From a virus (taxonomy: Duplodnaviria; Caudoviricetes), in the IMG/VR virus record IMGVR_UViG_3300020472_000038, positions 1 through 52,228 of that record: a stretch of DNA of 52,228 nucleotides. The stretch is one strand, 5' to 3'. How positions within the stretch are numbered: position 1 is the stretch's first letter; every line of letters begins with the position of its first letter. Position numbers and translations under genes: made by a program. Below are positions 1 to 52,228 of this stretch, piece by piece. Below the pieces are notes generated by a model that was not told the origin of the DNA, did not search any database, and saw only the letters and a list, made by a program, of their open reading frames with translations.

Positions 1-2
1 TT

Positions 3-734
3 ATCCGATTTTTACCGGCACCAGAAGGTGAAGACTTGCCATGGGCAAGAATCTGGAATCATGGTTTTCAGGGGCCAGGTGGCTGGTATATTGAAAACTC
101 TTTGACTACTCTTGGTCAGAAAGATCCAGTAAGTGAACATAATTCCACACTTTGGAATTCTGGTATTGAGGCAAACAAAGAGGTTGCCCGTAAACAGAAA
201 CGTAGATTGAATTACACATCTAATGTGTATATCATCAAAGACCCAGCTCATCCTGAGAATGAAGGTCAAGTCAAACTTTATCGTTTCGGTAAAAAAATCT
301 TTGACAAGATTAATGACCTAATGAATCCAGAGTTTGAAGATGAGAGTCCAGTAAATCCATTTGACCTTTGGACAGGTGCGAACTTCAAGATGAAGATTCG
401 TAAAGTAGAAGGTTATTCCAATTACGATAAGTCTGAGTTTGAAGCTCCTAGTGTACTTCTTGAAGATGAAGCTCGTCTGGAAGAAATCTGGAAGTCGGAA
501 AGCTCTTTAAAAGAGTTGGTGAGTGAAGACAAGTTCAAGTCATTTGATGAACTCAAAACTAAACTGGATCGTGTTCTTGGTTTGGGTAGTGAGTTCTCTC
601 CTACACCTAAGACTGTAGATGTTCCATTTGATGGTGGTAAACCTTATACGGCTCCACCTAAACCAGCTGCTACTGCAACTGATGATAGTGATGAATCTAT
701 GGAGTATTTTCAGAAATTAGCTCAAGAAGCTTAA
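3..734 (+). CDS. gp32: Single-stranded DNA-binding protein, T4 gp32 family (5'-truncated by window edge)
   Basis: Frame open from window start: IRFLPAPEGEDLPW...HGFQGPGGWYIENSLTTLGQKDPV...GKKIFDKI...PFDLWTGANFKMKIRKVEGYSNYDKSEF, acidic C-tail ending YFQKLAQEA; typical gp32 motifs of marine T4-like phages. Confidence 0.97.
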   Translation: MRFLPAPEGEDLPWARIWNHGFQGPGGWYIENSLTTLGQKDPVSEHNSTLWNSGIEANKEVARKQKRRLNYTSNVYIIKDPAHPENEGQVKLYRFGKKIFDKINDLMNPEFEDESPVNPFDLWTGANFKMKIRKVEGYSNYDKSEFEAPSVLLEDEARLEEIWKSESSLKELVSEDKFKSFDELKTKLDRVLGLGSEFSPTPKTVDVPFDGGKPYTAPPKPAATATDDSDESMEYFQKLAQEA

Positions 735-744
735 TCAATTAAAA

Positions 745-773
745 CTAGTGGGAGCTGAATAAGTTCTCACTAG
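745..773. terminator. Hairpin between convergent gp32 and tape-measure genes; probable intrinsic terminator
   Basis: CTAGTGGGAGCT-gaata-AGTTCTCACTAG 12-bp stem (two G-U pairs on +, two A-C mismatches on -); TTTT follows on the minus strand. Confidence 0.55.
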
Positions 774-3616
774 CCATTCTGTAGTGCTCTTACTGTGGAT
801 TCATTAGTTCTTGTGGGTTCGGGCATAGAAACTGCTGTAGTTTGACTACTTTGTACACTATTATCTACATTATTATTGTTGATGATAACTGGTTGTCCAC
901 CACCAGTTCCTGCTAATGCATTTTCTTGTGACTTATTAACAAGGGTCGTTGCTTTCTGATTTGCGAGTTCACCTTGTACAAAAGTTCCCTCTGTCAAACC
1001 GGCCTTCTTCAATTCTAAAGCCTTACCTCTCATCCCTGCTATTTTCTTCGCATTTCTAATTTTGGATCTGTCTACTTTACCCTTAATATTATATTTTGCT
1101 TTTAACTGCGCTTTAGTCATACCTTCAGCATATATTTCATCATCATCGGGTTGTTCTGCTATCCTCTTTGCAGTTTTAGTCAGTTCAGCACCAGAAGCAC
1201 TTTGTAACGCAGCATTAATTGTAGTAGCATCTATTCTTTTGAAGGATTGCATTCCTTCACCTAATGCCTTTATTCCTATAGCAACTTCTTGTAAATGTTT
1301 TGGATCTTTAATCTTTTCAGTGGCCATACTTAGTGCACCAATGAAAGATTCAAATGATGTTTCCTTGCCAGGAGTCCAATTATTTCCAACTATTGAAGCC
1401 ATATCTAAGCCGGAAAAGGTGTCCATTGCTTTTCCTAATGGTGTTAAACCATCTGCAACCTTTTGCATCTCTGCAGGTGAAGCCATTTGACCCAATTTTT
1501 CTGAACTTAAAAGATCAAAGAAAATTTCTAATGTTGATTTACCAAAAGTACTTTCATCAACTATCTTGGCAATATCTACACCAGAAAATCCAGACATTGC
1601 TTTACCAAACGGGCCGAGTCCTTCAGCAAGATTGTTCAAATTATCTGCATTAATTTTAACTTTTGAATCTCCTATCTTGGCTATAACCTTAATAAAGGAT
1701 TCTATATCAGTATCACCACCAAAGAAACCACCTTTCATTTCAAAACCAGCAAATGCAGATATTCCCTCTCCTAGAGGCCCCAAGCCTTCTCCAAGTTGTT
1801 TTAATCTTGCCGCATCAATATCTTTATCTTTTGATAATTCAATTATCGTATCAATAGGACTTTTAACACCAAAGAAAGAACCAAGGCCTTCCATAACCCC
1901 ACCAATTACACCAAGAATACTTCCAACTCCAAAGGCAGCAATTCCCGCACCTATACCTGCAATTCCTTTACCAAGATCAATTAATTTATCTGAATCAAGG
2001 TCTTTTAATTGTTCAAACATTCCTTTACCGATGCCACCAATGAAGCCACCGATACCTTGTCCAAGATTAGTAAGAAGGCCTTTGAGTGCACTACCATCTA
2101 AACCTATCATTTTTCCTATTGCTGCAATTCCTTCAGCTGCAAGTAACCCCAAAGAAAAAGCTGAAATACCGGCACCTATTGCACCCATACCCAAGACCGC
2201 GACCTTCACTCCTGCAGGCCCAGCAAACCCAAGAGCACCCGCAGCTACCAACAATCCTCCAAGTACTGCAACACTTATTCCTGAAAATGCTTCAAAGGTG
2301 TTTGAAAGTAATGTATTAAGAGACTTACCATCCAATCCAATCAAAGCACCAAGTGATGCAAATCCTTCAGCTGCAAGAATACCAAGTGTGAAAGCAGCAA
2401 CACCACCACCTATCGCGCCCATACCTTTCATAATAGCTTTTACTCCACCTTTTACTGCACCAACAGCTACTCCACCTATCAACAATGCCCCAAGAGCTTT
2501 AGAATCCACTCCACCAAATGCACCAAAAACATTAGTCATCAATGTAGCAAGATTTTTTCCATCCAATGCAATTAAATCTCCAAGTTTTGCAAATCCTTCA
2601 GCTGCAAGAATACCAAGAATAAAAGCAGCAACACCACCACCAATTGCACCCATACCTAACATCACTCCTACTTTACTGACTTTGAACTTTTCCAATCCGA
2701 TAGCAGCTCCTATAATTGAAGCCATAACTACCAAATCAGTTCCAGAAAATGCACCAAAGACATTCTTTATAAGTGTATTCAACATCTTACCATCGAAACC
2801 CGCAAGTTCAGCTATTTTACCTGCACCTCCTAGTGCTAATATGAATGCACCAACACCAGCACCAATTGCAGTCATACCTAATACTACTCCTGCTTTGGTG
2901 GTTTTAGTTTTTTCCAATCCTACAGCAGCTGCTATAATTGAAGCCATAACTACTAAATCAGTTCCAGAAAATGCACCAAAGATATTCGTTACAAGTGTAT
3001 TCAACATCTTACCATCAAATCCTGCAAGTTCAGCTATTTTACCTGCACCTCCTAATGCTAATATAAATGCACCAATACCAGCACCTATTGAACCCATACC
3101 CAATATCACTCCTGCTTTTGTGGTTTTGGTTTTTTCCAATCCTATAGCAGCTCCCATTACTGCTGCTAGAACCACCAAATCAGTTCCAGAAAATGCACCA
3201 ATGGTATTTTCTACAAGAGCCTTTAAGGATTTACCATCAAAACCCGCAAGTTCAGCTATTTTACCTGCACCTCCTAATGCTAACATAAATGCACCAATAC
3301 CTGCAGCGATTGATCCCATTCCTATAATAAAACTCGGGCCAATCTTTGATACCGCCTTACCTATTGAACCAATACCAGCACCAATACCACCGAGAAGTCC
3401 TGCAATTAATCCACCTTGTTTTTTATCTGATTGAACTGCACCACCAACACCCGCCTTGAGAGTAGCAAGGATATCCTGTTGGATTTTCTTACTTTCTTTC
3501 GCGTCTCTTGCAGCTTCTTGTTCACGTTCTATATCTGAAGAATCTTTCTTTACAGGTTTTTTAAGAGTAGTGTCTATTGTTTTTAACGATTCAACTACAT
3601 CTTTTAAGTTTGCCAT
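770..3616 (-). CDS. Tape-measure-like / baseplate hub tail-length determinator (gp29 position), 948 aa
   Basis: Gly/Ala-rich hydrophobic helical repeats, C-terminal PVIINNNNVDNS motif typical of T4-like gp29 equivalents, directly downstream of gp26/gp51-like genes. Confidence 0.75.
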   Translation of the reverse strand: MANLKDVVESLKTIDTTLKKPVKKDSSDIEREQEAARDAKESKKIQQDILATLKAGVGGAVQSDKKQGGLIAGLLGGIGAGIGSIGKAVSKIGPSFIIGMGSIAAGIGAFMLALGGAGKIAELAGFDGKSLKALVENTIGAFSGTDLVVLAAVMGAAIGLEKTKTTKAGVILGMGSIGAGIGAFILALGGAGKIAELAGFDGKMLNTLVTNIFGAFSGTDLVVMASIIAAAVGLEKTKTTKAGVVLGMTAIGAGVGAFILALGGAGKIAELAGFDGKMLNTLIKNVFGAFSGTDLVVMASIIGAAIGLEKFKVSKVGVMLGMGAIGGGVAAFILGILAAEGFAKLGDLIALDGKNLATLMTNVFGAFGGVDSKALGALLIGGVAVGAVKGGVKAIMKGMGAIGGGVAAFTLGILAAEGFASLGALIGLDGKSLNTLLSNTFEAFSGISVAVLGGLLVAAGALGFAGPAGVKVAVLGMGAIGAGISAFSLGLLAAEGIAAIGKMIGLDGSALKGLLTNLGQGIGGFIGGIGKGMFEQLKDLDSDKLIDLGKGIAGIGAGIAAFGVGSILGVIGGVMEGLGSFFGVKSPIDTIIELSKDKDIDAARLKQLGEGLGPLGEGISAFAGFEMKGGFFGGDTDIESFIKVIAKIGDSKVKINADNLNNLAEGLGPFGKAMSGFSGVDIAKIVDESTFGKSTLEIFFDLLSSEKLGQMASPAEMQKVADGLTPLGKAMDTFSGLDMASIVGNNWTPGKETSFESFIGALSMATEKIKDPKHLQEVAIGIKALGEGMQSFKRIDATTINAALQSASGAELTKTAKRIAEQPDDDEIYAEGMTKAQLKAKYNIKGKVDRSKIRNAKKIAGMRGKALELKKAGLTEGTFVQGELANQKATTLVNKSQENALAGTGGGQPVIINNNNVDNSVQSSQTTAVSMPEPTRTNESTVRALQNG
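2100..3330 (-). repeat. Tandem 74-78 aa (222-234 nt) repeats in tape-measure gene
   Basis: aaatcagttccagaaaatgcacc at 2733, 2955, 3177 (222-nt period); ccttcagctgcaag at ~2130, 2364, 2595; protein unit GMGxIGAGxxAF...GxDGKxL...FGAFSGTDLVV. Confidence 0.9.
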
Positions 3617-3636
3617 TTATCTCTCTGTTATTTGTT

Positions 3637-3840
3637 TTAACTACTAGCTTTACGATTTTGTTCTTCAATCTTAGCATTTTCTTCAAATACCCATTGTGAT
3701 AATAATTCTGAATATAGTGTTCTTTCGTAGGGCAACATATCCTCGATTTCCGTCAAACTCCAATTATGATGTTGGCACATAGCAAAATTTTGTAAATAAT
3801 ATGCTTCAAGTGAGTTATGACTTAGGCAGATGCGAAAAAA
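3637..3840 (-). CDS. gp51-like baseplate hub assembly protein; first ATG only at 3780 (47 aa), frame open from the slippery site at 3840
   Basis: Manual translation FFRICLSHNSLEAYYLQNFAMCQHHNWSLTEIEDMLPYERTLYSELLSQWVFEENAKIEEQNRKASS*; resembles the small cyanophage gene after gp26 (NFALMQHHKYSLTELENM.PWER pattern); missed by the ORF track. Confidence 0.8.
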   Translation of the reverse strand, partial: FFRICLSHNSLEAYYLQNFAMCQHHNWSLTEIEDMLPYERTLYSELLSQWVFEENAKIEEQNRKASS

Positions 3841-4529
3841 GATGCAAGGCCCTCTAAAGTTTCCGTTTCAGTCTTTCCACACTTTGGACAAGTATACTCA
3901 ATATCCTGTTTCAGTTTTGGTAAAGATTCATAATAATCTTGAAGCTTTTTAAATTGACTAGAATTTAATGAATTTACAAACTCATCTAATTCTTTTTTAG
4001 TATGGTCTTGAGCAGAAAATACGTCTTCACCTTGAATAATTTCAAGTAAACTATTTCTAATTATTTCCATAACTAAGTCTATTTGATTTTTATTTTCAGT
4101 TCCAATAACATCATCTATACCTGGCGGACTCAAACGAACCATAATATCATCTGTTATTTCTACTAAATCAGAAGAATTTTTATTTTGAACCACCTCTACT
4201 TTAGAAAGGTCTATATCAACTTTAATGATTTCACCACATTCGTGCTCAAAAGAAATTGTACTTATATCTCCAACTGCTTTTCCTCTAATGTTAAGAAAAA
4301 GATATTCAAGGTCAATCATTGCAATGCTATTAACATTAAAATTTTCAGTTAATACACATTGAGTTATTATTTGTTTTATGGCTTTCGCCATATCTTTTTC
4401 TTCTCCACCCTCTAAAGCTGTTAGAAGAATTTTTTCTTCCTTGACTAAAAATGGTCTGTATTCAATTTTTTTACCAGATGCCGGTAATTCTAAATCATAT
4501 CGTACAGTATTTAATTTTGGCAAAGCCAT
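3822..4529 (-). CDS. gp26: Baseplate hub subunit / assembly chaperone gp26
   Basis: MALPKLN...YRPFLVKEEKILL...DLEYLFLNIRGKAVG...CPKCG...LEGLASFF; GGAG RBS upstream. Confidence 0.92.
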   Translation of the reverse strand: MALPKLNTVRYDLELPASGKKIEYRPFLVKEEKILLTALEGGEEKDMAKAIKQIITQCVLTENFNVNSIAMIDLEYLFLNIRGKAVGDISTISFEHECGEIIKVDIDLSKVEVVQNKNSSDLVEITDDIMVRLSPPGIDDVIGTENKNQIDLVMEIIRNSLLEIIQGEDVFSAQDHTKKELDEFVNSLNSSQFKKLQDYYESLPKLKQDIEYTCPKCGKTETETLEGLASFFASA

Positions 4530-4563
4530 AATGTTCTCCTTTTCAAATCATTATTTTATAATA

Positions 4564-5106
4564 TTAGTTAAGTAACATCCATTTTCTATATTTGAATGTT
4601 ACACTAAGTTTTAGTATTTCTCCTCCCATCGCGTGACCCAGCGCAATTTCACCAACTGCAGAAGGATATGCTTCTCTCAACTCTATCTTATAACTGTCTG
4701 TTGCTGTTTGAAAATCAGTTGCATCATTTGATAATCTAGTTATATTAATTGTTGAAACAAAATTGTTCCAATAGTTAACATTACCAGTTTTAACATTTAT
4801 TATATTTCTTTGCCATCTGTCAAAAAACCTTTTTACAGTAAATTTATCATCTAAAATAAAAGATAATGCAGCTTCTGTAAATGTTTCCCTATAGGGTATT
4901 TCTCTTGGTGGGCCATATATATCCTGTGCATTAGAAGCTATACCTTTAGTTGGAAGTGAAACAGCTTCACATAGATATTGTAAATTCTCGTTTACAGCTG
5001 TTGACAGTCCTTGAGGAAGATCGCTGAAGGTTACTTGATATCTATTCCCTTTAGCAAAATCATCAATTCTACTTCTTAGTGTATCTATTGTAAATACATC
5101 TGCCAT
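4564..5106 (-). CDS. gp54: Baseplate tail-tube initiator (gp54 / tail-tube fold)
   Basis: NRYQV..., CEAVSLP, YGPPREIPY, FFDRWQ, LREAYPSAVGEIAL, LSVTFKYRKW: gp19/gp54 tube-fold motifs. Confidence 0.75.
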   Translation of the reverse strand: MADVFTIDTLRSRIDDFAKGNRYQVTFSDLPQGLSTAVNENLQYLCEAVSLPTKGIASNAQDIYGPPREIPYRETFTEAALSFILDDKFTVKRFFDRWQRNIINVKTGNVNYWNNFVSTINITRLSNDATDFQTATDSYKIELREAYPSAVGEIALGHAMGGEILKLSVTFKYRKWMLLN

Positions 5107-5705
5107 TAATAGTATTCCCTGCTGTCATTCCAGACAACACTTTTCTTCTGTTTTTGAAATCTTTCAACTGGTAGGAATATTGCTATTTCCCACTCGTCTG
5201 CGTTTATCCTTACGGTATTTGAACGTATATTAGTACCAAGATATCTTTTTACACAAGGTACTGCTCTTCCAAATCCCTTCAGTAAATTATACGTTATTTT
5301 CAATCTTGTAGTTGCATCATATTTATTATTAGTTGCATACTCTTTCAATTGATCCATAAGGATTGCTCTATCTCTTGGTGGAATATAATGTAGATTCAAA
5401 CCATAAAATCCACCTTTAGCTTTCTCAAATGGAAACACTAAAGGATACATATCCCAATAAGGTAGTTTTTTAGCAAACTTTGGGTCATATTTGTAGAATA
5501 ACATTTTTCCAAGTGTTGCACTACCTTCTTCTTCTCTTTTAAGAAGTTGTGTTGGAGTTACTGCTCTCATACGAGCACTTGCACTTGCTTGTTTGACCTT
5601 TTCTCTAAACCAATCCCCAGCTGCCCTAGCTTTTGCAGTTGCTTTTGAGGTTTTAATTGATGATTTGAGTGTATCTAAAAAACCTTCTTGTGATAATTGT
5701 GCCAT
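5106..5705 (-). CDS. gp2: DNA end protector protein
   Basis: YDPKFAKKLPYWDMYPLVFP, GFYGLNLHYIPP, CVKRYL, AIFLPVERF. Confidence 0.95.
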   Translation of the reverse strand: MAQLSQEGFLDTLKSSIKTSKATAKARAAGDWFREKVKQASASARMRAVTPTQLLKREEEGSATLGKMLFYKYDPKFAKKLPYWDMYPLVFPFEKAKGGFYGLNLHYIPPRDRAILMDQLKEYATNNKYDATTRLKITYNLLKGFGRAVPCVKRYLGTNIRSNTVRINADEWEIAIFLPVERFQKQKKSVVWNDSREYY

Positions 5706-5709
5706 AATA

Positions 5710-6132
5710 CTAATATTTAGTTAAATCTTGTTCAGTTAATATTTGCCATTTCCAATTTCTGGTTTCACAGTAAGCCATAGCTGCTTTCCACTTTGCTTCA
5801 TTAATTCCCCAAATTTTGACCTCTTTGATAAATCTTCTTCTATTTGGTTTTGGTTTGGGTGGTTTAGTTTGAACCTTTGATTTGATTTCTATAAGAGTTT
5901 CACCTTGTGCAGTCTTTACCCAAAAGTCGGGAAAATAACGATGGACTTTACCATCTATAGGAGAACGATAGGGGATAACAATCTCTTCACTTGACCACTT
6001 TAAAATAGAATCATTACCATCAAGATACCTCATGAATCTCAATTCCAATCCAGAGCGATGAACTATTTTACGGTAATCTCCTTTGTATTTGGATATGTTT
6101 TTTGGTTTATATAATCCTTTCTTGATCCTCAT
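5710..6132 (-). CDS. gp4: Head completion protein (PD-(D/E)xK nuclease fold)
   Basis: YKPKNISKYKGD...RSGLE..WSSEEIVIPYRSPIDGKVHRYFPDF...IEIK...NEAKWKAA...ILTE; ATG at 6132 preferred over 6165. Confidence 0.95.
   Translation of the reverse strand: MRIKKGLYKPKNISKYKGDYRKIVHRSGLELRFMRYLDGNDSILKWSSEEIVIPYRSPIDGKVHRYFPDFWVKTAQGETLIEIKSKVQTKPPKPKPNRRRFIKEVKIWGINEAKWKAAMAYCETRNWKWQILTEQDLTKY
5714..5721 (-). promoter_or_regulatory. T4-type late promoter variant ACTAAATA upstream of gp2
   Basis: tatttagt on + strand, 8 nt before the gp2 ATG. Confidence 0.55.
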
Positions 6133-6139
6133 ATAAATA
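6132..6139 (+). promoter_or_regulatory. T4 late promoter TATAAATA upstream of gp48
   Basis: Exact gp55 consensus in the divergent gp4/gp48 region; TATAAATT on the minus strand at 6177-6184 may drive gp4. Confidence 0.7.
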
Positions 6140-6193
6140 TGTAGTAACGGCATAAAACCGCCCAAATAGAATTTTTAATTTATAGGAATAGTA

Positions 6194-7195
6194 ATGAAAA
6201 TTTACACAGAAATTGTTTGGTCATGGGATGATGATAGAGGAGAACTGGTAAGAGAATCCTCAAAATCTTATGATTATGAGGGCCCGTTAACTCTTTTAAA
6301 TGATAATTCGGTTGAAAGTACTATAGCGGCCCAAGCATATGGTGCGGGAGATAACTTCACATATCCAAAAGATACCAACCCCGGCTTACCTCATTATATA
6401 AGATTCATTGCAAGAAGATCATATACATCTACAAGTACTACAAGAGGAACATCAAATGGAGAAGTTGTTTTATATATGCCCCCCGATGCTTTGAAAACTT
6501 CATATAGTCAAAGTATTGGTGATATAGAAATGGGAGGTTTTATTAGTTTAGCTCGTTCAGATATGGCTGGTGCTGGTGCTGCAATGGCAAAAGGTAATAT
6601 TAGGGGAGCTATGGCTGCAGCTGGTGTATTAAAGGGAGATGTCGCAGGTTCTGATAAAATAGACATACTCAAAGATTTTGGTAAAGCAGCTGTTACAGAG
6701 TTCGGGAAAAAGGCTGCTGGTACTTCAGCAGGTCAAGCAGTATCAAAGGCCACTGGACAAATTTTAAATCCACATAAAGCAGTGGTGTATCAAGGGCCTG
6801 GTGGATTTCGTACTTTCACTTTCACTTTTCAATTGATACCAAAATCTAAAGACGAATCTAAAGAAATTTTTAATATAGTAAGATTTTTCAAAAAGAGAAT
6901 GCATCCTGGCACTGGTGGAGGAGCTGGAATTAACAATCTATCATCTGTTACTTTAACATATCCAGATGAATTTGAAATAAAATATTATGTTAATAACAGA
7001 GAAGTCGATGGTAGTGATTTTACTAAACCACTATTTAAAATTAAAAACTGTTTTATGGAATCTTTTTCCGCAGATTATTCAACATCTTCACTTGTTTCTT
7101 TTATGGATGATGGAAATCCATTAACTACTACAATATCAATGTCATTTAAAGAAACACAACTTCTCACCAAAAAAGATATAGACGAAGGGTATTAA
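6194..7195 (+). CDS. gp48: Baseplate tail tube cap
   Basis: VVLYMPP, ILNPH..VYQGPGGFRTFTFTFQLIPKSKDE, YPDEFEIKY, MSFKETQLLTK. Confidence 0.92.
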   Translation: MKIYTEIVWSWDDDRGELVRESSKSYDYEGPLTLLNDNSVESTIAAQAYGAGDNFTYPKDTNPGLPHYIRFIARRSYTSTSTTRGTSNGEVVLYMPPDALKTSYSQSIGDIEMGGFISLARSDMAGAGAAMAKGNIRGAMAAAGVLKGDVAGSDKIDILKDFGKAAVTEFGKKAAGTSAGQAVSKATGQILNPHKAVVYQGPGGFRTFTFTFQLIPKSKDESKEIFNIVRFFKKRMHPGTGGGAGINNLSSVTLTYPDEFEIKYYVNNREVDGSDFTKPLFKIKNCFMESFSADYSTSSLVSFMDDGNPLTTTISMSFKETQLLTKKDIDEGY

Positions 7196-7196
7196 T

Positions 7197-7781
7197 ATGT
7201 CATCAGAATTTTTTGCAAATTATCCAAGAATAGCTTATGATATATCTGGTGATAATTCTACAGCTCCGAATTATACTGTTGCTGTCAATTTAATGATTAG
7301 AAACAAACTAAAAGAAGCAGTTGAAGATGATATAACAGTATATTATCCTTATGTTGTTCCAGAAGGTATGCGACCAGATGTTCTTTCTTATCAATATTAT
7401 GGAGATACAATTTATACTTGGACAATATTTCTTGCTAACAACATAGTAGATCCTTATTGGGAATGGCCCCTCAGTTACAAAGATTTTAGAGAATATGTGT
7501 CAGACAAATATGGTTCAATAGAAACAGCTAAATCTCAAATTCATCATTATGAATATATTGCAAGAGCTAGAGCTGAGAAAACAGGGACTAGTGATCCAGT
7601 TCCAGAGTATAAATTAGAAATTGATTATCAAACTTATACAGAGACAGATGTTGATGAAAGAGAAATAATCTATGCATACAATTATGAAAAAGATTTAAAC
7701 GAAACAAAAAGAGAAATTCAATTAATTGATGCCGTATACATACAATCTGTCCAAGATGAAGTTAGAGGATTATTTAGATAA
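7197..7781 (+). CDS. gp53: Baseplate wedge subunit (LysM-like)
   Basis: FFANYPRIAY, RPDVLSYQYYGD, WTIFLANNIVDPYWEWPL, IHHYE, NETKREIQLI. Confidence 0.95.
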   Translation: MSSEFFANYPRIAYDISGDNSTAPNYTVAVNLMIRNKLKEAVEDDITVYYPYVVPEGMRPDVLSYQYYGDTIYTWTIFLANNIVDPYWEWPLSYKDFREYVSDKYGSIETAKSQIHHYEYIARARAEKTGTSDPVPEYKLEIDYQTYTETDVDEREIIYAYNYEKDLNETKREIQLIDAVYIQSVQDEVRGLFR

Positions 7782-9730
7782 TGGCAGGAAATCAATTAAA
7801 AGGTTCTGAAAAGAAAACCGCATTTAATCCTAGAAAGCAACCCAGTAGGGTTGGGGATTTTAAAATTACTACAATGAAATTAACATCTGCGAACCTTGAT
7901 ATAAATTCAGGCCGCGGTGCTAATTTTTTAGATCTTACCACAAGTGTTTGGCATGAATTAAATTTTTATGAAGATATATATTCTCCAATCGTTTCTGGTG
8001 ATATTACACTTACTGATACTGTAGGGCTGATAGAATCTTTTCCTATCATTGGAGAAGAAATACTTGAAGTTGCTTTTTCTACTTCTGGGGCTGCTCTTCC
8101 ACCTACTGCTGGGCCATCTGCTGTTGGTGGTAATTCCCCTGTATCAGAAGCACCGAAACAAGTGATGAATCGTTTTAGAGTTTACAAGGTAGACCCACCA
8201 GTTCAAGTAACAGATAATTCTAGAACTATTAAATTATACTTTGTAACAGATAGTCAGTTTACAAATTTATTGTCAAAAGTTAGAAAAATTTATCCAACAA
8301 AAAAAAATATTCCAAATACAAAAGCCTCTGATGAAGTTAGACCATATACTCTTGCAGATATGGCAAGAGATATATTTTATGATTTCTTTATTGGAAAGAA
8401 GAAACCACTAAAACAGCCCAAAACAAGAAAACCATTTTTAGTTGAACCCACAAGATATGCTTCTGAAATAATAATTCCAAATTGGAATCCATTTAAAGCT
8501 ATATCTTTTTTGGCTTCAAAAGCAGTTTCCAAAAATCCAAAAACAAAGGGTGCCAATTTTGTATTTTACCAAACCCTACAAGGATTTAGATTTGTTTCTA
8601 TAGAAACTCTCATGTTGGGTGGTTTCAGACTCTTTCAAGAAAAATATGCAAACAGTGCCGAGGTGTCAAAAGACTATCCTCATTTAGCGGTAAATTCTAT
8701 TTTAGAAAATGCTACTAATGATAATTCTTCACATATTCCCATTTATAGTGATGAAATTTTGGATGATCCAGATATGAAACCATTCGTAGCCTCTTATAAG
8801 TATATGCCGGCCAATATGGGAGAAGCTAAACAATCCTCATACGAATCAGTAACCAGTTTTAGATTAACTGACTCTTTTGATACGATGAAAAATGTAGCGT
8901 TGGGTATGTATTCAAATCGTGTTATTACTCATGATCTTATTCAAATGAAAATAGATCGAAGAGATTTTCATTATGTTACACCACCCTCTACGGTTACTAC
9001 GATTGAAGCAGATGGTAGTGTATCATTATTACAAAATAGAGAAAAAGGACAAGATTTTGAAGAAAAATCACAAATTGATGAATCTATTTCAACTGAAATT
9101 GGTAGATTATGTTCAGACAATGCTGATTTTTTAGGTAAACCAGAAGCTCACATATCATTAGTTCCAACAACTTTTGGACAAGCCGGAGCTCTTAATACTG
9201 GGCCTACAAAAGAGGTTACTGGTTATGGAAAGAATAATCTTATTGCAGCTAAATCACAAACTATTAAAGATCGTGACGGATTTGATGTAAAAGAAGATAT
9301 AAAAGAAAATCATGTTGAGGATGTTATTGCTAGAAGAATATCTCAAAGGTTACAGCTTGATAGTGTTAAAATAACCTTTTCAGCTCCAGGCGATTCTTCA
9401 AGAGAAGTTGGTGATTTAATTTCATTTGATTTTCCTTCAGAAAATTCTAAAGTGCCTGCTACATCTGGCCGGGGAGCTGGTCATAAGTATTATAGTGGAA
9501 AATTTTTGATTACCTCATTAAGACATAAAATTACACAAGATGAATATACAATACACGTTGAAGCAATTAAAGACGGATATAAGTCTGCAATATCTTCTGG
9601 ATTTGAAGCAACCGATCCTGTTATACAAGTACCAAATCCAAAAACTGGATTAGCAAGTTCTTCTGCTATAGGGCCGGATGGACAAATAAAAACTAATCCA
9701 AATACTGGACGAATTGTGGGAGGATTTTGA
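7781..9730 (+). CDS. Baseplate hub protein (gp27-like)
   Basis: Between gp53 and gp5; FYEDIYSP.VSG.I...D, FPIIGEE, IPNWNPFKAI, PGDS..EVGDLI, YSGKFLITSLRH. Confidence 0.75.
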   Translation: MAGNQLKGSEKKTAFNPRKQPSRVGDFKITTMKLTSANLDINSGRGANFLDLTTSVWHELNFYEDIYSPIVSGDITLTDTVGLIESFPIIGEEILEVAFSTSGAALPPTAGPSAVGGNSPVSEAPKQVMNRFRVYKVDPPVQVTDNSRTIKLYFVTDSQFTNLLSKVRKIYPTKKNIPNTKASDEVRPYTLADMARDIFYDFFIGKKKPLKQPKTRKPFLVEPTRYASEIIIPNWNPFKAISFLASKAVSKNPKTKGANFVFYQTLQGFRFVSIETLMLGGFRLFQEKYANSAEVSKDYPHLAVNSILENATNDNSSHIPIYSDEILDDPDMKPFVASYKYMPANMGEAKQSSYESVTSFRLTDSFDTMKNVALGMYSNRVITHDLIQMKIDRRDFHYVTPPSTVTTIEADGSVSLLQNREKGQDFEEKSQIDESISTEIGRLCSDNADFLGKPEAHISLVPTTFGQAGALNTGPTKEVTGYGKNNLIAAKSQTIKDRDGFDVKEDIKENHVEDVIARRISQRLQLDSVKITFSAPGDSSREVGDLISFDFPSENSKVPATSGRGAGHKYYSGKFLITSLRHKITQDEYTIHVEAIKDGYKSAISSGFEATDPVIQVPNPKTGLASSSAIGPDGQIKTNPNTGRIVGGF

Positions 9731-9733
9731 TAT

Positions 9734-11608
9734 ATGGCTGAATTTATGGGAAAAGATGGGTTTGTTTGGTGGCAAGGAGTTGTCGAAGACCGATATGATC
9801 CATTATATCTTGGAAGATGTAAAATTAGAATTCTTGGATGGCATACTGAAGATAAAACTGATATGCCAACAGAATCTTTACCTTGGGCTTATCCTGTTCA
9901 ACCAATTGTCTCAGCTGCACAAACTGGTGTAGGTATTAGTCCAACTGGGCCCGTTGAAGGAACGTGGGTTGTTGGATTTTATCGTGATGGTGAACAGGCA
10001 CAAGAACCAGTTTTCTTTGGAACTCTTGGTGGAATACCTTCACTTGACTCAAAAATTCCTTCCGATAAAAATGAGGGATTCTCTGATCCACGAGGAGACA
10101 CCGGCGGACAGGTTCACCCACAACTTGAATCATTAAAAAAAGATGCACCAATTAATAATCTTTCATATAATTCTGATAATCCAGAAAGAAATATTCCATA
10201 TCCCCCAAAAGAAATTAAACATTATAAAAGTCAAACAGAAGCTGAGACTGCCATAACTCCTTCTGATCCTGACTCACCAAAAAATAAAAAAATTCTATCA
10301 GCAATGCTTGGGAAGCCGGGAAGTTTGGCTGGTGCTATAAATGTGGTTATGGAAGAGGAAATGGATAGATCCACATATCCTCGTGATGAATATCTCGGTG
10401 AATCCACAACTCCAAGAGAAGCTAGAGGTAAGTTTGGAATTACTACAAATGAGTTTACAAAAGGAATTCATGGCCAAAAGATGAAAAACTATGGTCTTAC
10501 AGGTGGGCCAACTGGATTTAAAACCGCAAGAAGACAAATAATTAAAAATGCAGAGGGTAAAATTACAGCTCAACCAAAAGGCCAATGGAAAGAACCACAA
10601 CCTGATGCACTTTATGGTGCAGTGTATCCATATAATCATGTTCATTTATCAGAGAGTGGTCATCTTATGGAAGTAGATGATACTCCAAATAATGAAAGAT
10701 TACACCGTTATCATAGAACAGGAACTTATGAAGAAATTGGTTCTCTAGGACAGAGAATTGTTAAAATAGTAAATGAAAATTTTCACATAGGATTAAATAA
10801 TGATTACACATCAATAAGTGGTAGTAAGTATCTGAACATTACAAATACATTAGATATTGTAAGTAGGGGAGGATACTATCACGACAGCGGGAGTGGCCCG
10901 ATAGAATTTTCGGCTAAGTCCCTCAATATGAAGTTTCCCAGCCAAAATTTTTCAATAAACAACGATGGTATAACCATTGATGCTGGTAGTTCTCCTATAA
11001 CTTTGAGGGGTTCATCTTTAATAAAAACTTTTACAGATGCTGCTCAAACAGATACCGTTAAAGGGGGATTTACCCAAAAAACAGGGGGAATACATTCTAT
11101 AGAGTCGGGTTCAGCTTCGATTGCAACAAAAGGAAGTACTGGAATAACAGCTGGTGGTGGTTTTAATGTTCTCGCAACTGGTAATATAACAGAAACTATT
11201 TTAAATGCTTCAATTCCACCAGCTTCTGCAGCTAGAGACACCCTTGCTCTTTTTGGTAATATTGATTTCAATGCTACAGTAGGTAGTATAAATCTTGACT
11301 GTGGGCGGATTCCTCTTACTCCTGGCGGTACTGGATTATTGTCTTCTCTTTCACTAACCCCGAGCGGTGTTACTATGAGTGCTCTCACTCCTGGCATTTC
11401 AAAGTTAGATTTGTCTGCAGCGGGAATATCGTTAAGTTATTTAGCAGGTCTGGCTTCAATTTCTCTTGGCCCTACTGGAATAAAGTTGGAGTATGGTGCA
11501 TCATCAATTGAAGTTGGTGTTACAGGGGTTACTATTAAAGGACTTCTCAATAGTAACGAAGCTTCTGGTATTAATACTGTAAAAGGCTCACTTGTGCAAT
11601 TGAATTAA
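9734..11608 (+). CDS. gp5: Baseplate central spike gp5 (OB-fold plus beta-helix; no recognisable lysozyme domain)
   Basis: FVWWQGVVEDRYDPLYLGRCKIRILGWH, GTWVVGFYRDG, YPYNHVHLSESGHLMEVDDTP..ERL..YHRTGT, C-terminal beta-strand repeats ending KGSLVQLN. Confidence 0.95.
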   Translation: MAEFMGKDGFVWWQGVVEDRYDPLYLGRCKIRILGWHTEDKTDMPTESLPWAYPVQPIVSAAQTGVGISPTGPVEGTWVVGFYRDGEQAQEPVFFGTLGGIPSLDSKIPSDKNEGFSDPRGDTGGQVHPQLESLKKDAPINNLSYNSDNPERNIPYPPKEIKHYKSQTEAETAITPSDPDSPKNKKILSAMLGKPGSLAGAINVVMEEEMDRSTYPRDEYLGESTTPREARGKFGITTNEFTKGIHGQKMKNYGLTGGPTGFKTARRQIIKNAEGKITAQPKGQWKEPQPDALYGAVYPYNHVHLSESGHLMEVDDTPNNERLHRYHRTGTYEEIGSLGQRIVKIVNENFHIGLNNDYTSISGSKYLNITNTLDIVSRGGYYHDSGSGPIEFSAKSLNMKFPSQNFSINNDGITIDAGSSPITLRGSSLIKTFTDAAQTDTVKGGFTQKTGGIHSIESGSASIATKGSTGITAGGGFNVLATGNITETILNASIPPASAARDTLALFGNIDFNATVGSINLDCGRIPLTPGGTGLLSSLSLTPSGVTMSALTPGISKLDLSAAGISLSYLAGLASISLGPTGIKLEYGASSIEVGVTGVTIKGLLNSNEASGINTVKGSLVQLN

Positions 11609-11618
11609 GGTAAATAAT

Positions 11619-14240
11619 ATGGGAAATCCTGCAGTAGTATTTACAACTTATTCCATAAATTCTTCTACCTCTTGGGCAACCACAAATGTTTCTGGGCATG
11701 CTGCAAATTCTACAAGTTCACCCTTTGTTGAACTAAAAAGTGATTTAATTCCACACTCTGCAAAATTTTCTAATGGAGATTATTCTGTATCAGATTTTGA
11801 TACGATAAGAACTATAAAGACAGAGAATACTATTAATAATGACTCAAGTAGTGAAAGCTATGGAGATATCATTGGAACTCATGAAGATACTTTTTATTCG
11901 ACAAGAGGAACATTAGGAACTTTTGCTTTAAAGGGTGGACAATTTGAGTTATGTGCATTTGATACTGGTGAAAAGGGTGGTTCTGTTAAAGACCACATAA
12001 GTAAGTCGGGAGTAAGTCATAACTATGTTGCATTTGCAAATTCTGGTGATGGAAAGGGTTTAACTCATACTAGTTCTGGAACTGTTATTGGAGCTGCCAC
12101 TGCAGTAGTTGGCCCACCAACTGCTTATTCTGGAACTAAACCATTTGCAAACATTGAGTATAATGTCTCTCATACTTCAACTCCATTACAAGCAATAGCA
12201 GGTGGTGGGCAGACTCCAGCTATTACAGTACCAGGCAGAACTTCTGTGGATGGATATTATGTTAGTTCAACTGCAGATACAAATATTGGAAACGAAAGCT
12301 CTCCAAATTGGCAGTTTTATTGGACTATGGGTAATGTAGGATCAAGGACACAAGGATCAAACATAATAAGATACCATAAGGGTAAAGGAACAAGAATAGA
12401 AGGATCTGGTGAAGACACATACACGGTTTCTGTCGATGTCAACAGATCAAACACTTCCAATTTAATAGTAGAAAATTGGTATCCACAAGCAAGTTTTAGT
12501 GAATCAACTACCACTTCTGCTGTACATCAAGGAAATATTAAATTTAGAGTACATCCAGATTCAGAATATGTGATGAGTGAAAATATGACAACTACAAATG
12601 TAGCTGTAGCTTCTGTAACAATTGCTCCTAGTGGTGATGTTGGGCCCATCGCTACACATTCTAAAGTAACAGTTACTACTTCTGATGATCATGGATTAAC
12701 GGATGAACAAAATCAAATAGTAATAACTGGTTGTGATAATCCTACTCATATTAATGGAATTCATAATGTTCATTCCGTATCAAATACGACAGTTTTTACT
12801 TATGAAATTATAAAAAGTACTGTTCCAGAAGGACAAACAGCGGAAGGTGATATTAAATTACAAACTTATGATGGAATAGACAAAACAGGAGCGGTCATCA
12901 AAGTTTCGGGGTCAGGAAGTGGAGCTGGGATTGCAGAAGTTGTACATGGGGGTTGTGCAGGAAATAATATTGTTCTTCTTAGGGGAGATACAAGTTCAAA
13001 TATATCTTTGGGTACTCAATATTACGTTTATACAGATAACTCTGCATCTACTCCAATTTCAGCTGTTAAATTTGCCAATGGCCCAACATACAAATCTATG
13101 TTTAAAGAGATGGGTCTTTTCCTTAATGAAAGTACTGGACAAATTTCTTCAAATGGAGCTTTTGCTGGTGGAACATCAATAGACACAATTTTATCTGGTG
13201 GTTATATAACTCTTGAAGATGGATTAGGAAATGTTTTTGGAACTGAATATATTCTACAAGAAGATGAATTTGAAGGTAAATTAGAAACTGAAGATCTAAT
13301 TCGTACTGTAAGGTTTGCGGATTCTGGATTAAATGAACTTGATTCTTATTTTTACAAATTTAAACACGCAAGAGATTACGCGCTGAATAGAGTAAAGACT
13401 GATGGAACAATTACTCAAACTGGTGATGTAGTTACTATTCAAGGAGTTGATGCTGTTAGTAATATTATTTCACTTGAAGATGGAACAGGAGGTATAACAA
13501 CAGAAGGAGGATATTTCACAATCAGCCTTGAGACTGGCTCACAAACTTTCCCAACCAAGTTTGCAAATGCATTACCTTCACCCGCAAGGTTTATATCTTT
13601 AGAATATCAAAATGGGTTTAGCACTAATGTAAGTTATACAACATCAAATAGTGAATTCGTAGTACAATCTAATGCGGAAATTAGTTTATCAACTGATACA
13701 GATGATGGTGAATCTTACCATCTCACTTATACAGATACTTCTTGGCCAGTTACAAATAGTAGTTCTTATTGGTTTATGAATAATGTAGAAAATGCTCCAG
13801 CTGTGGATGACCAAAGTAATATTTTAATTTTTAAAACAACTTCTGAAAGTACAAATTTCAAAGTGCATTTTACAATTAGAGCACAAAAATATCATGGACA
13901 CATGGGAGTTTATACTGGTGCCCAAGGAACTGGTAATGCCGCTTCGGTGTTAAATACTATAGATGGCTGGGGAGATGCATTTGAAACTGGTACAGGAAAT
14001 TATTATGATGGTTATTTTTGTGTTTCAGTTTACAATAATACTGATAGTGACAGGGATGATCTAATAGTAGTATATTCAGATCAAAATAATGCAATTACTA
14101 CTACATTAGATTTTAATGGTAATGCATTCAAACATAGGGATGATCCAGACGATCCAGCTACAGAAATTCCAATTCTTAATGAAGAAGCATTAGCAAATGC
14201 ATATTCAAATGGTGATTTCACAATTTTAGATTCAATATAG
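11619..14240 (+). CDS. Hypothetical virion-associated protein, 873 aa, Ser/Thr/Gly-rich
   Basis: Long ORF with AAGGT RBS between gp5 and PAAR; contains VTVTTSDDHGL...ITG module and LEDG motifs. Confidence 0.75.
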   Translation: MGNPAVVFTTYSINSSTSWATTNVSGHAANSTSSPFVELKSDLIPHSAKFSNGDYSVSDFDTIRTIKTENTINNDSSSESYGDIIGTHEDTFYSTRGTLGTFALKGGQFELCAFDTGEKGGSVKDHISKSGVSHNYVAFANSGDGKGLTHTSSGTVIGAATAVVGPPTAYSGTKPFANIEYNVSHTSTPLQAIAGGGQTPAITVPGRTSVDGYYVSSTADTNIGNESSPNWQFYWTMGNVGSRTQGSNIIRYHKGKGTRIEGSGEDTYTVSVDVNRSNTSNLIVENWYPQASFSESTTTSAVHQGNIKFRVHPDSEYVMSENMTTTNVAVASVTIAPSGDVGPIATHSKVTVTTSDDHGLTDEQNQIVITGCDNPTHINGIHNVHSVSNTTVFTYEIIKSTVPEGQTAEGDIKLQTYDGIDKTGAVIKVSGSGSGAGIAEVVHGGCAGNNIVLLRGDTSSNISLGTQYYVYTDNSASTPISAVKFANGPTYKSMFKEMGLFLNESTGQISSNGAFAGGTSIDTILSGGYITLEDGLGNVFGTEYILQEDEFEGKLETEDLIRTVRFADSGLNELDSYFYKFKHARDYALNRVKTDGTITQTGDVVTIQGVDAVSNIISLEDGTGGITTEGGYFTISLETGSQTFPTKFANALPSPARFISLEYQNGFSTNVSYTTSNSEFVVQSNAEISLSTDTDDGESYHLTYTDTSWPVTNSSSYWFMNNVENAPAVDDQSNILIFKTTSESTNFKVHFTIRAQKYHGHMGVYTGAQGTGNAASVLNTIDGWGDAFETGTGNYYDGYFCVSVYNNTDSDRDDLIVVYSDQNNAITTTLDFNGNAFKHRDDPDDPATEIPILNEEALANAYSNGDFTILDSI

Positions 14241-14250
14241 GAGAAATATT

Positions 14251-14541
14251 ATGACTATGCCATGTTCAATAACAGGAGATATGTCAATAGGACACGCAGG
14301 ATTTACACCATCTCCAATAACTCCAACTACGGTTAATGTATTAGTCTTGGGAGTTCCGCCCCATGTTGTAGGTGATTTGATAGGGCCTCATGTTCTTGGT
14401 ACTTCAGTTCATACAGGAACTATTCTTGAAACATCAACAACTGTTTTCGCAGGAGGTAAAGGTGTAGCTAGACTGATGGACAAGGGGGATTGCCAAGCTT
14501 TGATTTTGGGAACTGCAGCAAATGTTATAGTTGGAGGATAA
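14251..14541 (+). CDS. gp5.4: PAAR-like spike tip protein (gp5.4)
   Basis: 96 aa; GDMSIGH, GDLIGPH, H54, STTVFAGGKGVARLMD..DC, NVIVGG; His/His/His/Cys metal-site pattern. Confidence 0.88.
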   Translation: MTMPCSITGDMSIGHAGFTPSPITPTTVNVLVLGVPPHVVGDLIGPHVLGTSVHTGTILETSTTVFAGGKGVARLMDKGDCQALILGTAANVIVGG

Positions 14542-14542
14542 T

Positions 14543-14722
14543 ATGAGTAAAGAAGGTATTTGGCAAGATTCAAAAGGAATGAAAGATTCTGAAATAGTTA
14601 AAAAATGGACTAAAACATTACACATAGTAGAAGATTCAATAGAACAACTTAAACATCAAAAAACAGCTTTAATAAAAAAGAAAGAAGATATAGTGAATTC
14701 TAAGGAAAACAAAAATGGCTAA
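14543..14722 (+). CDS. Small hypothetical coiled-coil protein (59 aa)
   Basis: GGAGG RBS before ATG 14543; fills the gap between PAAR and next gene. Confidence 0.6.
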   Translation: MSKEGIWQDSKGMKDSEIVKKWTKTLHIVEDSIEQLKHQKTALIKKKEDIVNSKENKNG

Positions 14723-17700
14723 TTGGAATAGTAGAGAATTACAAACGCCAGCACCGATTAAAAAAATTGGCCAAAACGCCCAAAATGCAATAAACAATTT
14801 AGATATATTGTTGAAACTTGTCAAACAGGGTGCGGATGTAGCTAAAATGTTTTTATTATTGACCAATCCCGCTGGGGCGATAATTAGATTAGCTGCTGAT
14901 GAAATTATTAAATTGTGTAATGATTTTAAAGAAATTGGAGTGTTTTATTTGTTCATTAATCCAAATGATGAAGGTTATGGAGGACAAACAAGTAGAGAAT
15001 TTGGATTAGCAATAAAACAAGATGAAAATGGTTTATATCAATTTGAACCAAGTTATGGAATGTCGGGCCGAGAATTTTATACTGTAGGTAAAGAATATCA
15101 AAAATCTCTTAATATTGCTGACCTTTCTAAAGATTATAAAGATAATCGTGGAAAAGATAAAGATGATCCTTTATTTGATCCACCAACTCCACAATTTGCA
15201 AATCCACCAGAATGGGAGCTGGGTGGATATGACCCCACAACTTGGACAGGTCATGCACCAATTACTACTATTCCATTAGCTAACGGAATATTCCCACCCG
15301 AAATGAAACCTTCTAAAGTACTTTCAATTATGTCTGAAGCTTTTGATGATGAAGGTGATGTCTCAGTATTTGAAATTAAGCCGGGCTCTAAGAATACTGC
15401 CCGTTCAGCTTCAAAGATTTATACGGCATCAGGTGCCTCTATTGATAAAAATAATTTTGATGCTGATAGATTACAAACTGAAGCACTTTATTTACTACCA
15501 GTTAAGACAGGTACAGCACATTTTGCAAGAACTTTAACTCTTGAGCAACGTGGAGAAATCACTAATCTAGTACAATCGGGGAAACCAAATTTTGCTGGAA
15601 GTTCTAATATTCAAGGAGTTGAAGTTATTGCTATTGTTGCATTAGTTGGTGTAGAGAGTTATCAAAAGTTTGTAGACGCCTTTAAATCCCTTAATAACTT
15701 ATTTGGTGGTATGCCCGGCCTAGCTGAGTTTGCTGATGATATTGCTGCAATTTATGAAAAAGCAACTAACCCACAGGGTGAACCAATGTCTATTATTAAT
15801 GACACAAGGTGGGGATCATTTGTAGAGGGTGATTATATAATTGGTCAAAAAAGTGGCGCAAAAGCTAAAATATCAGAAATAGTAAAAATAGAAGATTATC
15901 AATTGAAAAAAAAGGTAACTAAAGCAGTTAAAACGGAAGATGGAAACACGCACATATTTACAACTTTGGTAGATAATAATTCAAAAAAGGAGATCAAAAA
16001 ACTGGATATTAAAGTCCATATGCAAGGTTCAGAAACTTTCTTTCCAGATGAAAGAATCTTTGAGGGGATAGAGACACCGGCTTATTCCACCGTACACGCT
16101 GACGTGCCCAGTAAGATAATAGTTAAAGCAGCAAAAGGAACAGCTCTTGATCCTAATATACCATATGATCAAGTTAACACAAATGATGTGGCTAGTTGGG
16201 GAGCAGTATTAGGAGTTGATACTTCAGCTCCAGATTCTATTCATCCAGATTGGACATCTATTAAAATAAAAGATGTCATTCCCCATTATGGAGATTTCTT
16301 TGATGAAATTATACAATTTGCGGAAGGGTTAAAAGGGTATGCGGCCGCAGCTGATGAATTTATTGCAAGAATAATAAAACTTATTGATGATACAATTGCA
16401 GAATTTGAAGAAATCGTAAATAAAATTAAAGCATTCCTTAAATTATTTACAGATGGTCTTCCTGACGCAGGAATTTATTGGTTGACAATTAAAACCTATG
16501 GAGGAAATAAAGCTATTCAAGATGCTTTAACTGGTTCAGATGATCCCCCACCAGAAACTTTGAATTTCTGTGCTGGTTTTATAATGGTATCTGTTAGTGG
16601 AGTTGGAGGATTAAGTGCAACAAAAGGTTTAGAATTATTATTTGGTAATAATGGATTTGGATTAGAGTTTCAAGAAGTTGCTCCTATTCCAGAAGAATCA
16701 GAATTAGATTCTGCAGTACAAAAATTAAGAGATCAATACGATGCTGCCAAAGCTGCACAAATAGAATTTGCTACAGATGTTGGTGATGTACTTGGTCTTA
16801 ATCCACCAGTAAAATTTAGAGATGCAACAACGATAAAATTTACAGGTTGGAATGGAGTATCACCTAATGTTGGTGATTATGTTCTTGGAACGAAGTCTGG
16901 ATGTTTTGGACAGGTCGTTCATTTCGGGCCAGGAGAATTAGTATTAGACCATATTAAGACAGGGCCTACAATAGTTGGGACTCTAGAGGAAAAAGAAAAA
17001 ATAGTTAGAATGTTTGGTCTTAGACGCGAGGTGGATTTTCATGGGATAACCATCATAGAGAAAATGGACTATGTGGATTTTCCTTATAATGGAAAGAAAG
17101 CAGAAGCTTCTGTTGAAGGATTTGCAGCTCACATTTACCCTGACGGCCGTGCTCCATTTGGAGGTCTAGATGACTTAGTTTCAGAAGGAAGATTTACAGA
17201 AGAAGTATTGGTAAATAGGTCATCTCATAAACCGAATGGGTCAGGTACTACAGTTTATGAGGTGTTTCAAGGGAATGAAGGTACTTTTGTAGGAGTAGAT
17301 GATGTAGAAGAGTTGGAATCAGAATTTCCTTCACCAGCCAAAATTGTTGTACATGAAAGTCAAAACACAATTTGGGGAATAATAGATGTCACACAACACA
17401 TATTTAAAGTTATTGATGGTTCTGTTAAAGAGCCTGAATTGGAAAGTGGATATAATGGTAAGTATGGCTACTTTACAGGTGATGACATTATTATTTCATT
17501 TAATGAAGAATCTGCTCAAACCTTCCTTGCAGACATTGAAGGTAGGAATACAGGGCCCGACAAGATTACTCGTTTGAAACCACCACCTTCAGCTGAAGCT
17601 CCTGAAGGGATGAAACTCACAGTAGATGGTGATGATGGTATAGAAATAACTGGTGAAGGGGGAGAAGTTGAATCTTATGCTCAAGCTTTGGATAATAAAA

Positions 17701-17735
17701 TAAATCCTAATAATCAACCAGAACGCAACGAATAA
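14715..17735 (+). CDS. Hypothetical baseplate-region protein, 1006 aa
   Basis: Long ORF with AAGGA RBS; amphipathic helical segments alternating with beta-rich modules. Confidence 0.75.
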   Translation: MANWNSRELQTPAPIKKIGQNAQNAINNLDILLKLVKQGADVAKMFLLLTNPAGAIIRLAADEIIKLCNDFKEIGVFYLFINPNDEGYGGQTSREFGLAIKQDENGLYQFEPSYGMSGREFYTVGKEYQKSLNIADLSKDYKDNRGKDKDDPLFDPPTPQFANPPEWELGGYDPTTWTGHAPITTIPLANGIFPPEMKPSKVLSIMSEAFDDEGDVSVFEIKPGSKNTARSASKIYTASGASIDKNNFDADRLQTEALYLLPVKTGTAHFARTLTLEQRGEITNLVQSGKPNFAGSSNIQGVEVIAIVALVGVESYQKFVDAFKSLNNLFGGMPGLAEFADDIAAIYEKATNPQGEPMSIINDTRWGSFVEGDYIIGQKSGAKAKISEIVKIEDYQLKKKVTKAVKTEDGNTHIFTTLVDNNSKKEIKKLDIKVHMQGSETFFPDERIFEGIETPAYSTVHADVPSKIIVKAAKGTALDPNIPYDQVNTNDVASWGAVLGVDTSAPDSIHPDWTSIKIKDVIPHYGDFFDEIIQFAEGLKGYAAAADEFIARIIKLIDDTIAEFEEIVNKIKAFLKLFTDGLPDAGIYWLTIKTYGGNKAIQDALTGSDDPPPETLNFCAGFIMVSVSGVGGLSATKGLELLFGNNGFGLEFQEVAPIPEESELDSAVQKLRDQYDAAKAAQIEFATDVGDVLGLNPPVKFRDATTIKFTGWNGVSPNVGDYVLGTKSGCFGQVVHFGPGELVLDHIKTGPTIVGTLEEKEKIVRMFGLRREVDFHGITIIEKMDYVDFPYNGKKAEASVEGFAAHIYPDGRAPFGGLDDLVSEGRFTEEVLVNRSSHKPNGSGTTVYEVFQGNEGTFVGVDDVEELESEFPSPAKIVVHESQNTIWGIIDVTQHIFKVIDGSVKEPELESGYNGKYGYFTGDDIIISFNEESAQTFLADIEGRNTGPDKITRLKPPPSAEAPEGMKLTVDGDDGIEITGEGGEVESYAQALDNKINPNNQPERNE

Positions 17736-17738
17736 CTA

Positions 17739-17746
17739 ACTAAATA
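17739..17746 (+). promoter_or_regulatory. Late promoter variant ACTAAATA upstream of gp25
   Basis: Intergenic, followed by GAGG RBS and ATG. Confidence 0.65.
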
Positions 17747-17759
17747 ATACAGAGGAATC

Positions 17760-18152
17760 ATGCCAACATATAAAAAATCTTATGCAGATTTGAGTTTTGA
17801 TTTTACAGCAAATCCACAGACAGGAGATGTTGCAACAGTAAAGGATGCGGTTTCTGTAAAGAGAGGAATTAAAAATATATTATTGACTGAGGGTTTTGAA
17901 AGATTATTTCAACCAGAAATAGGTTCTGGAATTAAAAATTTATTATTTGAACCAATGACATCTCTTACTGAACAAAGATTGGCAGATGTATGTAGAGATG
18001 CTATAGATGCTTGGGAAAAAAGAGCCTCAGTAATTAATATAACAGTTATTCCAGAAGAAGAATATAATCGTTATAGAGTTGCTATACAATTTAAAATTAA
18101 TAATTCTTTAGAAACAGAACAAGTTGATGTATTCTTAAATAGAGAGAGATAA
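17760..18152 (+). CDS. gp25: Baseplate wedge subunit / sheath initiator
   Basis: YADLSFDFTANP.TGD, KNILLT..FERLFQPEIGS, FLNRER. Confidence 0.95.
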   Translation: MPTYKKSYADLSFDFTANPQTGDVATVKDAVSVKRGIKNILLTEGFERLFQPEIGSGIKNLLFEPMTSLTEQRLADVCRDAIDAWEKRASVINITVIPEEEYNRYRVAIQFKINNSLETEQVDVFLNRER

Positions 18153-18155
18153 CCG

Positions 18156-20048
18156 ATGGCCGATGTAGCTTCTAAACTTAAAGTATCCGAATTAGATTTC
18201 GATGCTATTAAATCAAATCTTAAAAATTTTTTAGGTGATCAAAATGAGTTAGCTGATTATAATTTTGATGGTTCAGCAATGGCTGTTCTTATGGATCTTT
18301 TGGCTTACAATACTCATTACAATGCATTTTATTTGAATATGATTGTAAATGAGATGTTCCTTGATACGGCATCTCTTCGCAATTCCGTAGTATCTAGAGC
18401 CAAACATTTGGGGTATACTCCCACTTCTGTTAGGGGTGCCAAAGCTTATGTTGATTTAACCATCACTCCTGCAAACACTCCTGCAACGATTGTTATTGAT
18501 AAAGATACACAATTTAATACCACAGTAAATGGTATTTCTTATATATTTTCTACATCTAATTCTACTACTTTAAATGTCAACTCAAATGGTATATACACAA
18601 CAGCTAATGTAGAATTACAACAAGGTATTCTTTTAACACATAGGTATAGCGCAAATACTAATGATCCAGATCAAAGATTTATTTTACCAAATGCTAATAC
18701 AGATACAAGCTCACTTACAGTACAAATACAAACTTCTGCAACTAGTACAAATTTACATACTTATTCAGTTGCAAATGATACAACTTCAATAAACTCTACA
18801 GCTAATGTATACTTTTTAGAGGAAGATACAGATAGTAAATACAGAGTATATTTTGGAGATGATAATATTGGAAGAGGCCTAACAAGTGGTAATATTATAA
18901 TTTTGAAATCTTTAATAGCTGATGCAACTGCTCCAAATGGTGCAAAAACATTTACTCCTGTTGGTTCGGTTGGGGGATATTCAAATGTTACAGTAACGAC
19001 AGCATCGGCTGCAGCCGGTGGAGCAGATAGAGATTCTATTAGTGATATAAAATTTAATGCACCCAAAAATTATCAAGCTCAAAATCGTGCGGTTACAATT
19101 AATGATTATATTAGAATAGTTCAAAGAGATTATCCAGATGCAGAATCCGTCATAGCTTGGGGTGGAGAAGAAAATGATCCACCAGTTTATGGTAAAGTTT
19201 ATATGGCTGTAAAACCAGCTAGTGGATTACAGTTATCAGCTACTACAAAGAATTCTATCAAAAATGATATTTTATCAAAAAGAAATGTAGTCTCTATTTC
19301 AACTGAAATGGTAGATCCAGATTACTTATATTTGACTTTCAATAGTACTGTTAAATATGATTCTTCTAAGACTTCAAATACAGCAGCCACTATTTCAGAT
19401 TTAGTTTCTAATACTGTTTACAATTATGGTGTAGACAATCTTAAAGGTTTTGCAAATGAATTTAGATATTCACCTTTAACCAAAAAAATTGATGAATCTG
19501 AAACTTCAATTGAAAGTAGTCTTTCTACAGTTAAATTAACAAGAGTATTTGTTCCTACTCTTAATGTATCTAGTTCTTATGCTCTATCATATTCAAATGA
19601 AATTTTTCATCCTTATGCTGATTATGTAGATTCCGTTACTAGTACAGAATTTTCTCATTATGATGAAAGTGACACCTTACGAACAACTTGTAATATACAA
19701 GATTCTAATGGGGTGTTACAAGTTTATCGTACATCGGGAACAACAAGAATTATTGTTGCAAACAATGTTGGAACTGTTTCTTATGGTTCGGGTGTAGTCT
19801 CACTTGCTGGATTTAAACCAGTTGTAATTTCAGATGGTACTGCCAATTTATCAATAACTGTTGCATTAGCTTCAAGCGATGTTATTCCTGTCAGAGAACA
19901 AATTTTACTTATTACTAACAATAATATTACAGTATCTATGGTTGATACTTACGGAACAGGCACAAGCACTACTGAAGTGTCTTCTACTGCCAGTGGATCA
20001 ACCGCTGGAGGTACTTCTGGTAGTGGTGGTTCGGGAAGTAGTTACTAA
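18156..20048 (+). CDS. gp6: Baseplate wedge subunit
   Basis: ELDFDAIKSNLK, DYNFDGS, LLAYNTHYNAFY.NM..NEMFLDTA.LRNSVVSRAK.LGYTP.S, AQNRAVTINDY, WGGEENDPPVYGKV. Confidence 0.97.
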   Translation: MADVASKLKVSELDFDAIKSNLKNFLGDQNELADYNFDGSAMAVLMDLLAYNTHYNAFYLNMIVNEMFLDTASLRNSVVSRAKHLGYTPTSVRGAKAYVDLTITPANTPATIVIDKDTQFNTTVNGISYIFSTSNSTTLNVNSNGIYTTANVELQQGILLTHRYSANTNDPDQRFILPNANTDTSSLTVQIQTSATSTNLHTYSVANDTTSINSTANVYFLEEDTDSKYRVYFGDDNIGRGLTSGNIIILKSLIADATAPNGAKTFTPVGSVGGYSNVTVTTASAAAGGADRDSISDIKFNAPKNYQAQNRAVTINDYIRIVQRDYPDAESVIAWGGEENDPPVYGKVYMAVKPASGLQLSATTKNSIKNDILSKRNVVSISTEMVDPDYLYLTFNSTVKYDSSKTSNTAATISDLVSNTVYNYGVDNLKGFANEFRYSPLTKKIDESETSIESSLSTVKLTRVFVPTLNVSSSYALSYSNEIFHPYADYVDSVTSTEFSHYDESDTLRTTCNIQDSNGVLQVYRTSGTTRIIVANNVGTVSYGSGVVSLAGFKPVVISDGTANLSITVALASSDVIPVREQILLITNNNITVSMVDTYGTGTSTTEVSSTASGSTAGGTSGSGGSGSSY

Positions 20049-23000
20049 TGATAGAAGATGGTGGAATTCTTTATAGTCAGATAGATTCTCAACTCCCTAG
20101 TTTTGTTCAAACTGACCATACGAAATTTTCTAAGTTCATACAGAAATACTATGAATTTCTTGAACTAAATCTTATTACCTTTACAGATTTAGATCTTAAT
20201 GCCGATTCTATTATACAAGAAAAGGCAGATACCACATATACTATAACTGTTGCTACTGGTAATAACGCATTCAGTAATTCCGCAAATAAATTTTATGTTG
20301 ATGGTGCAGTTTCTCCAACCATAACTCTTATTCCTGGCGCACACGCAATTTTTGATCAAGGTGATGAAAATAATGTCGGTCACTATTTTCATATATCAAG
20401 AACACCAGACGGTATTCATACTGCGGGTGGTAAACAATTCACTACTGATGATAGAGAAGATGTTCTTTTTACTTTTGTAGGACAACCCGGCGATTATGAT
20501 AATATTACACTTGAAGCAGAAACTGGAATTTTACTTTATGAGGATTACCTAGACTCTGCCACTACTTTAGATAATCTTACACTTGAAGATGCATCTGGAA
20601 TTTTACTTTATGAAGATGATGTAGAACTTGGTTTTGAGACAACACCCGATAGAGAAATTGGTCTTGAAGCATCTGCTACTATAAAATTTTATGTTTCACC
20701 AGATCTTGCCGGTGAAACTCTCTACTACTACTGTAATAATCATTCTGGAATGGGTGGAAATATTACAGTATCTACAACAACAAGTTATATTTCTCAAGAA
20801 AATGGAAACACCCATTCTGCAAATACCTCTACTGAAGACTATCTTACTCTTGAAAATCCTAATAGACAAGGTGAACAATTTTTAAGTGGGGAAACTATTC
20901 TTGGAGCAAACTCTGGTGCTACAGGTATTGTTAGAGGAAAATATTCAACTACTCAAGCTTTTGTTGAAGAGACAAATCATGGTTCTTTTGAAGTTGGTGA
21001 AACTATTAAGGGTAAAACTTCAAGAGTCACTGCCACTGTAAATTCATATTCCAGACAACCAATAAATGCATCAAGAAATGTAAAAGCTTTCCAAGATATT
21101 GATAAAGCACCAGTTGGTTTTGTTGAACTTTTTAGAAAAGAATTTTTAACTGGATTTAGTAAAAATGATGATATTAATACCCCCAATCTACTTAAACATA
21201 TAAAAGATTTTTATCGTTCTAAAGGTAATGAAAATTCCTTTCGTTTTATTTTTAGTTTACTTTTTGGTATAGATGATGTAGAGTTTTATTATCCTGGCCA
21301 GGATATTATGAGACTTTCTGATGGAAGATGGACTCTTGATAAATCAGTTAAACTTCTTACAGACTCTGCAAGTTATGTAGATTCTTTTCTTGGTAGAACA
21401 ATCGTAGGTCAGACATCTAATGTTTCTGCTCTTGTAGAACGAATTGAAAGATATCATGTTGGAGCACAAGATATTACGGAATTATTTTTATCTGGATTTG
21501 ATGCTAATAACGCCGCTTATCAAGCAACTACAGGAACTAGCTATACTACGTTTTATTTGGGTGAAGTTATAACAGCTAATAGTGCAGACTCTGATGGTAA
21601 TTATGCAACAGCAACTACAAGTGGAGTTTTACAGGGCGTTGATATAGTCTATGGAGGATCTGGCTATAACAAAGGTGATGAACTACGAATTACTGGTGGA
21701 GGTGGTGCAGAAGCCAAAGCTAAAGTTAGTTCAATAGCTGCAGCTGCTCTTACTGGAATTGATGTTATAGATTCGGGAGATGGATATAGTGTAGGTGATG
21801 TAGTTACATTTTTTAATGATGGAACTGGTGGAACTGGTGGTTCTGCTAGAGTTCAAAGTATTGTTAAAACAGTAAATGTATTTACACAAACTGAAGTTAT
21901 TAGTACACAGGGGAGTACTACATTAGACGCAGCTGCATTTACTGCGCCGTGGGGAAGTTATAACAGAAATACTCATAGTTCATCAAACTCTACTACTACC
22001 TTTACTGTTCCATTTGATGGTCTTTCTGGTGGTGATACTCCGAAACAAGGAGATTTTATTGCAAAGTTTGGTAGTGGTGAAAGTATTTCTTTATATACTC
22101 CTGGCACTTCAAAATTTGGTACTGTTATTAGTACGAATTCTACATCTATTACTTATGGATTAGGTTCTATTGATTATACTACATCTTATAATTCAGATCC
22201 AACTCTTAATAATTTTGTAAATAATGATACAGTTGTTATTTTTGATCTCACCAAAGATAAAGATGGTTCTGCAGTAACATCTAATGCATATAACTCTACA
22301 TTCCGCGCGACTGGAGCAACCATTGCTATTAATGGAACACCAACTGCTAATACTGATAGTACTTATCATGGTGCAGCAACAATGCAGGAATCATCAATTG
22401 GTGGTATTCGTTCACTTCAAATAATGTCTTCTGGACAGGGTTATGAGACAATTCCCCCTGTCTCTATAGCAAACACCGAAATAACTTTTTACGATAATTC
22501 ACCAGAAAAGGTTGGTGCAAATTCAATATTTGTTAATCTTGCAAATACAGTTGCAAATATATTTACTTCAAACACTTTAATTAAGAATCAAGGAAACACT
22601 GCCTTTGGTATTCTCCTTGATTATCTTGATCTTGCTTCAACAACTTTAGCTGAAACAGGAAATACCACTCTCAGAATTCAGATGACAAGTGCGAATACAT
22701 TCAGTCCGAATGATGTTCTTACTTCTTATAGTAGAGCTGATAGTTCTCCAAGTGGAATTGGTGTTTTTGGAACTGCAAATATCTCAACATCTGGAACTAC
22801 TGCTACATTCACACAAGCAGATCATGGATTTGGTGCAGGAGATAGAATTGTAATTACTGGTTCTTCATCTGCAACAGATAATACTGTATATAACAACAAC
22901 CATACAATTGCAGGAATTACAAATTCCTCTGTTTACACAGTAACCCTTGCAAGTGATCCAAGTGATGATAGTGAAACCTCTTTAACTGTCAGAAAAATTG

Positions 23001-26000
23001 TTACAGCAAATGTGGTAGCTGATCTATTACTTACTGAAGATTCCACCACTACACAAATATCTTTTGAAAATGGAGTAGGAACTGCAAATGATGATTATAG
23101 TAGTTCTACAAGTAATGGATCTATTATAGTTGAAAGTGGAATAGATGAAGCAAATTCTATATTTGCAAATACTGGAATCCCTGGCAATAACGCAATTATT
23201 CAAGTTTCAAAACTTGCTGTTGGTGCAATTGAAAGTGTTTTAGTTTATGATTTTGGTGCTGGATATTCTTCAGCTCCAACAATTAATGCTTCAGCTGTTG
23301 GAGATGGTTCTGCAACATTGACAGGTAATGTTGGTGTTTATGCAGAATACTCTGGATATTTTGATGGTGAATATGGATTATTGAGTGGTACAAACAAAAT
23401 GCAAGATAACTTGTATTATCAAGATTTTTCCTATGTAGTTAAAACAAATAAAGACGTTAATACTTACAGAGAAAAGATATTAGAATTAGTACATCCAGCT
23501 GGAATGGCTTTGTTTGGTGAAATCTTAATGTCAGCTAACTTGTCTGTTAAATTATTTGATGATGGTACAAGTAACATAAGCAGTACTCAAGCAAATACTG
23601 AGATGGTTGCAAATTCAGTTAATGTTCCACGTTATCATCATCATGAAGTCGAATTTTATACTAAAGACACAACTTCAACCAACAATCAGATTTCAATGGA
23701 AAGGAGTTATGAACTTAAATCATTTTCTACTGAAATAACTATAATTGAAAAATTTGATGTAAACATGGACACTACTGGAGCTAGTAGTGATTTTGATTTA
23801 CAATTAGAACATGGTCATGATTTAATTTCTTTAGAAAATTCTGGTTTTTTCCTTGCAGCTGAAAATACTGGTGAACTTCTTCTTGAACGAGATATTGGTG
23901 GTGGAGTTGGAGATAGACTAATTGAAGAAACCGCGGACTTTTTACTAACTGAAGCCGAAATAGTTCATGTACTTTTAGAAGAAGATTCTAATGATACTGA
24001 TGAAGATATACTTCTTTTAGATGATGGAGAAACAGATAAAGGTAATGCTTCTATTATAGGTGCTTTATCAGACGAAAATCAAAGTGATTCTTCTCCAATA
24101 ATATATGAATTTTTTGAAGCAGAGCTTGGAAATATTCTTACTGAAGATGGTGATGGTATAGGTGTTAATTTAATAAGTACTGATGTTTTAGAAATAGAAG
24201 AATATAATGGTGACTTTATTGTTTTGGATGGTATTAGAGAGTTTGGTTATACATTGTTAGAAGACGGTGGCCAACTTCTTTTAGATGAAGTTACACTTAC
24301 TGGTGGGCCCATTGGATTTGAATCGGGGCGTGGTACAGTATTATTGAATAGTACAGATGGAGCTCCCGGCTCTAATGCTGGGGATCAAATTGTTACTGAA
24401 GATTATACATTTGAAGCAGAGCCTGGTTCTGTATTAACTGAAGATACTGGACTTGAAACTACAGGTGGTGGAACATATCTTGTTCAAGAAGATGAAGCTG
24501 GTAAATTTTCACAGGGATTTAAAATACAACAAGAGGGTGTTTTTACAGCTGTTATAACAGAAGGTCGGCTCGTACAAGAAAATGAGTTTTTTATATTACT
24601 TGAAAACCAAATAGCTTCAGCTGACTTTTCATTATCATTAGAACCTACAACTCCTAATGCATTTTCTGGCCCACAGACAGCTGTATATATGGAATTAGAA
24701 AATTCCATAGGTGGTGATTCTACTGTCAGACCAGATAAAATTTCACATTTTGTTTTAGAAGAAGATGAAGATTTAGTTCAAACTTTAACATTAGAAGATG
24801 GAACTGGTGACATTATATTTGAAAATGGTAAGGGTCATGTCCGTCTTGAAATACAAGGAGTAGCACAAACAGTTAAAATTCGTAATGAAGATGAAGCTTC
24901 AAATTTTAAACTTGAAGACTTTGAATCAGTTCTAGTACAAGAAGAACAATATCAAATTCAACTAGAATCTTATACTCTTCCCTCTCTTACAGATGTGGGA
25001 TTTCTTGTAAAAGAAGATAATGATGCTCTTCATCTTGAAGAAGCTGGTGCATATGATACTGATTCAGATGAGTTTTACGCTACTCACGGCCTCTTTACAT
25101 TTGTCAAAGCCTCAGCTAGATTAAATTCTCAAGATAGTGATATGAGAGATGTGAAGTTTAATAATGATGGAACTAAAATGTTTGCGTTAGGTAGGGGTAA
25201 TGATGGAGTTTATGAATATTCATTATCAACAGCATTTGATGTTTCAACATTGACTTTTGTTCAGAAGTTGGATATAAGTGGTGAAGAGACATCGGCGAAT
25301 AGTTTAGAATTCAATCTAGACGGAACTAAATTGTTTGTGTTAGGTCAATCTGATGATAATGTTGATGAATATGCTTTAAGTACAGGTTTTGATATCTCAA
25401 CAGCCTCCTTTACAGATAGTTTTGATGTAAGTACTCAAGAAACTGCACCTTATGGTTTGGCATTTAATAATGATGGAACTAAAATGTATGTTTGTGGTTG
25501 GAATGGAGATGACATTAATGAATATACATTAACAACTGCATTTGATGTTTCGACAGCATCATATTCTCAAAATTTTTCAATAAATGCTCAACGTGCAAAT
25601 GCATCAGCAGTACAATTCAATGCAGATGGAACTAAAATGTATGTTTTACAGGGCAACCAAAATTCTGATATTTTTGAATACGCACTAGTAACTCCATTTG
25701 ATATTTCAACAGCATCTTATACAAATAGAACTCATGATTTAACAAACGAAGAAAGCAGAGCAAGAGGCTTCTGCTTTAGTAATAATCATTCTCAGCTTTT
25801 TGTAACTGGTTGGACTGAAGATGAGATTAATGAATATACTGTAAATTATACTCTTCCAGATGAATCGGGAGCTGATTCTGGAATAGATGATACCCCCTTC
25901 TATTTTCGTCTTGAGGATGATGTAGATGCTAGAGCTTATCTGTTGGAAGAACCTACAACAATCTATCATAGGATTGAGAGTGAAAATCCAGCTGATGATT

Positions 26001-28471
26001 TTGTTATTGTTACGGATGACGCAGAAGATACTATAGTACTTGAAATAGAAGAATTTATTACTGATACAAATTTTAAAGGTGAGTCTTATGATACTGGAAC
26101 TGGCTTCATGTTACCGATGCTTATTTTTCCAACAGCCGAGTCTGGTTCTGCATTATTGGATCTTAGTTTTACAAGTAGAATAGTATTAGAAATTGATGAT
26201 ATTCAAAATGTAAGATTAGAAAATCAAGATGGTAGTCTTCTTTTAGAAGATGGTGGTGTTGTTTTTTATGAACAGCAACCTACAACATCTGTAGGTTATC
26301 AATATGATATGTTACTTCTGGAAGAATCTGATGGTACAAATCCAGTATTTATTGCTACAGAATCTTCTATGACTGAAGAAATAGATGGTATAGGAGAGAT
26401 TGAATTATTTTCTGATGGTAATTATTCACTTCAGCTTGAAGGTGCACATGGAATTCATGATAATGGACTTCTTGTATATGAAAATGGAGGTTTTACATTA
26501 GAAGCTGGTACTAATGCTGAAGGTGTTATTATTTTTGACGGGCCAACGGCTGATGATGGAGATAGATCTCTTTTAGAAGATGGAGTAGAAGATACAATTG
26601 GAGTGAATCAACCTCAAATTGCGGCATCAGTTAGATCTACAGTTTCAACTTTAAATACTGGTGACACTCTTAATGAAGGAAGTTTTCTTGGATCAGATTT
26701 TGGAGAGAGAACATATGGATCAGTTGCTCTTTCATTGTTACCTAGTGAATTTGAATTTTTGACTGAAGATGGAAAAACCTTTGTTACAGAAGAGAGTACA
26801 ACTAGAAAAGACAATCTTATATCTGAAGCTTATGATAGGGGAATAGTTGCAACAGGAACGGCCACTCAATTTGAATTTGATTTTAATAATCTTATAGTTC
26901 TTGAACCCGATTGGACTTTAGATGTAATTGAATTAGAAGATGGTTTGGGTAAAATAATAGATGAACACGGTTATACTGTTGTACTTGAGATTCAAGCTGC
27001 AAAACCAGAAGTTGGTGTGATTATACTAGAAACCGATACACCAGAAGAAAATTCAATTATTTTAGAATCTGATGACCCCGATGTTATTATTCCTCTTCAA
27101 CAAGAACAAGGAGAAGGTAAAATTTTTACAGAGGAGGATATACACCTATTAATTCCATCTCCCGAAAGACTTTGTGGTGTTGGACTTCATGATTTAATTT
27201 TAGAAGAAGAGGGCATTCTTCAAGAAGAATCTGACCAAATTAAATTAGAAGATTTTACACTTGATAATATTACTCAAGAAGATCCAGTTATGGGAGATTT
27301 TGTTCCTTATCTTGGATTTGGAGATGAGGGGGATAATTCTATAACTATAGATGATAATATGTTATTAGAATCTACAACGCACAAAACTGAAAATGTTTGT
27401 GTTCAGACTGAAGATGGTGATTTGATTGGACAAGAAGATGATGAAACATCTCATATAGTTTTAGAGGATTTTTATTTTAAATATTACAATGTAGGAACTA
27501 TTACTCAAACTGGAACAACCATAACTGTATCTGGAGGCCAATTTCCTTCTGCTGTTGTAAATAGTGGAAGATTTTTCTATGAAAGTGGTACATCATCAGA
27601 TCTTAGTGATAGAAATGGAGTCGAATCAACAGATATTATATCAATATCGGATAGTGGTCTGGAACTAACAGTTGAAGCTTCTAAATCAATAAGTTCTGCA
27701 CAACATTATAAAGTTGAATATGGACTTGATGATACTCCTGTAACCGCTCCAGCAGAATATTTGGTAATGGAAGCTTACACTCTTGATACTACAACTGAAC
27801 AAGTTAGAATTGATATAATTTTTAACGGAGAAGGCGATGTTAATCATGGATATACTAGGGGTGAAGATTCGGATGGTCTTGGAACTTATACTGTAAGTAT
27901 TTCAGCATTTGCTGATATCATAGGAAATGATGTTACATATGAAGATGGAGAAAGGATTTTAGCTGAAGATTCAATTGGTGGATATATTGCTTTTGAAGAT
28001 TCTACTCAAAATGTCTCTTTAGGAATTGCTCATGGAAAAATATTAAATGAAGATGATACTGGATGCTTCATATCAACTGAAGATCATGAAGGTAATGAGA
28101 CAACTCAAGATGATAATGTTCTCATGAAAGAAATGTCGGACGCACTTCTATTAGAAGATAGTGAAACTGAAACTTTGAATTATGTATTGAGTGAGGAAGA
28201 AGGACAAATGATGCTTGAAGATGTATTTCAAGTTTCAGAACATAAAATAATTATGGATAGTCATGATTCTATATTAATAGAAGACCAACCAGACGGTGAT
28301 AATTGGAATTATAAATTATTGAATATGGATATGGGAAGATTTGATATTGAAACAATAGCTAATAATGCATCTATGACTATTCAATTTACTGATTCATCAA
28401 CCAGTTCAACAGATTTTTTCAAACGATCTGATTCTGCCATACTCGTTTCAAGAACAGAACAGATTGTTTGA
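20048..28471 (+). CDS. gp7: Very large baseplate wedge initiator (gp7-like), 2807 aa, multi-domain
   Basis: Between gp6 and gp8; QLPSFV...FIQKYYEFLE, IKDFYRSKG.ENSFRFIF, LSDGRW, MQDNLYYQDFSYV, VHPAGMALFGE; followed by a ~1500-aa acidic extension. Confidence 0.85.
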   Translation: MIEDGGILYSQIDSQLPSFVQTDHTKFSKFIQKYYEFLELNLITFTDLDLNADSIIQEKADTTYTITVATGNNAFSNSANKFYVDGAVSPTITLIPGAHAIFDQGDENNVGHYFHISRTPDGIHTAGGKQFTTDDREDVLFTFVGQPGDYDNITLEAETGILLYEDYLDSATTLDNLTLEDASGILLYEDDVELGFETTPDREIGLEASATIKFYVSPDLAGETLYYYCNNHSGMGGNITVSTTTSYISQENGNTHSANTSTEDYLTLENPNRQGEQFLSGETILGANSGATGIVRGKYSTTQAFVEETNHGSFEVGETIKGKTSRVTATVNSYSRQPINASRNVKAFQDIDKAPVGFVELFRKEFLTGFSKNDDINTPNLLKHIKDFYRSKGNENSFRFIFSLLFGIDDVEFYYPGQDIMRLSDGRWTLDKSVKLLTDSASYVDSFLGRTIVGQTSNVSALVERIERYHVGAQDITELFLSGFDANNAAYQATTGTSYTTFYLGEVITANSADSDGNYATATTSGVLQGVDIVYGGSGYNKGDELRITGGGGAEAKAKVSSIAAAALTGIDVIDSGDGYSVGDVVTFFNDGTGGTGGSARVQSIVKTVNVFTQTEVISTQGSTTLDAAAFTAPWGSYNRNTHSSSNSTTTFTVPFDGLSGGDTPKQGDFIAKFGSGESISLYTPGTSKFGTVISTNSTSITYGLGSIDYTTSYNSDPTLNNFVNNDTVVIFDLTKDKDGSAVTSNAYNSTFRATGATIAINGTPTANTDSTYHGAATMQESSIGGIRSLQIMSSGQGYETIPPVSIANTEITFYDNSPEKVGANSIFVNLANTVANIFTSNTLIKNQGNTAFGILLDYLDLASTTLAETGNTTLRIQMTSANTFSPNDVLTSYSRADSSPSGIGVFGTANISTSGTTATFTQADHGFGAGDRIVITGSSSATDNTVYNNNHTIAGITNSSVYTVTLASDPSDDSETSLTVRKIVTANVVADLLLTEDSTTTQISFENGVGTANDDYSSSTSNGSIIVESGIDEANSIFANTGIPGNNAIIQVSKLAVGAIESVLVYDFGAGYSSAPTINASAVGDGSATLTGNVGVYAEYSGYFDGEYGLLSGTNKMQDNLYYQDFSYVVKTNKDVNTYREKILELVHPAGMALFGEILMSANLSVKLFDDGTSNISSTQANTEMVANSVNVPRYHHHEVEFYTKDTTSTNNQISMERSYELKSFSTEITIIEKFDVNMDTTGASSDFDLQLEHGHDLISLENSGFFLAAENTGELLLERDIGGGVGDRLIEETADFLLTEAEIVHVLLEEDSNDTDEDILLLDDGETDKGNASIIGALSDENQSDSSPIIYEFFEAELGNILTEDGDGIGVNLISTDVLEIEEYNGDFIVLDGIREFGYTLLEDGGQLLLDEVTLTGGPIGFESGRGTVLLNSTDGAPGSNAGDQIVTEDYTFEAEPGSVLTEDTGLETTGGGTYLVQEDEAGKFSQGFKIQQEGVFTAVITEGRLVQENEFFILLENQIASADFSLSLEPTTPNAFSGPQTAVYMELENSIGGDSTVRPDKISHFVLEEDEDLVQTLTLEDGTGDIIFENGKGHVRLEIQGVAQTVKIRNEDEASNFKLEDFESVLVQEEQYQIQLESYTLPSLTDVGFLVKEDNDALHLEEAGAYDTDSDEFYATHGLFTFVKASARLNSQDSDMRDVKFNNDGTKMFALGRGNDGVYEYSLSTAFDVSTLTFVQKLDISGEETSANSLEFNLDGTKLFVLGQSDDNVDEYALSTGFDISTASFTDSFDVSTQETAPYGLAFNNDGTKMYVCGWNGDDINEYTLTTAFDVSTASYSQNFSINAQRANASAVQFNADGTKMYVLQGNQNSDIFEYALVTPFDISTASYTNRTHDLTNEESRARGFCFSNNHSQLFVTGWTEDEINEYTVNYTLPDESGADSGIDDTPFYFRLEDDVDARAYLLEEPTTIYHRIESENPADDFVIVTDDAEDTIVLEIEEFITDTNFKGESYDTGTGFMLPMLIFPTAESGSALLDLSFTSRIVLEIDDIQNVRLENQDGSLLLEDGGVVFYEQQPTTSVGYQYDMLLLEESDGTNPVFIATESSMTEEIDGIGEIELFSDGNYSLQLEGAHGIHDNGLLVYENGGFTLEAGTNAEGVIIFDGPTADDGDRSLLEDGVEDTIGVNQPQIAASVRSTVSTLNTGDTLNEGSFLGSDFGERTYGSVALSLLPSEFEFLTEDGKTFVTEESTTRKDNLISEAYDRGIVATGTATQFEFDFNNLIVLEPDWTLDVIELEDGLGKIIDEHGYTVVLEIQAAKPEVGVIILETDTPEENSIILESDDPDVIIPLQQEQGEGKIFTEEDIHLLIPSPERLCGVGLHDLILEEEGILQEESDQIKLEDFTLDNITQEDPVMGDFVPYLGFGDEGDNSITIDDNMLLESTTHKTENVCVQTEDGDLIGQEDDETSHIVLEDFYFKYYNVGTITQTGTTITVSGGQFPSAVVNSGRFFYESGTSSDLSDRNGVESTDIISISDSGLELTVEASKSISSAQHYKVEYGLDDTPVTAPAEYLVMEAYTLDTTTEQVRIDIIFNGEGDVNHGYTRGEDSDGLGTYTVSISAFADIIGNDVTYEDGERILAEDSIGGYIAFEDSTQNVSLGIAHGKILNEDDTGCFISTEDHEGNETTQDDNVLMKEMSDALLLEDSETETLNYVLSEEEGQMMLEDVFQVSEHKIIMDSHDSILIEDQPDGDNWNYKLLNMDMGRFDIETIANNASMTIQFTDSSTSSTDFFKRSDSAILVSRTEQIV
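25140..25850 (+). repeat. Beta-propeller-type repeats (five, ~50 aa) within gp7
   Basis: FNxDGTKM(F/Y)V.G...D.(V/I).EY.L.T.FD(V/I)ST repeated four times plus a divergent fifth. Confidence 0.85.
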
Positions 28472-28473
28472 TG

Positions 28474-28481
28474 ACTAAATA
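28474..28481 (+). promoter_or_regulatory. Late promoter variant ACTAAATA upstream of gp8
   Basis: Intergenic, upstream of GGAGG RBS. Confidence 0.65.
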
Positions 28482-28523
28482 TATTAGAATAAATTTTTTA
28501 AATAAGGTTTTGGAGGAAACAAA

Positions 28524-30239
28524 ATGGCCGCTTTAGTAACTAACAAATTTCGTATTCATAACGCTAAACAATTTATAGAAGCGTTTGACGAGGTGTCATT
28601 TACATCTGGGGCAGCAGTCTCAGACTCTAGTGGACTCCTCAACTCAAATATGTATCTTTTTATAGGAAAAGTAACTGGATGGAGTGATGACGCAAGTCCA
28701 CCCACACCAACCGATTCCGTAGCAAACACACACTATGAGAATTGGCGTGATATGATTGCTGCGAAGAAAGTTACATCTTCAGATGTATCTCACGTTATTC
28801 CAAGAAAGAACTGGACTAATAATACAAACTATTTTGCTTATACTGATAATACAAATTCACTACATAGCCAAGATTTTTATGTAATGACAGGTGATTATAA
28901 TGTGTACAAATGTTTATCAAACAGCGATACAAATTCAGCTGGAGGTGCTGCGTCAACTTCTACTGTTAAACCAACTGGAACTGGAACAGCTATTATTTCA
29001 ACTGCAGATGGTTATAAGTGGAAGTTTATGTATCAGATTCCTGCTTCGGATGCATTAAAGTTTGTTACACCAAACTACATTCCAGTTGATACAGTAAGAC
29101 GATCAAATGGTTATCTTGCAAATACTTTCGACAACGCCCCAGGCCAAGTTCAGTTTGATGTTGAAACTGCAACTGCAGCATCTGGTGGTGGTAATGGTGC
29201 TATAGAAGTAGTTCATCTTACTACTAGAGGTTTACAATATCTTGGAGAAGTGGGTAATGTTTCATCAGTTACAAATACAACTACAGTCACAATTACTGGT
29301 AGTAGTCTTGGTGCTGATGATTGTATTGTAAATAATGACATATATTTCACAAGTGGAGATGCAGCTGGTGAAGGTGGAACTATTACAGATTATAATGGTA
29401 CAAGTAAAGTTGTAACATTTACACCAGCTATAACTGCTCCTTCAGCAACTGATGGGTATGCTATCGGGCCTAAGATTGTAATTTCTGGTGATGGCCAGGG
29501 TGCTAATGTTAGATGTACAGTCAATTCAACTGGTGGAATTAATGCAACAGCTATTATTTCGGGTGGAAACAATTATTCCAATGCATCAATTACTGTTGTT
29601 TCTAATGCTTCTCAATCAAACAGTTTTAATCCAAGTCCCACTGCAGTATTAACTCCAATTATAGGGCCAAAGGGGGGCCATGGTTCAGATGCAGTTCAAG
29701 AATTGGGTGGATTCTTTTGTCTTATTAATTCAAGACTTGAGTATTCGGAATCTAATAACTTTACTACCGATAACGATTTTCGTAAAGTTGGACTTCTTGC
29801 ACAACCTAAATTTTCAAATGGTGATTTTGCAAATACAACTGTAGTTGACCAAGCAACAGCGGCAGTCGTTAGTTCTTGGAACGGAACTGCGTTTGCAGTT
29901 GATGAATTGGTTACAGGTGCTACTTCTGGAGCTACAGGAAGAGTTGTTGATTTTACTGGTAACAATACTATAAGAATGACAGATATTATACCTTCAGGTA
30001 ATTCAACCACTGCTGGATATAATGGTATTTATGGTTACTTTACAAATACAGAAGTTATTGCTGCTAACACAGTAGGAAATGGTGGTTCTGGAGCTTCTGC
30101 TACAGCAAATGGTTCGGGTGCAGTAACTGGTGGAGATTTGGAAAGATTTTCGGGAGACATTATCTATGTAGAAAATAGATCTCCTATTTCAAGAGCAGAT
30201 GACCAAATTGAAGATATTAAGCTGATTATCGAATTCTAA
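28524..30239 (+). CDS. gp8: Baseplate wedge subunit
   Basis: MAALVTNKFRIHNA, YLFIGK, VIPRKNW, FYVM..DYNVYKCLSN, DGYKWKFMY, GGHGSDAVQELG, SGDIIYVENRSPISRA.DQIEDIKLIIEF. Confidence 0.95.
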   Translation: MAALVTNKFRIHNAKQFIEAFDEVSFTSGAAVSDSSGLLNSNMYLFIGKVTGWSDDASPPTPTDSVANTHYENWRDMIAAKKVTSSDVSHVIPRKNWTNNTNYFAYTDNTNSLHSQDFYVMTGDYNVYKCLSNSDTNSAGGAASTSTVKPTGTGTAIISTADGYKWKFMYQIPASDALKFVTPNYIPVDTVRRSNGYLANTFDNAPGQVQFDVETATAASGGGNGAIEVVHLTTRGLQYLGEVGNVSSVTNTTTVTITGSSLGADDCIVNNDIYFTSGDAAGEGGTITDYNGTSKVVTFTPAITAPSATDGYAIGPKIVISGDGQGANVRCTVNSTGGINATAIISGGNNYSNASITVVSNASQSNSFNPSPTAVLTPIIGPKGGHGSDAVQELGGFFCLINSRLEYSESNNFTTDNDFRKVGLLAQPKFSNGDFANTTVVDQATAAVVSSWNGTAFAVDELVTGATSGATGRVVDFTGNNTIRMTDIIPSGNSTTAGYNGIYGYFTNTEVIAANTVGNGGSGASATANGSGAVTGGDLERFSGDIIYVENRSPISRADDQIEDIKLIIEF

Positions 30240-30257
30240 TAATTTAGGAAAATTTAA

Positions 30258-33200
30258 ATGGCACTAACAACTAATTTTAACGCTGATCCGTATTATGACG
30301 ATTATAATCCAGATGATGCGTATTATCGTATTCTTTTCCGGCCAGGTTTCGCAGTTCAAGCAAGGGAAGTAACACAATTACAAACAATATTACAAAAACA
30401 AATTGAAAGGCATGGAGCTCATACTTTCCAAGATGGTAGTATTGTACTAGGGTGTGAGTTAAATTATGATAATAACATAAAAACGGTTCAGTTAGAAACA
30501 CAGTTTGCTGGCGCTGATATTACTATTGGAGATTTTGCAAATGGAATCGTAACTGGTGGAACATCTAATGCCAGAGCTGTAGTTGTTTCAACTGCTGCGA
30601 CCACAACAACAGATCAACCAGTTATAGTGGTTAACTATTTAAATAACAATACATTTCAAGATGGTGAAACTATTACGGTTGAGGGTACATCAACTCAAGC
30701 AAATTCTGTAAGTTCTACAGGAGCTGCTGGTATATCTACTGGTGCACAAACTAATGCTGCTGTTATAAGTTGTCAATCTGGTGTATTTTATGTTGGTGGT
30801 TACTTTGTTTTTAAAGAAGCAGAGTCTATTATTCTTGAAAAATTTTCAAGTACTCCATCTTACAGAATTGGATTTCAAGTTACAGAGTCTATAGTAACTT
30901 CTGATGTCGATGGTAATTTATTAGACCCAGCACAAGGTGCGTACAACTATGCTGCATCTGGTGCCAATCGTTTTAAGATTGCTTTAGGATTAAGTGCAAA
31001 AGCTTATACTGCGGAAGATCCAGTTGAAGCCGCAGCAGATGAAAACTTTTATCAATTATTAAAACTTAGTGATGGTGTAAAAATTGAAGAAACAAATTAT
31101 CCAATTTATTCAGATTTAGAAAAAACACTTGCAAGACGGACTTATGATGAATCTGGTGATTATACATTAACACCATTTAATCTAGAATTAAAAACACATC
31201 AAGGTATTACTGGAACTACTGCTAATTCTGGTTCAGCTGCAACATCTACACTTACTGGTAATGGAAGTAGTTTTGATACAGAATTAGAAGCAGGTGATGT
31301 GGTATTTCTTACTGGAAACACAGCTCAAACTGCAACTATTGCATCTATTACAAACTCTACAGTTGCTACTCTAAACAACTTTTCTGGTGGATCTGGAACA
31401 TTAGTTACAAGTACTTCTGGTCAAACGATTAAATTTGAAAGTAAATTTTCGGCTGGCCTTGACCCCGGCAAAGCTTATGTAAAAGGATACGAATACGAAA
31501 GTATTTCAACAAAATATGTTACTGTTGATAAGGGAAGAGACACACTAACAGTCAATTCTCATTCTTTAAGTACTGCTTACGGAAATAAATTAAATGTCAA
31601 ACAGGCAAATGGTTATTTTGATATTGCACGACATCAAATAGTAGATTTATATGTAGGGAATGTCGCCACTCAAAATGTTTCTGGTTCTGGTGATTCAGAT
31701 AGTGTTTATGGAACAACTTTTTCTACAAGAAATTCACAAACTAAAATTGGTACTGCAAGAGTTAGAGATGTAGACTTTTTGGCAGCATCAGGTAATACTG
31801 CAAATGTAACACATTCACAGTCTGATTATTCTTTATATCTTTATGATATAAGAACTGCAAATTCTAAAACTGGAACTGTTGCTGATACCCCAAGAGAAAT
31901 AAATGCTGGTTCAAATGCAAACACTGCAACTGATGGATTTATGCCAGTTTTTTCAAAAGATACAACATCTTCTACATTTGAACCAAGAAAAGATATAATA
32001 ACAATAGGTACTAACAAGTATGGTAATACATCTTCTGTTAATTATCTTACTGGTGGTGGATCAACAAATACTGCTTTTGCAAAATTAGCACAAGTATCGG
32101 GGGTGTATGAAGGTGCAACAATTACAATTGTAACTCCAAGTTTAAACAAGATGTTGGGGTTTGATAGTACATATACTGGTGTTTATGGTATTTCTTTAGA
32201 ACATAATGGTTATACATTAACAAATGAGTATGATAAATCACTCGGATCACTTTTGTTAGAAGATCAAACAACTGATGTATCAAATACTACTTATACTAGA
32301 AATGTTATTACTTACACATCAAATTCGGATGTTGCTATTGTTCAAGTAGATTCTGATATGACCCACCGGCCATATTTTTCAGCAAATTCTACAGGTGGTG
32401 CAGTATCTGGTGAATGTTCAACTTTTGAAGTTTCATTCCAAATTAAGGATATTGATTCTATTGCTGTAACTAGTACCTCAGCAAGAACTGCTCACGCCGA
32501 AGTTGATGAAACTTCACGATACAATAATGTTGTTACTGCAAATACTGTTTTAGAAAATACACAACTTAATTCGTTGTTATTTCCACTTCCAGATACACCA
32601 TTATCTCTTGCAAATAATATAACATATACTTACAAGTCTACAAAAAATCTTACAACTGATTCGGGAGGTGTAGTAACATTTTCTTTGAGTGGAACTGATA
32701 CTTTTACAGATCTTGGAACACCAATATCAGCTGCAAAAGCTGAAGAGAATTTTATAGTCGTTGTGAGTGATAAACAAAGTGATGCATCCAATTCTGTGTA
32801 CACTGCAGTTACTGATGGTCAGTATCTTAGTTTCAGTAATACAGACGGTGTTAGTAGAACTATAAATGTAGCTTCTACTTCTGCAGTTATTGACTGTAAT
32901 ACAACATCAGCTATTAAACTTTCAGTTGCATACACTGCAAAGAAAGTTGCATTAACTGGTTCTGGTAAAACTAAAGCTATAGTTGGTGGAATTGTGAATA
33001 CTGCGTATAACAATTCAAATACTGGTGGTGCAAACAACATTCATACTTGGTCACCAAAAGGACAATATTTTGTGGATGCTCCATCAAGAATTACAGGAGT
33101 TAAAATTGATCTTCCTGTTTATGATGTATTTAATTTAATTAGAGTTGTTGATTCGGGATCTTTAACTGTTGATGTGTCTAATTCTATGATGATAGCTTCT

Positions 33201-36200
33201 GCAAATGATATTACATCTTCATATTCTTTAGATACAGGTCAAACGGATAACTTTTATGGGCATGCTTCAGTTCAATTAAGGCCTGGGAAAACTCCACCTA
33301 CTGGTAAAATCTGTATCGTATTTGACAGATTTACTCATTCTGGCTCAGGATTTTTAACAGTTAATTCCTATATGAGTCAAATTGGTGCTAATATTCATGG
33401 AAGAAATAGTGATAATTCAAGGTATAATGCTAATTCCAAAATATTTACTTATGGTGATATTCCAAAATATACAAGTCCAATAAGTGGTTCAGAGACTAGA
33501 CTCACAGATGTTATAGATTGGCGACCCTATGTTCAAGATGATACTCATGATGGAACTACTGCAACCACATACTATATTGCTAATAATACTGATGCTATAG
33601 CAAACTCCACTATTCTTCTTCCAGATTCAGATACAGAAGCAACTCTGGATTATTCTTATTATGTTCCAAGAATAGATAAATTAACTCTTACAAGAGACAG
33701 AACATTTGAAATTATCAAGGGGGTAGCTTCGTCTGATCCTGTTGCTCCACCAGATTCAGAAGATTCCATGACACTTTATACATTGGGAATTCCTGCATAC
33801 ACATTTTCTCTTACAGATATTGAAACACGATACATTGATAATAAGCGTTATACTATGAGAGATGTTGGAAAATTAGAAAAAAGAATTGAAAGAATGGAGT
33901 ATTATACATCTCTCAATCTCTTGGAAATAGAAACAGCTGCAAGAGACATATCTTCTGATATTGATAAAGATTCTCTTTTAAATAGTACAGGTGCAAGATT
34001 CAAGAATGGTATTTTAATTGACCCTTTTGCTGGTCATTCAATCGGTGATGTTGCATTAGATGATTACAAAGCTTCAATCAATTTTAGACAGAAAAAATTA
34101 AGGGCTCCATTTTACTCTGACAATTTTAAATTTACATACGACGCAACAACTAGTAATAATACTGTAAAAACTGGTGATCTTATTACTTTACCTTATACAA
34201 ATAGTGCACTAATTGATCAACCATTATATTCTGGATCTTATTCTATTAATCCATTTAATATAACAAACTATATTGGTAATGTTAAACTTGATCCACCATC
34301 TGATACTTGGTATGATGATACAACTAGACCATCTGTTATTACAAATTTAGAAGGACATCATGATAATTGGGTATTAAGCCCTAGTGATGGAAGAGTGGGA
34401 TTTGGTTCTCAATGGAATGATTGGTCTGTAAACTGGTCGGGAGAACAAATTAATCCAGAACCGCAATCTGCAATATCAAATGGTGGTGCATCAGTTATTA
34501 GTACACGAAGTACGAAAACAATTTCACAAAATAAAACAAAATTTGGAGTTCAAGCAGATAATCCAGTTGAAACTATTGTTAAGTCAGTTGGAAATCGTAC
34601 TGTTGATATGAGTGTAATTCCTTATGTCAGGTCACAGAGAGTATCATTTGCAGCAAAAGGATTAAAACCCTTTACAAATGTATATGTGTATATTGGAAGT
34701 ACTGATGTAGCTGCAAACACAGAACCTGCAAAGAAAATAGTTTTTAGTGCTGCTAATGGAGCATTTCAAGAAGGTGAGGTGGTTAAGGATAGTGCTAACA
34801 ATCAAGGTATAGTTAGAATTGCATCTAATACCGTTAGTAATGTTGCTACTATTTTTATTACTGACATTACTGGAAACACAAGTGCAACTTTGGCAAGTCC
34901 AGTAACATCACAAAATAATAGAGCTACAAATTCTTCTATAGGATTTGCTGCTGCAAATGTAATTACTGGACAAACTACAGGAGCAAATGGAACTATTAGT
35001 TCTATTGTAGCAAATTCAAGAGGACTTGGTACAACTTCTAAAATGCAAACTGATGGTAATGGTACGATTGCGGGTGATATAGACATTGTTTCTGGAACAT
35101 TCAGAACTGGTGATAGACTTATCAGAATAACAGACCATGCAAATAATGAACTTGCAAGTACGACAACTGTTGCTGAGGAATTGTTTAAAGCTAAAGGTCT
35201 TTTTCAAACCAGAGAAAAATTAGCAGTGTCAACAAGAGAAGTTTTATCTCGTAGAGAATCTTTAACTAGTGAAGACATCGTAGTTGATTCTTCTACTAGG
35301 CAGTCTGGTGTATCAAATTATCTTAATCCGTTATCACAGACATTTTTTATTGAACCAAATAATTATCCAATGGGAGTGTTTCTCAAGCATGTAAGTTTAT
35401 ATTTCTCTACAAAGGATTCTAATCTTCCTGTTACTGTACAGATCAGACCAGTTGTAAAAGGAATTCCAAGTGCTTCACATATTATTCCATTTTCTGAAAA
35501 AACATTAAATCCAGATAGTATTACAGCTAATACTTCAACTCCCAGTGCTACAACTTTTATATTTGACTCACCAGTATATTTAGCTACAGGAGAATACGCA
35601 TTAACTGTATTATCTAATAGTTCTCAATCTAAACTTTGGTCTGCAAAAGTAGGAGAAAATAGTTCTGGAACTACTCGTATAATTACACATCAACCATTTG
35701 TAGGAAAACTTTTTGGGCCGTCTAACGCAGGAACTTGGGCCGAAGATACTGGAAGAAGTTTGATGTTTAATTTAGTTAGATGTAATTTTACTGGAACTGG
35801 TGGAGTTAACAACTACGCCGTGTTTAGTTCTCACGCAAATGGAGCAGTTGGTAATACTGCTAATGTGTTGTATCAAACTTTTAAGACAACATCTTCTACT
35901 ATAGATTTTAGTAATACTAATGTAGATTATCAATTTAAATCTTATGATACTACTAATACTGCAGTAGATTATACAAATTTTAGTACAGATCAAAATATTA
36001 TACTAAAAAGTGGAAGACAAATGACTTCAAGCACAAATGGTATGTTTTTAGTCAACGCATCTATGTCAACATCAAATAGTCATGTGTCACCAATTATTGA
36101 CCTTGACCGATTAAGTGTAATAACAATTGATAATGATATAGATAATGCAGGAATTTCTGCAAACGACATTATAATAACTACAAAAGGATCTGGTTATACT

Positions 36201-37193
36201 AACACTGCTGCAGCAGCTTATTCTGGATCAATTTCAGCACCTGACCTTACAGATGGAACTACTGCAACAGTTAATGTTCAAGTAGAAGTTACTTTATCTG
36301 TTAACACTGCATCTGCAATCTCATCTAACGCAATTATTTCCTCAAACTCAGATTATACAGTCAACGCAAGTGCTGCTGGTCAGTTTGTAGTTGGTGAAGG
36401 TGTAAGAATTGTAGCAAATACTGCAGGTGGAGAAGTTTCACAATCTGAACAATCTGGTGATGCAGCTCATGGAATAATTACAGGACAAACTTTTGTGGGA
36501 AGTGATTCTTCTAAAAACGTAGCAACTATTACAATCAAGACAAGTTCAAATAATGAAGGACACTTTCAAAATGGTGTTATTGTATTTTCGGACAGTACAG
36601 CTCAGGATGGTGATCACACAAATTCTCAAGTTTCTGTAGGATCTAATACATTTATGGCTGTAAATGTAGTAACTGGTGTTGTGGCAAATGTTGTTCCAAT
36701 TGAAACTGGTTCTGGATATTTAACAACTCCTACAGTTACATTGTCTACTAACGCAACCACAAATGCTGTTGCAAATATAGTTGGTGAAGATTCTGCGAGT
36801 GGTGGTAATATTAATGCTAAATATATTTCTCGTCGCGTAACTTTAGAAGATGGATTTGATGCATCTGATTTAAAAGTTATACTGAATACCTATAAACCTT
36901 TAGGAACAGATGTTCATCTTTATTATAAAGTAAAAGGTGAAACTGATCCAGTAGATTTTGACACAAGGGAATATGTTCTAATGACTCAAGAAACTCCTAG
37001 TTCAGTATATTCTGGTAGTGAGGATGATATTAAAGAGTTCATATACAAAACCTCTGGTGAAGAAACAAAGTACACTTCAAATAATGTAAATTATGATACA
37101 TTTAAAACCTTCTCAGTCAAAGCTGTAATGACTTCTAACAATGTAACTATAGTTCCAAAAGTTAGAGATATAAGAATAATAGCATTAGATTAA
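30258..37193 (+). CDS. Large virion structural protein, VrlC/DUF4815-like, 2311 aa
   Basis: TNFNADPYYDDY, YYRILFRPGFAVQARE.TQLQ, LARRTYDESGDY, GKAYVKGYE, NKRYTMRDVGKLEKRIER.EYYTSL.LLE, PLSQTF, PKVRDIRIIAL. Confidence 0.9.
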   Translation: MALTTNFNADPYYDDYNPDDAYYRILFRPGFAVQAREVTQLQTILQKQIERHGAHTFQDGSIVLGCELNYDNNIKTVQLETQFAGADITIGDFANGIVTGGTSNARAVVVSTAATTTTDQPVIVVNYLNNNTFQDGETITVEGTSTQANSVSSTGAAGISTGAQTNAAVISCQSGVFYVGGYFVFKEAESIILEKFSSTPSYRIGFQVTESIVTSDVDGNLLDPAQGAYNYAASGANRFKIALGLSAKAYTAEDPVEAAADENFYQLLKLSDGVKIEETNYPIYSDLEKTLARRTYDESGDYTLTPFNLELKTHQGITGTTANSGSAATSTLTGNGSSFDTELEAGDVVFLTGNTAQTATIASITNSTVATLNNFSGGSGTLVTSTSGQTIKFESKFSAGLDPGKAYVKGYEYESISTKYVTVDKGRDTLTVNSHSLSTAYGNKLNVKQANGYFDIARHQIVDLYVGNVATQNVSGSGDSDSVYGTTFSTRNSQTKIGTARVRDVDFLAASGNTANVTHSQSDYSLYLYDIRTANSKTGTVADTPREINAGSNANTATDGFMPVFSKDTTSSTFEPRKDIITIGTNKYGNTSSVNYLTGGGSTNTAFAKLAQVSGVYEGATITIVTPSLNKMLGFDSTYTGVYGISLEHNGYTLTNEYDKSLGSLLLEDQTTDVSNTTYTRNVITYTSNSDVAIVQVDSDMTHRPYFSANSTGGAVSGECSTFEVSFQIKDIDSIAVTSTSARTAHAEVDETSRYNNVVTANTVLENTQLNSLLFPLPDTPLSLANNITYTYKSTKNLTTDSGGVVTFSLSGTDTFTDLGTPISAAKAEENFIVVVSDKQSDASNSVYTAVTDGQYLSFSNTDGVSRTINVASTSAVIDCNTTSAIKLSVAYTAKKVALTGSGKTKAIVGGIVNTAYNNSNTGGANNIHTWSPKGQYFVDAPSRITGVKIDLPVYDVFNLIRVVDSGSLTVDVSNSMMIASANDITSSYSLDTGQTDNFYGHASVQLRPGKTPPTGKICIVFDRFTHSGSGFLTVNSYMSQIGANIHGRNSDNSRYNANSKIFTYGDIPKYTSPISGSETRLTDVIDWRPYVQDDTHDGTTATTYYIANNTDAIANSTILLPDSDTEATLDYSYYVPRIDKLTLTRDRTFEIIKGVASSDPVAPPDSEDSMTLYTLGIPAYTFSLTDIETRYIDNKRYTMRDVGKLEKRIERMEYYTSLNLLEIETAARDISSDIDKDSLLNSTGARFKNGILIDPFAGHSIGDVALDDYKASINFRQKKLRAPFYSDNFKFTYDATTSNNTVKTGDLITLPYTNSALIDQPLYSGSYSINPFNITNYIGNVKLDPPSDTWYDDTTRPSVITNLEGHHDNWVLSPSDGRVGFGSQWNDWSVNWSGEQINPEPQSAISNGGASVISTRSTKTISQNKTKFGVQADNPVETIVKSVGNRTVDMSVIPYVRSQRVSFAAKGLKPFTNVYVYIGSTDVAANTEPAKKIVFSAANGAFQEGEVVKDSANNQGIVRIASNTVSNVATIFITDITGNTSATLASPVTSQNNRATNSSIGFAAANVITGQTTGANGTISSIVANSRGLGTTSKMQTDGNGTIAGDIDIVSGTFRTGDRLIRITDHANNELASTTTVAEELFKAKGLFQTREKLAVSTREVLSRRESLTSEDIVVDSSTRQSGVSNYLNPLSQTFFIEPNNYPMGVFLKHVSLYFSTKDSNLPVTVQIRPVVKGIPSASHIIPFSEKTLNPDSITANTSTPSATTFIFDSPVYLATGEYALTVLSNSSQSKLWSAKVGENSSGTTRIITHQPFVGKLFGPSNAGTWAEDTGRSLMFNLVRCNFTGTGGVNNYAVFSSHANGAVGNTANVLYQTFKTTSSTIDFSNTNVDYQFKSYDTTNTAVDYTNFSTDQNIILKSGRQMTSSTNGMFLVNASMSTSNSHVSPIIDLDRLSVITIDNDIDNAGISANDIIITTKGSGYTNTAAAAYSGSISAPDLTDGTTATVNVQVEVTLSVNTASAISSNAIISSNSDYTVNASAAGQFVVGEGVRIVANTAGGEVSQSEQSGDAAHGIITGQTFVGSDSSKNVATITIKTSSNNEGHFQNGVIVFSDSTAQDGDHTNSQVSVGSNTFMAVNVVTGVVANVVPIETGSGYLTTPTVTLSTNATTNAVANIVGEDSASGGNINAKYISRRVTLEDGFDASDLKVILNTYKPLGTDVHLYYKVKGETDPVDFDTREYVLMTQETPSSVYSGSEDDIKEFIYKTSGEETKYTSNNVNYDTFKTFSVKAVMTSNNVTIVPKVRDIRIIALD

Positions 37194-37195
37194 CG

Positions 37196-37432
37196 ATGGA
37201 AGTAATTCAAACAGAAGATCCTAGTTTTGTTAGAGATTTACATTCAAAAGCACTTATAAACACAGATAGAGTTGCTCTTGAGAATCATCGTAAAAAAAGA
37301 CAAATAGAAATTCAACGAGCTCAAAGATGGCAACAGATGGAAATTAAAGTAGAAGAATTAAATAATATGAAAAATGAAATCCTTGAGATAAAAGGTCTTC
37401 TCCAAAAATTACTTACTAAAAAGGAGTTGTAA
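37196..37432 (+). CDS. Small hypothetical protein with C-terminal coiled coil
   Basis: VRDLHSKALINTD...MKNEILEIKGLLQKL, pattern typical of the gene following VrlC-like genes in marine T4-like phages. Confidence 0.8.
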   Translation: MEVIQTEDPSFVRDLHSKALINTDRVALENHRKKRQIEIQRAQRWQQMEIKVEELNNMKNEILEIKGLLQKLLTKKEL

Positions 37433-37435
37433 TAA

Positions 37436-39235
37436 ATGTCAGCTCATGTATTATTATCAGACACCTTTGACCAATGGCGGATGAAAACTAATGAGTGGTT
37501 GTCTATGACAAACTCCGCTGGTTCCTCATGTTCCATTAAATTACTTGATACAACCAATTCTACAAGTAATACTACAGGTTCAATAACAACAGCTGGTGGT
37601 ATGGGTCTTGGTTCAAGTGCGACTATTGGTGGAAATTTAACTCTTCACGGCCGTACAGATCTTAAAAATACAGTAAATTTTAAAGAAATAATTCGTACAC
37701 TATCAGAAGATGCGGATGACTTTGATCATCTTCTTTTAGAAGATGGTTCAACCGTTGATCCCAATGCTTCAATTGAAGGTTATGCATTAATAGAACTTCC
37801 CAATTATGTTGATATTGATGGTGCTGTACAAATTGATGGTTCTGTAACAGTCGGTGTAGATGGTACTGGTAGAGATGTTCTTTTTTTTGGTGATACTTCT
37901 GCACAATATATGTTATGGGATGAGTCAGCAGATGAGTTAGTTTTAGCTGGTGACACAAAACTGTCATTTCATGATGGAGCTGGTGGAGAAAATATCATTG
38001 CCCCCGCAGATGGACATTTAGAAGTCAATGTAGGAACAACTCTTGATATTACGGCACCCACAGTAGATATTAATGCAACAACTCTTAATGTTGATGGTGA
38101 AACTCAACTTACTGGTGCAGTAATAGTCGGTGTAGATGATACTGGATATGATGTAAAGTTTTTTGGTGCTACTTCTGGACAATATATGTTATGGGATGAA
38201 GATGCAGATGAATTAGTTTTAACAGGTGATACTAAATTATCTTTCCATGATGCAGCAGGTGATGAAAATATCATTGCCACTTCAGATGGTCATTTAGAGA
38301 TCAATGCAGGAACAACTTTAGACATTACAGCTCCCACAGTAGATATTAATGCAAGTACAGCTGTTAATGTTGATGGTACATCACAAATTAATGGTGCCTT
38401 AACAGTCGGTTCAGATGGTTCAGGTCATGATGTTAAGTTTTTTGGTGCGACTGCTAGTGCTTATATGATATATGATGCATCATCAAATGATTTAGAACTA
38501 GCTGGATCAGCAGTTTTAAGTATAGACAGTACTACAGACGCTACTGGAACAACAGATGGTTCATTTCACACAGATGGTGGTGTTGGTATAGCTAAAAAAT
38601 TGTATGTTGGAACAGATTTAGATGTAAATGGTACGGCAAATTTAGATGCAGTAGACATAGATGGAGCAGTACAGATTGATGGTACTGTAACAGTAGGTGT
38701 AGATAACACAGGGTATGATGTTAAATTTTTCGGTGCTTCTGCTGGTGCATTTATGTTGTGGGATGAATCAGAGGATACTCTTGAGATTCGTGGCCCATCG
38801 GCTGATGCAACTACAAGTACTGGTAAATTAAAATTATCAACTTCACTTACAGATATAAATGATGGTGATATATTAGGTAGTATTGGTTTTAAGGCTCCAT
38901 TAGAAGCAGGTTCGGGAGATGCGATATTAGTTGGTGCTTCGATATTTGCTGAAGCTGACGCAACATTTTCTTCATCAGTTAATTCAACTGATTTGGTGTT
39001 TGCTACAGGAGATTCTGCTGCTGCATCGGAAAAATTTAGAATCGACAGTACAGGTGTATGTACTTTTGCAGATGGTGCAATTGATGTAGATATTGCAAGT
39101 CATGATGGAACTAATGGATTAAAGTTAGGTGGAACACTCGTTACAGCTTTAGCAAAGGATTTAAATTCTATTCCTAACGAAGTAAATTTAGGCCAGTGTG
39201 CTGCCTTTTCTATTGTTTTTGCACCGCCAGGATAA
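37436..39235 (+). CDS. Putative tail/virion fibre protein, paralogue 1 (599 aa)
   Basis: N-terminal DTFDQWR.KTNE; VGVDxTGxDVKFFG...WDESADEL repeats; AAGGAG RBS. Confidence 0.75.
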   Translation: MSAHVLLSDTFDQWRMKTNEWLSMTNSAGSSCSIKLLDTTNSTSNTTGSITTAGGMGLGSSATIGGNLTLHGRTDLKNTVNFKEIIRTLSEDADDFDHLLLEDGSTVDPNASIEGYALIELPNYVDIDGAVQIDGSVTVGVDGTGRDVLFFGDTSAQYMLWDESADELVLAGDTKLSFHDGAGGENIIAPADGHLEVNVGTTLDITAPTVDINATTLNVDGETQLTGAVIVGVDDTGYDVKFFGATSGQYMLWDEDADELVLTGDTKLSFHDAAGDENIIATSDGHLEINAGTTLDITAPTVDINASTAVNVDGTSQINGALTVGSDGSGHDVKFFGATASAYMIYDASSNDLELAGSAVLSIDSTTDATGTTDGSFHTDGGVGIAKKLYVGTDLDVNGTANLDAVDIDGAVQIDGTVTVGVDNTGYDVKFFGASAGAFMLWDESEDTLEIRGPSADATTSTGKLKLSTSLTDINDGDILGSIGFKAPLEAGSGDAILVGASIFAEADATFSSSVNSTDLVFATGDSAAASEKFRIDSTGVCTFADGAIDVDIASHDGTNGLKLGGTLVTALAKDLNSIPNEVNLGQCAAFSIVFAPPG

Positions 39236-39258
39236 TTTTTTTATTTTAACTATAACAA

Positions 39259-39266
39259 CATAAATA
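39259..39266 (+). promoter_or_regulatory. Late promoter variant CATAAATA
   Basis: Intergenic, upstream of fibre paralogue 2. Confidence 0.5.
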
Positions 39267-39314
39267 AATTAGAAAACTAATTTAAGACTATTTAACAACA
39301 AGGAATTATAATAA

Positions 39315-40988
39315 ATGTCAGCTAACGTAGAAATAACAGATACCTTTGATCAGTGGCGAACAAAGAGTAATGAGTGGTTATCTATGATATTCCCTGTCGG
39401 CTCTGACAATTTTATTAAGTTAAATAATACAACTAATTCTACTAGTAATACTACAGGATCTATTATTACTGCTGGTGGTATTGGTGTGGCTGCAAGTGCA
39501 GTTATTGGTGGAAAATTAACTGTCTTTGGTGATACAGATATAGACGGAAATGCCAACCTTGACGCTGTTGATATTGATGGAGCAGTACAAATTGATGCTG
39601 CTGTAACAGTCGGTGTAGATGGTACAGGTCAAGATGTCAAGTTTTTTGGTGATACTTCTGGGCAATTTTTACTATGGGATCAATCTGCAGACGAATTAGT
39701 ATTGGCAGGTGATTCAAAACTATCATTTCATGATGCAGCAGGTGGGGAAAATATTATTGCTTCTTCAGATGGTCATTTAGAGATCAATGCAGGAGCTACT
39801 CTTGATATCACAGCTCCAACTGTTGATATCAATGTAGCAACGAAACTTAATGTTGATGGTGCATCACAATTTAATAATACTATAACAGTCGGAGTTAACG
39901 ATACTGGACATGATGTTAAGTTCTTTGGTGCTACAGCTGGACAATATCTGTTATGGGATGAATCAGCAGATGAATTAGCTTTAGTTGGTGACTCAAAATT
40001 ATCTTTCCATGATGCTGCAGGTGGTGAAAATATTATTGCTACTTCAGATGGTCACTTAGAAGTTAATGCAGGAACAACTTTAGATATTACAGCTCCTACT
40101 GTTGATATTAATGTAGGAACTACTCTTAATGTTGATGGTGCATCACAATTTAATAATACTATAACAGTCGGTGAAAATGATACTGGATATGATGTTAAGT
40201 TTTTTGGAGCGACTTCTGGTGCTTATATGTTGTGGGATGAGGACGTAGATGATTTAATACTAGCTGGAGCAGCAAATTTTAGTATAGATAATACGGATGA
40301 TTCTAGTTCAACTACTACAGGATCATTTCACACAGATGGTGGAGTTGGTATAGCTAAAAAACTTTATGTAGGTACTGATTTAGATGTAGATGGAACAGCT
40401 AATCTTGATGCAGTAGATGTTGATGATGCTGTTCAAATTGATGGTACAGTAACAGTAGGTGTAGATGACACAGGACTTGATGTTAAGTTCTTTGGTGCTT
40501 CAGCTGGTGCATTTATGTTGTATGATCAGTCGGAAGATACTCTTGAAATCCGCGGAGCTTCGGCAGATGCAACTACAAGTACTGGTAAATTACTCTTAAC
40601 AACTGCACTTACAGATATAAATGATGGTGATGTAATAGGTCGAATTGATTTTCAAGCTCCATTAGAAGCTGGTGGAACTGATGCCATAGTGGTCGGTGCT
40701 ACAATATTAGCAGAGGCAGATGCAACATTTTCTTCATCAGTTAATTCAACCGATTTAGTTTTTTTAACTGGTGATTCTGGAGCTGCAACAGAGAAATTTA
40801 GAATTGACAGTACAGGACAAGCTACTTTTGCAGACGGAGCAATTGATGTAAACATTGCAAGTCATGATGGAACAAATGGTTTAAAACTAGGAGGAACACT
40901 CGTTACAGCTACTGCATCAAATTTAAACGCCACAAGAACAACAGCAACTGTAGGAAAAGCAATCGCTATGGCCATGGTTATGGGTTAA
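39315..40988 (+). CDS. Putative fibre protein, paralogue 2 (557 aa)
   Basis: Collinear with paralogue 1; internal 279-nt (93-aa) repeat starting at 39606, 39885, 40164; C-terminus GKAIAMAMVMG. Confidence 0.75.
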   Translation: MSANVEITDTFDQWRTKSNEWLSMIFPVGSDNFIKLNNTTNSTSNTTGSIITAGGIGVAASAVIGGKLTVFGDTDIDGNANLDAVDIDGAVQIDAAVTVGVDGTGQDVKFFGDTSGQFLLWDQSADELVLAGDSKLSFHDAAGGENIIASSDGHLEINAGATLDITAPTVDINVATKLNVDGASQFNNTITVGVNDTGHDVKFFGATAGQYLLWDESADELALVGDSKLSFHDAAGGENIIATSDGHLEVNAGTTLDITAPTVDINVGTTLNVDGASQFNNTITVGENDTGYDVKFFGATSGAYMLWDEDVDDLILAGAANFSIDNTDDSSSTTTGSFHTDGGVGIAKKLYVGTDLDVDGTANLDAVDVDDAVQIDGTVTVGVDDTGLDVKFFGASAGAFMLYDQSEDTLEIRGASADATTSTGKLLLTTALTDINDGDVIGRIDFQAPLEAGGTDAIVVGATILAEADATFSSSVNSTDLVFLTGDSGAATEKFRIDSTGQATFADGAIDVNIASHDGTNGLKLGGTLVTATASNLNATRTTATVGKAIAMAMVMG

Positions 40989-41014
40989 TAATATGAATCA
41001 TAAATCATGGAAGA

Positions 41015-41022
41015 ACTAAATA
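41015..41022 (+). promoter_or_regulatory. Late promoter variant ACTAAATA
   Basis: Intergenic, upstream of fibre paralogue 3. Confidence 0.55.
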
Positions 41023-41061
41023 TTGTAAGAAGAATTAGTTAACAATAAGGAATTATAATAA

Positions 41062-42180
41062 ATGTCAGCCAACGTATCACTATCAGAAACCTTTGACCAA
41101 TGGAGGGTAAAGACTAATGAACTTTTAGTTATGACACAAACTGATGGTTCTGATAACTTTGTTAAGTTAACCAATACAACTAATTCTACTAGTAATACTA
41201 CAGGATCTATTATATCTACTGGTGGTATTGGTATAAGTAAAAGTATGGTAATTGGTGAGAATCTTAACGTACATGGTAACATTCATGCTAACGGAGCTAT
41301 CTCTGCAGATGGAAGCATAACTCTTGGTGATGCTGCTACAGACAATATTGTACTTAATGCTGATATAAATTCAAGTATAGTTCCAAATACTAATGGTTCT
41401 TTTGACATTGGTAATACTACCATGTATTGGTCTAATGGATTCTTTGAGTCTATAAAACTTACTGCGGCATCAGATCTTGGAATGACTGCTTTAGCAATAG
41501 ATGCAAATGATGCAGACCAAGCAGCACTTACTATTGATGGAGAACAAACCACAACAGCTATTATGAGAATTGATGCAGATGCGTTAACAACTAACTCAGC
41601 TGCAATTTTTGATGATGACTCTTCAGATACAAGTGCAAGATCTACAGTTATGATTGTACAAGATAATTCAGCTGCTCTTGCTGCCACCGCATTAAAAATT
41701 CAGTCAGATGGTGGTATTACTGGTATGACACTAGATAAGAATTATACTGATGTTGGTACTGCAACTGTTACAGGATTACACGTTGATTTTGACAGAACAG
41801 TACCCGCTTCTGGAACTGCTGCCTTTACAGATATTGGAATTGATCTGGATGTAAACGCTGCTGGACTTGGAACAACTACCACAACTGGATTGGATATTGA
41901 TGTTGTTGGTGCAACTTCTGGAACACATACTGCAGTCGGTTTAGATGTTACAGTAGGGTCAGCTGATACTAATATTGCTGCTAAATTTACTGGTGGTAAT
42001 ATGTTTCTGGATGAACAATCATCTGCTAGTGCAGAAATATCTGGATATGGTCAATTGTGGGTAAAAGATGACTCACCAAATGCATTATTTTTTACAGATA
42101 GTAATGGTGAAGATTTTAATCTTGGATCACGTTCTGGAAGACAACAAAAAGCCATTGTAATGGCTTTTGTTTTTAACTAA
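41062..42180 (+). CDS. Putative fibre protein, paralogue 3 (372 aa)
   Basis: Same N-terminal ~70 aa as paralogues 1/2, different beta-rich body, C-terminus KAIVMAFVFN. Confidence 0.72.
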   Translation: MSANVSLSETFDQWRVKTNELLVMTQTDGSDNFVKLTNTTNSTSNTTGSIISTGGIGISKSMVIGENLNVHGNIHANGAISADGSITLGDAATDNIVLNADINSSIVPNTNGSFDIGNTTMYWSNGFFESIKLTAASDLGMTALAIDANDADQAALTIDGEQTTTAIMRIDADALTTNSAAIFDDDSSDTSARSTVMIVQDNSAALAATALKIQSDGGITGMTLDKNYTDVGTATVTGLHVDFDRTVPASGTAAFTDIGIDLDVNAAGLGTTTTTGLDIDVVGATSGTHTAVGLDVTVGSADTNIAAKFTGGNMFLDEQSSASAEISGYGQLWVKDDSPNALFFTDSNGEDFNLGSRSGRQQKAIVMAFVFN

Positions 42181-42190
42181 TGACTAATGT

Positions 42191-42198
42191 TATAAATA
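42191..42198 (+). promoter_or_regulatory. T4 late promoter TATAAATA
   Basis: Exact consensus, intergenic. Confidence 0.7.
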
Positions 42199-42231
42199 CA
42201 CATGAATACAAATTTTTAAGGAAATAAATCA

Positions 42232-42624
42232 ATGGCAAACCCAAACATAGTAAGTGTAAGCAGCATATACGGCGAGAGTATAGGTGAGGCACTGACCACT
42301 ACGGTTACTACCGATATAATGACTGTTGCTTCTAATAAACTTATAAAAATAAATTATATTCAAGTAGCAAATGATCATGCTTCAACCCTTACTGTGGTTA
42401 CTGTTGCTATTGTTAAAGCTGGTTTTACTTCTGATGGTATAGGATCGGGAGAAGATAACGCTGCAACAATATATCTCGCCTCAACAGTCACTTGTCCAGC
42501 AGATGATGTTTTGGTTATAGTCGATAAACCAATATATCTAATGGAAGGAGATGTGTTAGAGGGTGGTGCGGATCCAGCAACAGCAGATATTTTCATTTCA
42601 TATGAAGTAATAGATGACGCATAA
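42232..42624 (+). CDS. Small hypothetical virion-associated protein (130 aa)
   Basis: MANPNIVSVSSIYG...KINYIQVAN...DKPIYLMEGD...ISYEVIDDA; RBS present. Confidence 0.75.
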   Translation: MANPNIVSVSSIYGESIGEALTTTVTTDIMTVASNKLIKINYIQVANDHASTLTVVTVAIVKAGFTSDGIGSGEDNAATIYLASTVTCPADDVLVIVDKPIYLMEGDVLEGGADPATADIFISYEVIDDA

Positions 42625-42638
42625 TAGAAGGAGTATAA

Positions 42639-43202
42639 ATGGCATATCTTAGATCGGGAATAGGGGGTGGTCGCCAATCCAATTCATTAGTAAGAAATCG
42701 TGAAATGGAAATTCAAGGCGACCTTGCAACGGCAGGAAAGTTGAAATTAACAACTTCTGAACCAACTGTTGTCGATGGTAATGAGTTGGGCCGAATAGAT
42801 TTTCAAGCTCCATTGGATAGTGCCGGAACTGATGCGATATTAGTTGCTGCATCCATATATGCAGAAGCAGATAATACTTTTTCTTCATCTGTTAATGCAA
42901 CCGAATTATGTTTTGCGGTTGGAAAATCAGAAACTGCTGCGGAGAAAATGAGACTCGATCAAGATGGTCAGCTTGGAATTGGTGTTGCAACTCCAGCTTC
43001 TCTTTTACACGTTGCAGGAACTGTTCAAGTTGGTGTGGATGATACTGGACACGATGTTAAATTCTTTGGTGCAACAACTGGTAAATATTGGCAGTGGGAT
43101 GAATCAGCAGATGAGGTTGTAATCGTAGGTAAACAAAGAGTTCTAAAGGGTTCACCATATCAAAATCCTATGCATGCAGCTTGGGCTTTAAGTACGGGTT
43201 AA
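42639..43202 (+). CDS. Short fibre-module mosaic protein (187 aa)
   Basis: Carries GRIDFQAPL..GTDAILV.ASIYAEAD.TFSSSVN and VGVDDTGHDVKFFGA modules shared with fibre paralogues 1/2. Confidence 0.72.
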   Translation: MAYLRSGIGGGRQSNSLVRNREMEIQGDLATAGKLKLTTSEPTVVDGNELGRIDFQAPLDSAGTDAILVAASIYAEADNTFSSSVNATELCFAVGKSETAAEKMRLDQDGQLGIGVATPASLLHVAGTVQVGVDDTGHDVKFFGATTGKYWQWDESADEVVIVGKQRVLKGSPYQNPMHAAWALSTG

Positions 43203-43251
43203 TGGCTTTATGAATATTATAAAGAAATTAGAAAATTAGGAGAAATAATAA

Positions 43252-43701
43252 ATGGCTTTACCTACAGGTAGTGGTACAGAAACTATACATGCTCATCATT
43301 TTGAAGATGTTGACATCGCACAAAATATAATTATTGGAGTTCAACATCATACATATACAACTTTGTGTGTTATTGTATATTGTAATGCTCTTGAGGCAGC
43401 CAACGAAAGGATTCAACTCCAATTGTTGGGATATGATTCACACAGCGGAGCTAGTGCACAAACTATAGTCATTGCAAACTCTAATATTATACAGAACCAG
43501 ACTTACGTTTATTCTGAACGATTTGTTTTTTTTGGATGTGAACCAAGTGGAACAGCCGCTTTGACTGATGCACACCAATTACTTATCGCCGCTCAAGGAA
43601 CAACCACCGCTCAAAACTTACAATTTACAATGAGTGACGCTGACGGAGGAGGCCAGGATTTTGATGTTCACTGCAGCTACCTTGACCAAGATTGGTCATA
43701 G
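43252..43701 (+). CDS. Hypothetical protein, tandem paralogue A (149 aa)
   Basis: AGGAG RBS; collinear with 43728..44177. Confidence 0.8.
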   Translation: MALPTGSGTETIHAHHFEDVDIAQNIIIGVQHHTYTTLCVIVYCNALEAANERIQLQLLGYDSHSGASAQTIVIANSNIIQNQTYVYSERFVFFGCEPSGTAALTDAHQLLIAAQGTTTAQNLQFTMSDADGGGQDFDVHCSYLDQDWS

Positions 43702-43727
43702 ATATAAATTTATAGGAGAAAAATAAA

Positions 43728-44177
43728 ATGGCAGTACCAGTAGGGTCGGGATATGAAACAGTTCATGGTCATCATTTTGAAGATTGTGACAATGCTCAAT
43801 TTCTAATTTTAGGATTACAACATCATGTTTATACAGTAACACTTATTAATATCAATTGCCAAGCGGTTGATGCAGGAACCGATTATGCACAAATTTACTT
43901 GGTAGGATATGATGCACACGGAGGAGGTAGTGCACAAACGATGAACCTTCTACGGACTAACTTATTAGTGAATCAAACTTATGTCTGGAATAATAAGTTC
44001 TCTTTTAATGGCCATGAGCCAAATTCAACAGATGCACTGGATGCTGCATCACAGATACTTATAGCTGCTCAGGGCACTTCTACCCAACAATCATTGCAAT
44101 TTGATTGTACAAGTTCTGACGATGGTGGTCAAAATTATGATGTAATGGTTAGCTATATAGATCAAAATTTTTCATAA
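43728..44177 (+). CDS. Hypothetical protein, tandem paralogue B (149 aa)
   Basis: AGGAG RBS; shared P.GSG.ET.H.HHFED, QHH.YT, IAAQGT, SY.DQ..S. Confidence 0.8.
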   Translation: MAVPVGSGYETVHGHHFEDCDNAQFLILGLQHHVYTVTLININCQAVDAGTDYAQIYLVGYDAHGGGSAQTMNLLRTNLLVNQTYVWNNKFSFNGHEPNSTDALDAASQILIAAQGTSTQQSLQFDCTSSDDGGQNYDVMVSYIDQNFS

Positions 44178-44205
44178 CAGTTAAAAGAATAATAGGAGTA
44201 AAAAA

Positions 44206-45159
44206 ATGAGTGGAGTAATTGGACAAGGACTTAACTCTTCTGGTTTGGCGATTGACAAATCGGATGCGGGGGATTTACAACAATATGCAACAGGTGGCCG
44301 AATCTATGATTACACTTTAGCTGGCATAAGATATCGTTGTCATAAATTTGTATATGAAACGGGGCATACTGACGATGATTTGGTCAATCACCAACAAGAA
44401 TTTGAAGTGAAACAAACAATTACAGCAAACTGTCTTATTGTTGCAGGTGGTGGTGGCGGAGGCCGCAACACCAACTACGCTGGTGGTGGTGGAGCTGGAG
44501 GTTTTCGAGTTGGTGATTTAACTTTTAATGCGGGTGTAACATATTCTATCGCAGTTGGTGCTGGTGGAGGTGGTAACCAAGTTACCCACGGCGACGATGA
44601 TGGTGAAGACGGCGGAGGATCATATATTTCTGGAACAGACATTACTGATATCGGTTGCAGTGGTGGTGGGGGCGGCCAGGGTACTCTCGGTGCAACTGGA
44701 TTTGCCGGTGGATCTGGTGGTGGAGGAACTGCTGTAAATGCTGCTGGCGGATCGGGAATAGCTGGTGAAGGCAATGCTGGAGGTTATGGAGCGTGTGTTG
44801 GCCAAGGTGGTTCTGATTCTGGTGCTGGTGGTGGTGGTGGTGCAGGTGGTGTGGGTAGTCATGTTGCACCAAACGCAGCTACAAATTCTCCTGGCACTGG
44901 AGGAGATGGTTGCCAAAATGACTATGCAGGTATATACGGCCAATGGTATTCTGCCGGCGGTACTGGTGGAGGTTATTACAGAGGCGCCATAAGATGTGGA
45001 ATTGGAGGTTCTAATGGTGGCCGCAGAGGTTTCAAAGATGGCAGACCCCAAACTGGTGCTGGTGGTGGTGGTTCAGATTCTAAATCCACCAACCCTAACA
45101 TAGGCGGTTTTGGGGGAAGTGGAGTTGTAGTAATACGTTATGTCTTACCGGGGCAATAA
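44206..45159 (+). CDS. Glycine-rich domain protein (phage tail-associated type)
   Basis: LIVAGGGGGG, GGGGAGGFR, YSIAVGAGG, GFGGSGVVVIRY. Confidence 0.85.
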   Translation: MSGVIGQGLNSSGLAIDKSDAGDLQQYATGGRIYDYTLAGIRYRCHKFVYETGHTDDDLVNHQQEFEVKQTITANCLIVAGGGGGGRNTNYAGGGGAGGFRVGDLTFNAGVTYSIAVGAGGGGNQVTHGDDDGEDGGGSYISGTDITDIGCSGGGGGQGTLGATGFAGGSGGGGTAVNAAGGSGIAGEGNAGGYGACVGQGGSDSGAGGGGGAGGVGSHVAPNAATNSPGTGGDGCQNDYAGIYGQWYSAGGTGGGYYRGAIRCGIGGSNGGRRGFKDGRPQTGAGGGGSDSKSTNPNIGGFGGSGVVVIRYVLPGQ

Positions 45160-45189
45160 TATAATAAGTTAATTTTATTATAATTTGTA

Positions 45190-46071
45190 ATGAAAACAAA
45201 TCTTTATGTTGTTACTGGTGGAATTGGTAAACAAGTTTTATTTTCTAATTTAATTGAAGATTTAGCAAAAAAGGATGATACTTTAATATCAATTGCAAGT
45301 GTATATCCTACACTATTTGTTAATCATCCTTTAGTTTATTCTTCTATTGATCTTTGGGATATAGACCATTTAAATATTGAACATAAAACCTTTGATCCCA
45401 AATTAATTGACAAATATTTCCATAATATTATAGGTTTTGATCCTTTTTTTTCAAATTATCTTAAATTAGAAGATCACATAATAAATTCTTGGCGTGAAGG
45501 ATTATCTTTAACTCCCACCCAAAACACATACACAGATATTGTGGTTAATAGTGATAATGCAAAAACTTATAATGGGTTTTTACATATTGAGGGAAATGAG
45601 AGATTTGTTATTGTACAATTAAAGGGTGGAACATACATTAATAATAAAAGTAGAAACGAGAAACTTAAAGAAATTAGAGACTATTCTGACACATATCAAT
45701 TAATTTCTGCAATAGCTAATCGTTTTTATGATATTCATTTTTTGATTGTGAGAACTACAGAAGATGTGTATGATGAAAGAATTGATAAATTACCAAATGT
45801 TGGATATGCGGAAAATATTCCATTACTTGACATCCAATATCTGGTTAATAAGTGTTTAACTTTTATTTCTATTGATAGTTGTATTCAACATTTTGCAGTT
45901 AATAAAGAAAACTTAAAAAAAGGAATAGTATTGTGGGGTAATATTGTCGGCCCCCAAATAAATACTATTGGACATAAATATAACACTAATCTAATGTCAG
46001 AAAAAATAAATGAACTATATATTCATGAAGATGTTATATTAGAAAAACTTGAAAATATTTTATCACAATAA
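45190..46071 (+). CDS. Putative glycosyltransferase (GT-B, GT9/heptosyltransferase-like)
   Basis: N-terminal GGIGKQV, C-terminal FISIDSCIQHFA...GIVLWG...GHKYNTN; visibly more AT-rich than neighbours. Confidence 0.75.
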   Translation: MKTNLYVVTGGIGKQVLFSNLIEDLAKKDDTLISIASVYPTLFVNHPLVYSSIDLWDIDHLNIEHKTFDPKLIDKYFHNIIGFDPFFSNYLKLEDHIINSWREGLSLTPTQNTYTDIVVNSDNAKTYNGFLHIEGNERFVIVQLKGGTYINNKSRNEKLKEIRDYSDTYQLISAIANRFYDIHFLIVRTTEDVYDERIDKLPNVGYAENIPLLDIQYLVNKCLTFISIDSCIQHFAVNKENLKKGIVLWGNIVGPQINTIGHKYNTNLMSEKINELYIHEDVILEKLENILSQ

Positions 46072-46103
46072 TTACTATTATCTAATTTTTTAAAAAAGGA
46101 AAT

Positions 46104-46349
46104 ATGGCTGATCAAAACAGCGCGCCCCTCATAGCTAATAGTGCTGGTGTTTTTGCTCCAGACGCGGATTTTCCAAAAGGATATACCAGAGTTACTGCTC
46201 ATCAATTTAGAAGAGAGGCAGAGTATCCAAGTATACAGGATCTTGTTGTGGCCATTCAGGAAAAATTGGAAGGTGACTCTGATGCATGGGATGCTCTGGT
46301 AACAGCAAGAGCGGCGATTAAATCAAAATATCCAAAAGCATCATCATAA
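46104..46349 (+). CDS. Small tail-fibre-associated protein (81 aa)
   Basis: RREAEYPSIQDLVVAI...AIKSKYPK motif common next to phage fibre genes; AAGGA RBS. Confidence 0.7.
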   Translation: MADQNSAPLIANSAGVFAPDADFPKGYTRVTAHQFRREAEYPSIQDLVVAIQEKLEGDSDAWDALVTARAAIKSKYPKASS

Positions 46350-46393
46350 AATCAAATTAAATTTTTAAAGAATTTCTCTTAATCTTTTCCTTT

Positions 46394-46401
46394 ACTAAAT
46401 A
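46394..46401 (+). promoter_or_regulatory. Late promoter variant ACTAAATA
   Basis: Intergenic, upstream of neck-region genes. Confidence 0.6.
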
Positions 46402-46437
46402 ATAAAAGAAAAGGTTTTAACTATAGAGGGATTCTTG

Positions 46438-48180
46438 ATGGCGCTGACTTTACACAAACAAACTGAAAATTTTGTATTGGATCAAGGGGCCACCTTTATC
46501 AAGACTTTTACCGCCAAAAATACAGCAGGTGGTAATGTGGTCATATCTTCCGGCACTACAGAGGCCAAGTTAAGACAATCCATAGACTCTAGTAACAATA
46601 TACACGCCTTTTCTACATCCGTTTCTGGATCAAATGTTACTATTTCAATGACAGCAACAAATACTGCCAACATTTCTGAAGATCGCAGATATGTGTATGA
46701 TGTGGAATTTACTCAATCTGATACCACTACTGTAGAAAAAATAGTAGAAGGTATTGTAACTATATCTCCGCATGCAGGCGATAGAGACTTTCCAGATATT
46801 ATAACAGAGAGTATAGCTGATGGTCAATGGGGGAATACCAAATGGACTGACTTTGTTAGAAATGATGGTTCAAAAGATAGGTTAGTTACTTGGAAAGGTT
46901 CGGGAACGGAACTCGAATGGGGAGACAGCGGTGAGGACAGATGGTATGAAATGGAAGGCCCTCATCATCAAGATATTGAGGAAATGGCAGATGTAGTAGT
47001 AGCAGAAGGAACATACTCTAGTCATGAAGCGTGGGATCAAGCATTGATGAGATTGGTAGAATATCCCAATACCTACAATAGTGATACTGATACTTGGAGT
47101 ACTGGTAGTTATGCTGCTCTTTCTGATGGTGAAGCAAGAAGTGGAGATCCATTTACTGTTTGTTCAGTATTTTCATCACCCTTTAATCCAAACACAGATG
47201 AAGATTATGATCCAGACAATCATGGAACAATTTGGGCTGCAGCACCATATCATTCTAGTAGATCGCGAGGGGGTGGATGGAGGTTACAAACTAAACATAA
47301 TAGACTCAGCTTTCAGATAGGACATTGGAATAGGAATCAAGATAACTACAATCGTGTCGATGGATACCTTAAACCAGAATTTGGAGTATCAGCAAATGTT
47401 TATTTTGAGACACATAATCCTGACTGTTATCAAGATCCATTTGAAATAGGTAATCAACGTACAAACATACATCAAACAATGAATCCTAATGGAGTTGATG
47501 GAGATGTGCGTATGTGGTATCACATCACTTGTGTATATAATGGTGGGCCTGTGGGATATTGGAAACCTAGTACAAGATCTGAAAGTGAGGAAGAGTTAAT
47601 ACAAAACATTAAGGACTCTTTTAAATTCTACCAAACAAATTTATTGACAGGGAAAGTACACGAAATAAAATGGTATCATATACAAGCGAGTAATAAACAT
47701 GATTACTTAGGATTTATTCAAGGAGTAGGATACAGGGGGGATAGACAAGAAGTGGGTTCGACAGGAACATTTTTTGGTGCATTCTGTGATGGATCTCAAA
47801 ATGCATTTGTATTTAAATCGAATTGGGGTGGTACATGGGTAACAAATACAGCATTATCTCACTCAGACTTACAGGGTGACACTTCAGAAACTAAAGCTAG
47901 TCAGCCTTTTAGAGTAAATGGATTCTCTATGGATCCGCTTGGATGGGCAACAAAATACAATAAAGATGCTACAAACACATGGGTATGGAGTCCAAGTCAT
48001 CATCCAAATAGAACTGAAGATTCTTCTGAAAATAAAAAAAATGAATATCCTAATATAACATCTGGTGCTTCAGATAGTAATGATCTTAGAGCTCTTGGAT
48101 CAATGGATGACAAAGGTTATTTTTACACTATGGCAGACAACTCATACTGGGCAAATAACTATCCAACAGATACAACGTAA
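46438..48180 (+). CDS. Hypothetical protein: DQGATF-type N-terminal domain plus ~465-aa Trp-rich, possibly lectin-like extension
   Basis: First ~113 aa paralogous to 48190..48534; WYHITCVYNGG resembles a LamG/ConA motif. Confidence 0.75.
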   Translation: MALTLHKQTENFVLDQGATFIKTFTAKNTAGGNVVISSGTTEAKLRQSIDSSNNIHAFSTSVSGSNVTISMTATNTANISEDRRYVYDVEFTQSDTTTVEKIVEGIVTISPHAGDRDFPDIITESIADGQWGNTKWTDFVRNDGSKDRLVTWKGSGTELEWGDSGEDRWYEMEGPHHQDIEEMADVVVAEGTYSSHEAWDQALMRLVEYPNTYNSDTDTWSTGSYAALSDGEARSGDPFTVCSVFSSPFNPNTDEDYDPDNHGTIWAAAPYHSSRSRGGGWRLQTKHNRLSFQIGHWNRNQDNYNRVDGYLKPEFGVSANVYFETHNPDCYQDPFEIGNQRTNIHQTMNPNGVDGDVRMWYHITCVYNGGPVGYWKPSTRSESEEELIQNIKDSFKFYQTNLLTGKVHEIKWYHIQASNKHDYLGFIQGVGYRGDRQEVGSTGTFFGAFCDGSQNAFVFKSNWGGTWVTNTALSHSDLQGDTSETKASQPFRVNGFSMDPLGWATKYNKDATNTWVWSPSHHPNRTEDSSENKKNEYPNITSGASDSNDLRALGSMDDKGYFYTMADNSYWANNYPTDTT

Positions 48181-48189
48181 GGAATATAA

Positions 48190-48534
48190 ATGGCACTGAC
48201 TTTAAGTAAAAGAACCATAAATTTTGTAATGGATCAAGGGGCTACCTTTGAAAAGGTAATCTATGCACAAAACTCTGCAGGAGGAAATGTCACAATTTCT
48301 ACAGGTACTTGTGCCGCTAAGATGCGACAATCTACATATTCTGGTAACAATATCCACACTTTTTCAACTTCTGTTGCTGGATCGAATGTCACAATTTCTA
48401 TGACTGCAACAAATACTGCAAACGTTGCTGCAGATCAGTATGTATATGATGTTGAATATACTCAATCAGATGGAACTACTGTAGAGCGGGTTTGTCAAGG
48501 AATTATAACCGTATCACCAGAGTCTACAAAATAA
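48190..48534 (+). CDS. Small pre-neck virion protein (DQGATF domain)
   Basis: DQGATF, AKMRQS, ISMTATNT, YVYDVE, RVCQGIITVSP; typical of the gene upstream of gp13 in marine T4-like phages. Confidence 0.8.
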   Translation: MALTLSKRTINFVMDQGATFEKVIYAQNSAGGNVTISTGTCAAKMRQSTYSGNNIHTFSTSVAGSNVTISMTATNTANVAADQYVYDVEYTQSDGTTVERVCQGIITVSPESTK

Positions 48535-48545
48535 GGATTTAACAA

Positions 48546-49577
48546 ATGACACAGCCTACAACCAGAACTACATTTAAAGATTATTGTAAAAGAAAATTGG
48601 GCCATCCAGTTATTGAACTAAATCTTGATGATGATCAGATTGAAGATACTATTGATGACGCAGTAACTTATTGGCAAGAATATCATTTTGATGGTACTCA
48701 TCCAGAATTTGTTAAAAAACAAATTACTGCTTCAACTCAACTGGTTTCTTCACAGTCTGGAACTTTTTCTGCAGGTGAAACTATTGAGGGAGGAACGAGT
48801 GGAATAAGAGCTACAATTAATGATTATATCAGCTCAAATACTACGATAAGGTATTCAAAACCAACTACAAAAAACAATGCTAATGCTATAGCAAAGGGAG
48901 ATGGAAATACATATTATACTGACACTACCACAACATGGACTGCAAGTGAAACCATCACAGGATTAACAAGTGGAGCAACAGCAACAGTACATTCTTCTAC
49001 AGCTCAAACACTTGGTGATATAGACAATCATTATATTTCTTTAGATGAGAGTTATATTGGAATCACAGGAGTTATACCACTTACCGAAAACTTGAGTGGT
49101 AGTACAAATATGTTTTCAGTCAATTATCAGTACGCGCTGAATGATCTTTATACAATGGGTGCAGCTGGTGATATGAAAAACTATGTGTTTACTCAGCAAT
49201 ATCTTTCTACTATTCAAAACCTTTTTTCTGGATTACCTAGATTCAGATTCAATCGACATAGAGATAGATTATATCTAGATATAGATTGGTCTGCAGATCT
49301 TAAAATAGATGATTTTGTTGTAATTGAAGCTTATGCATCAATGAATCCAGAAACGTATACAGATGCCTATAGTGATATTTTCCTTAAAAAATATTGTACA
49401 GCTTTGATGAAAAAACAATGGGGTATGAATCTTATAAAATTTGAAGGGGTTCAATTGCCAGGGGGTGTTACGTTAAATGGAAGACAACTATATGATGACG
49501 CAGTTACAGAACTTGAAAAATTAGAAGTTGAAGGAAGGCTAGAGTATCAGCTACCCGATGACTTCTACATGGGTTAG
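48546..49577 (+). CDS. gp13: Neck protein
   Basis: DYCKRKLGHPVIELNLDDDQIED, EYHFDG, FLKKYCTALMKKQWG.NLIKFEGVQLPGGVTLNG. Confidence 0.97.
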   Translation: MTQPTTRTTFKDYCKRKLGHPVIELNLDDDQIEDTIDDAVTYWQEYHFDGTHPEFVKKQITASTQLVSSQSGTFSAGETIEGGTSGIRATINDYISSNTTIRYSKPTTKNNANAIAKGDGNTYYTDTTTTWTASETITGLTSGATATVHSSTAQTLGDIDNHYISLDESYIGITGVIPLTENLSGSTNMFSVNYQYALNDLYTMGAAGDMKNYVFTQQYLSTIQNLFSGLPRFRFNRHRDRLYLDIDWSADLKIDDFVVIEAYASMNPETYTDAYSDIFLKKYCTALMKKQWGMNLIKFEGVQLPGGVTLNGRQLYDDAVTELEKLEVEGRLEYQLPDDFYMG

Positions 49578-49586
49578 AGGATATAA

Positions 49587-50558
49587 ATGGCAACCAATCA
49601 TTACTTCAATCACTATGGAACAGATACACCAGATCAAAAATTAGTTGAAAACATCGTAATTGAGTCGATTAAATCTTTTGGTATTGATGTTCACTATATG
49701 CCTAGGACTGAAGTTAATACAGATTCTATCTATGGAGAAGATCGTATTTCTAAGTTTGAAGACGCTCGAATGGTAGAAGTTTATATTAAGAGTATAGATG
49801 GATTTGAGGGAGATGGTACATTTGTAAGTAACTTTGGACTAGAAGTAAGAGATCAAATTACTTTTACAATTGCTCGTAGAAGATTTCAAGAATTAAATTT
49901 TGAAACTGGAAATAGAGATAAAGAACCACTAGAGGGTGATCTTATTTTCTTTCCTTTATCTGACTCTCTTTTTGAAATCAAGCATGTACAAGATACGAAT
50001 GTTTTTTATCAAATGGGTGGACTACAAACTTTTGATTTAGTTTGTGAACTGTTTGAATATGGAGATGAAGCAATTGATACTGGTATTGAGGAGTTGGATA
50101 AGATAGAAAGAGAAGAATCCTATTCAATAAAATTCACTCTAGGTACTGGAGCTGGTACATTTACAGTCGGTGAACAAGTATATCAAGGTTCTACTGGATA
50201 TGCAAATTCTTCAATTAAAGGAGAAGTTTTTGATTGGAATTCTAGTACAAGTCTTCTTACAGTTGGAAATATTGTTGGAACTTTTGATGAAGATAATCAA
50301 ATGTATGAATATCCGTTTTCTATAGCATTAGAAGATGATACTACACTTCTGTTGGAAGATGGTACAACAAATACTCCAAACTCTTCAACTGAAGGTAAAC
50401 CCTTCTTTGAATCTGGTGCATCGTATGCCACAACATCTTTTGATGATAAAGTAATATCAAATGATGCTTATGCAAACAATGTTGGAATTGAAACTGTTGC
50501 TGATGGGATTTTAGATTTTTCAGAGGGTAATCCATTTAGTGAAGGAACAGGGTACTAA
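49587..50558 (+). CDS. gp14: Neck protein
   Basis: ESIKSFGIDVHYMPR, FGLEVRDQ, PLEGDLIFFP, FEIKHV, FYQMG, CELFEY, ILDFSEGNPF. Confidence 0.96.
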   Translation: MATNHYFNHYGTDTPDQKLVENIVIESIKSFGIDVHYMPRTEVNTDSIYGEDRISKFEDARMVEVYIKSIDGFEGDGTFVSNFGLEVRDQITFTIARRRFQELNFETGNRDKEPLEGDLIFFPLSDSLFEIKHVQDTNVFYQMGGLQTFDLVCELFEYGDEAIDTGIEELDKIEREESYSIKFTLGTGAGTFTVGEQVYQGSTGYANSSIKGEVFDWNSSTSLLTVGNIVGTFDEDNQMYEYPFSIALEDDTTLLLEDGTTNTPNSSTEGKPFFESGASYATTSFDDKVISNDAYANNVGIETVADGILDFSEGNPFSEGTGY

Positions 50559-51616
50559 TGTTAGGATCTACCTTTTATCATCAAACTATAAGAAAATATG
50601 TAGCAGTGTTTGGAACTCTTTTCAATGATATTAATATTGAAAGGAAAAATTCAAGTGGTGTTGTTGTTGAGAAAATGAAAGTTCCTCTTGCGTATGGCCC
50701 CAAACAAAAGTGGTTACTTGCTGTTCAAGATACCACTGCGGATAGAAAAGTTGTAGCGACAAGAACTCCAAGGATGGGGTTTGCTATGACAGGAGTTACT
50801 TATGACTCTGCTAGAAAATTGAATACGATTGGTAGAAATATTGCAGCCAACACTTCTTCTACTTCTACCAACATGAATACAATGTATAATCCTGTTCCTT
50901 ACAATTTTGAGTTTTCATTATTCATACTTGTTAAGAATGCTGAAGATGGAACACAAATTTTAGAGCAGGTACTCCCCTATTTTACACCAGAGTTTACTGT
51001 TACTGTCAATACAATTCCCGATATGAACATCAAGGCAGATATTCCTATTACGTTGAACTCTGCTGATGTAGCAGATGAGTATGAGGGTGATTTATCAACA
51101 AGAAGAACTATTACTTGGACTCTTTCATTTACACTTAAAGGGTTTATCTATCCAAATATTTCTTCTGGTCAAGTTATTAAAACAATTGAAGTTAATTTCC
51201 GAATTCCTGGCGGAGATACAGAAATTGAACTTCCAGACTTTATTATACATGAAGATAGTGATTTTGATACTACTAACTATATACTATTAGATGGAACAAA
51301 TTTAGTTATTTTTACATTACTAGAAGAAAGTCAAAGTTCTACTTCAGTAGGTGATCTTAGACTCCTTTTGGAAGATGGGGCTTTTGTGTTGAATGAAGAA
51401 AGTGATAATACATACAGAACATATAATAGAGCAAGAATTATGAACGAAAAAGCTACTGATGGTATACAAGATGCTACAATCAAGTCTCGTTACACAGTCG
51501 TTCCTACACCTCTTTCTACAACAGCAGACTCTGATTATGGTTTCTCAGAAACTTTTGAATTTTTTGATGAAGGTAAATATAATGATCCAACCGATGGTGA
51601 GGATATAGCAACATGA
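50558..51616 (+). CDS. gp15: Tail sheath stabilizer / tail terminator
   Basis: FYHQTIRKYVAVFGTLFNDI, VPLAYGPKQK, PRMGF, PVPYN, QILEQVLPYFTPEF. Confidence 0.96.
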   Translation: MLGSTFYHQTIRKYVAVFGTLFNDINIERKNSSGVVVEKMKVPLAYGPKQKWLLAVQDTTADRKVVATRTPRMGFAMTGVTYDSARKLNTIGRNIAANTSSTSTNMNTMYNPVPYNFEFSLFILVKNAEDGTQILEQVLPYFTPEFTVTVNTIPDMNIKADIPITLNSADVADEYEGDLSTRRTITWTLSFTLKGFIYPNISSGQVIKTIEVNFRIPGGDTEIELPDFIIHEDSDFDTTNYILLDGTNLVIFTLLEESQSSTSVGDLRLLLEDGAFVLNEESDNTYRTYNRARIMNEKATDGIQDATIKSRYTVVPTPLSTTADSDYGFSETFEFFDEGKYNDPTDGEDIAT

Positions 51617-52053
51617 AGGATGTGATGCCTATGAATGTAGATGATCACTTAGATGAAATGTTAGGTATTGTAAACAAACCTAAGAAAGAAATTGTTAAGG
51701 CAGAACGATTAGTTCCTACTATTTCAGTTGATGATAGTGGCGATAGTGAAATAGATTTCCAATATGTGAGAGAGAACCTTTACAATCTCATAGAACGAGG
51801 ACAAGATGGTTTGGAAGAAATGCTTGAAATTGCCAAAAGTTCTGAACATCCTCGAGCGATGGAAGTTTTTGGACAGTTAATAGGAAAACTTACTGAAACA
51901 AATAAAGAATTGTTAAATTTACATAAAACAAAAAAAGACATTTCAGCTGAAGATTCTGGCCCCAAAAATGTCTCCAATAATCTTTTTGTGGGTTCAACCG
52001 CTGAATTACAAAAATTCCTTAAAACAGGGAAAACAATAAAAGAAAATGAATAA
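51613..52053 (+). CDS. gp16: Terminase small subunit
   Basis: DFQYVRENLYNLIERG, SEHPRAMEVFGQLI, NNLFVGSTAELQKFLK. Confidence 0.95.
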   Translation: MKDVMPMNVDDHLDEMLGIVNKPKKEIVKAERLVPTISVDDSGDSEIDFQYVRENLYNLIERGQDGLEEMLEIAKSSEHPRAMEVFGQLIGKLTETNKELLNLHKTKKDISAEDSGPKNVSNNLFVGSTAELQKFLKTGKTIKENE

Positions 52054-52064
52054 AGAGAAGTGTG

Positions 52065-52228
52065 ATGTCCACCAAATCTTATCTTGGAAACCCTAATCTA
52101 AAAGGCATAGGTGTCAGCGTAGATTGGACACCCGAAGCAGTTGAAGATTACAAGAAGTGTATGGAATCCCCACTATACTTCATTAAAAAATATGTTCAAA
52201 TTGTAAATGTTGATCGTGGTCTAGTTCC
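52065..52228 (+). CDS. gp17: Terminase large subunit (3'-truncated by window edge)
   Basis: Manual translation MSTKSYLGNPNLKGIGVSVDWTPEAVEDYKKCMESPLYFIKKYVQIVNVDRGLV; typical gp17 N-terminus, follows gp16. Confidence 0.93.
   Translation, partial: MSTKSYLGNPNLKGIGVSVDWTPEAVEDYKKCMESPLYFIKKYVQIVNVDRGLV

What the first reader, a model, noticed from the sequence alone, without database searches (positions are those of the whole stretch)
1..52228. CCNGG and CCGG sites survive only when overlapped by GGC/GCC: possible footprint of a motif-specific DNA modification
Seen: every CCWGG I found by eye (about 26, e.g. near 75, 1368, 4120, 6905, 9386, 11321, 12231, 20333, 21293, 22100, 29139, 33282, 44890, 51206) is either GCCWGG or CCWGGC. 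CCGG/CCSGG sites behave the same way (GCCGG or CCGGC, e.g. near 15, 999, 1409, 4481, 10101, 19015, 42823), with one exception at ~45148 (ACCGGGG). In an AT-rich genome such flanks should be a minority. Established: in coliphage CAjan the DpdA-inserted 7-deazaguanine dPreQ0 is placed at GA and GGC motifs, and GC/RGCY cytosine methyltransferases exist (M.CviPI, M.CviJI). Inference: the phage modifies a base within GGC/GCC (or GpC), which shields overlapping restriction sites, while unshielded sites have been purged. The modification target would then be readable from sequence alone. The responsible enzyme is not in this window.
Basis: partly seen in the sequence, partly recalled or inferred. Interest (0 to 1): 0.88.

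Follow-up and report, generated by a model that had tools for sequence, protein, structure and literature searches.

The report
Restriction sites kept only beside GpC
In this fragment of a marine T4-like phage, short sequences of the kind that bacterial restriction enzymes cut have been erased everywhere except where a neighbouring G places their first C in a G-C step, most likely because the phage chemically modifies that C, so the target of the modification can be read from the sequence alone.

Summary
All 26 CCWGG, 8 of 9 CCSGG and 26 of 27 CCGG sites carry a 5' G or 3' C. The unflanked forms are 0, 1 and 1 against 22.8, 7.8 and 28.5 expected from synonymous-codon shuffles. The kept sites are mostly unavoidable Pro-Gly dipeptides recoded to CCN-GGC. 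GGWCC is also absent (0 vs 35).

The window is a ~29% fragment of a marine T4-like phage (gp32, baseplate, tail fibres) and holds no modification gene.

The cultured relative Methylophilales phage Melnitz shows the same rule genome-wide: 0 unflanked CC(N)GG against about 126 expected. It encodes DNA polymerase, C5-cytosine methyltransferase, TET/JBP dioxygenase and P-loop kinase in a row. That is the published phage cluster type whose methyltransferases target GpC[C/T]. Eighty IMG/VR loci carrying that methyltransferase also obey the rule (5 of 180 CCNGG unflanked). Four large or complete relatives without it do not.

The dPreQ0/DpdA lead is not; a GpC-directed cytosine modification fits best. 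The enzyme of the window's own lineage was not found, because only fragments were available.

The parts
1..52228 (.). Whole window: genome-wide recoding footprint. HCC(N)GGD and GGWCC are purged; forms overlapped by GCC/GGC are kept.
   Evidence: This is a fragment (CheckV 29%) of a marine T4-like phage.
75..51210 (.). The 26 CCWGG sites. All have a 5' G or a 3' C. Starts: 75, 1368, 4120, 6797, 6905, 9386, 11321, 11390, 12231, 16929, 20333, 21293, 21298, 22100, 23180, 24422, 29139, 29495, 30342, 33282, 39227, 43653, 44676, 44890, 49458, 51206.
   Evidence: list with flanks; unflanked 0 vs 22.8; flanked 26 vs 6.3.
6380..45152 (.). The 9 CCSGG sites, 8 of them flanked. Starts: 6380, 9469, 10316, 15381, 15714, 20486, 24365, 31464, 45148.
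   Evidence: unflanked 1 vs 7.8.
15..46553 (.). The 27 CCGG sites, 26 of them flanked. Starts: 15, 999, 1410, 2169, 4481, 6381, 8807, 9183, 9469, 9674, 10101, 10316, 15381, 15715, 16077, 19015, 20487, 20709, 24366, 30338, 31465, 32366, 42823, 44705, 44954, 45148, 46550.
   Evidence: unflanked 1 vs 28.5; flanked 26 vs 13.9.
45147..45154 (+). The only unflanked site, ACCGGGGC. It is codons TTA-CCG-GGG near the 3' end of ORF 44206-45159.
   Evidence: the one Pro-Gly of 30 with neither flank.
39..51856 (.). Other C-initial palindromes that survive only with the flank: CCATGG at 39, 29678 and 40972 (all GCCATGG); CCTAGG at 49701 (GCCTAGG); CTCGAG at 51851 (CTCGAGC).
36..734 (+). gp32 single-strand DNA-binding protein, used as a taxonomic anchor.
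   Evidence: Pfam PF08804, E 1.4e-38. 53-64% aa identity to marine Kyanoviridae.
18156..20048 (+). gp6 baseplate wedge protein, used as the anchor to find relatives.
   Evidence: Pfam PF21379/PF21871. 42% aa identity to Melnitz and 41% to Pelagibacter phage Mosig.

Best explanation
The window is part of a marine T4-like phage whose DNA is modified after replication at GpC steps, seen here as GCC on one strand and GGC on the other. The most likely route is a phage C5-cytosine methyltransferase, whose 5mC is then hydroxylated by a TET/JBP dioxygenase and possibly elaborated further.

The modified base is the outer C of any CC(N)GG, CCATGG or similar site that is preceded by G. One modified strand appears to be enough to block the host nucleases that target these sites.

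Selection has therefore removed every copy of such sites that lacks the flank. Where the protein sequence forces the site (Pro-Gly = CCN-GGN), it has recoded the neighbouring synonymous position to create the flank: GGC as the glycine codon, or a preceding codon ending in G. GGWCC cannot be overlapped by GpC and has been removed entirely (Gly-Pro is always GGS-CCN).

Shown: the sequence rule, its codon-level mechanism, and its co-occurrence with the methyltransferase/TET cluster in relatives. Inferred: that this phage carries such an enzyme, the chemistry of the modification, and that restriction enzymes are the selective agent.
For: (1) Rule and statistics in the window.

(2) Codon mechanism.
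- 30 of 35 CCNGG sites are Pro-Gly dipeptides.
- 19 of those 30 use GGC, although GGC is only 105 of 1587 Gly codons overall.
- 10 more follow a codon ending in G, and 1 is the exception.
- 34 of 34 Gly-Pro dipeptides are GGS-CCN, although GGW makes up 87% of Gly codons.

(3) Melnitz, complete at 141,548 bp.
- HCCWGGD 0 vs 65.6, HCCSGGD 0 vs 11.5, HCCGGD 0 vs 48.8, GGWCC 0 vs 61.9.
- Flanked sites are kept: 68 CCWGG, 4 CCSGG and 15 CCGG.
- Pro-Gly is flanked in 70 of 70 cases.

(4) Melnitz encodes, directly after DNA polymerase B:
- a C5-methyltransferase (PF00145, E 7e-55);
- a Tet_JBP dioxygenase (PF12851, 43 bits against a cut-off of 34.9);
- a 427-aa protein of unknown family;
- a P-loop kinase-like protein.
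Burke et al. 2021 (PMC8256090; passages read) describe clade II/B clusters with exactly this layout: DNA polymerase upstream of the C5-MT, and a GT or P-LK downstream of TET. They report specificity GpC[C/T], with one subclade methylating any GpC.

(5) The specificity can be read from Melnitz.
- The exemption holds for CTGCAG (unflanked 0 vs 39.4; flanked 14 vs 19.8; all 14 flanked) and for CTTAAG (0 vs 19.2; 3 vs 7.8).
- It does not hold for CGCG (0/38.7; 1/15.9), CGWCG (1/55; 0/19.4) or CACGTG (0/9.7; 3/14.4).
- That pattern is GCY.

(6) 80 IMG/VR loci with a 75-100% identical methyltransferase (667,550 bp) were counted.
- CCNGG 180, of which 5 unflanked.
- CCGG 61, of which 9 unflanked.
- GGWCC 24; GGSCC 277.
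- 64 of the 80 also have the TET homologue.

(7) Relatives without the cluster do not show the rule.
- AG-345-L05 (149 kb, no PF00145) purges CCGG without exemption: 2 vs 69.4 in total, flanked 1 vs about 18. It keeps CCNGG.
- Mosig shows no rule.
- HTVC008M depletes only WCCGGW.
- G033 (154 kb, 85% complete) has neither the methyltransferase nor the rule in its locus L047.

(8) Window clade pool, compared with 180 rule-negative loci. The pool is the window, G157 and 80 loci selected on CCNGG only, about 1.03 Mb.
- CCATGG: 3 of 69 unflanked, against 62% in the rule-negative loci.
- CACGTG: 0 of 34, against 53%; these fall into 18 distinct contexts, all flanked.
- CTCGAG: 0 of 12, against 44%.
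- Sites that are not purged have equal unflanked fractions in both pools: CAATTG .57/.56, CAGCTG .52/.53, CTGCAG .49/.50, CTAG .72/.70.

(9) In the window no palindrome containing GpC is depleted, while many without it are purged.
Against: No modification gene was found for the window's own lineage.
- PF00145, PF12851 and PF01702 are absent from the window.
- PF00145 was found in only 2 of 208 fragment records around the window's genes. One is the rule-positive G146. The other is the unrelated rule-negative G213.
- PF12851 was found in 0 of 48 rule-positive fragments.
- G157 is rule-positive (66 kb; CCNGG unflanked 2 vs 43) and contains DNA pol, RecA and helicase. It has no methyltransferase between them, only a DFPY (adenine-type) PF01555 enzyme.
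- All of these are fragments, at most 37% complete.

Other points against:
- In Melnitz AGCT contains GCT on both strands yet is depleted (132 vs 374). It is equally depleted in relatives that lack the methyltransferase.
- In the window the strong CCTGA/TCAGG depletion (23 vs 80) is not relieved by a 5' G.
- A SAM-lyase-like gene (PF23780) sits in a rule-positive relative. It would work against a SAM-dependent enzyme if both were expressed together.
- S-CRM01 and S-B05 carry a 38-39% identical C5-methyltransferase without TET and show no exemption.
- GpC is self-complementary, so the sequence cannot say whether the C or the G is modified.
- The match between Melnitz's methyltransferase and the assayed clade II enzymes rests on gene order, not on alignment.
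Confidence: 0.6

Rival explanations
1. The same shielding logic applies, but the chemistry is different in this lineage. One option is a guanine replacement such as a 7-deazaguanine inserted by DpdA at RGC. Another is N4-methylcytosine from a beta-class methyltransferase. A third is an enzyme family not yet described.
For: GCY on one strand is RGC on the other, so the footprint fits a G-modifying enzyme equally well (reasoning). No C5-MT or TET was found in about 0.9 Mb of rule-positive fragments of the window's clade, including the DNA pol-RecA neighbourhood of G157. One rule-positive relative (L161:2721-3641) has a PF01555 methyltransferase with an unusual TCPPY motif; its nearest solved homologue, 2ZIE, has TSPPY. 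The clade's exemption also covers GCA (CACGTG), which is broader than Melnitz's GCY.
Against: The TGT/DpdA family is absent from the window, from complete Melnitz, and from 48 of 48 rule-positive fragments. The TCPPY enzyme occurs in 1 locus, with one 29%-identical homologue, among all loci held. Burke's subclade IIb C5-MTs already methylate any GpC, so a broader exemption needs no new chemistry.
Confidence: 0.17
2. The protective GpC/GCC modification is laid down by a host methyltransferase, not by the phage. The phage has adapted its sequence to the host's orphan methylase.
For: No phage enzyme was found in the window's lineage. The Melnitz paper notes that the host H5P1 also encodes a type II DNA methylase (PMC9004378, passage read).
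Against: The rule tracks the phage-borne methyltransferase across 81 loci and Melnitz. It is patchy among close relatives: L006-L009 at 73% gp6 identity lack it, while L010-L016 at 70-72% have it. That pattern fits a mobile phage gene.
Confidence: 0.08
3. There is no modification. The nucleases that select against CC(N)GG simply cut G/C-flanked sites poorly, that is, they have a flank preference.
For: The enzyme family around CCGG/CCNGG includes members with flank specificity (recalled). HTVC008M, which has no methyltransferase, shows depletion limited to WCCGGW.
Against: The same exemption applies to unrelated sites: CCATGG, CACGTG, CTCGAG and, in Melnitz, CTGCAG and CTTAAG. In phages that lack the Melnitz-type MT/TET cluster and are under CCGG pressure, flanked sites are purged too: AG-345-L05 1 vs about 18 and S-B05 12 vs 55. 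C at -1 and G at +1 are not exempt.
Confidence: 0.05
4. An agent acts on single-strand HCC half-sites, for example a nickase. Only closely opposed pairs are lethal, which would give a distance-dependent purge.
For: A first count in the window suggested a decay with spacing in both orientations.
Against: Most of that signal came from embedded CCGG, CCNGG and GGWCC. In Melnitz HCCWWGGD is not depleted (42 vs 39.9) while GGWWCC is (3 vs 55.9). The CC(N)GG rule and the GGWCC purge occur separately in relatives (L010, L012, L014, G157).
Confidence: 0.02

Closest known systems
Phage C5-MT / TET (5mYOX) / glycosyltransferase or P-loop-kinase hypermodification clusters from marine metaviromes (Burke et al. 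2021, PMC8256090; bioRxiv 10.1101/2023.12.21.572611)
   Same: The target motif is GpC[C/T], or any GpC in one subclade. The cluster lies downstream of DNA polymerase in clade II/B. Melnitz and 64 of 80 related IMG/VR loci have this layout.
   Different: Those papers assayed the enzymes in E. coli and left the role in restriction evasion open or doubted. Here the evidence is an evolutionary footprint in the phage genome. The cluster itself was not seen in the window's own lineage. The clade's exemption also covers GCA.
dPreQ0 in coliphage CAjan, placed by DpdA at GA and GGC
   Same: It is a sequence-specific, partial replacement of a base that protects against restriction, and GGC is one of its motifs.
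   Different: No TGT/DpdA-family gene was found in Melnitz, the window or 48 fragments. The exemption includes GCT/AGC and GCA/TGC contexts.
M.CviPI, the GpC-specific C5-methyltransferase of a Chlorella virus (mentioned in Burke et al.)
   Same: It has a dinucleotide GpC target, is virus-encoded, and is an orphan enzyme.
   Different: It belongs to a eukaryotic algal virus. No footprint of this kind is reported in the passages I read. The sequence relationship was not tested.
Classical restriction-site avoidance in phage genomes
   Same: Many short palindromes are purged relative to codon-preserving nulls. Examples are TTCGAA, ATCGAT, ACATGT, GGTACC, CTTAAG and TACGTA, each with 0 copies.
   Different: Here avoidance depends on one flanking base, and forced sites are rescued by synonymous recoding of the flank.

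Membership tests
Phage C5-MT/TET GpC[C/T] hypermodification system | C5-cytosine DNA methyltransferase gene (PF00145) in the phage genome | tested here: inconclusive
   Absent from the window, which is only 29% of a genome. Found in 2 of 208 fragment records near the window's genes. Present in the relative Melnitz and, by selection, in the 80 IMG/VR loci.
Phage C5-MT/TET GpC[C/T] hypermodification system | Tet_JBP dioxygenase next to the methyltransferase | tested here: inconclusive
   Absent from the window and from 48 of 48 rule-positive fragments. Present in Melnitz and in 64 of 80 methyltransferase loci.
Phage C5-MT/TET GpC[C/T] hypermodification system | Target motif GpC followed by C/T (or any base in one subclade) | tested here: met
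   This is indirect and comes from footprints. GCC holds in the window. GCC, GCT and GCA hold in the clade pool. GCC and GCT hold in Melnitz, but GCG and GCA do not.
Phage C5-MT/TET GpC[C/T] hypermodification system | 5mC, 5hmC or derivatives actually present in virion DNA | not testable with these tools
   Needs LC-MS, EM-seq or nanopore.
DpdA / 7-deazaguanine DNA modification (CAjan type) | DpdA (TGT-family, PF01702) gene | tested here: not met
   0 hits in the window, 0 in complete Melnitz, and 0 in 48 rule-positive fragments. The controls were positive in 14 of 14 genomes.
DpdA / 7-deazaguanine DNA modification (CAjan type) | preQ0 synthesis genes (folE, queD, queE, queC) | not tested
   No search was run.
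Restriction-site avoidance | Palindromic sites depleted against a null that keeps protein sequence and codon usage | tested here: met
   for the window; for Melnitz.

The most novel reading that the evidence does not exclude
The phage genome and a very short-motif (GpC) modification have co-evolved. Hundreds of synonymous positions have been recoded so that every unavoidable restriction-type site sits under a modified GpC. If so, the specificity of an uncultured phage's modification enzyme, and the repertoire of nucleases it faces, can be read from sequence alone. In the window's own clade the writer may not be the known C5-MT/TET pair. None was found in about 0.9 Mb of fragments, including the polymerase neighbourhood, and the exemption is broader (GCC, GCT, GCA). 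The clade may therefore use an undescribed GpC-directed DNA-modifying enzyme.
Probability: 0.25. Interest if true: 0.85.

Novelty: new variant of a known kind. Interest (0 to 1): 0.72.

Why it matters
The GpC[C/T]-limited cytosine hypermodification of marine phages was discovered by expressing metagenomic genes in E. coli. Its authors later wrote that so sparse a mark seems unlikely to give broad protection from restriction.

The footprint described here is evolutionary evidence that it does protect. The phage makes a sparse mark sufficient by deleting all sites it cannot cover and by recoding forced sites to bring them under cover.

Three practical consequences follow:
- It provides a purely computational read-out of modification motifs in uncultured phages: GCY in Melnitz-like phages and a broader GpC in the window's clade.
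- It identifies a cultured phage-host pair, Melnitz and its OM43 host, that carries the cluster and in which the idea can be tested directly.
- It warns that k-mer or codon-pair statistics of such phages are shaped by this constraint.

Tried and rejected
(a) An 'opposed HCC half-site / double-nick' model. It was suggested and rejected.

(b) GCT/AGC depletion as a mutational footprint of 5mC. It is equally strong in AG-345-L05, which lacks the methyltransferase, and is driven by AGCT.

(c) Walking from the window to the modification genes through IMG/VR. I walked upstream of gp32 and from the right end. Contigs break at the tail-fibre and early regions, and no methyltransferase was reached.

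(d) The one metagenome scan found a 140-kb rule-positive relative (L689). Its record cannot be searched. The 19.9 kb I held (DNA pol, RecA, helicase and 8.4 kb beyond) contains no methyltransferase.

(e) The megablast of the window against GenBank phages found nothing.

(f) The 63-aa ORF at 14531-14722 gave a weak TAGT hit (E 0.0096, below the cut-off). I did not pursue it, as it is probably chance.

(g) HTVC008M's partial CCGG flank effect turned out to be ordinary WCCGGW avoidance.

(h) search of earlier findings was not open.
Full report
**What the window is.** The record is a single 52,228-bp contig with GC 35.2%. It is 98% coding in 36 greedy ORFs, nearly all on the + strand. Pfam identifies these parts of the baseplate and tail-fibre module of a T4-like myovirus:
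- gp32;
- T4 baseplate proteins: gp51-like, gp53, gp5 OB domain, PAAR, gp25, gp6 and gp8;
- LtfC-like tail-fibre domains.

The nearest GenBank phages are marine Kyanoviridae: Methylophilales phage Melnitz, Pelagibacter phages Mosig and HTVC008M, and cyanophages. Identity is only about 40% (gp6) to 55-64% (gp32) at the amino-acid level. There is no nucleotide match. CheckV rates the record 29% complete.

**The observation.**
- 26 of 26 CCWGG, 8 of 9 CCSGG and 26 of 27 CCGG sites have G at -1 or C at +1.
- The one exception is at 45148.
- GCC is only 17% of NCC and GGC only 11% of GGN.

Compared with 1000 shuffles of synonymous codons within genes:
- HCCWGGD is 0 vs 22.8.
- HCCGGD is 1 vs 28.5.
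- HCCSGGD is 1 vs 7.8.
- The flanked forms are enriched: CCWGG 26 vs 6.3 and CCGG 26 vs 13.9.

All nine non-G/non-C flank combinations are empty, including C at -1 and G at +1. The avoided word is therefore HCC(N)GGD.

An unbiased k-mer scan added that GGWCC is absent (0 vs 35.3), while GGSCC (48 vs 9.7) and GGCC (85 vs 27) are enriched.

**Why the flanked forms are enriched.** 30 of the 35 CCNGG sites are Pro-Gly codon pairs, which cannot avoid CCNGG.
- 19 of those 30 use GGC, a codon that makes up 6.6% of glycine codons overall.
- 10 others follow a codon ending in G.
- 1 is the exception.

Likewise 34 of 34 Gly-Pro pairs are GGS-CCN, although 87% of glycine codons are GGW. The pattern is thus selection at synonymous positions. 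Removable sites were removed, and forced sites were given the flank.

**Distribution among relatives.** In IMG/VR loci found through gp6, gp32 and other window proteins, the rule is patchy and bimodal.
- Of 253 loci with at least 6 CCNGG, 67 have no unflanked site.
- Few loci lie between 0.2 and 0.5, and the main mode is at 0.5-1.0.
- Twenty-five loci at 84% aa identity or more to window proteins (162,894 bp) have 2 of 94 CCNGG unflanked, 23 of 79 CCGG unflanked, and 5 GGWCC.

Close relatives differ. L006-L009 (73% gp6 identity) lack the rule, while L010-L016 (70-72%) have it. The CCNGG rule, the CCGG rule and the GGWCC purge occur in different combinations (L010, L012, L142-L144, G157). This points to several separate selective agents with one shared exemption.

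**The link to a modification system: the footprint.** Melnitz is a cultured phage with a complete 141,548-bp genome, and it shows the same footprint genome-wide:
- HCCWGGD 0 vs 65.6;
- HCCSGGD 0 vs 11.5;
- HCCGGD 0 vs 48.8;
- GGWCC 0 vs 61.9.

All 68 CCWGG, 4 CCSGG and 15 CCGG sites are flanked. Pro-Gly is flanked in 70 of 70 cases, and Gly-Pro is GGS in 47 of 47.

**The link to a modification system: the genes.** Directly after its DNA polymerase, Melnitz encodes:
- a C5-cytosine methyltransferase (PF00145, E 7e-55);
- a Tet_JBP dioxygenase (PF12851, 43 bits, cut-off 34.9);
- a 427-aa protein with no family;
- a P-loop-kinase-like protein.

It has no TGT/DpdA-family gene.

Passages of Burke et al. 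2021 describe metavirome C5-MT/TET clusters. In their clade II/B, a DNA polymerase gene lies upstream of the C5-MT and a GT or P-LK lies downstream of TET. The methyltransferases methylate GpC[C/T], and one subclade methylates any GpC. GCC is exactly the exempting flank, and the methylated base would be the outer C of CC(N)GG.

The Melnitz paper (passages read) mentions only a 'type II DNA methylase (gene 5)'.

**Reading the specificity from the genome.** In Melnitz the exemption extends to other purged palindromes that start with CT, but not to those that start with CG or CA.
- CTGCAG: unflanked 0 vs 39.4, flanked 14 vs 19.8. All 14 carry the flank.
- CTTAAG: 0 vs 19.2 and 3 vs 7.8.
- CGCG: 0/38.7 and 1/15.9.
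- CGWCG: 1/55 and 0/19.4.
- CACGTG: 0/9.7 and 3/14.4.

That pattern is GCY, the published motif.

In the window's clade the exemption is broader. I pooled the window, G157 and 80 loci chosen on CCNGG alone (about 1.03 Mb). I compared the pool with 180 rule-negative loci of 2.15 Mb.
- CCATGG: 3 of 69 unflanked, against 62%.
- CACGTG: 0 of 34, against 53%. These form 18 distinct contexts, all flanked.
- CTCGAG: 0 of 12, against 44%.
- CGATCG: 0 of 4.
- Unpurged sites have identical unflanked fractions in both pools.

In the window itself the three CCATGG sites, the one CCTAGG and the one CTCGAG are all flanked. No GpC-containing palindrome is depleted.

**Association.**
- Eighty IMG/VR loci with a methyltransferase 75-100% identical to Melnitz's (667,550 bp) have 5 of 180 CCNGG and 9 of 61 CCGG unflanked, and 24 GGWCC against 277 GGSCC.
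- 64 of those 80 have the TET homologue.
- G146 was one of the only two PF00145 hits among the fragment records searched. It carries a 38%-identical methyltransferase after its polymerase and is rule-positive.

Relatives without a C5-methyltransferase gene:
- AG-345-L05 (149 kb) keeps CCNGG and purges CCGG completely, flanked copies included (2 vs 69.4).
- Mosig shows no rule, and HTVC008M depletes only WCCGGW.
- G033 (154 kb, 85% complete) has no methyltransferase, and its locus L047 has 25 of 46 CCNGG unflanked.

S-CRM01 and S-B05 carry a distant C5-MT without TET and show no exemption.

**What remains open.** I could not find the enzyme in the window's own lineage.
- PF00145 hit 2 of 208 fragment records.
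- PF12851 and PF01702 hit 0 of 48 rule-positive fragments.
- G157 (66 kb, rule-positive) has DNA pol, RecA and helicase without the cluster.
- The 19.9 kb I could read of a 140-kb relative has none either.

All of these are fragments. The module also sits at different places in different phages: after the polymerase, after RecA, and next to late genes in L294.

Because GpC is self-complementary, sequence alone cannot tell a C-modification at GCY from a G-modification at RGC. Only gene content argues for cytosine.

**Novelty.** My searches found no paper that describes restriction-type sites surviving only under a modification motif.
- 'restriction site avoidance' plus cyanophage returned 0 papers.
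- For 'restriction site avoidance', bacteriophage, methyltransferase and flanking, I saw the listing of 10 of 1,546 papers.
- The GpC/TET search is.

The 2023 preprint on the same system doubts that GpC-limited marks protect broadly. The system is known. The footprint, its codon mechanism and the cultured example appear to be new.

Noticed in passing
window, both strands (e.g. k-mer CCTGA/TCAGG): CCTGA/TCAGG is strongly depleted (23 vs 80 expected). The depletion is independent of the 5' flank (GCCTGA 2 vs 6.5). The word is not palindromic and the cause is unknown.
   Followed up: partly
window 14531-14722 (+): A 63-aa ORF between the PAAR protein and the next baseplate gene gives a sub-threshold Pfam hit to TET-associated glycosyltransferase (PF20691, E 0.0096, 16.3 bits against a cut-off of 27.5). 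This is probably chance.
   Followed up: no
window 5710-6165 (-): An ORF with a TnsA-like endonuclease N-terminal domain (PF08722, E 6e-22) lies inside the baseplate gene block. It is possibly a homing-type nuclease.
   Followed up: no
window 20048-28471 and 30258-37193 (+): Two giant ORFs (2807 and 2311 aa) sit in the baseplate/tail-fibre module. They were not scanned against Pfam.
   Followed up: no
L161:2721-3641; L092:8375-8983; L161:8678-8977: A rule-positive relative carries three notable genes upstream of gp32. One is a PF01555 DNA methyltransferase with an unusual TCPPY motif (nearest PDB entry 2ZIE, which has TSPPY). The others are a SAM-lyase-like protein (PF23780) and a SET-domain protein.
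   Followed up: partly
L227-L306 (Melnitz-like methyltransferase loci): The gene between TET and the P-loop kinase (427 aa in Melnitz, no Pfam family) is recognisable in only 3 of 80 loci, although the methyltransferase, TET and kinase are conserved. The tailoring step seems to vary between close relatives. The MT-TET module also sits at at least three different genomic positions (after DNA pol, after RecA, and beside late genes in L294).
   Followed up: partly
Melnitz, Mosig, HTVC008M, AG-345-L05, S-CRM01, S-B05 (whole records): AGCT is depleted 1.4- to 3.4-fold in all six marine T4-like genomes, whatever their methyltransferase content. Individual phages purge different sets of sites: GCGC is 0 vs 48 in AG-345-L05, GGSCC is 0 vs 20 in Mosig, and GATC is 23 vs 376 with CGCG 1 vs 54 in Melnitz. 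Melnitz has at least ten 6-bp palindromes at 0-2 copies despite a host with a streamlined genome.
   Followed up: partly
L689 (19,859 bases of a 140,268-base metagenome contig): This is a near-genome-length, rule-positive relative (CCNGG 7/0 unflanked, GGWCC 0). Its helicase is 90% identical to that of G157. The rest of the record could not be read or searched.
   Followed up: partly

Follow-up and report, generated by a model that had tools for sequence, protein, structure and literature searches.

Why does a stretch of more than 50 kb of marine phage DNA contain not a single GGWCC, and what could have removed this word while leaving the encoded proteins in place? The stretch analysed here (hereafter, the window) is the whole of IMG/VR record IMGVR_UViG_3300020472_000038, a single contig of 52,228 bases whose completeness as a phage genome was rated at ~29%. 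According to PHROGs annotation, the window carries a T4-like structural module bounded by a gp32-like ssDNA-binding protein and the small terminase subunit, and the gene names in a preliminary description made from the sequence alone (gp32, baseplate and neck proteins, and small terminase) match this annotation. The best explanation of its source is a lytic, T4-like marine myovirus. Two features frame the analysis, and the second was the marker used for finding relatives by tblastn and for placing them on a tree:

1..52228, no strand assigned: GGWCC-free span, with 0 GGWCC on either strand (gene content by PHROGs).
18156..20048, plus strand: gp6-like baseplate wedge gene (PHROG 219, E = 2e-165).

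Absence of GGWCC and its synonymous replacement

Neither GGACC nor GGTCC occurs in the window (0 copies each, both strands), whereas 35.45 ± 5.01 copies of GGWCC were expected from 100 dinucleotide-preserving shuffles and 35.4 ± 3.3 (minimum, 25) from 200 within-gene synonymous-codon shuffles. The Poisson probability of zero copies given 35.4 is ~4e-16. The preliminary description had found the word apparently absent and had proposed amino-acid-preserving shuffles as a check; the absence stands under these codon-aware shuffles as well. In a ranking of all 4-, 5-, and 6-mers (strands merged) whose shuffle mean reached 6, GGWCC comes first in depletion under synonymous shuffling (z = −10.7). The loss affects the exact word and spares its one-mutation neighbours: one-mismatch words with a W centre number 737 against 780.5 ± 13.7, and no class has a z below −2.5. 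Total GGNCC is as expected in synonymous shuffles (48 vs 45.4 ± 3.2), and GGSCC is therefore a one-for-one synonymous swap for GGWCC.

Glycine is encoded in the window by GGA (622 codons), GGT (761), GGG (102), and GGC (106), GGA and GGT making up 87%. At the Gly-Pro codon pairs, by contrast, GGG-CCN and GGC-CCN account for every case, an outcome with a chance of ~1e-30 under gene-wide Gly usage. The earlier claim to this effect thus holds for 34 of 34 pairs, and the coordinates agree from the first pair (72-77) to the last (51958-51963):

72..51963, no strand assigned: 34 Gly-Pro pairs, GGG-CCN (20) or GGC-CCN (14), with GGA/GGT in none; the main places of the change from GGWCC to GGSCC.
First bases of pairs 1-17: 72, 1610, 1775, 2216, 3335, 4909, 6281, 6794, 8111, 9200, 9671, 9947, 10505, 10895, 11468, 12111, 12642.
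First bases of pairs 18-34: 13080, 14383, 16926, 16962, 17553, 24305, 24668, 26540, 29466, 29664, 35715, 38792, 45949, 46957, 47545, 50696, 51958.

The other two reading frames are equally empty. After NGG, ACC is used in 0 of 21 Thr codons and TCC in 0 of 15 Ser4 codons, and neither G-GAC-C nor G-GTC-C occurs in the window (third frame). Shuffling that left the 34 Gly-Pro pairs unchanged still predicted 7.2 ± 2.6 sites elsewhere, and none was seen. Homologous sites were then compared with those of nine GGWCC-normal relatives. At conserved Gly-Pro positions, GGA or GGT is used in 29 of 40 comparisons by these relatives and in 0 of 40 by the window. At 14 distinct homologous positions, which cover all three frames, the relatives carry a site and the window encodes the same amino acids by a synonymous alternative; at 24 further positions, the amino acid differs between the window and the site-bearing relatives. 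Together with the codon counts, these comparisons show that sites on either strand and in every frame were removed with the protein kept.

A second, separate depletion concerns GGWWCC, with 4 copies vs 22.6 ± 4.2 (range, 10-32) in 200 synonymous shuffles:

37520..47936, no strand assigned: the only four GGWWCC, i.e. GGTTCC at 37520, GGATCC at 42570 and 47931, and GGAACC at 43875 (assessed by synonymous shuffles).

TCGA, ACGT, and TCAGG are also depleted in the window; these depletions look translational or compositional.

Distribution of the GGWCC-free trait among relatives

In total, 67 relatives were sampled through gp6, of which 14 are GGWCC-free, 3 are low, and 50 are normal. The pooled GGWCC counts are 434 vs 454 in the 50 normal relatives and 0 vs 106.5 in the 14 free ones. 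Judged from these loci, the loss does not characterise the phage family as a whole: the trait is patchy and does not follow phage phylogeny. Six trait changes are needed on the gp6 tree, at least four of them forced by well-supported branches, and on this tree the trait arose at least four to six times. Within the clade of the window, at 6-18% DNA divergence, ~47.6 new sites were expected from one-off precursors and 1 was seen among 14 clade members, which overlap and are hence not independent. By this measure, purifying selection against GGWCC is ongoing within the clade.

The preliminary description had regarded near-expected GGWCC numbers in the full genome as evidence that would speak against avoidance. 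The phage's own contig represents only the ~29% given above; in relatives, however, the DNA beyond the window is free or nearly free of the word. The counts are 0 vs ~24 in the gp32-side flank (10 loci, at least 83% identity), 5 vs 152 over 218 kb in the gp15-side flank (34 loci, 74-89% identity), and 7 vs 154 over 253 kb in the head and recombination module (39 loci). Four clade members (L173, L175, L196, and L199) carry one or two sites each (the 5 in 218 kb), and the ban is not absolute. A genome-contig scan of bacterial assemblies revealed no close relative, the best matches being phage contigs at 53-57% that had been binned into MAGs.

Among the nearest cultured relatives (gp6 identity, 42%) is Melnitz (MZ577097.1), a lytic phage of OM43 (Methylophilales) and, like the source of the window, a marine T4-like myovirus. 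Its complete 141,548-base genome contains 0 GGWCC vs 100.7. Melnitz shares with the window the depletion of GGWWCC (3 vs 59 in Melnitz) and of CCTGA/TCAGG and ACCWGG, but GATC, CGCG, and CCGG are purged in Melnitz and kept in the window. The trait was not found in Pelagibacter phages and cyanomyoviruses, and GGSCC is the word purged in two SAR11 phages. The cyanophages S-PM2, S-RIM44, S-CAM3, and S-RIM12 belong to the same family (Kyanoviridae) and also use site purging, but in the reverse manner: GGCC is purged (0-5 vs 18-29 per 19.6 kb) and, unlike in the window, GGWCC is kept (16-20 vs 16-19 per 19.6 kb), with a gp6 identity to the window of only 32-39%.

The expectation that the missing word could help to predict the host was borne out in part. 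The pattern counts against a Synechococcus host, cyanomyoviruses purging GGCC and keeping GGWCC, and against an HTCC1062-type SAR11 pattern, and a few motifs match Melnitz; however, the global 5-mer fingerprint gives no tie to that phage (residual correlation, r = 0.10, and −0.08 without GGWCC-related words). Site-purge fingerprints split otherwise similar marine T4-like phages into those purging GGWCC (the window lineage and Melnitz), GGSCC (the two SAR11 phages), and GGCC (the cyanophages). Such fingerprints can narrow host guesses, and the global 5-mer control warns against over-reading single motifs.

A C5-methylase/TET/glycosyltransferase cassette in relatives

In Melnitz, a Tet_JBP protein (PF12851, 43 bits; cut-off, 34.9) overlaps the end of a C5 methylase whose nearest solved structure is 8yf3_A, a 'cytosine-specific methyltransferase'. 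This C5-methylase/TET pair distinguishes Melnitz from the window, where it was not seen. In the Melnitz paper, the TET gene is annotated as hypothetical, and the main text mentions neither GGWCC nor site avoidance (Buchholz et al. 2022, PMC9004378). Homologues of the TET cassette were found on 71 marine viral contigs, 62 of which could be assessed: 54 are GGWCC-free, 4 are low, and 4 are normal, compared with 14, 3, and 50 of the 67 gp6-sampled relatives. At the level of TET clusters (80% identity), six of the seven assessable ones are GGWCC-free. In all eight annotated loci, TET is immediately preceded by the C5 methylase or the contig is truncated at that point, and several of the eight also carry TAGT or AGT glycosyltransferases. 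Three GGWCC-normal phages lack TET, namely Mosig and HTVC008M (complete genomes) and a 154-kb relative that is 85% complete, and a TET fragment is present at the contig edge of L052, a GGWCC-free gp6 lineage that was found independently. Among relatives, the loss of GGWCC is strongly associated with the C5-methylase/TET/glycosyltransferase cassette, an association that is unreported as far as the papers cited here show. The count of GATC, in comparison, is 0 in some TET lineages and normal in others, and no gene family was found that separates the 4 GGWCC-normal from the 54 GGWCC-free TET contigs.

The cassette (PF00145 adjoining PF12851) gave no match in the window, in ~5-10 kb upstream, or in ~26 kb downstream, the flanks being those of clade or sister contigs; this search covered the window and its flanks, and the canonical position beside the DNA polymerase lay outside the DNA covered. 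The window clade has no TET at either of the places where other lineages carry it, i.e. near gp32 in L332 and near gp6 in L052. In the 54 TET-bearing GGWCC-free contigs, HGGCCD and AGCT stand at 0.56 and 0.54, respectively, whereas the values in the window are 1.16 and 1.31. Because confirmed TET contigs do not have relaxed GGCC or AGCT, the GGCC surplus of the window is not a TET signature.

TET-linked phage methylases have been described as preferring GpC[C/T] (Burke 2021, PMC8256090). In TET-bearing groups, GCY is present in only 1 of the 71 palindromes with an observed/expected ratio of at most 0.15, compared with 39 of the 365 palindromes tested. None of the four strongly avoided palindromes of the window contains GCY, and in the TET-less HTVC008M four of six tested GCY palindromes are strongly avoided. 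The gene order of the published hypermodification clusters (Burke et al. 2021, PMC8256090; 10.1101/2023.12.21.572611) is that found in the GGWCC-free relatives of the window, although no cluster was seen in the window itself. GGWCC or site depletion is not mentioned in the main text of either source. According to the 2023 preprint (10.1101/2023.12.21.572611), GpC-limited modification seems unlikely to protect broadly; a purge of sites without GpC[C/T] would supply the missing half of such protection.

Restriction-site avoidance as the probable cause, and competing explanations

The absence of GGWCC is most probably explained by counter-selection of a restriction site, i.e. the lineage was selected to lose every GGWCC, the target of an AvaII-type GGWCC enzyme or of a GGNCC enzyme. 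GGWCC, a subset of GGNCC, is recognised by Type II restriction endonucleases of the AvaII type; SinI is an isoschizomer of AvaII, and Sau96I cuts GGNCC. AvaII of Anabaena PCC 7120 has been reported to recognise GGwCC (PMC4390886). A genome without the site would be uncuttable on entry, whatever its methylation history. Gly-Pro pairs shifted to GGS-CCN, a change that covers the greater part of the expected sites, NGG-ACC/TCC gave way to other Thr or Ser codons, and G-GAC/GTC-C was interrupted at the flanking or wobble base, with a one-for-one GGSCC surplus as the net outcome. Restriction-site avoidance, as put forward in the preliminary description, is well supported by the exact-word loss, the synonymous route, the within-clade maintenance, and the recurrence in at least four to six lineages. 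Its two proposed variants, a GGWCC system and a GGNCC system in which modified GGC-containing variants are tolerated, are inseparable from the window, and the second has gained support from the cassette of the relatives. We infer the agent of selection to be a host restriction enzyme, and likewise which enzyme it may be.

Non-temperate phages that have lost every copy of an orthodox Type II site have been described (Rusinov 2018, PMC6286503). As in the window, a short palindromic Type II site was eliminated in those phages with the amino-acid sequence preserved; unlike there, the case for the window is a comparative one and rests on repeated origin, homologous sites, and the within-clade drift test. 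Methylated GGWCC (called as m4C) has been reported in marine Myoviridae-like viral genomes (three V-MAGs; Hiraoka 2022, PMC8919816). These phages share environment, phage kind, and site with the window, but they keep and methylate GGWCC, whereas the window lineage deletes it. The comparison shows that methylation is an alternative counter-measure at the same site and that marine phages and their hosts contend over GGWCC; Hiraoka et al. 2022 (PMC8919816) likewise found no host whose motif matches. Together with the methylated GGWCC of other marine myoviruses, the purge indicates that a GGWCC/GGNCC-cutting defence is important in surface-ocean waters, from which the number of characterised restriction systems is small. 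In itself, the purge is an ordinary, textbook counter-defence, unusually clean, in an uncultured marine phage lineage.

A refinement of restriction-site avoidance, tentative but quite possible, is that the cassette hypermodifies the cytosine of GpC[C/T] and that GGWCC is deleted because it is unmodifiable. Every GGSCC contains GGCC and would therefore be modified on both strands, whereas the cytosines of GGWCC never follow G and could not be modified, so that deletion would be the sole remedy against a GGNCC (Sau96I-type) or GGWCC enzyme. The predominance of GGWCC-free contigs and clusters among TET carriers, including Melnitz, the adjoining methylase and glycosyltransferases, the TET fragment of L052, the lack of TET in the three GGWCC-normal phages, the GpC[C/T] preference (Burke 2021, PMC8256090), and the rarity of GCY among avoided palindromes all agree with such a division of labour. 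However, neither the window nor the flanks of clade and sister contigs yielded the cassette, HGGCCD and AGCT behave in the window unlike in TET contigs, four TET contigs keep GGWCC, and the sequence preference ascribed to these methylases is extrapolated from relatives. That the loss is the footprint of a GpC-specific cassette strategy, in which modification shields GpC[C/T] sites, every GGSCC among them, selection deletes the unmodifiable ones, GGWCC foremost, and the window phage carries the cassette in the other ~70% of its genome, is possible, though less likely than not. If true, the near-universal ban among carriers would point to one agent, either a widespread marine GGNCC/GGWCC nuclease or a cassette-borne one, and the preprint's open question about the use of GpC-limited modification would be answered. 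The association gives a testable account of GpC-limited anti-restriction, namely that the phage deletes what modification cannot reach.

A picture of one enzyme per host does not predict so tight an association of the cassette with GGWCC loss in lineages with differing sets of other avoided sites, and the association hints that something cassette-linked, rather than host-linked, may set the constraint. Since the ban tracks the cassette while GATC is 0 or normal, a cassette-linked agent is easier to envisage than one enzyme in every host. Such an agent could be a nuclease, encoded by the phage or its cassette, whose cleavage of unmodified host DNA at GGWCC or GGNCC would shut the host off and recycle nucleotides, with the phage immune because it lacks GGWCC and perhaps has modified GGSCC. 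T4 follows this logic through hmC and nucleases of its own. This self-inflicted constraint is nevertheless improbable: a search for the SinI-family endonuclease (PF09570) matched nothing in the window or in Melnitz (complete genome), a weak negative in that 0 of 14 control genomes matched; the PD-(D/E)XK, SNase, and HNH genes lying beside the window in relatives are also present at 13, 6, and 8 GGWCC-normal loci, respectively; and no gene family sets the GGWCC-free TET contigs apart from the normal ones. Mutational decay, through host C5 methylation of GGWCC and deamination or through codon-context bias, is very improbable and close to refuted. Methylated cytosines do deaminate faster, and the translational or compositional look of the TCGA, ACGT, and TCAGG depletions is in keeping with it, but decay would thin the sites rather than remove all 35, and it would not spare the one-mismatch neighbours. 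Moreover, the replacement is overwhelmingly synonymous and lies at the Gly wobble base rather than at the cytosines, and close relatives with the same codon usage have normal GGWCC numbers. Least probable of all is an artefact of assembly, library preparation, or window choice, in favour of which no point was found: GGWCC is likewise missing from dozens of contigs in IMG/VR and other metagenome assemblies and from the cultured, completely sequenced phage Melnitz.

Loss of GGWCC and its replacement by GGSCC

The window, which has a G+C content of 35.2% over 52,228 bases and is ~29% complete according to CheckV, encodes a T4-like structural module (PHROGs annotation) comprising a gp32-like ssDNA-binding protein, baseplate hub and wedge, tail-tube and neck proteins, a sheath stabiliser, the small terminase subunit, and two giant structural proteins (2,807 and 2,311 residues). 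No tRNA genes were found in it. By gp6 identity, its nearest cultured relatives are Methylophilales phage Melnitz (42%) and the Pelagibacter phages Mosig and HTVC008M (39–41%), and cyanomyoviruses are more distant (32–39%). A megablast search of 50,697 phage records returned no close DNA relative; uncultured relatives sharing 84–90% gp6 identity come from IMG/VR and further metagenome assemblies, where none of their contigs exceeds 35 kb.

Neither GGACC nor GGTCC (together GGWCC; W = A/T, S = G/C) occurs in the window, whereas dinucleotide-preserving shuffles predict 35.45 ± 5.01 sites and synonymous-codon shuffles 35.4 ± 3.3 (minimum 25; 200 shuffles with codons permuted within each of the 37 called genes). 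Under the codon null, GGWCC ranks first in depletion among all 4- to 6-mers, and the most enriched words are GGCC (85 observed versus 28.3 expected; counts are given in this order throughout) and GGSCC (48 versus 10.0). GGA and GGT make up 87% of the Gly codons (1,383/1,591), and all 34 Gly-Pro pairs use GGS (20 GGG-CCN and 14 GGC-CCN). The amino-acid-preserving shuffles that the preliminary description had suggested bear out its claim that GGWCC is absent, and its tally of '34 or so' Gly-Pro pairs, all GGG or GGC, proves exact.

The two remaining reading frames likewise lack GGWCC; even when the Gly-Pro pairs are held constant, 7.2 ± 2.6 more sites are expected and none was found. The total of GGNCC is 48 versus 45.4 ± 3.2, with S as the centre base in every one. 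The loss of GGWCC is a replacement by GGSCC, with GGNCC at the number that the proteins require. The ban is limited to the exact pentamer: one-mismatch words are near expectation (737 versus 780.5 ± 13.7; lowest classes GGWCA, z = −2.5, and GGWCG, z = −2.2), which rules out that near-miss words are shunned for mutational robustness.

Codon-by-codon alignment of the window genes with nine relatives having normal GGWCC counts identified 14 distinct positions at which a relative has GGWCC and the window encodes the same amino acids by a synonymous alternative, e.g. (relative to window) GGA-CCT to GGG-CCT, TGG-TCC to TGG-AGT, TGG-ACC to TGG-ACA, GTG-GAC-CAA to GTT-GAC-CAA, and TTG-GAC-CCT to TTA-GAC-CCA. 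At 24 additional GGWCC positions of the relatives, the amino acids differ in the window; a further 16 comparisons gave no alignment and one fell in a gap. At conserved Gly-Pro positions, GGW is used in 29 of 40 comparisons by the relatives and in 0 of 40 by the window. Counting of one-mutation precursors and application of the observed substitution spectrum (6–18% DNA divergence) predict ~47.6 new GGWCC sites over 14 relatives within the clade, of which one was seen; because these relatives overlap, the figure should be read as indicative and not as a probability. GGWCC counts in the relatives' flanking DNA are 0 versus ~24 on the gp32 side, upstream of the window range (10 loci with gp32 identity ≥83%, overlapping copies), 5 versus 152 over 218 kb on the gp15 side (34 loci, 74–89% identity), and 7 versus 154 over 253 kb in the head, recombination, and clamp-loader module (39 loci). 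Since this DNA is also clean, the ban seems to cover the whole genome, yet it is not absolute.

Distribution among relatives, restriction avoidance, and host

Among 80 gp6-sampled IMG/VR loci, 14 are free of GGWCC (0 versus 106.5 over 181 kb), 50 are normal (434 versus 454 over 710 kb), 3 are low, and the remaining 13 are too short for a call. In a maximum-likelihood phylogeny of gp6 (quick search, 84 rows), the trait requires six changes, at least four of which are forced by branches with SH-aLRT ≥95, whereas shuffled labels average 14.2 changes. The GGWCC-free lineages are the window's clade, L013/L030, L011, L026–L031, L050/52/56/77 (L-numbers denote loci or contigs of relatives), and Melnitz, the complete genome of which has 0 versus 100.7, an absence not mentioned in the main text of the Melnitz paper (PMC9004378).

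Other marine phages show different purge patterns. In 42-kb segments of the SAR11 phages Mosig and HTVC008M, GGWCC is retained (20 versus 21 and 15 versus 20, respectively) but GGSCC is missing (0 versus 12 and 0 versus 9). We know of no enzyme that recognises GGSCC. A mirror strategy, in which SAR11 phages would methylate GGWCC and purge GGSCC in response to one GGNCC enzyme, found no support, since the complete records of both phages yielded no C5 or N4/N6 DNA methylase (PF01555, PF00145). The same 42-kb segments are also devoid, or nearly so, of CASTG (Mosig 0 versus 72, HTVC008M 1 versus 92), and ACGT is absent from Mosig (0 versus 77) and TCGA nearly absent from HTVC008M (1 versus 53). 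Four cyanomyoviruses (S-PM2, S-RIM44, S-CAM3, and S-RIM12; L428–L431) keep GGWCC (16–20 versus 16–19 per 19.6 kb) but purge GGCC almost fully (0–5 versus 18–29 per 19.6 kb). The added value of these data lies in the repeated origin of the trait, the contrasting purge fingerprints of OM43, SAR11, and cyanobacterial phages, and the coupling of the loss with a gene cassette described below.

GGWCC is the specificity of AvaII (PMC4390886), complete elimination of orthodox Type II sites is a described strategy of non-temperate phages (PMC6286503), and other marine Myoviridae-like viral genomes are described as keeping GGWCC and methylating it (PMC8919816). On these grounds, the loss of GGWCC most likely reflects counter-selection by a putative restriction enzyme cutting this sequence. 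The restriction-site avoidance proposed earlier is thus supported by the total, exact, and synonymous loss and by its repeated origin, and the window adds a clean new case to a known kind of adaptation. Mutational decay is a weak alternative, as it misfits precisely this total, exact, and synonymous character. Also weak is the idea of a phage-borne endonuclease of the SinI family: none was found in the window or Melnitz, itself a weak negative because the family is also unmatched in every control genome, and the nuclease genes that flank the window in relatives are also present in GGWCC-normal phages.

It had also been suggested that the motif could help in predicting the host; it argues against a cyanobacterial host and also against the pattern shown by the two HTCC1062 phages, but names no host. 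GGWCC, CCTGA/TCAGG (window 23 versus 85, Melnitz 31 versus 226), ACCWGG, and GGAACC are depleted in the window and Melnitz, unlike in the others, and CCTGA/TCAGG is even enriched in Mosig and HTVC008M; however, GATC, CGCG, and CCGG are purged in Melnitz and kept in the window. The residual 5-mer correlation between the window and Melnitz is 0.10 (−0.08 without GGWCC-related words), i.e. approximately zero, and a general fingerprint match with Melnitz is therefore rejected. The shared motifs had been picked out by selecting words that are depleted in each of the two, whereas the 5-mer correlation is unbiased, and the idea of a host in common with Melnitz was rejected. Correlations are higher between the window and two other GGWCC-free uncultured lineages (0.45/0.39 and 0.42/0.37).

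One scan of bacterial assemblies yielded 29 loci, none of them close enough for a host link; the best are phage contigs of 53–57% identity binned into MAGs of Chloroflexota, Dehalococcoidia, and Marinimicrobia. T4-like contigs were observed in three Chloroflexota/Dehalococcoidia bins and one Marinimicrobia bin (L247, L248, L250, and L249). The MAG-binned contigs represent a GGWCC-normal sister clade (gp6 identity 46–57%) and are either mis-binned or a host hint for that sister clade.

A C5-methylase/TET/glycosyltransferase cassette

The C5 cytosine methylase of Melnitz, a TIGR00675 match annotated 'hhaIM', is overlapped at its end by an ORF annotated in the record as a hypothetical protein:

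L084:5208–6194 (Melnitz, MZ577097.1), TET/JBP dioxygenase (TET; PF12851, 43 bits versus a cut-off of 34.9)

The position of the TET gene beside the methylase suggests that Melnitz probably hypermodifies cytosine; of this pair, only the methylase is discussed in the main text of PMC9004378. Homologues of the Melnitz TET were found in 71 IMG/VR contigs (48–100% identity), and the only close homologues among the 50,697 phage records are in the four Melnitz isolates. Three GGWCC-normal phages lack TET: Mosig and HTVC008M, both as complete genomes, and an 85%-complete 154-kb relative. In the eight annotated contigs, DNA polymerase is followed by the C5 methylase, TET, an unknown protein of 420–570 residues, and then glycosyltransferases of the TET-associated or alpha-glucosyl type.

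GGWCC is absent from 54 of the 62 assessable TET contigs, low in 4, and normal in 4. Grouped by TET identity to Melnitz, the counts are 0 versus 161 (≥90%), 9 versus 55 (78–86%), 21 versus 102 (65–72%), and 2 versus 103 (48–60%), and six of the seven assessable clusters at 80% identity are GGWCC-free. A TET fragment also lies at the contig edge of L052, which belongs to a GGWCC-free lineage located via gp6. Among the normal contigs, L312, L314, and L316 share one TET cluster with L315 (low; cluster total 21 versus 37.6), and L299 belongs to the large Melnitz-type cluster. These contigs are natural controls for what sets the ban; no gene separating GGWCC-free from GGWCC-normal TET contigs was found.

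The methylases of TET clusters prefer GpC[C/T] (GCY), where TET makes 5hmC that glycosyltransferases extend (Burke et al. 2021, PMC8256090). GGSCC always contains GGCC and would thus be modified on both strands; the cytosines of GGWCC are never in GpC, because each follows W or C. In four TET-bearing groups, 71 palindromes have observed/expected ratios of ≤0.15, counts that are not independent because the groups share palindromes, and only one of them contains GCY, although it is present in 39 of the 365 tested. In TET-less HTVC008M, four of the six GCY palindromes tested are strongly avoided. Neither GGWCC nor site depletion is mentioned in the main text of the 2021 paper or of a 2023 preprint (10.1101/2023.12.21.572611), which doubts broad protection by GpC-limited modification; the coupling of GGWCC loss with the cassette is apparently unreported.

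The preliminary description had also raised a variant in which GGNCC is avoided and only modified, GGC-containing forms are tolerated. The cassette link and the GpC[C/T] preference give this variant a concrete form, but the window is unlike confirmed TET contigs in the observed/expected ratios of GGCC outside GGSCC (1.16 versus 0.56) and AGCT (1.31 versus 0.54). That the window's phage carries the cassette is possible, at roughly one chance in three. The cassette was not found within the window, 5–10 kb upstream of gp32 (clade or sister contigs), or in ~26 kb downstream (walked through L185 and G003, a 17.5-kb record), and the TET positions near gp32 (L332/L325) and near gp6 (L052) are empty in the window's clade. 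The walks in both directions add GGWCC-free sequence and end short of DNA polymerase, the canonical cassette neighbour. Pfam assigns the last ORF of the 17.5-kb record to a Bmp/PnrA-like binding protein, with auxiliary genes after it; a related set of 80 loci (17 free, 11 low, and 52 normal; none with TET or methylase) therefore says nothing on the cassette.

The compositional evidence points both ways. Four palindromes are strongly avoided in the window (ACATGT, CTTAAG, GGWCC, and TTCGAA), and GCY is contained in none of them. Free loci exceed normal loci in GGCC outside GGSCC (median 0.96 versus 0.65, p = 0.016; loci not independent) and do not differ from them in AGCT. Relaxed GGCC and AGCT are unsupported as a sign of modification in the window, since confirmed TET contigs are low on both. 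Tetranucleotide assignment of TET contigs to the window's clade was not discriminating (positives 0.53–0.84, negatives 0.44–0.74).

Other biased words and auxiliary genes

The second depleted palindrome family in the window is GGWWCC (4 versus 22.6 ± 4.2, range 10–32; GGTACC 0, GGAACC 1, GGTTCC 1, and GGATCC 2):

37520, 42570, 43875, and 47931, GGWWCC sites in the window

In Melnitz, the count is 3 versus 59. GGWWCC varies independently of GGWCC across relatives: the L018–L024 clade contains GGWCC but no GGWWCC, and most of the upper clade has almost no GGTACC; the family probably represents one or more further restriction targets. Codon shuffles also revealed depletion of TCAGG (13 versus 58.3) and CCTGA (10 versus 23.3) in the window, and ATCAGG/CCTGAT is present at 3 versus 30. 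Candidate causes for this non-palindromic word are a codon-pair effect or recognition by a Type IIS or III-like system. ACATGT (0 versus 23), CTTAAG (0 versus 17), and TTCGAA (0 versus 8), all missing from the window, are likewise lacking or scarce in GGWCC-normal relatives, and their avoidance is therefore a trait of the wider clade. Enriched words include CAGCTG (38 versus 8.4) and GGCC, the surplus of which extends beyond Gly-Pro compensation (85 versus 54.9 ± 3.8 with the 34 pairs fixed) and mainly reflects GGC before C-starting codons (GGC-CAN 16/87, GGC-CGN 9/15).

One gene of the window has a G+C content of 49%, compared with 35% for the genome, and its product is probably a fibre or decoration protein:

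44206–45159 (+), glycine-rich 317-residue protein with long poly-Gly runs (PHROG 2295, in which no function is assigned)

In the window's relatives, genes for IscA-like and NifU/IscU-like Fe-S assembly proteins lie directly upstream of gp33/gp32. Other auxiliary genes in the relatives encode a Bmp/PnrA-like substrate-binding protein, OMP decarboxylase, a trypsin-like protease with a PDZ domain, a Na/Pi cotransporter fragment, and several 2OG-Fe(II) oxygenases. Auxiliary genes were located as follows:

L090:3610–4509
L550:6322–7410
Downstream in L554 and L574
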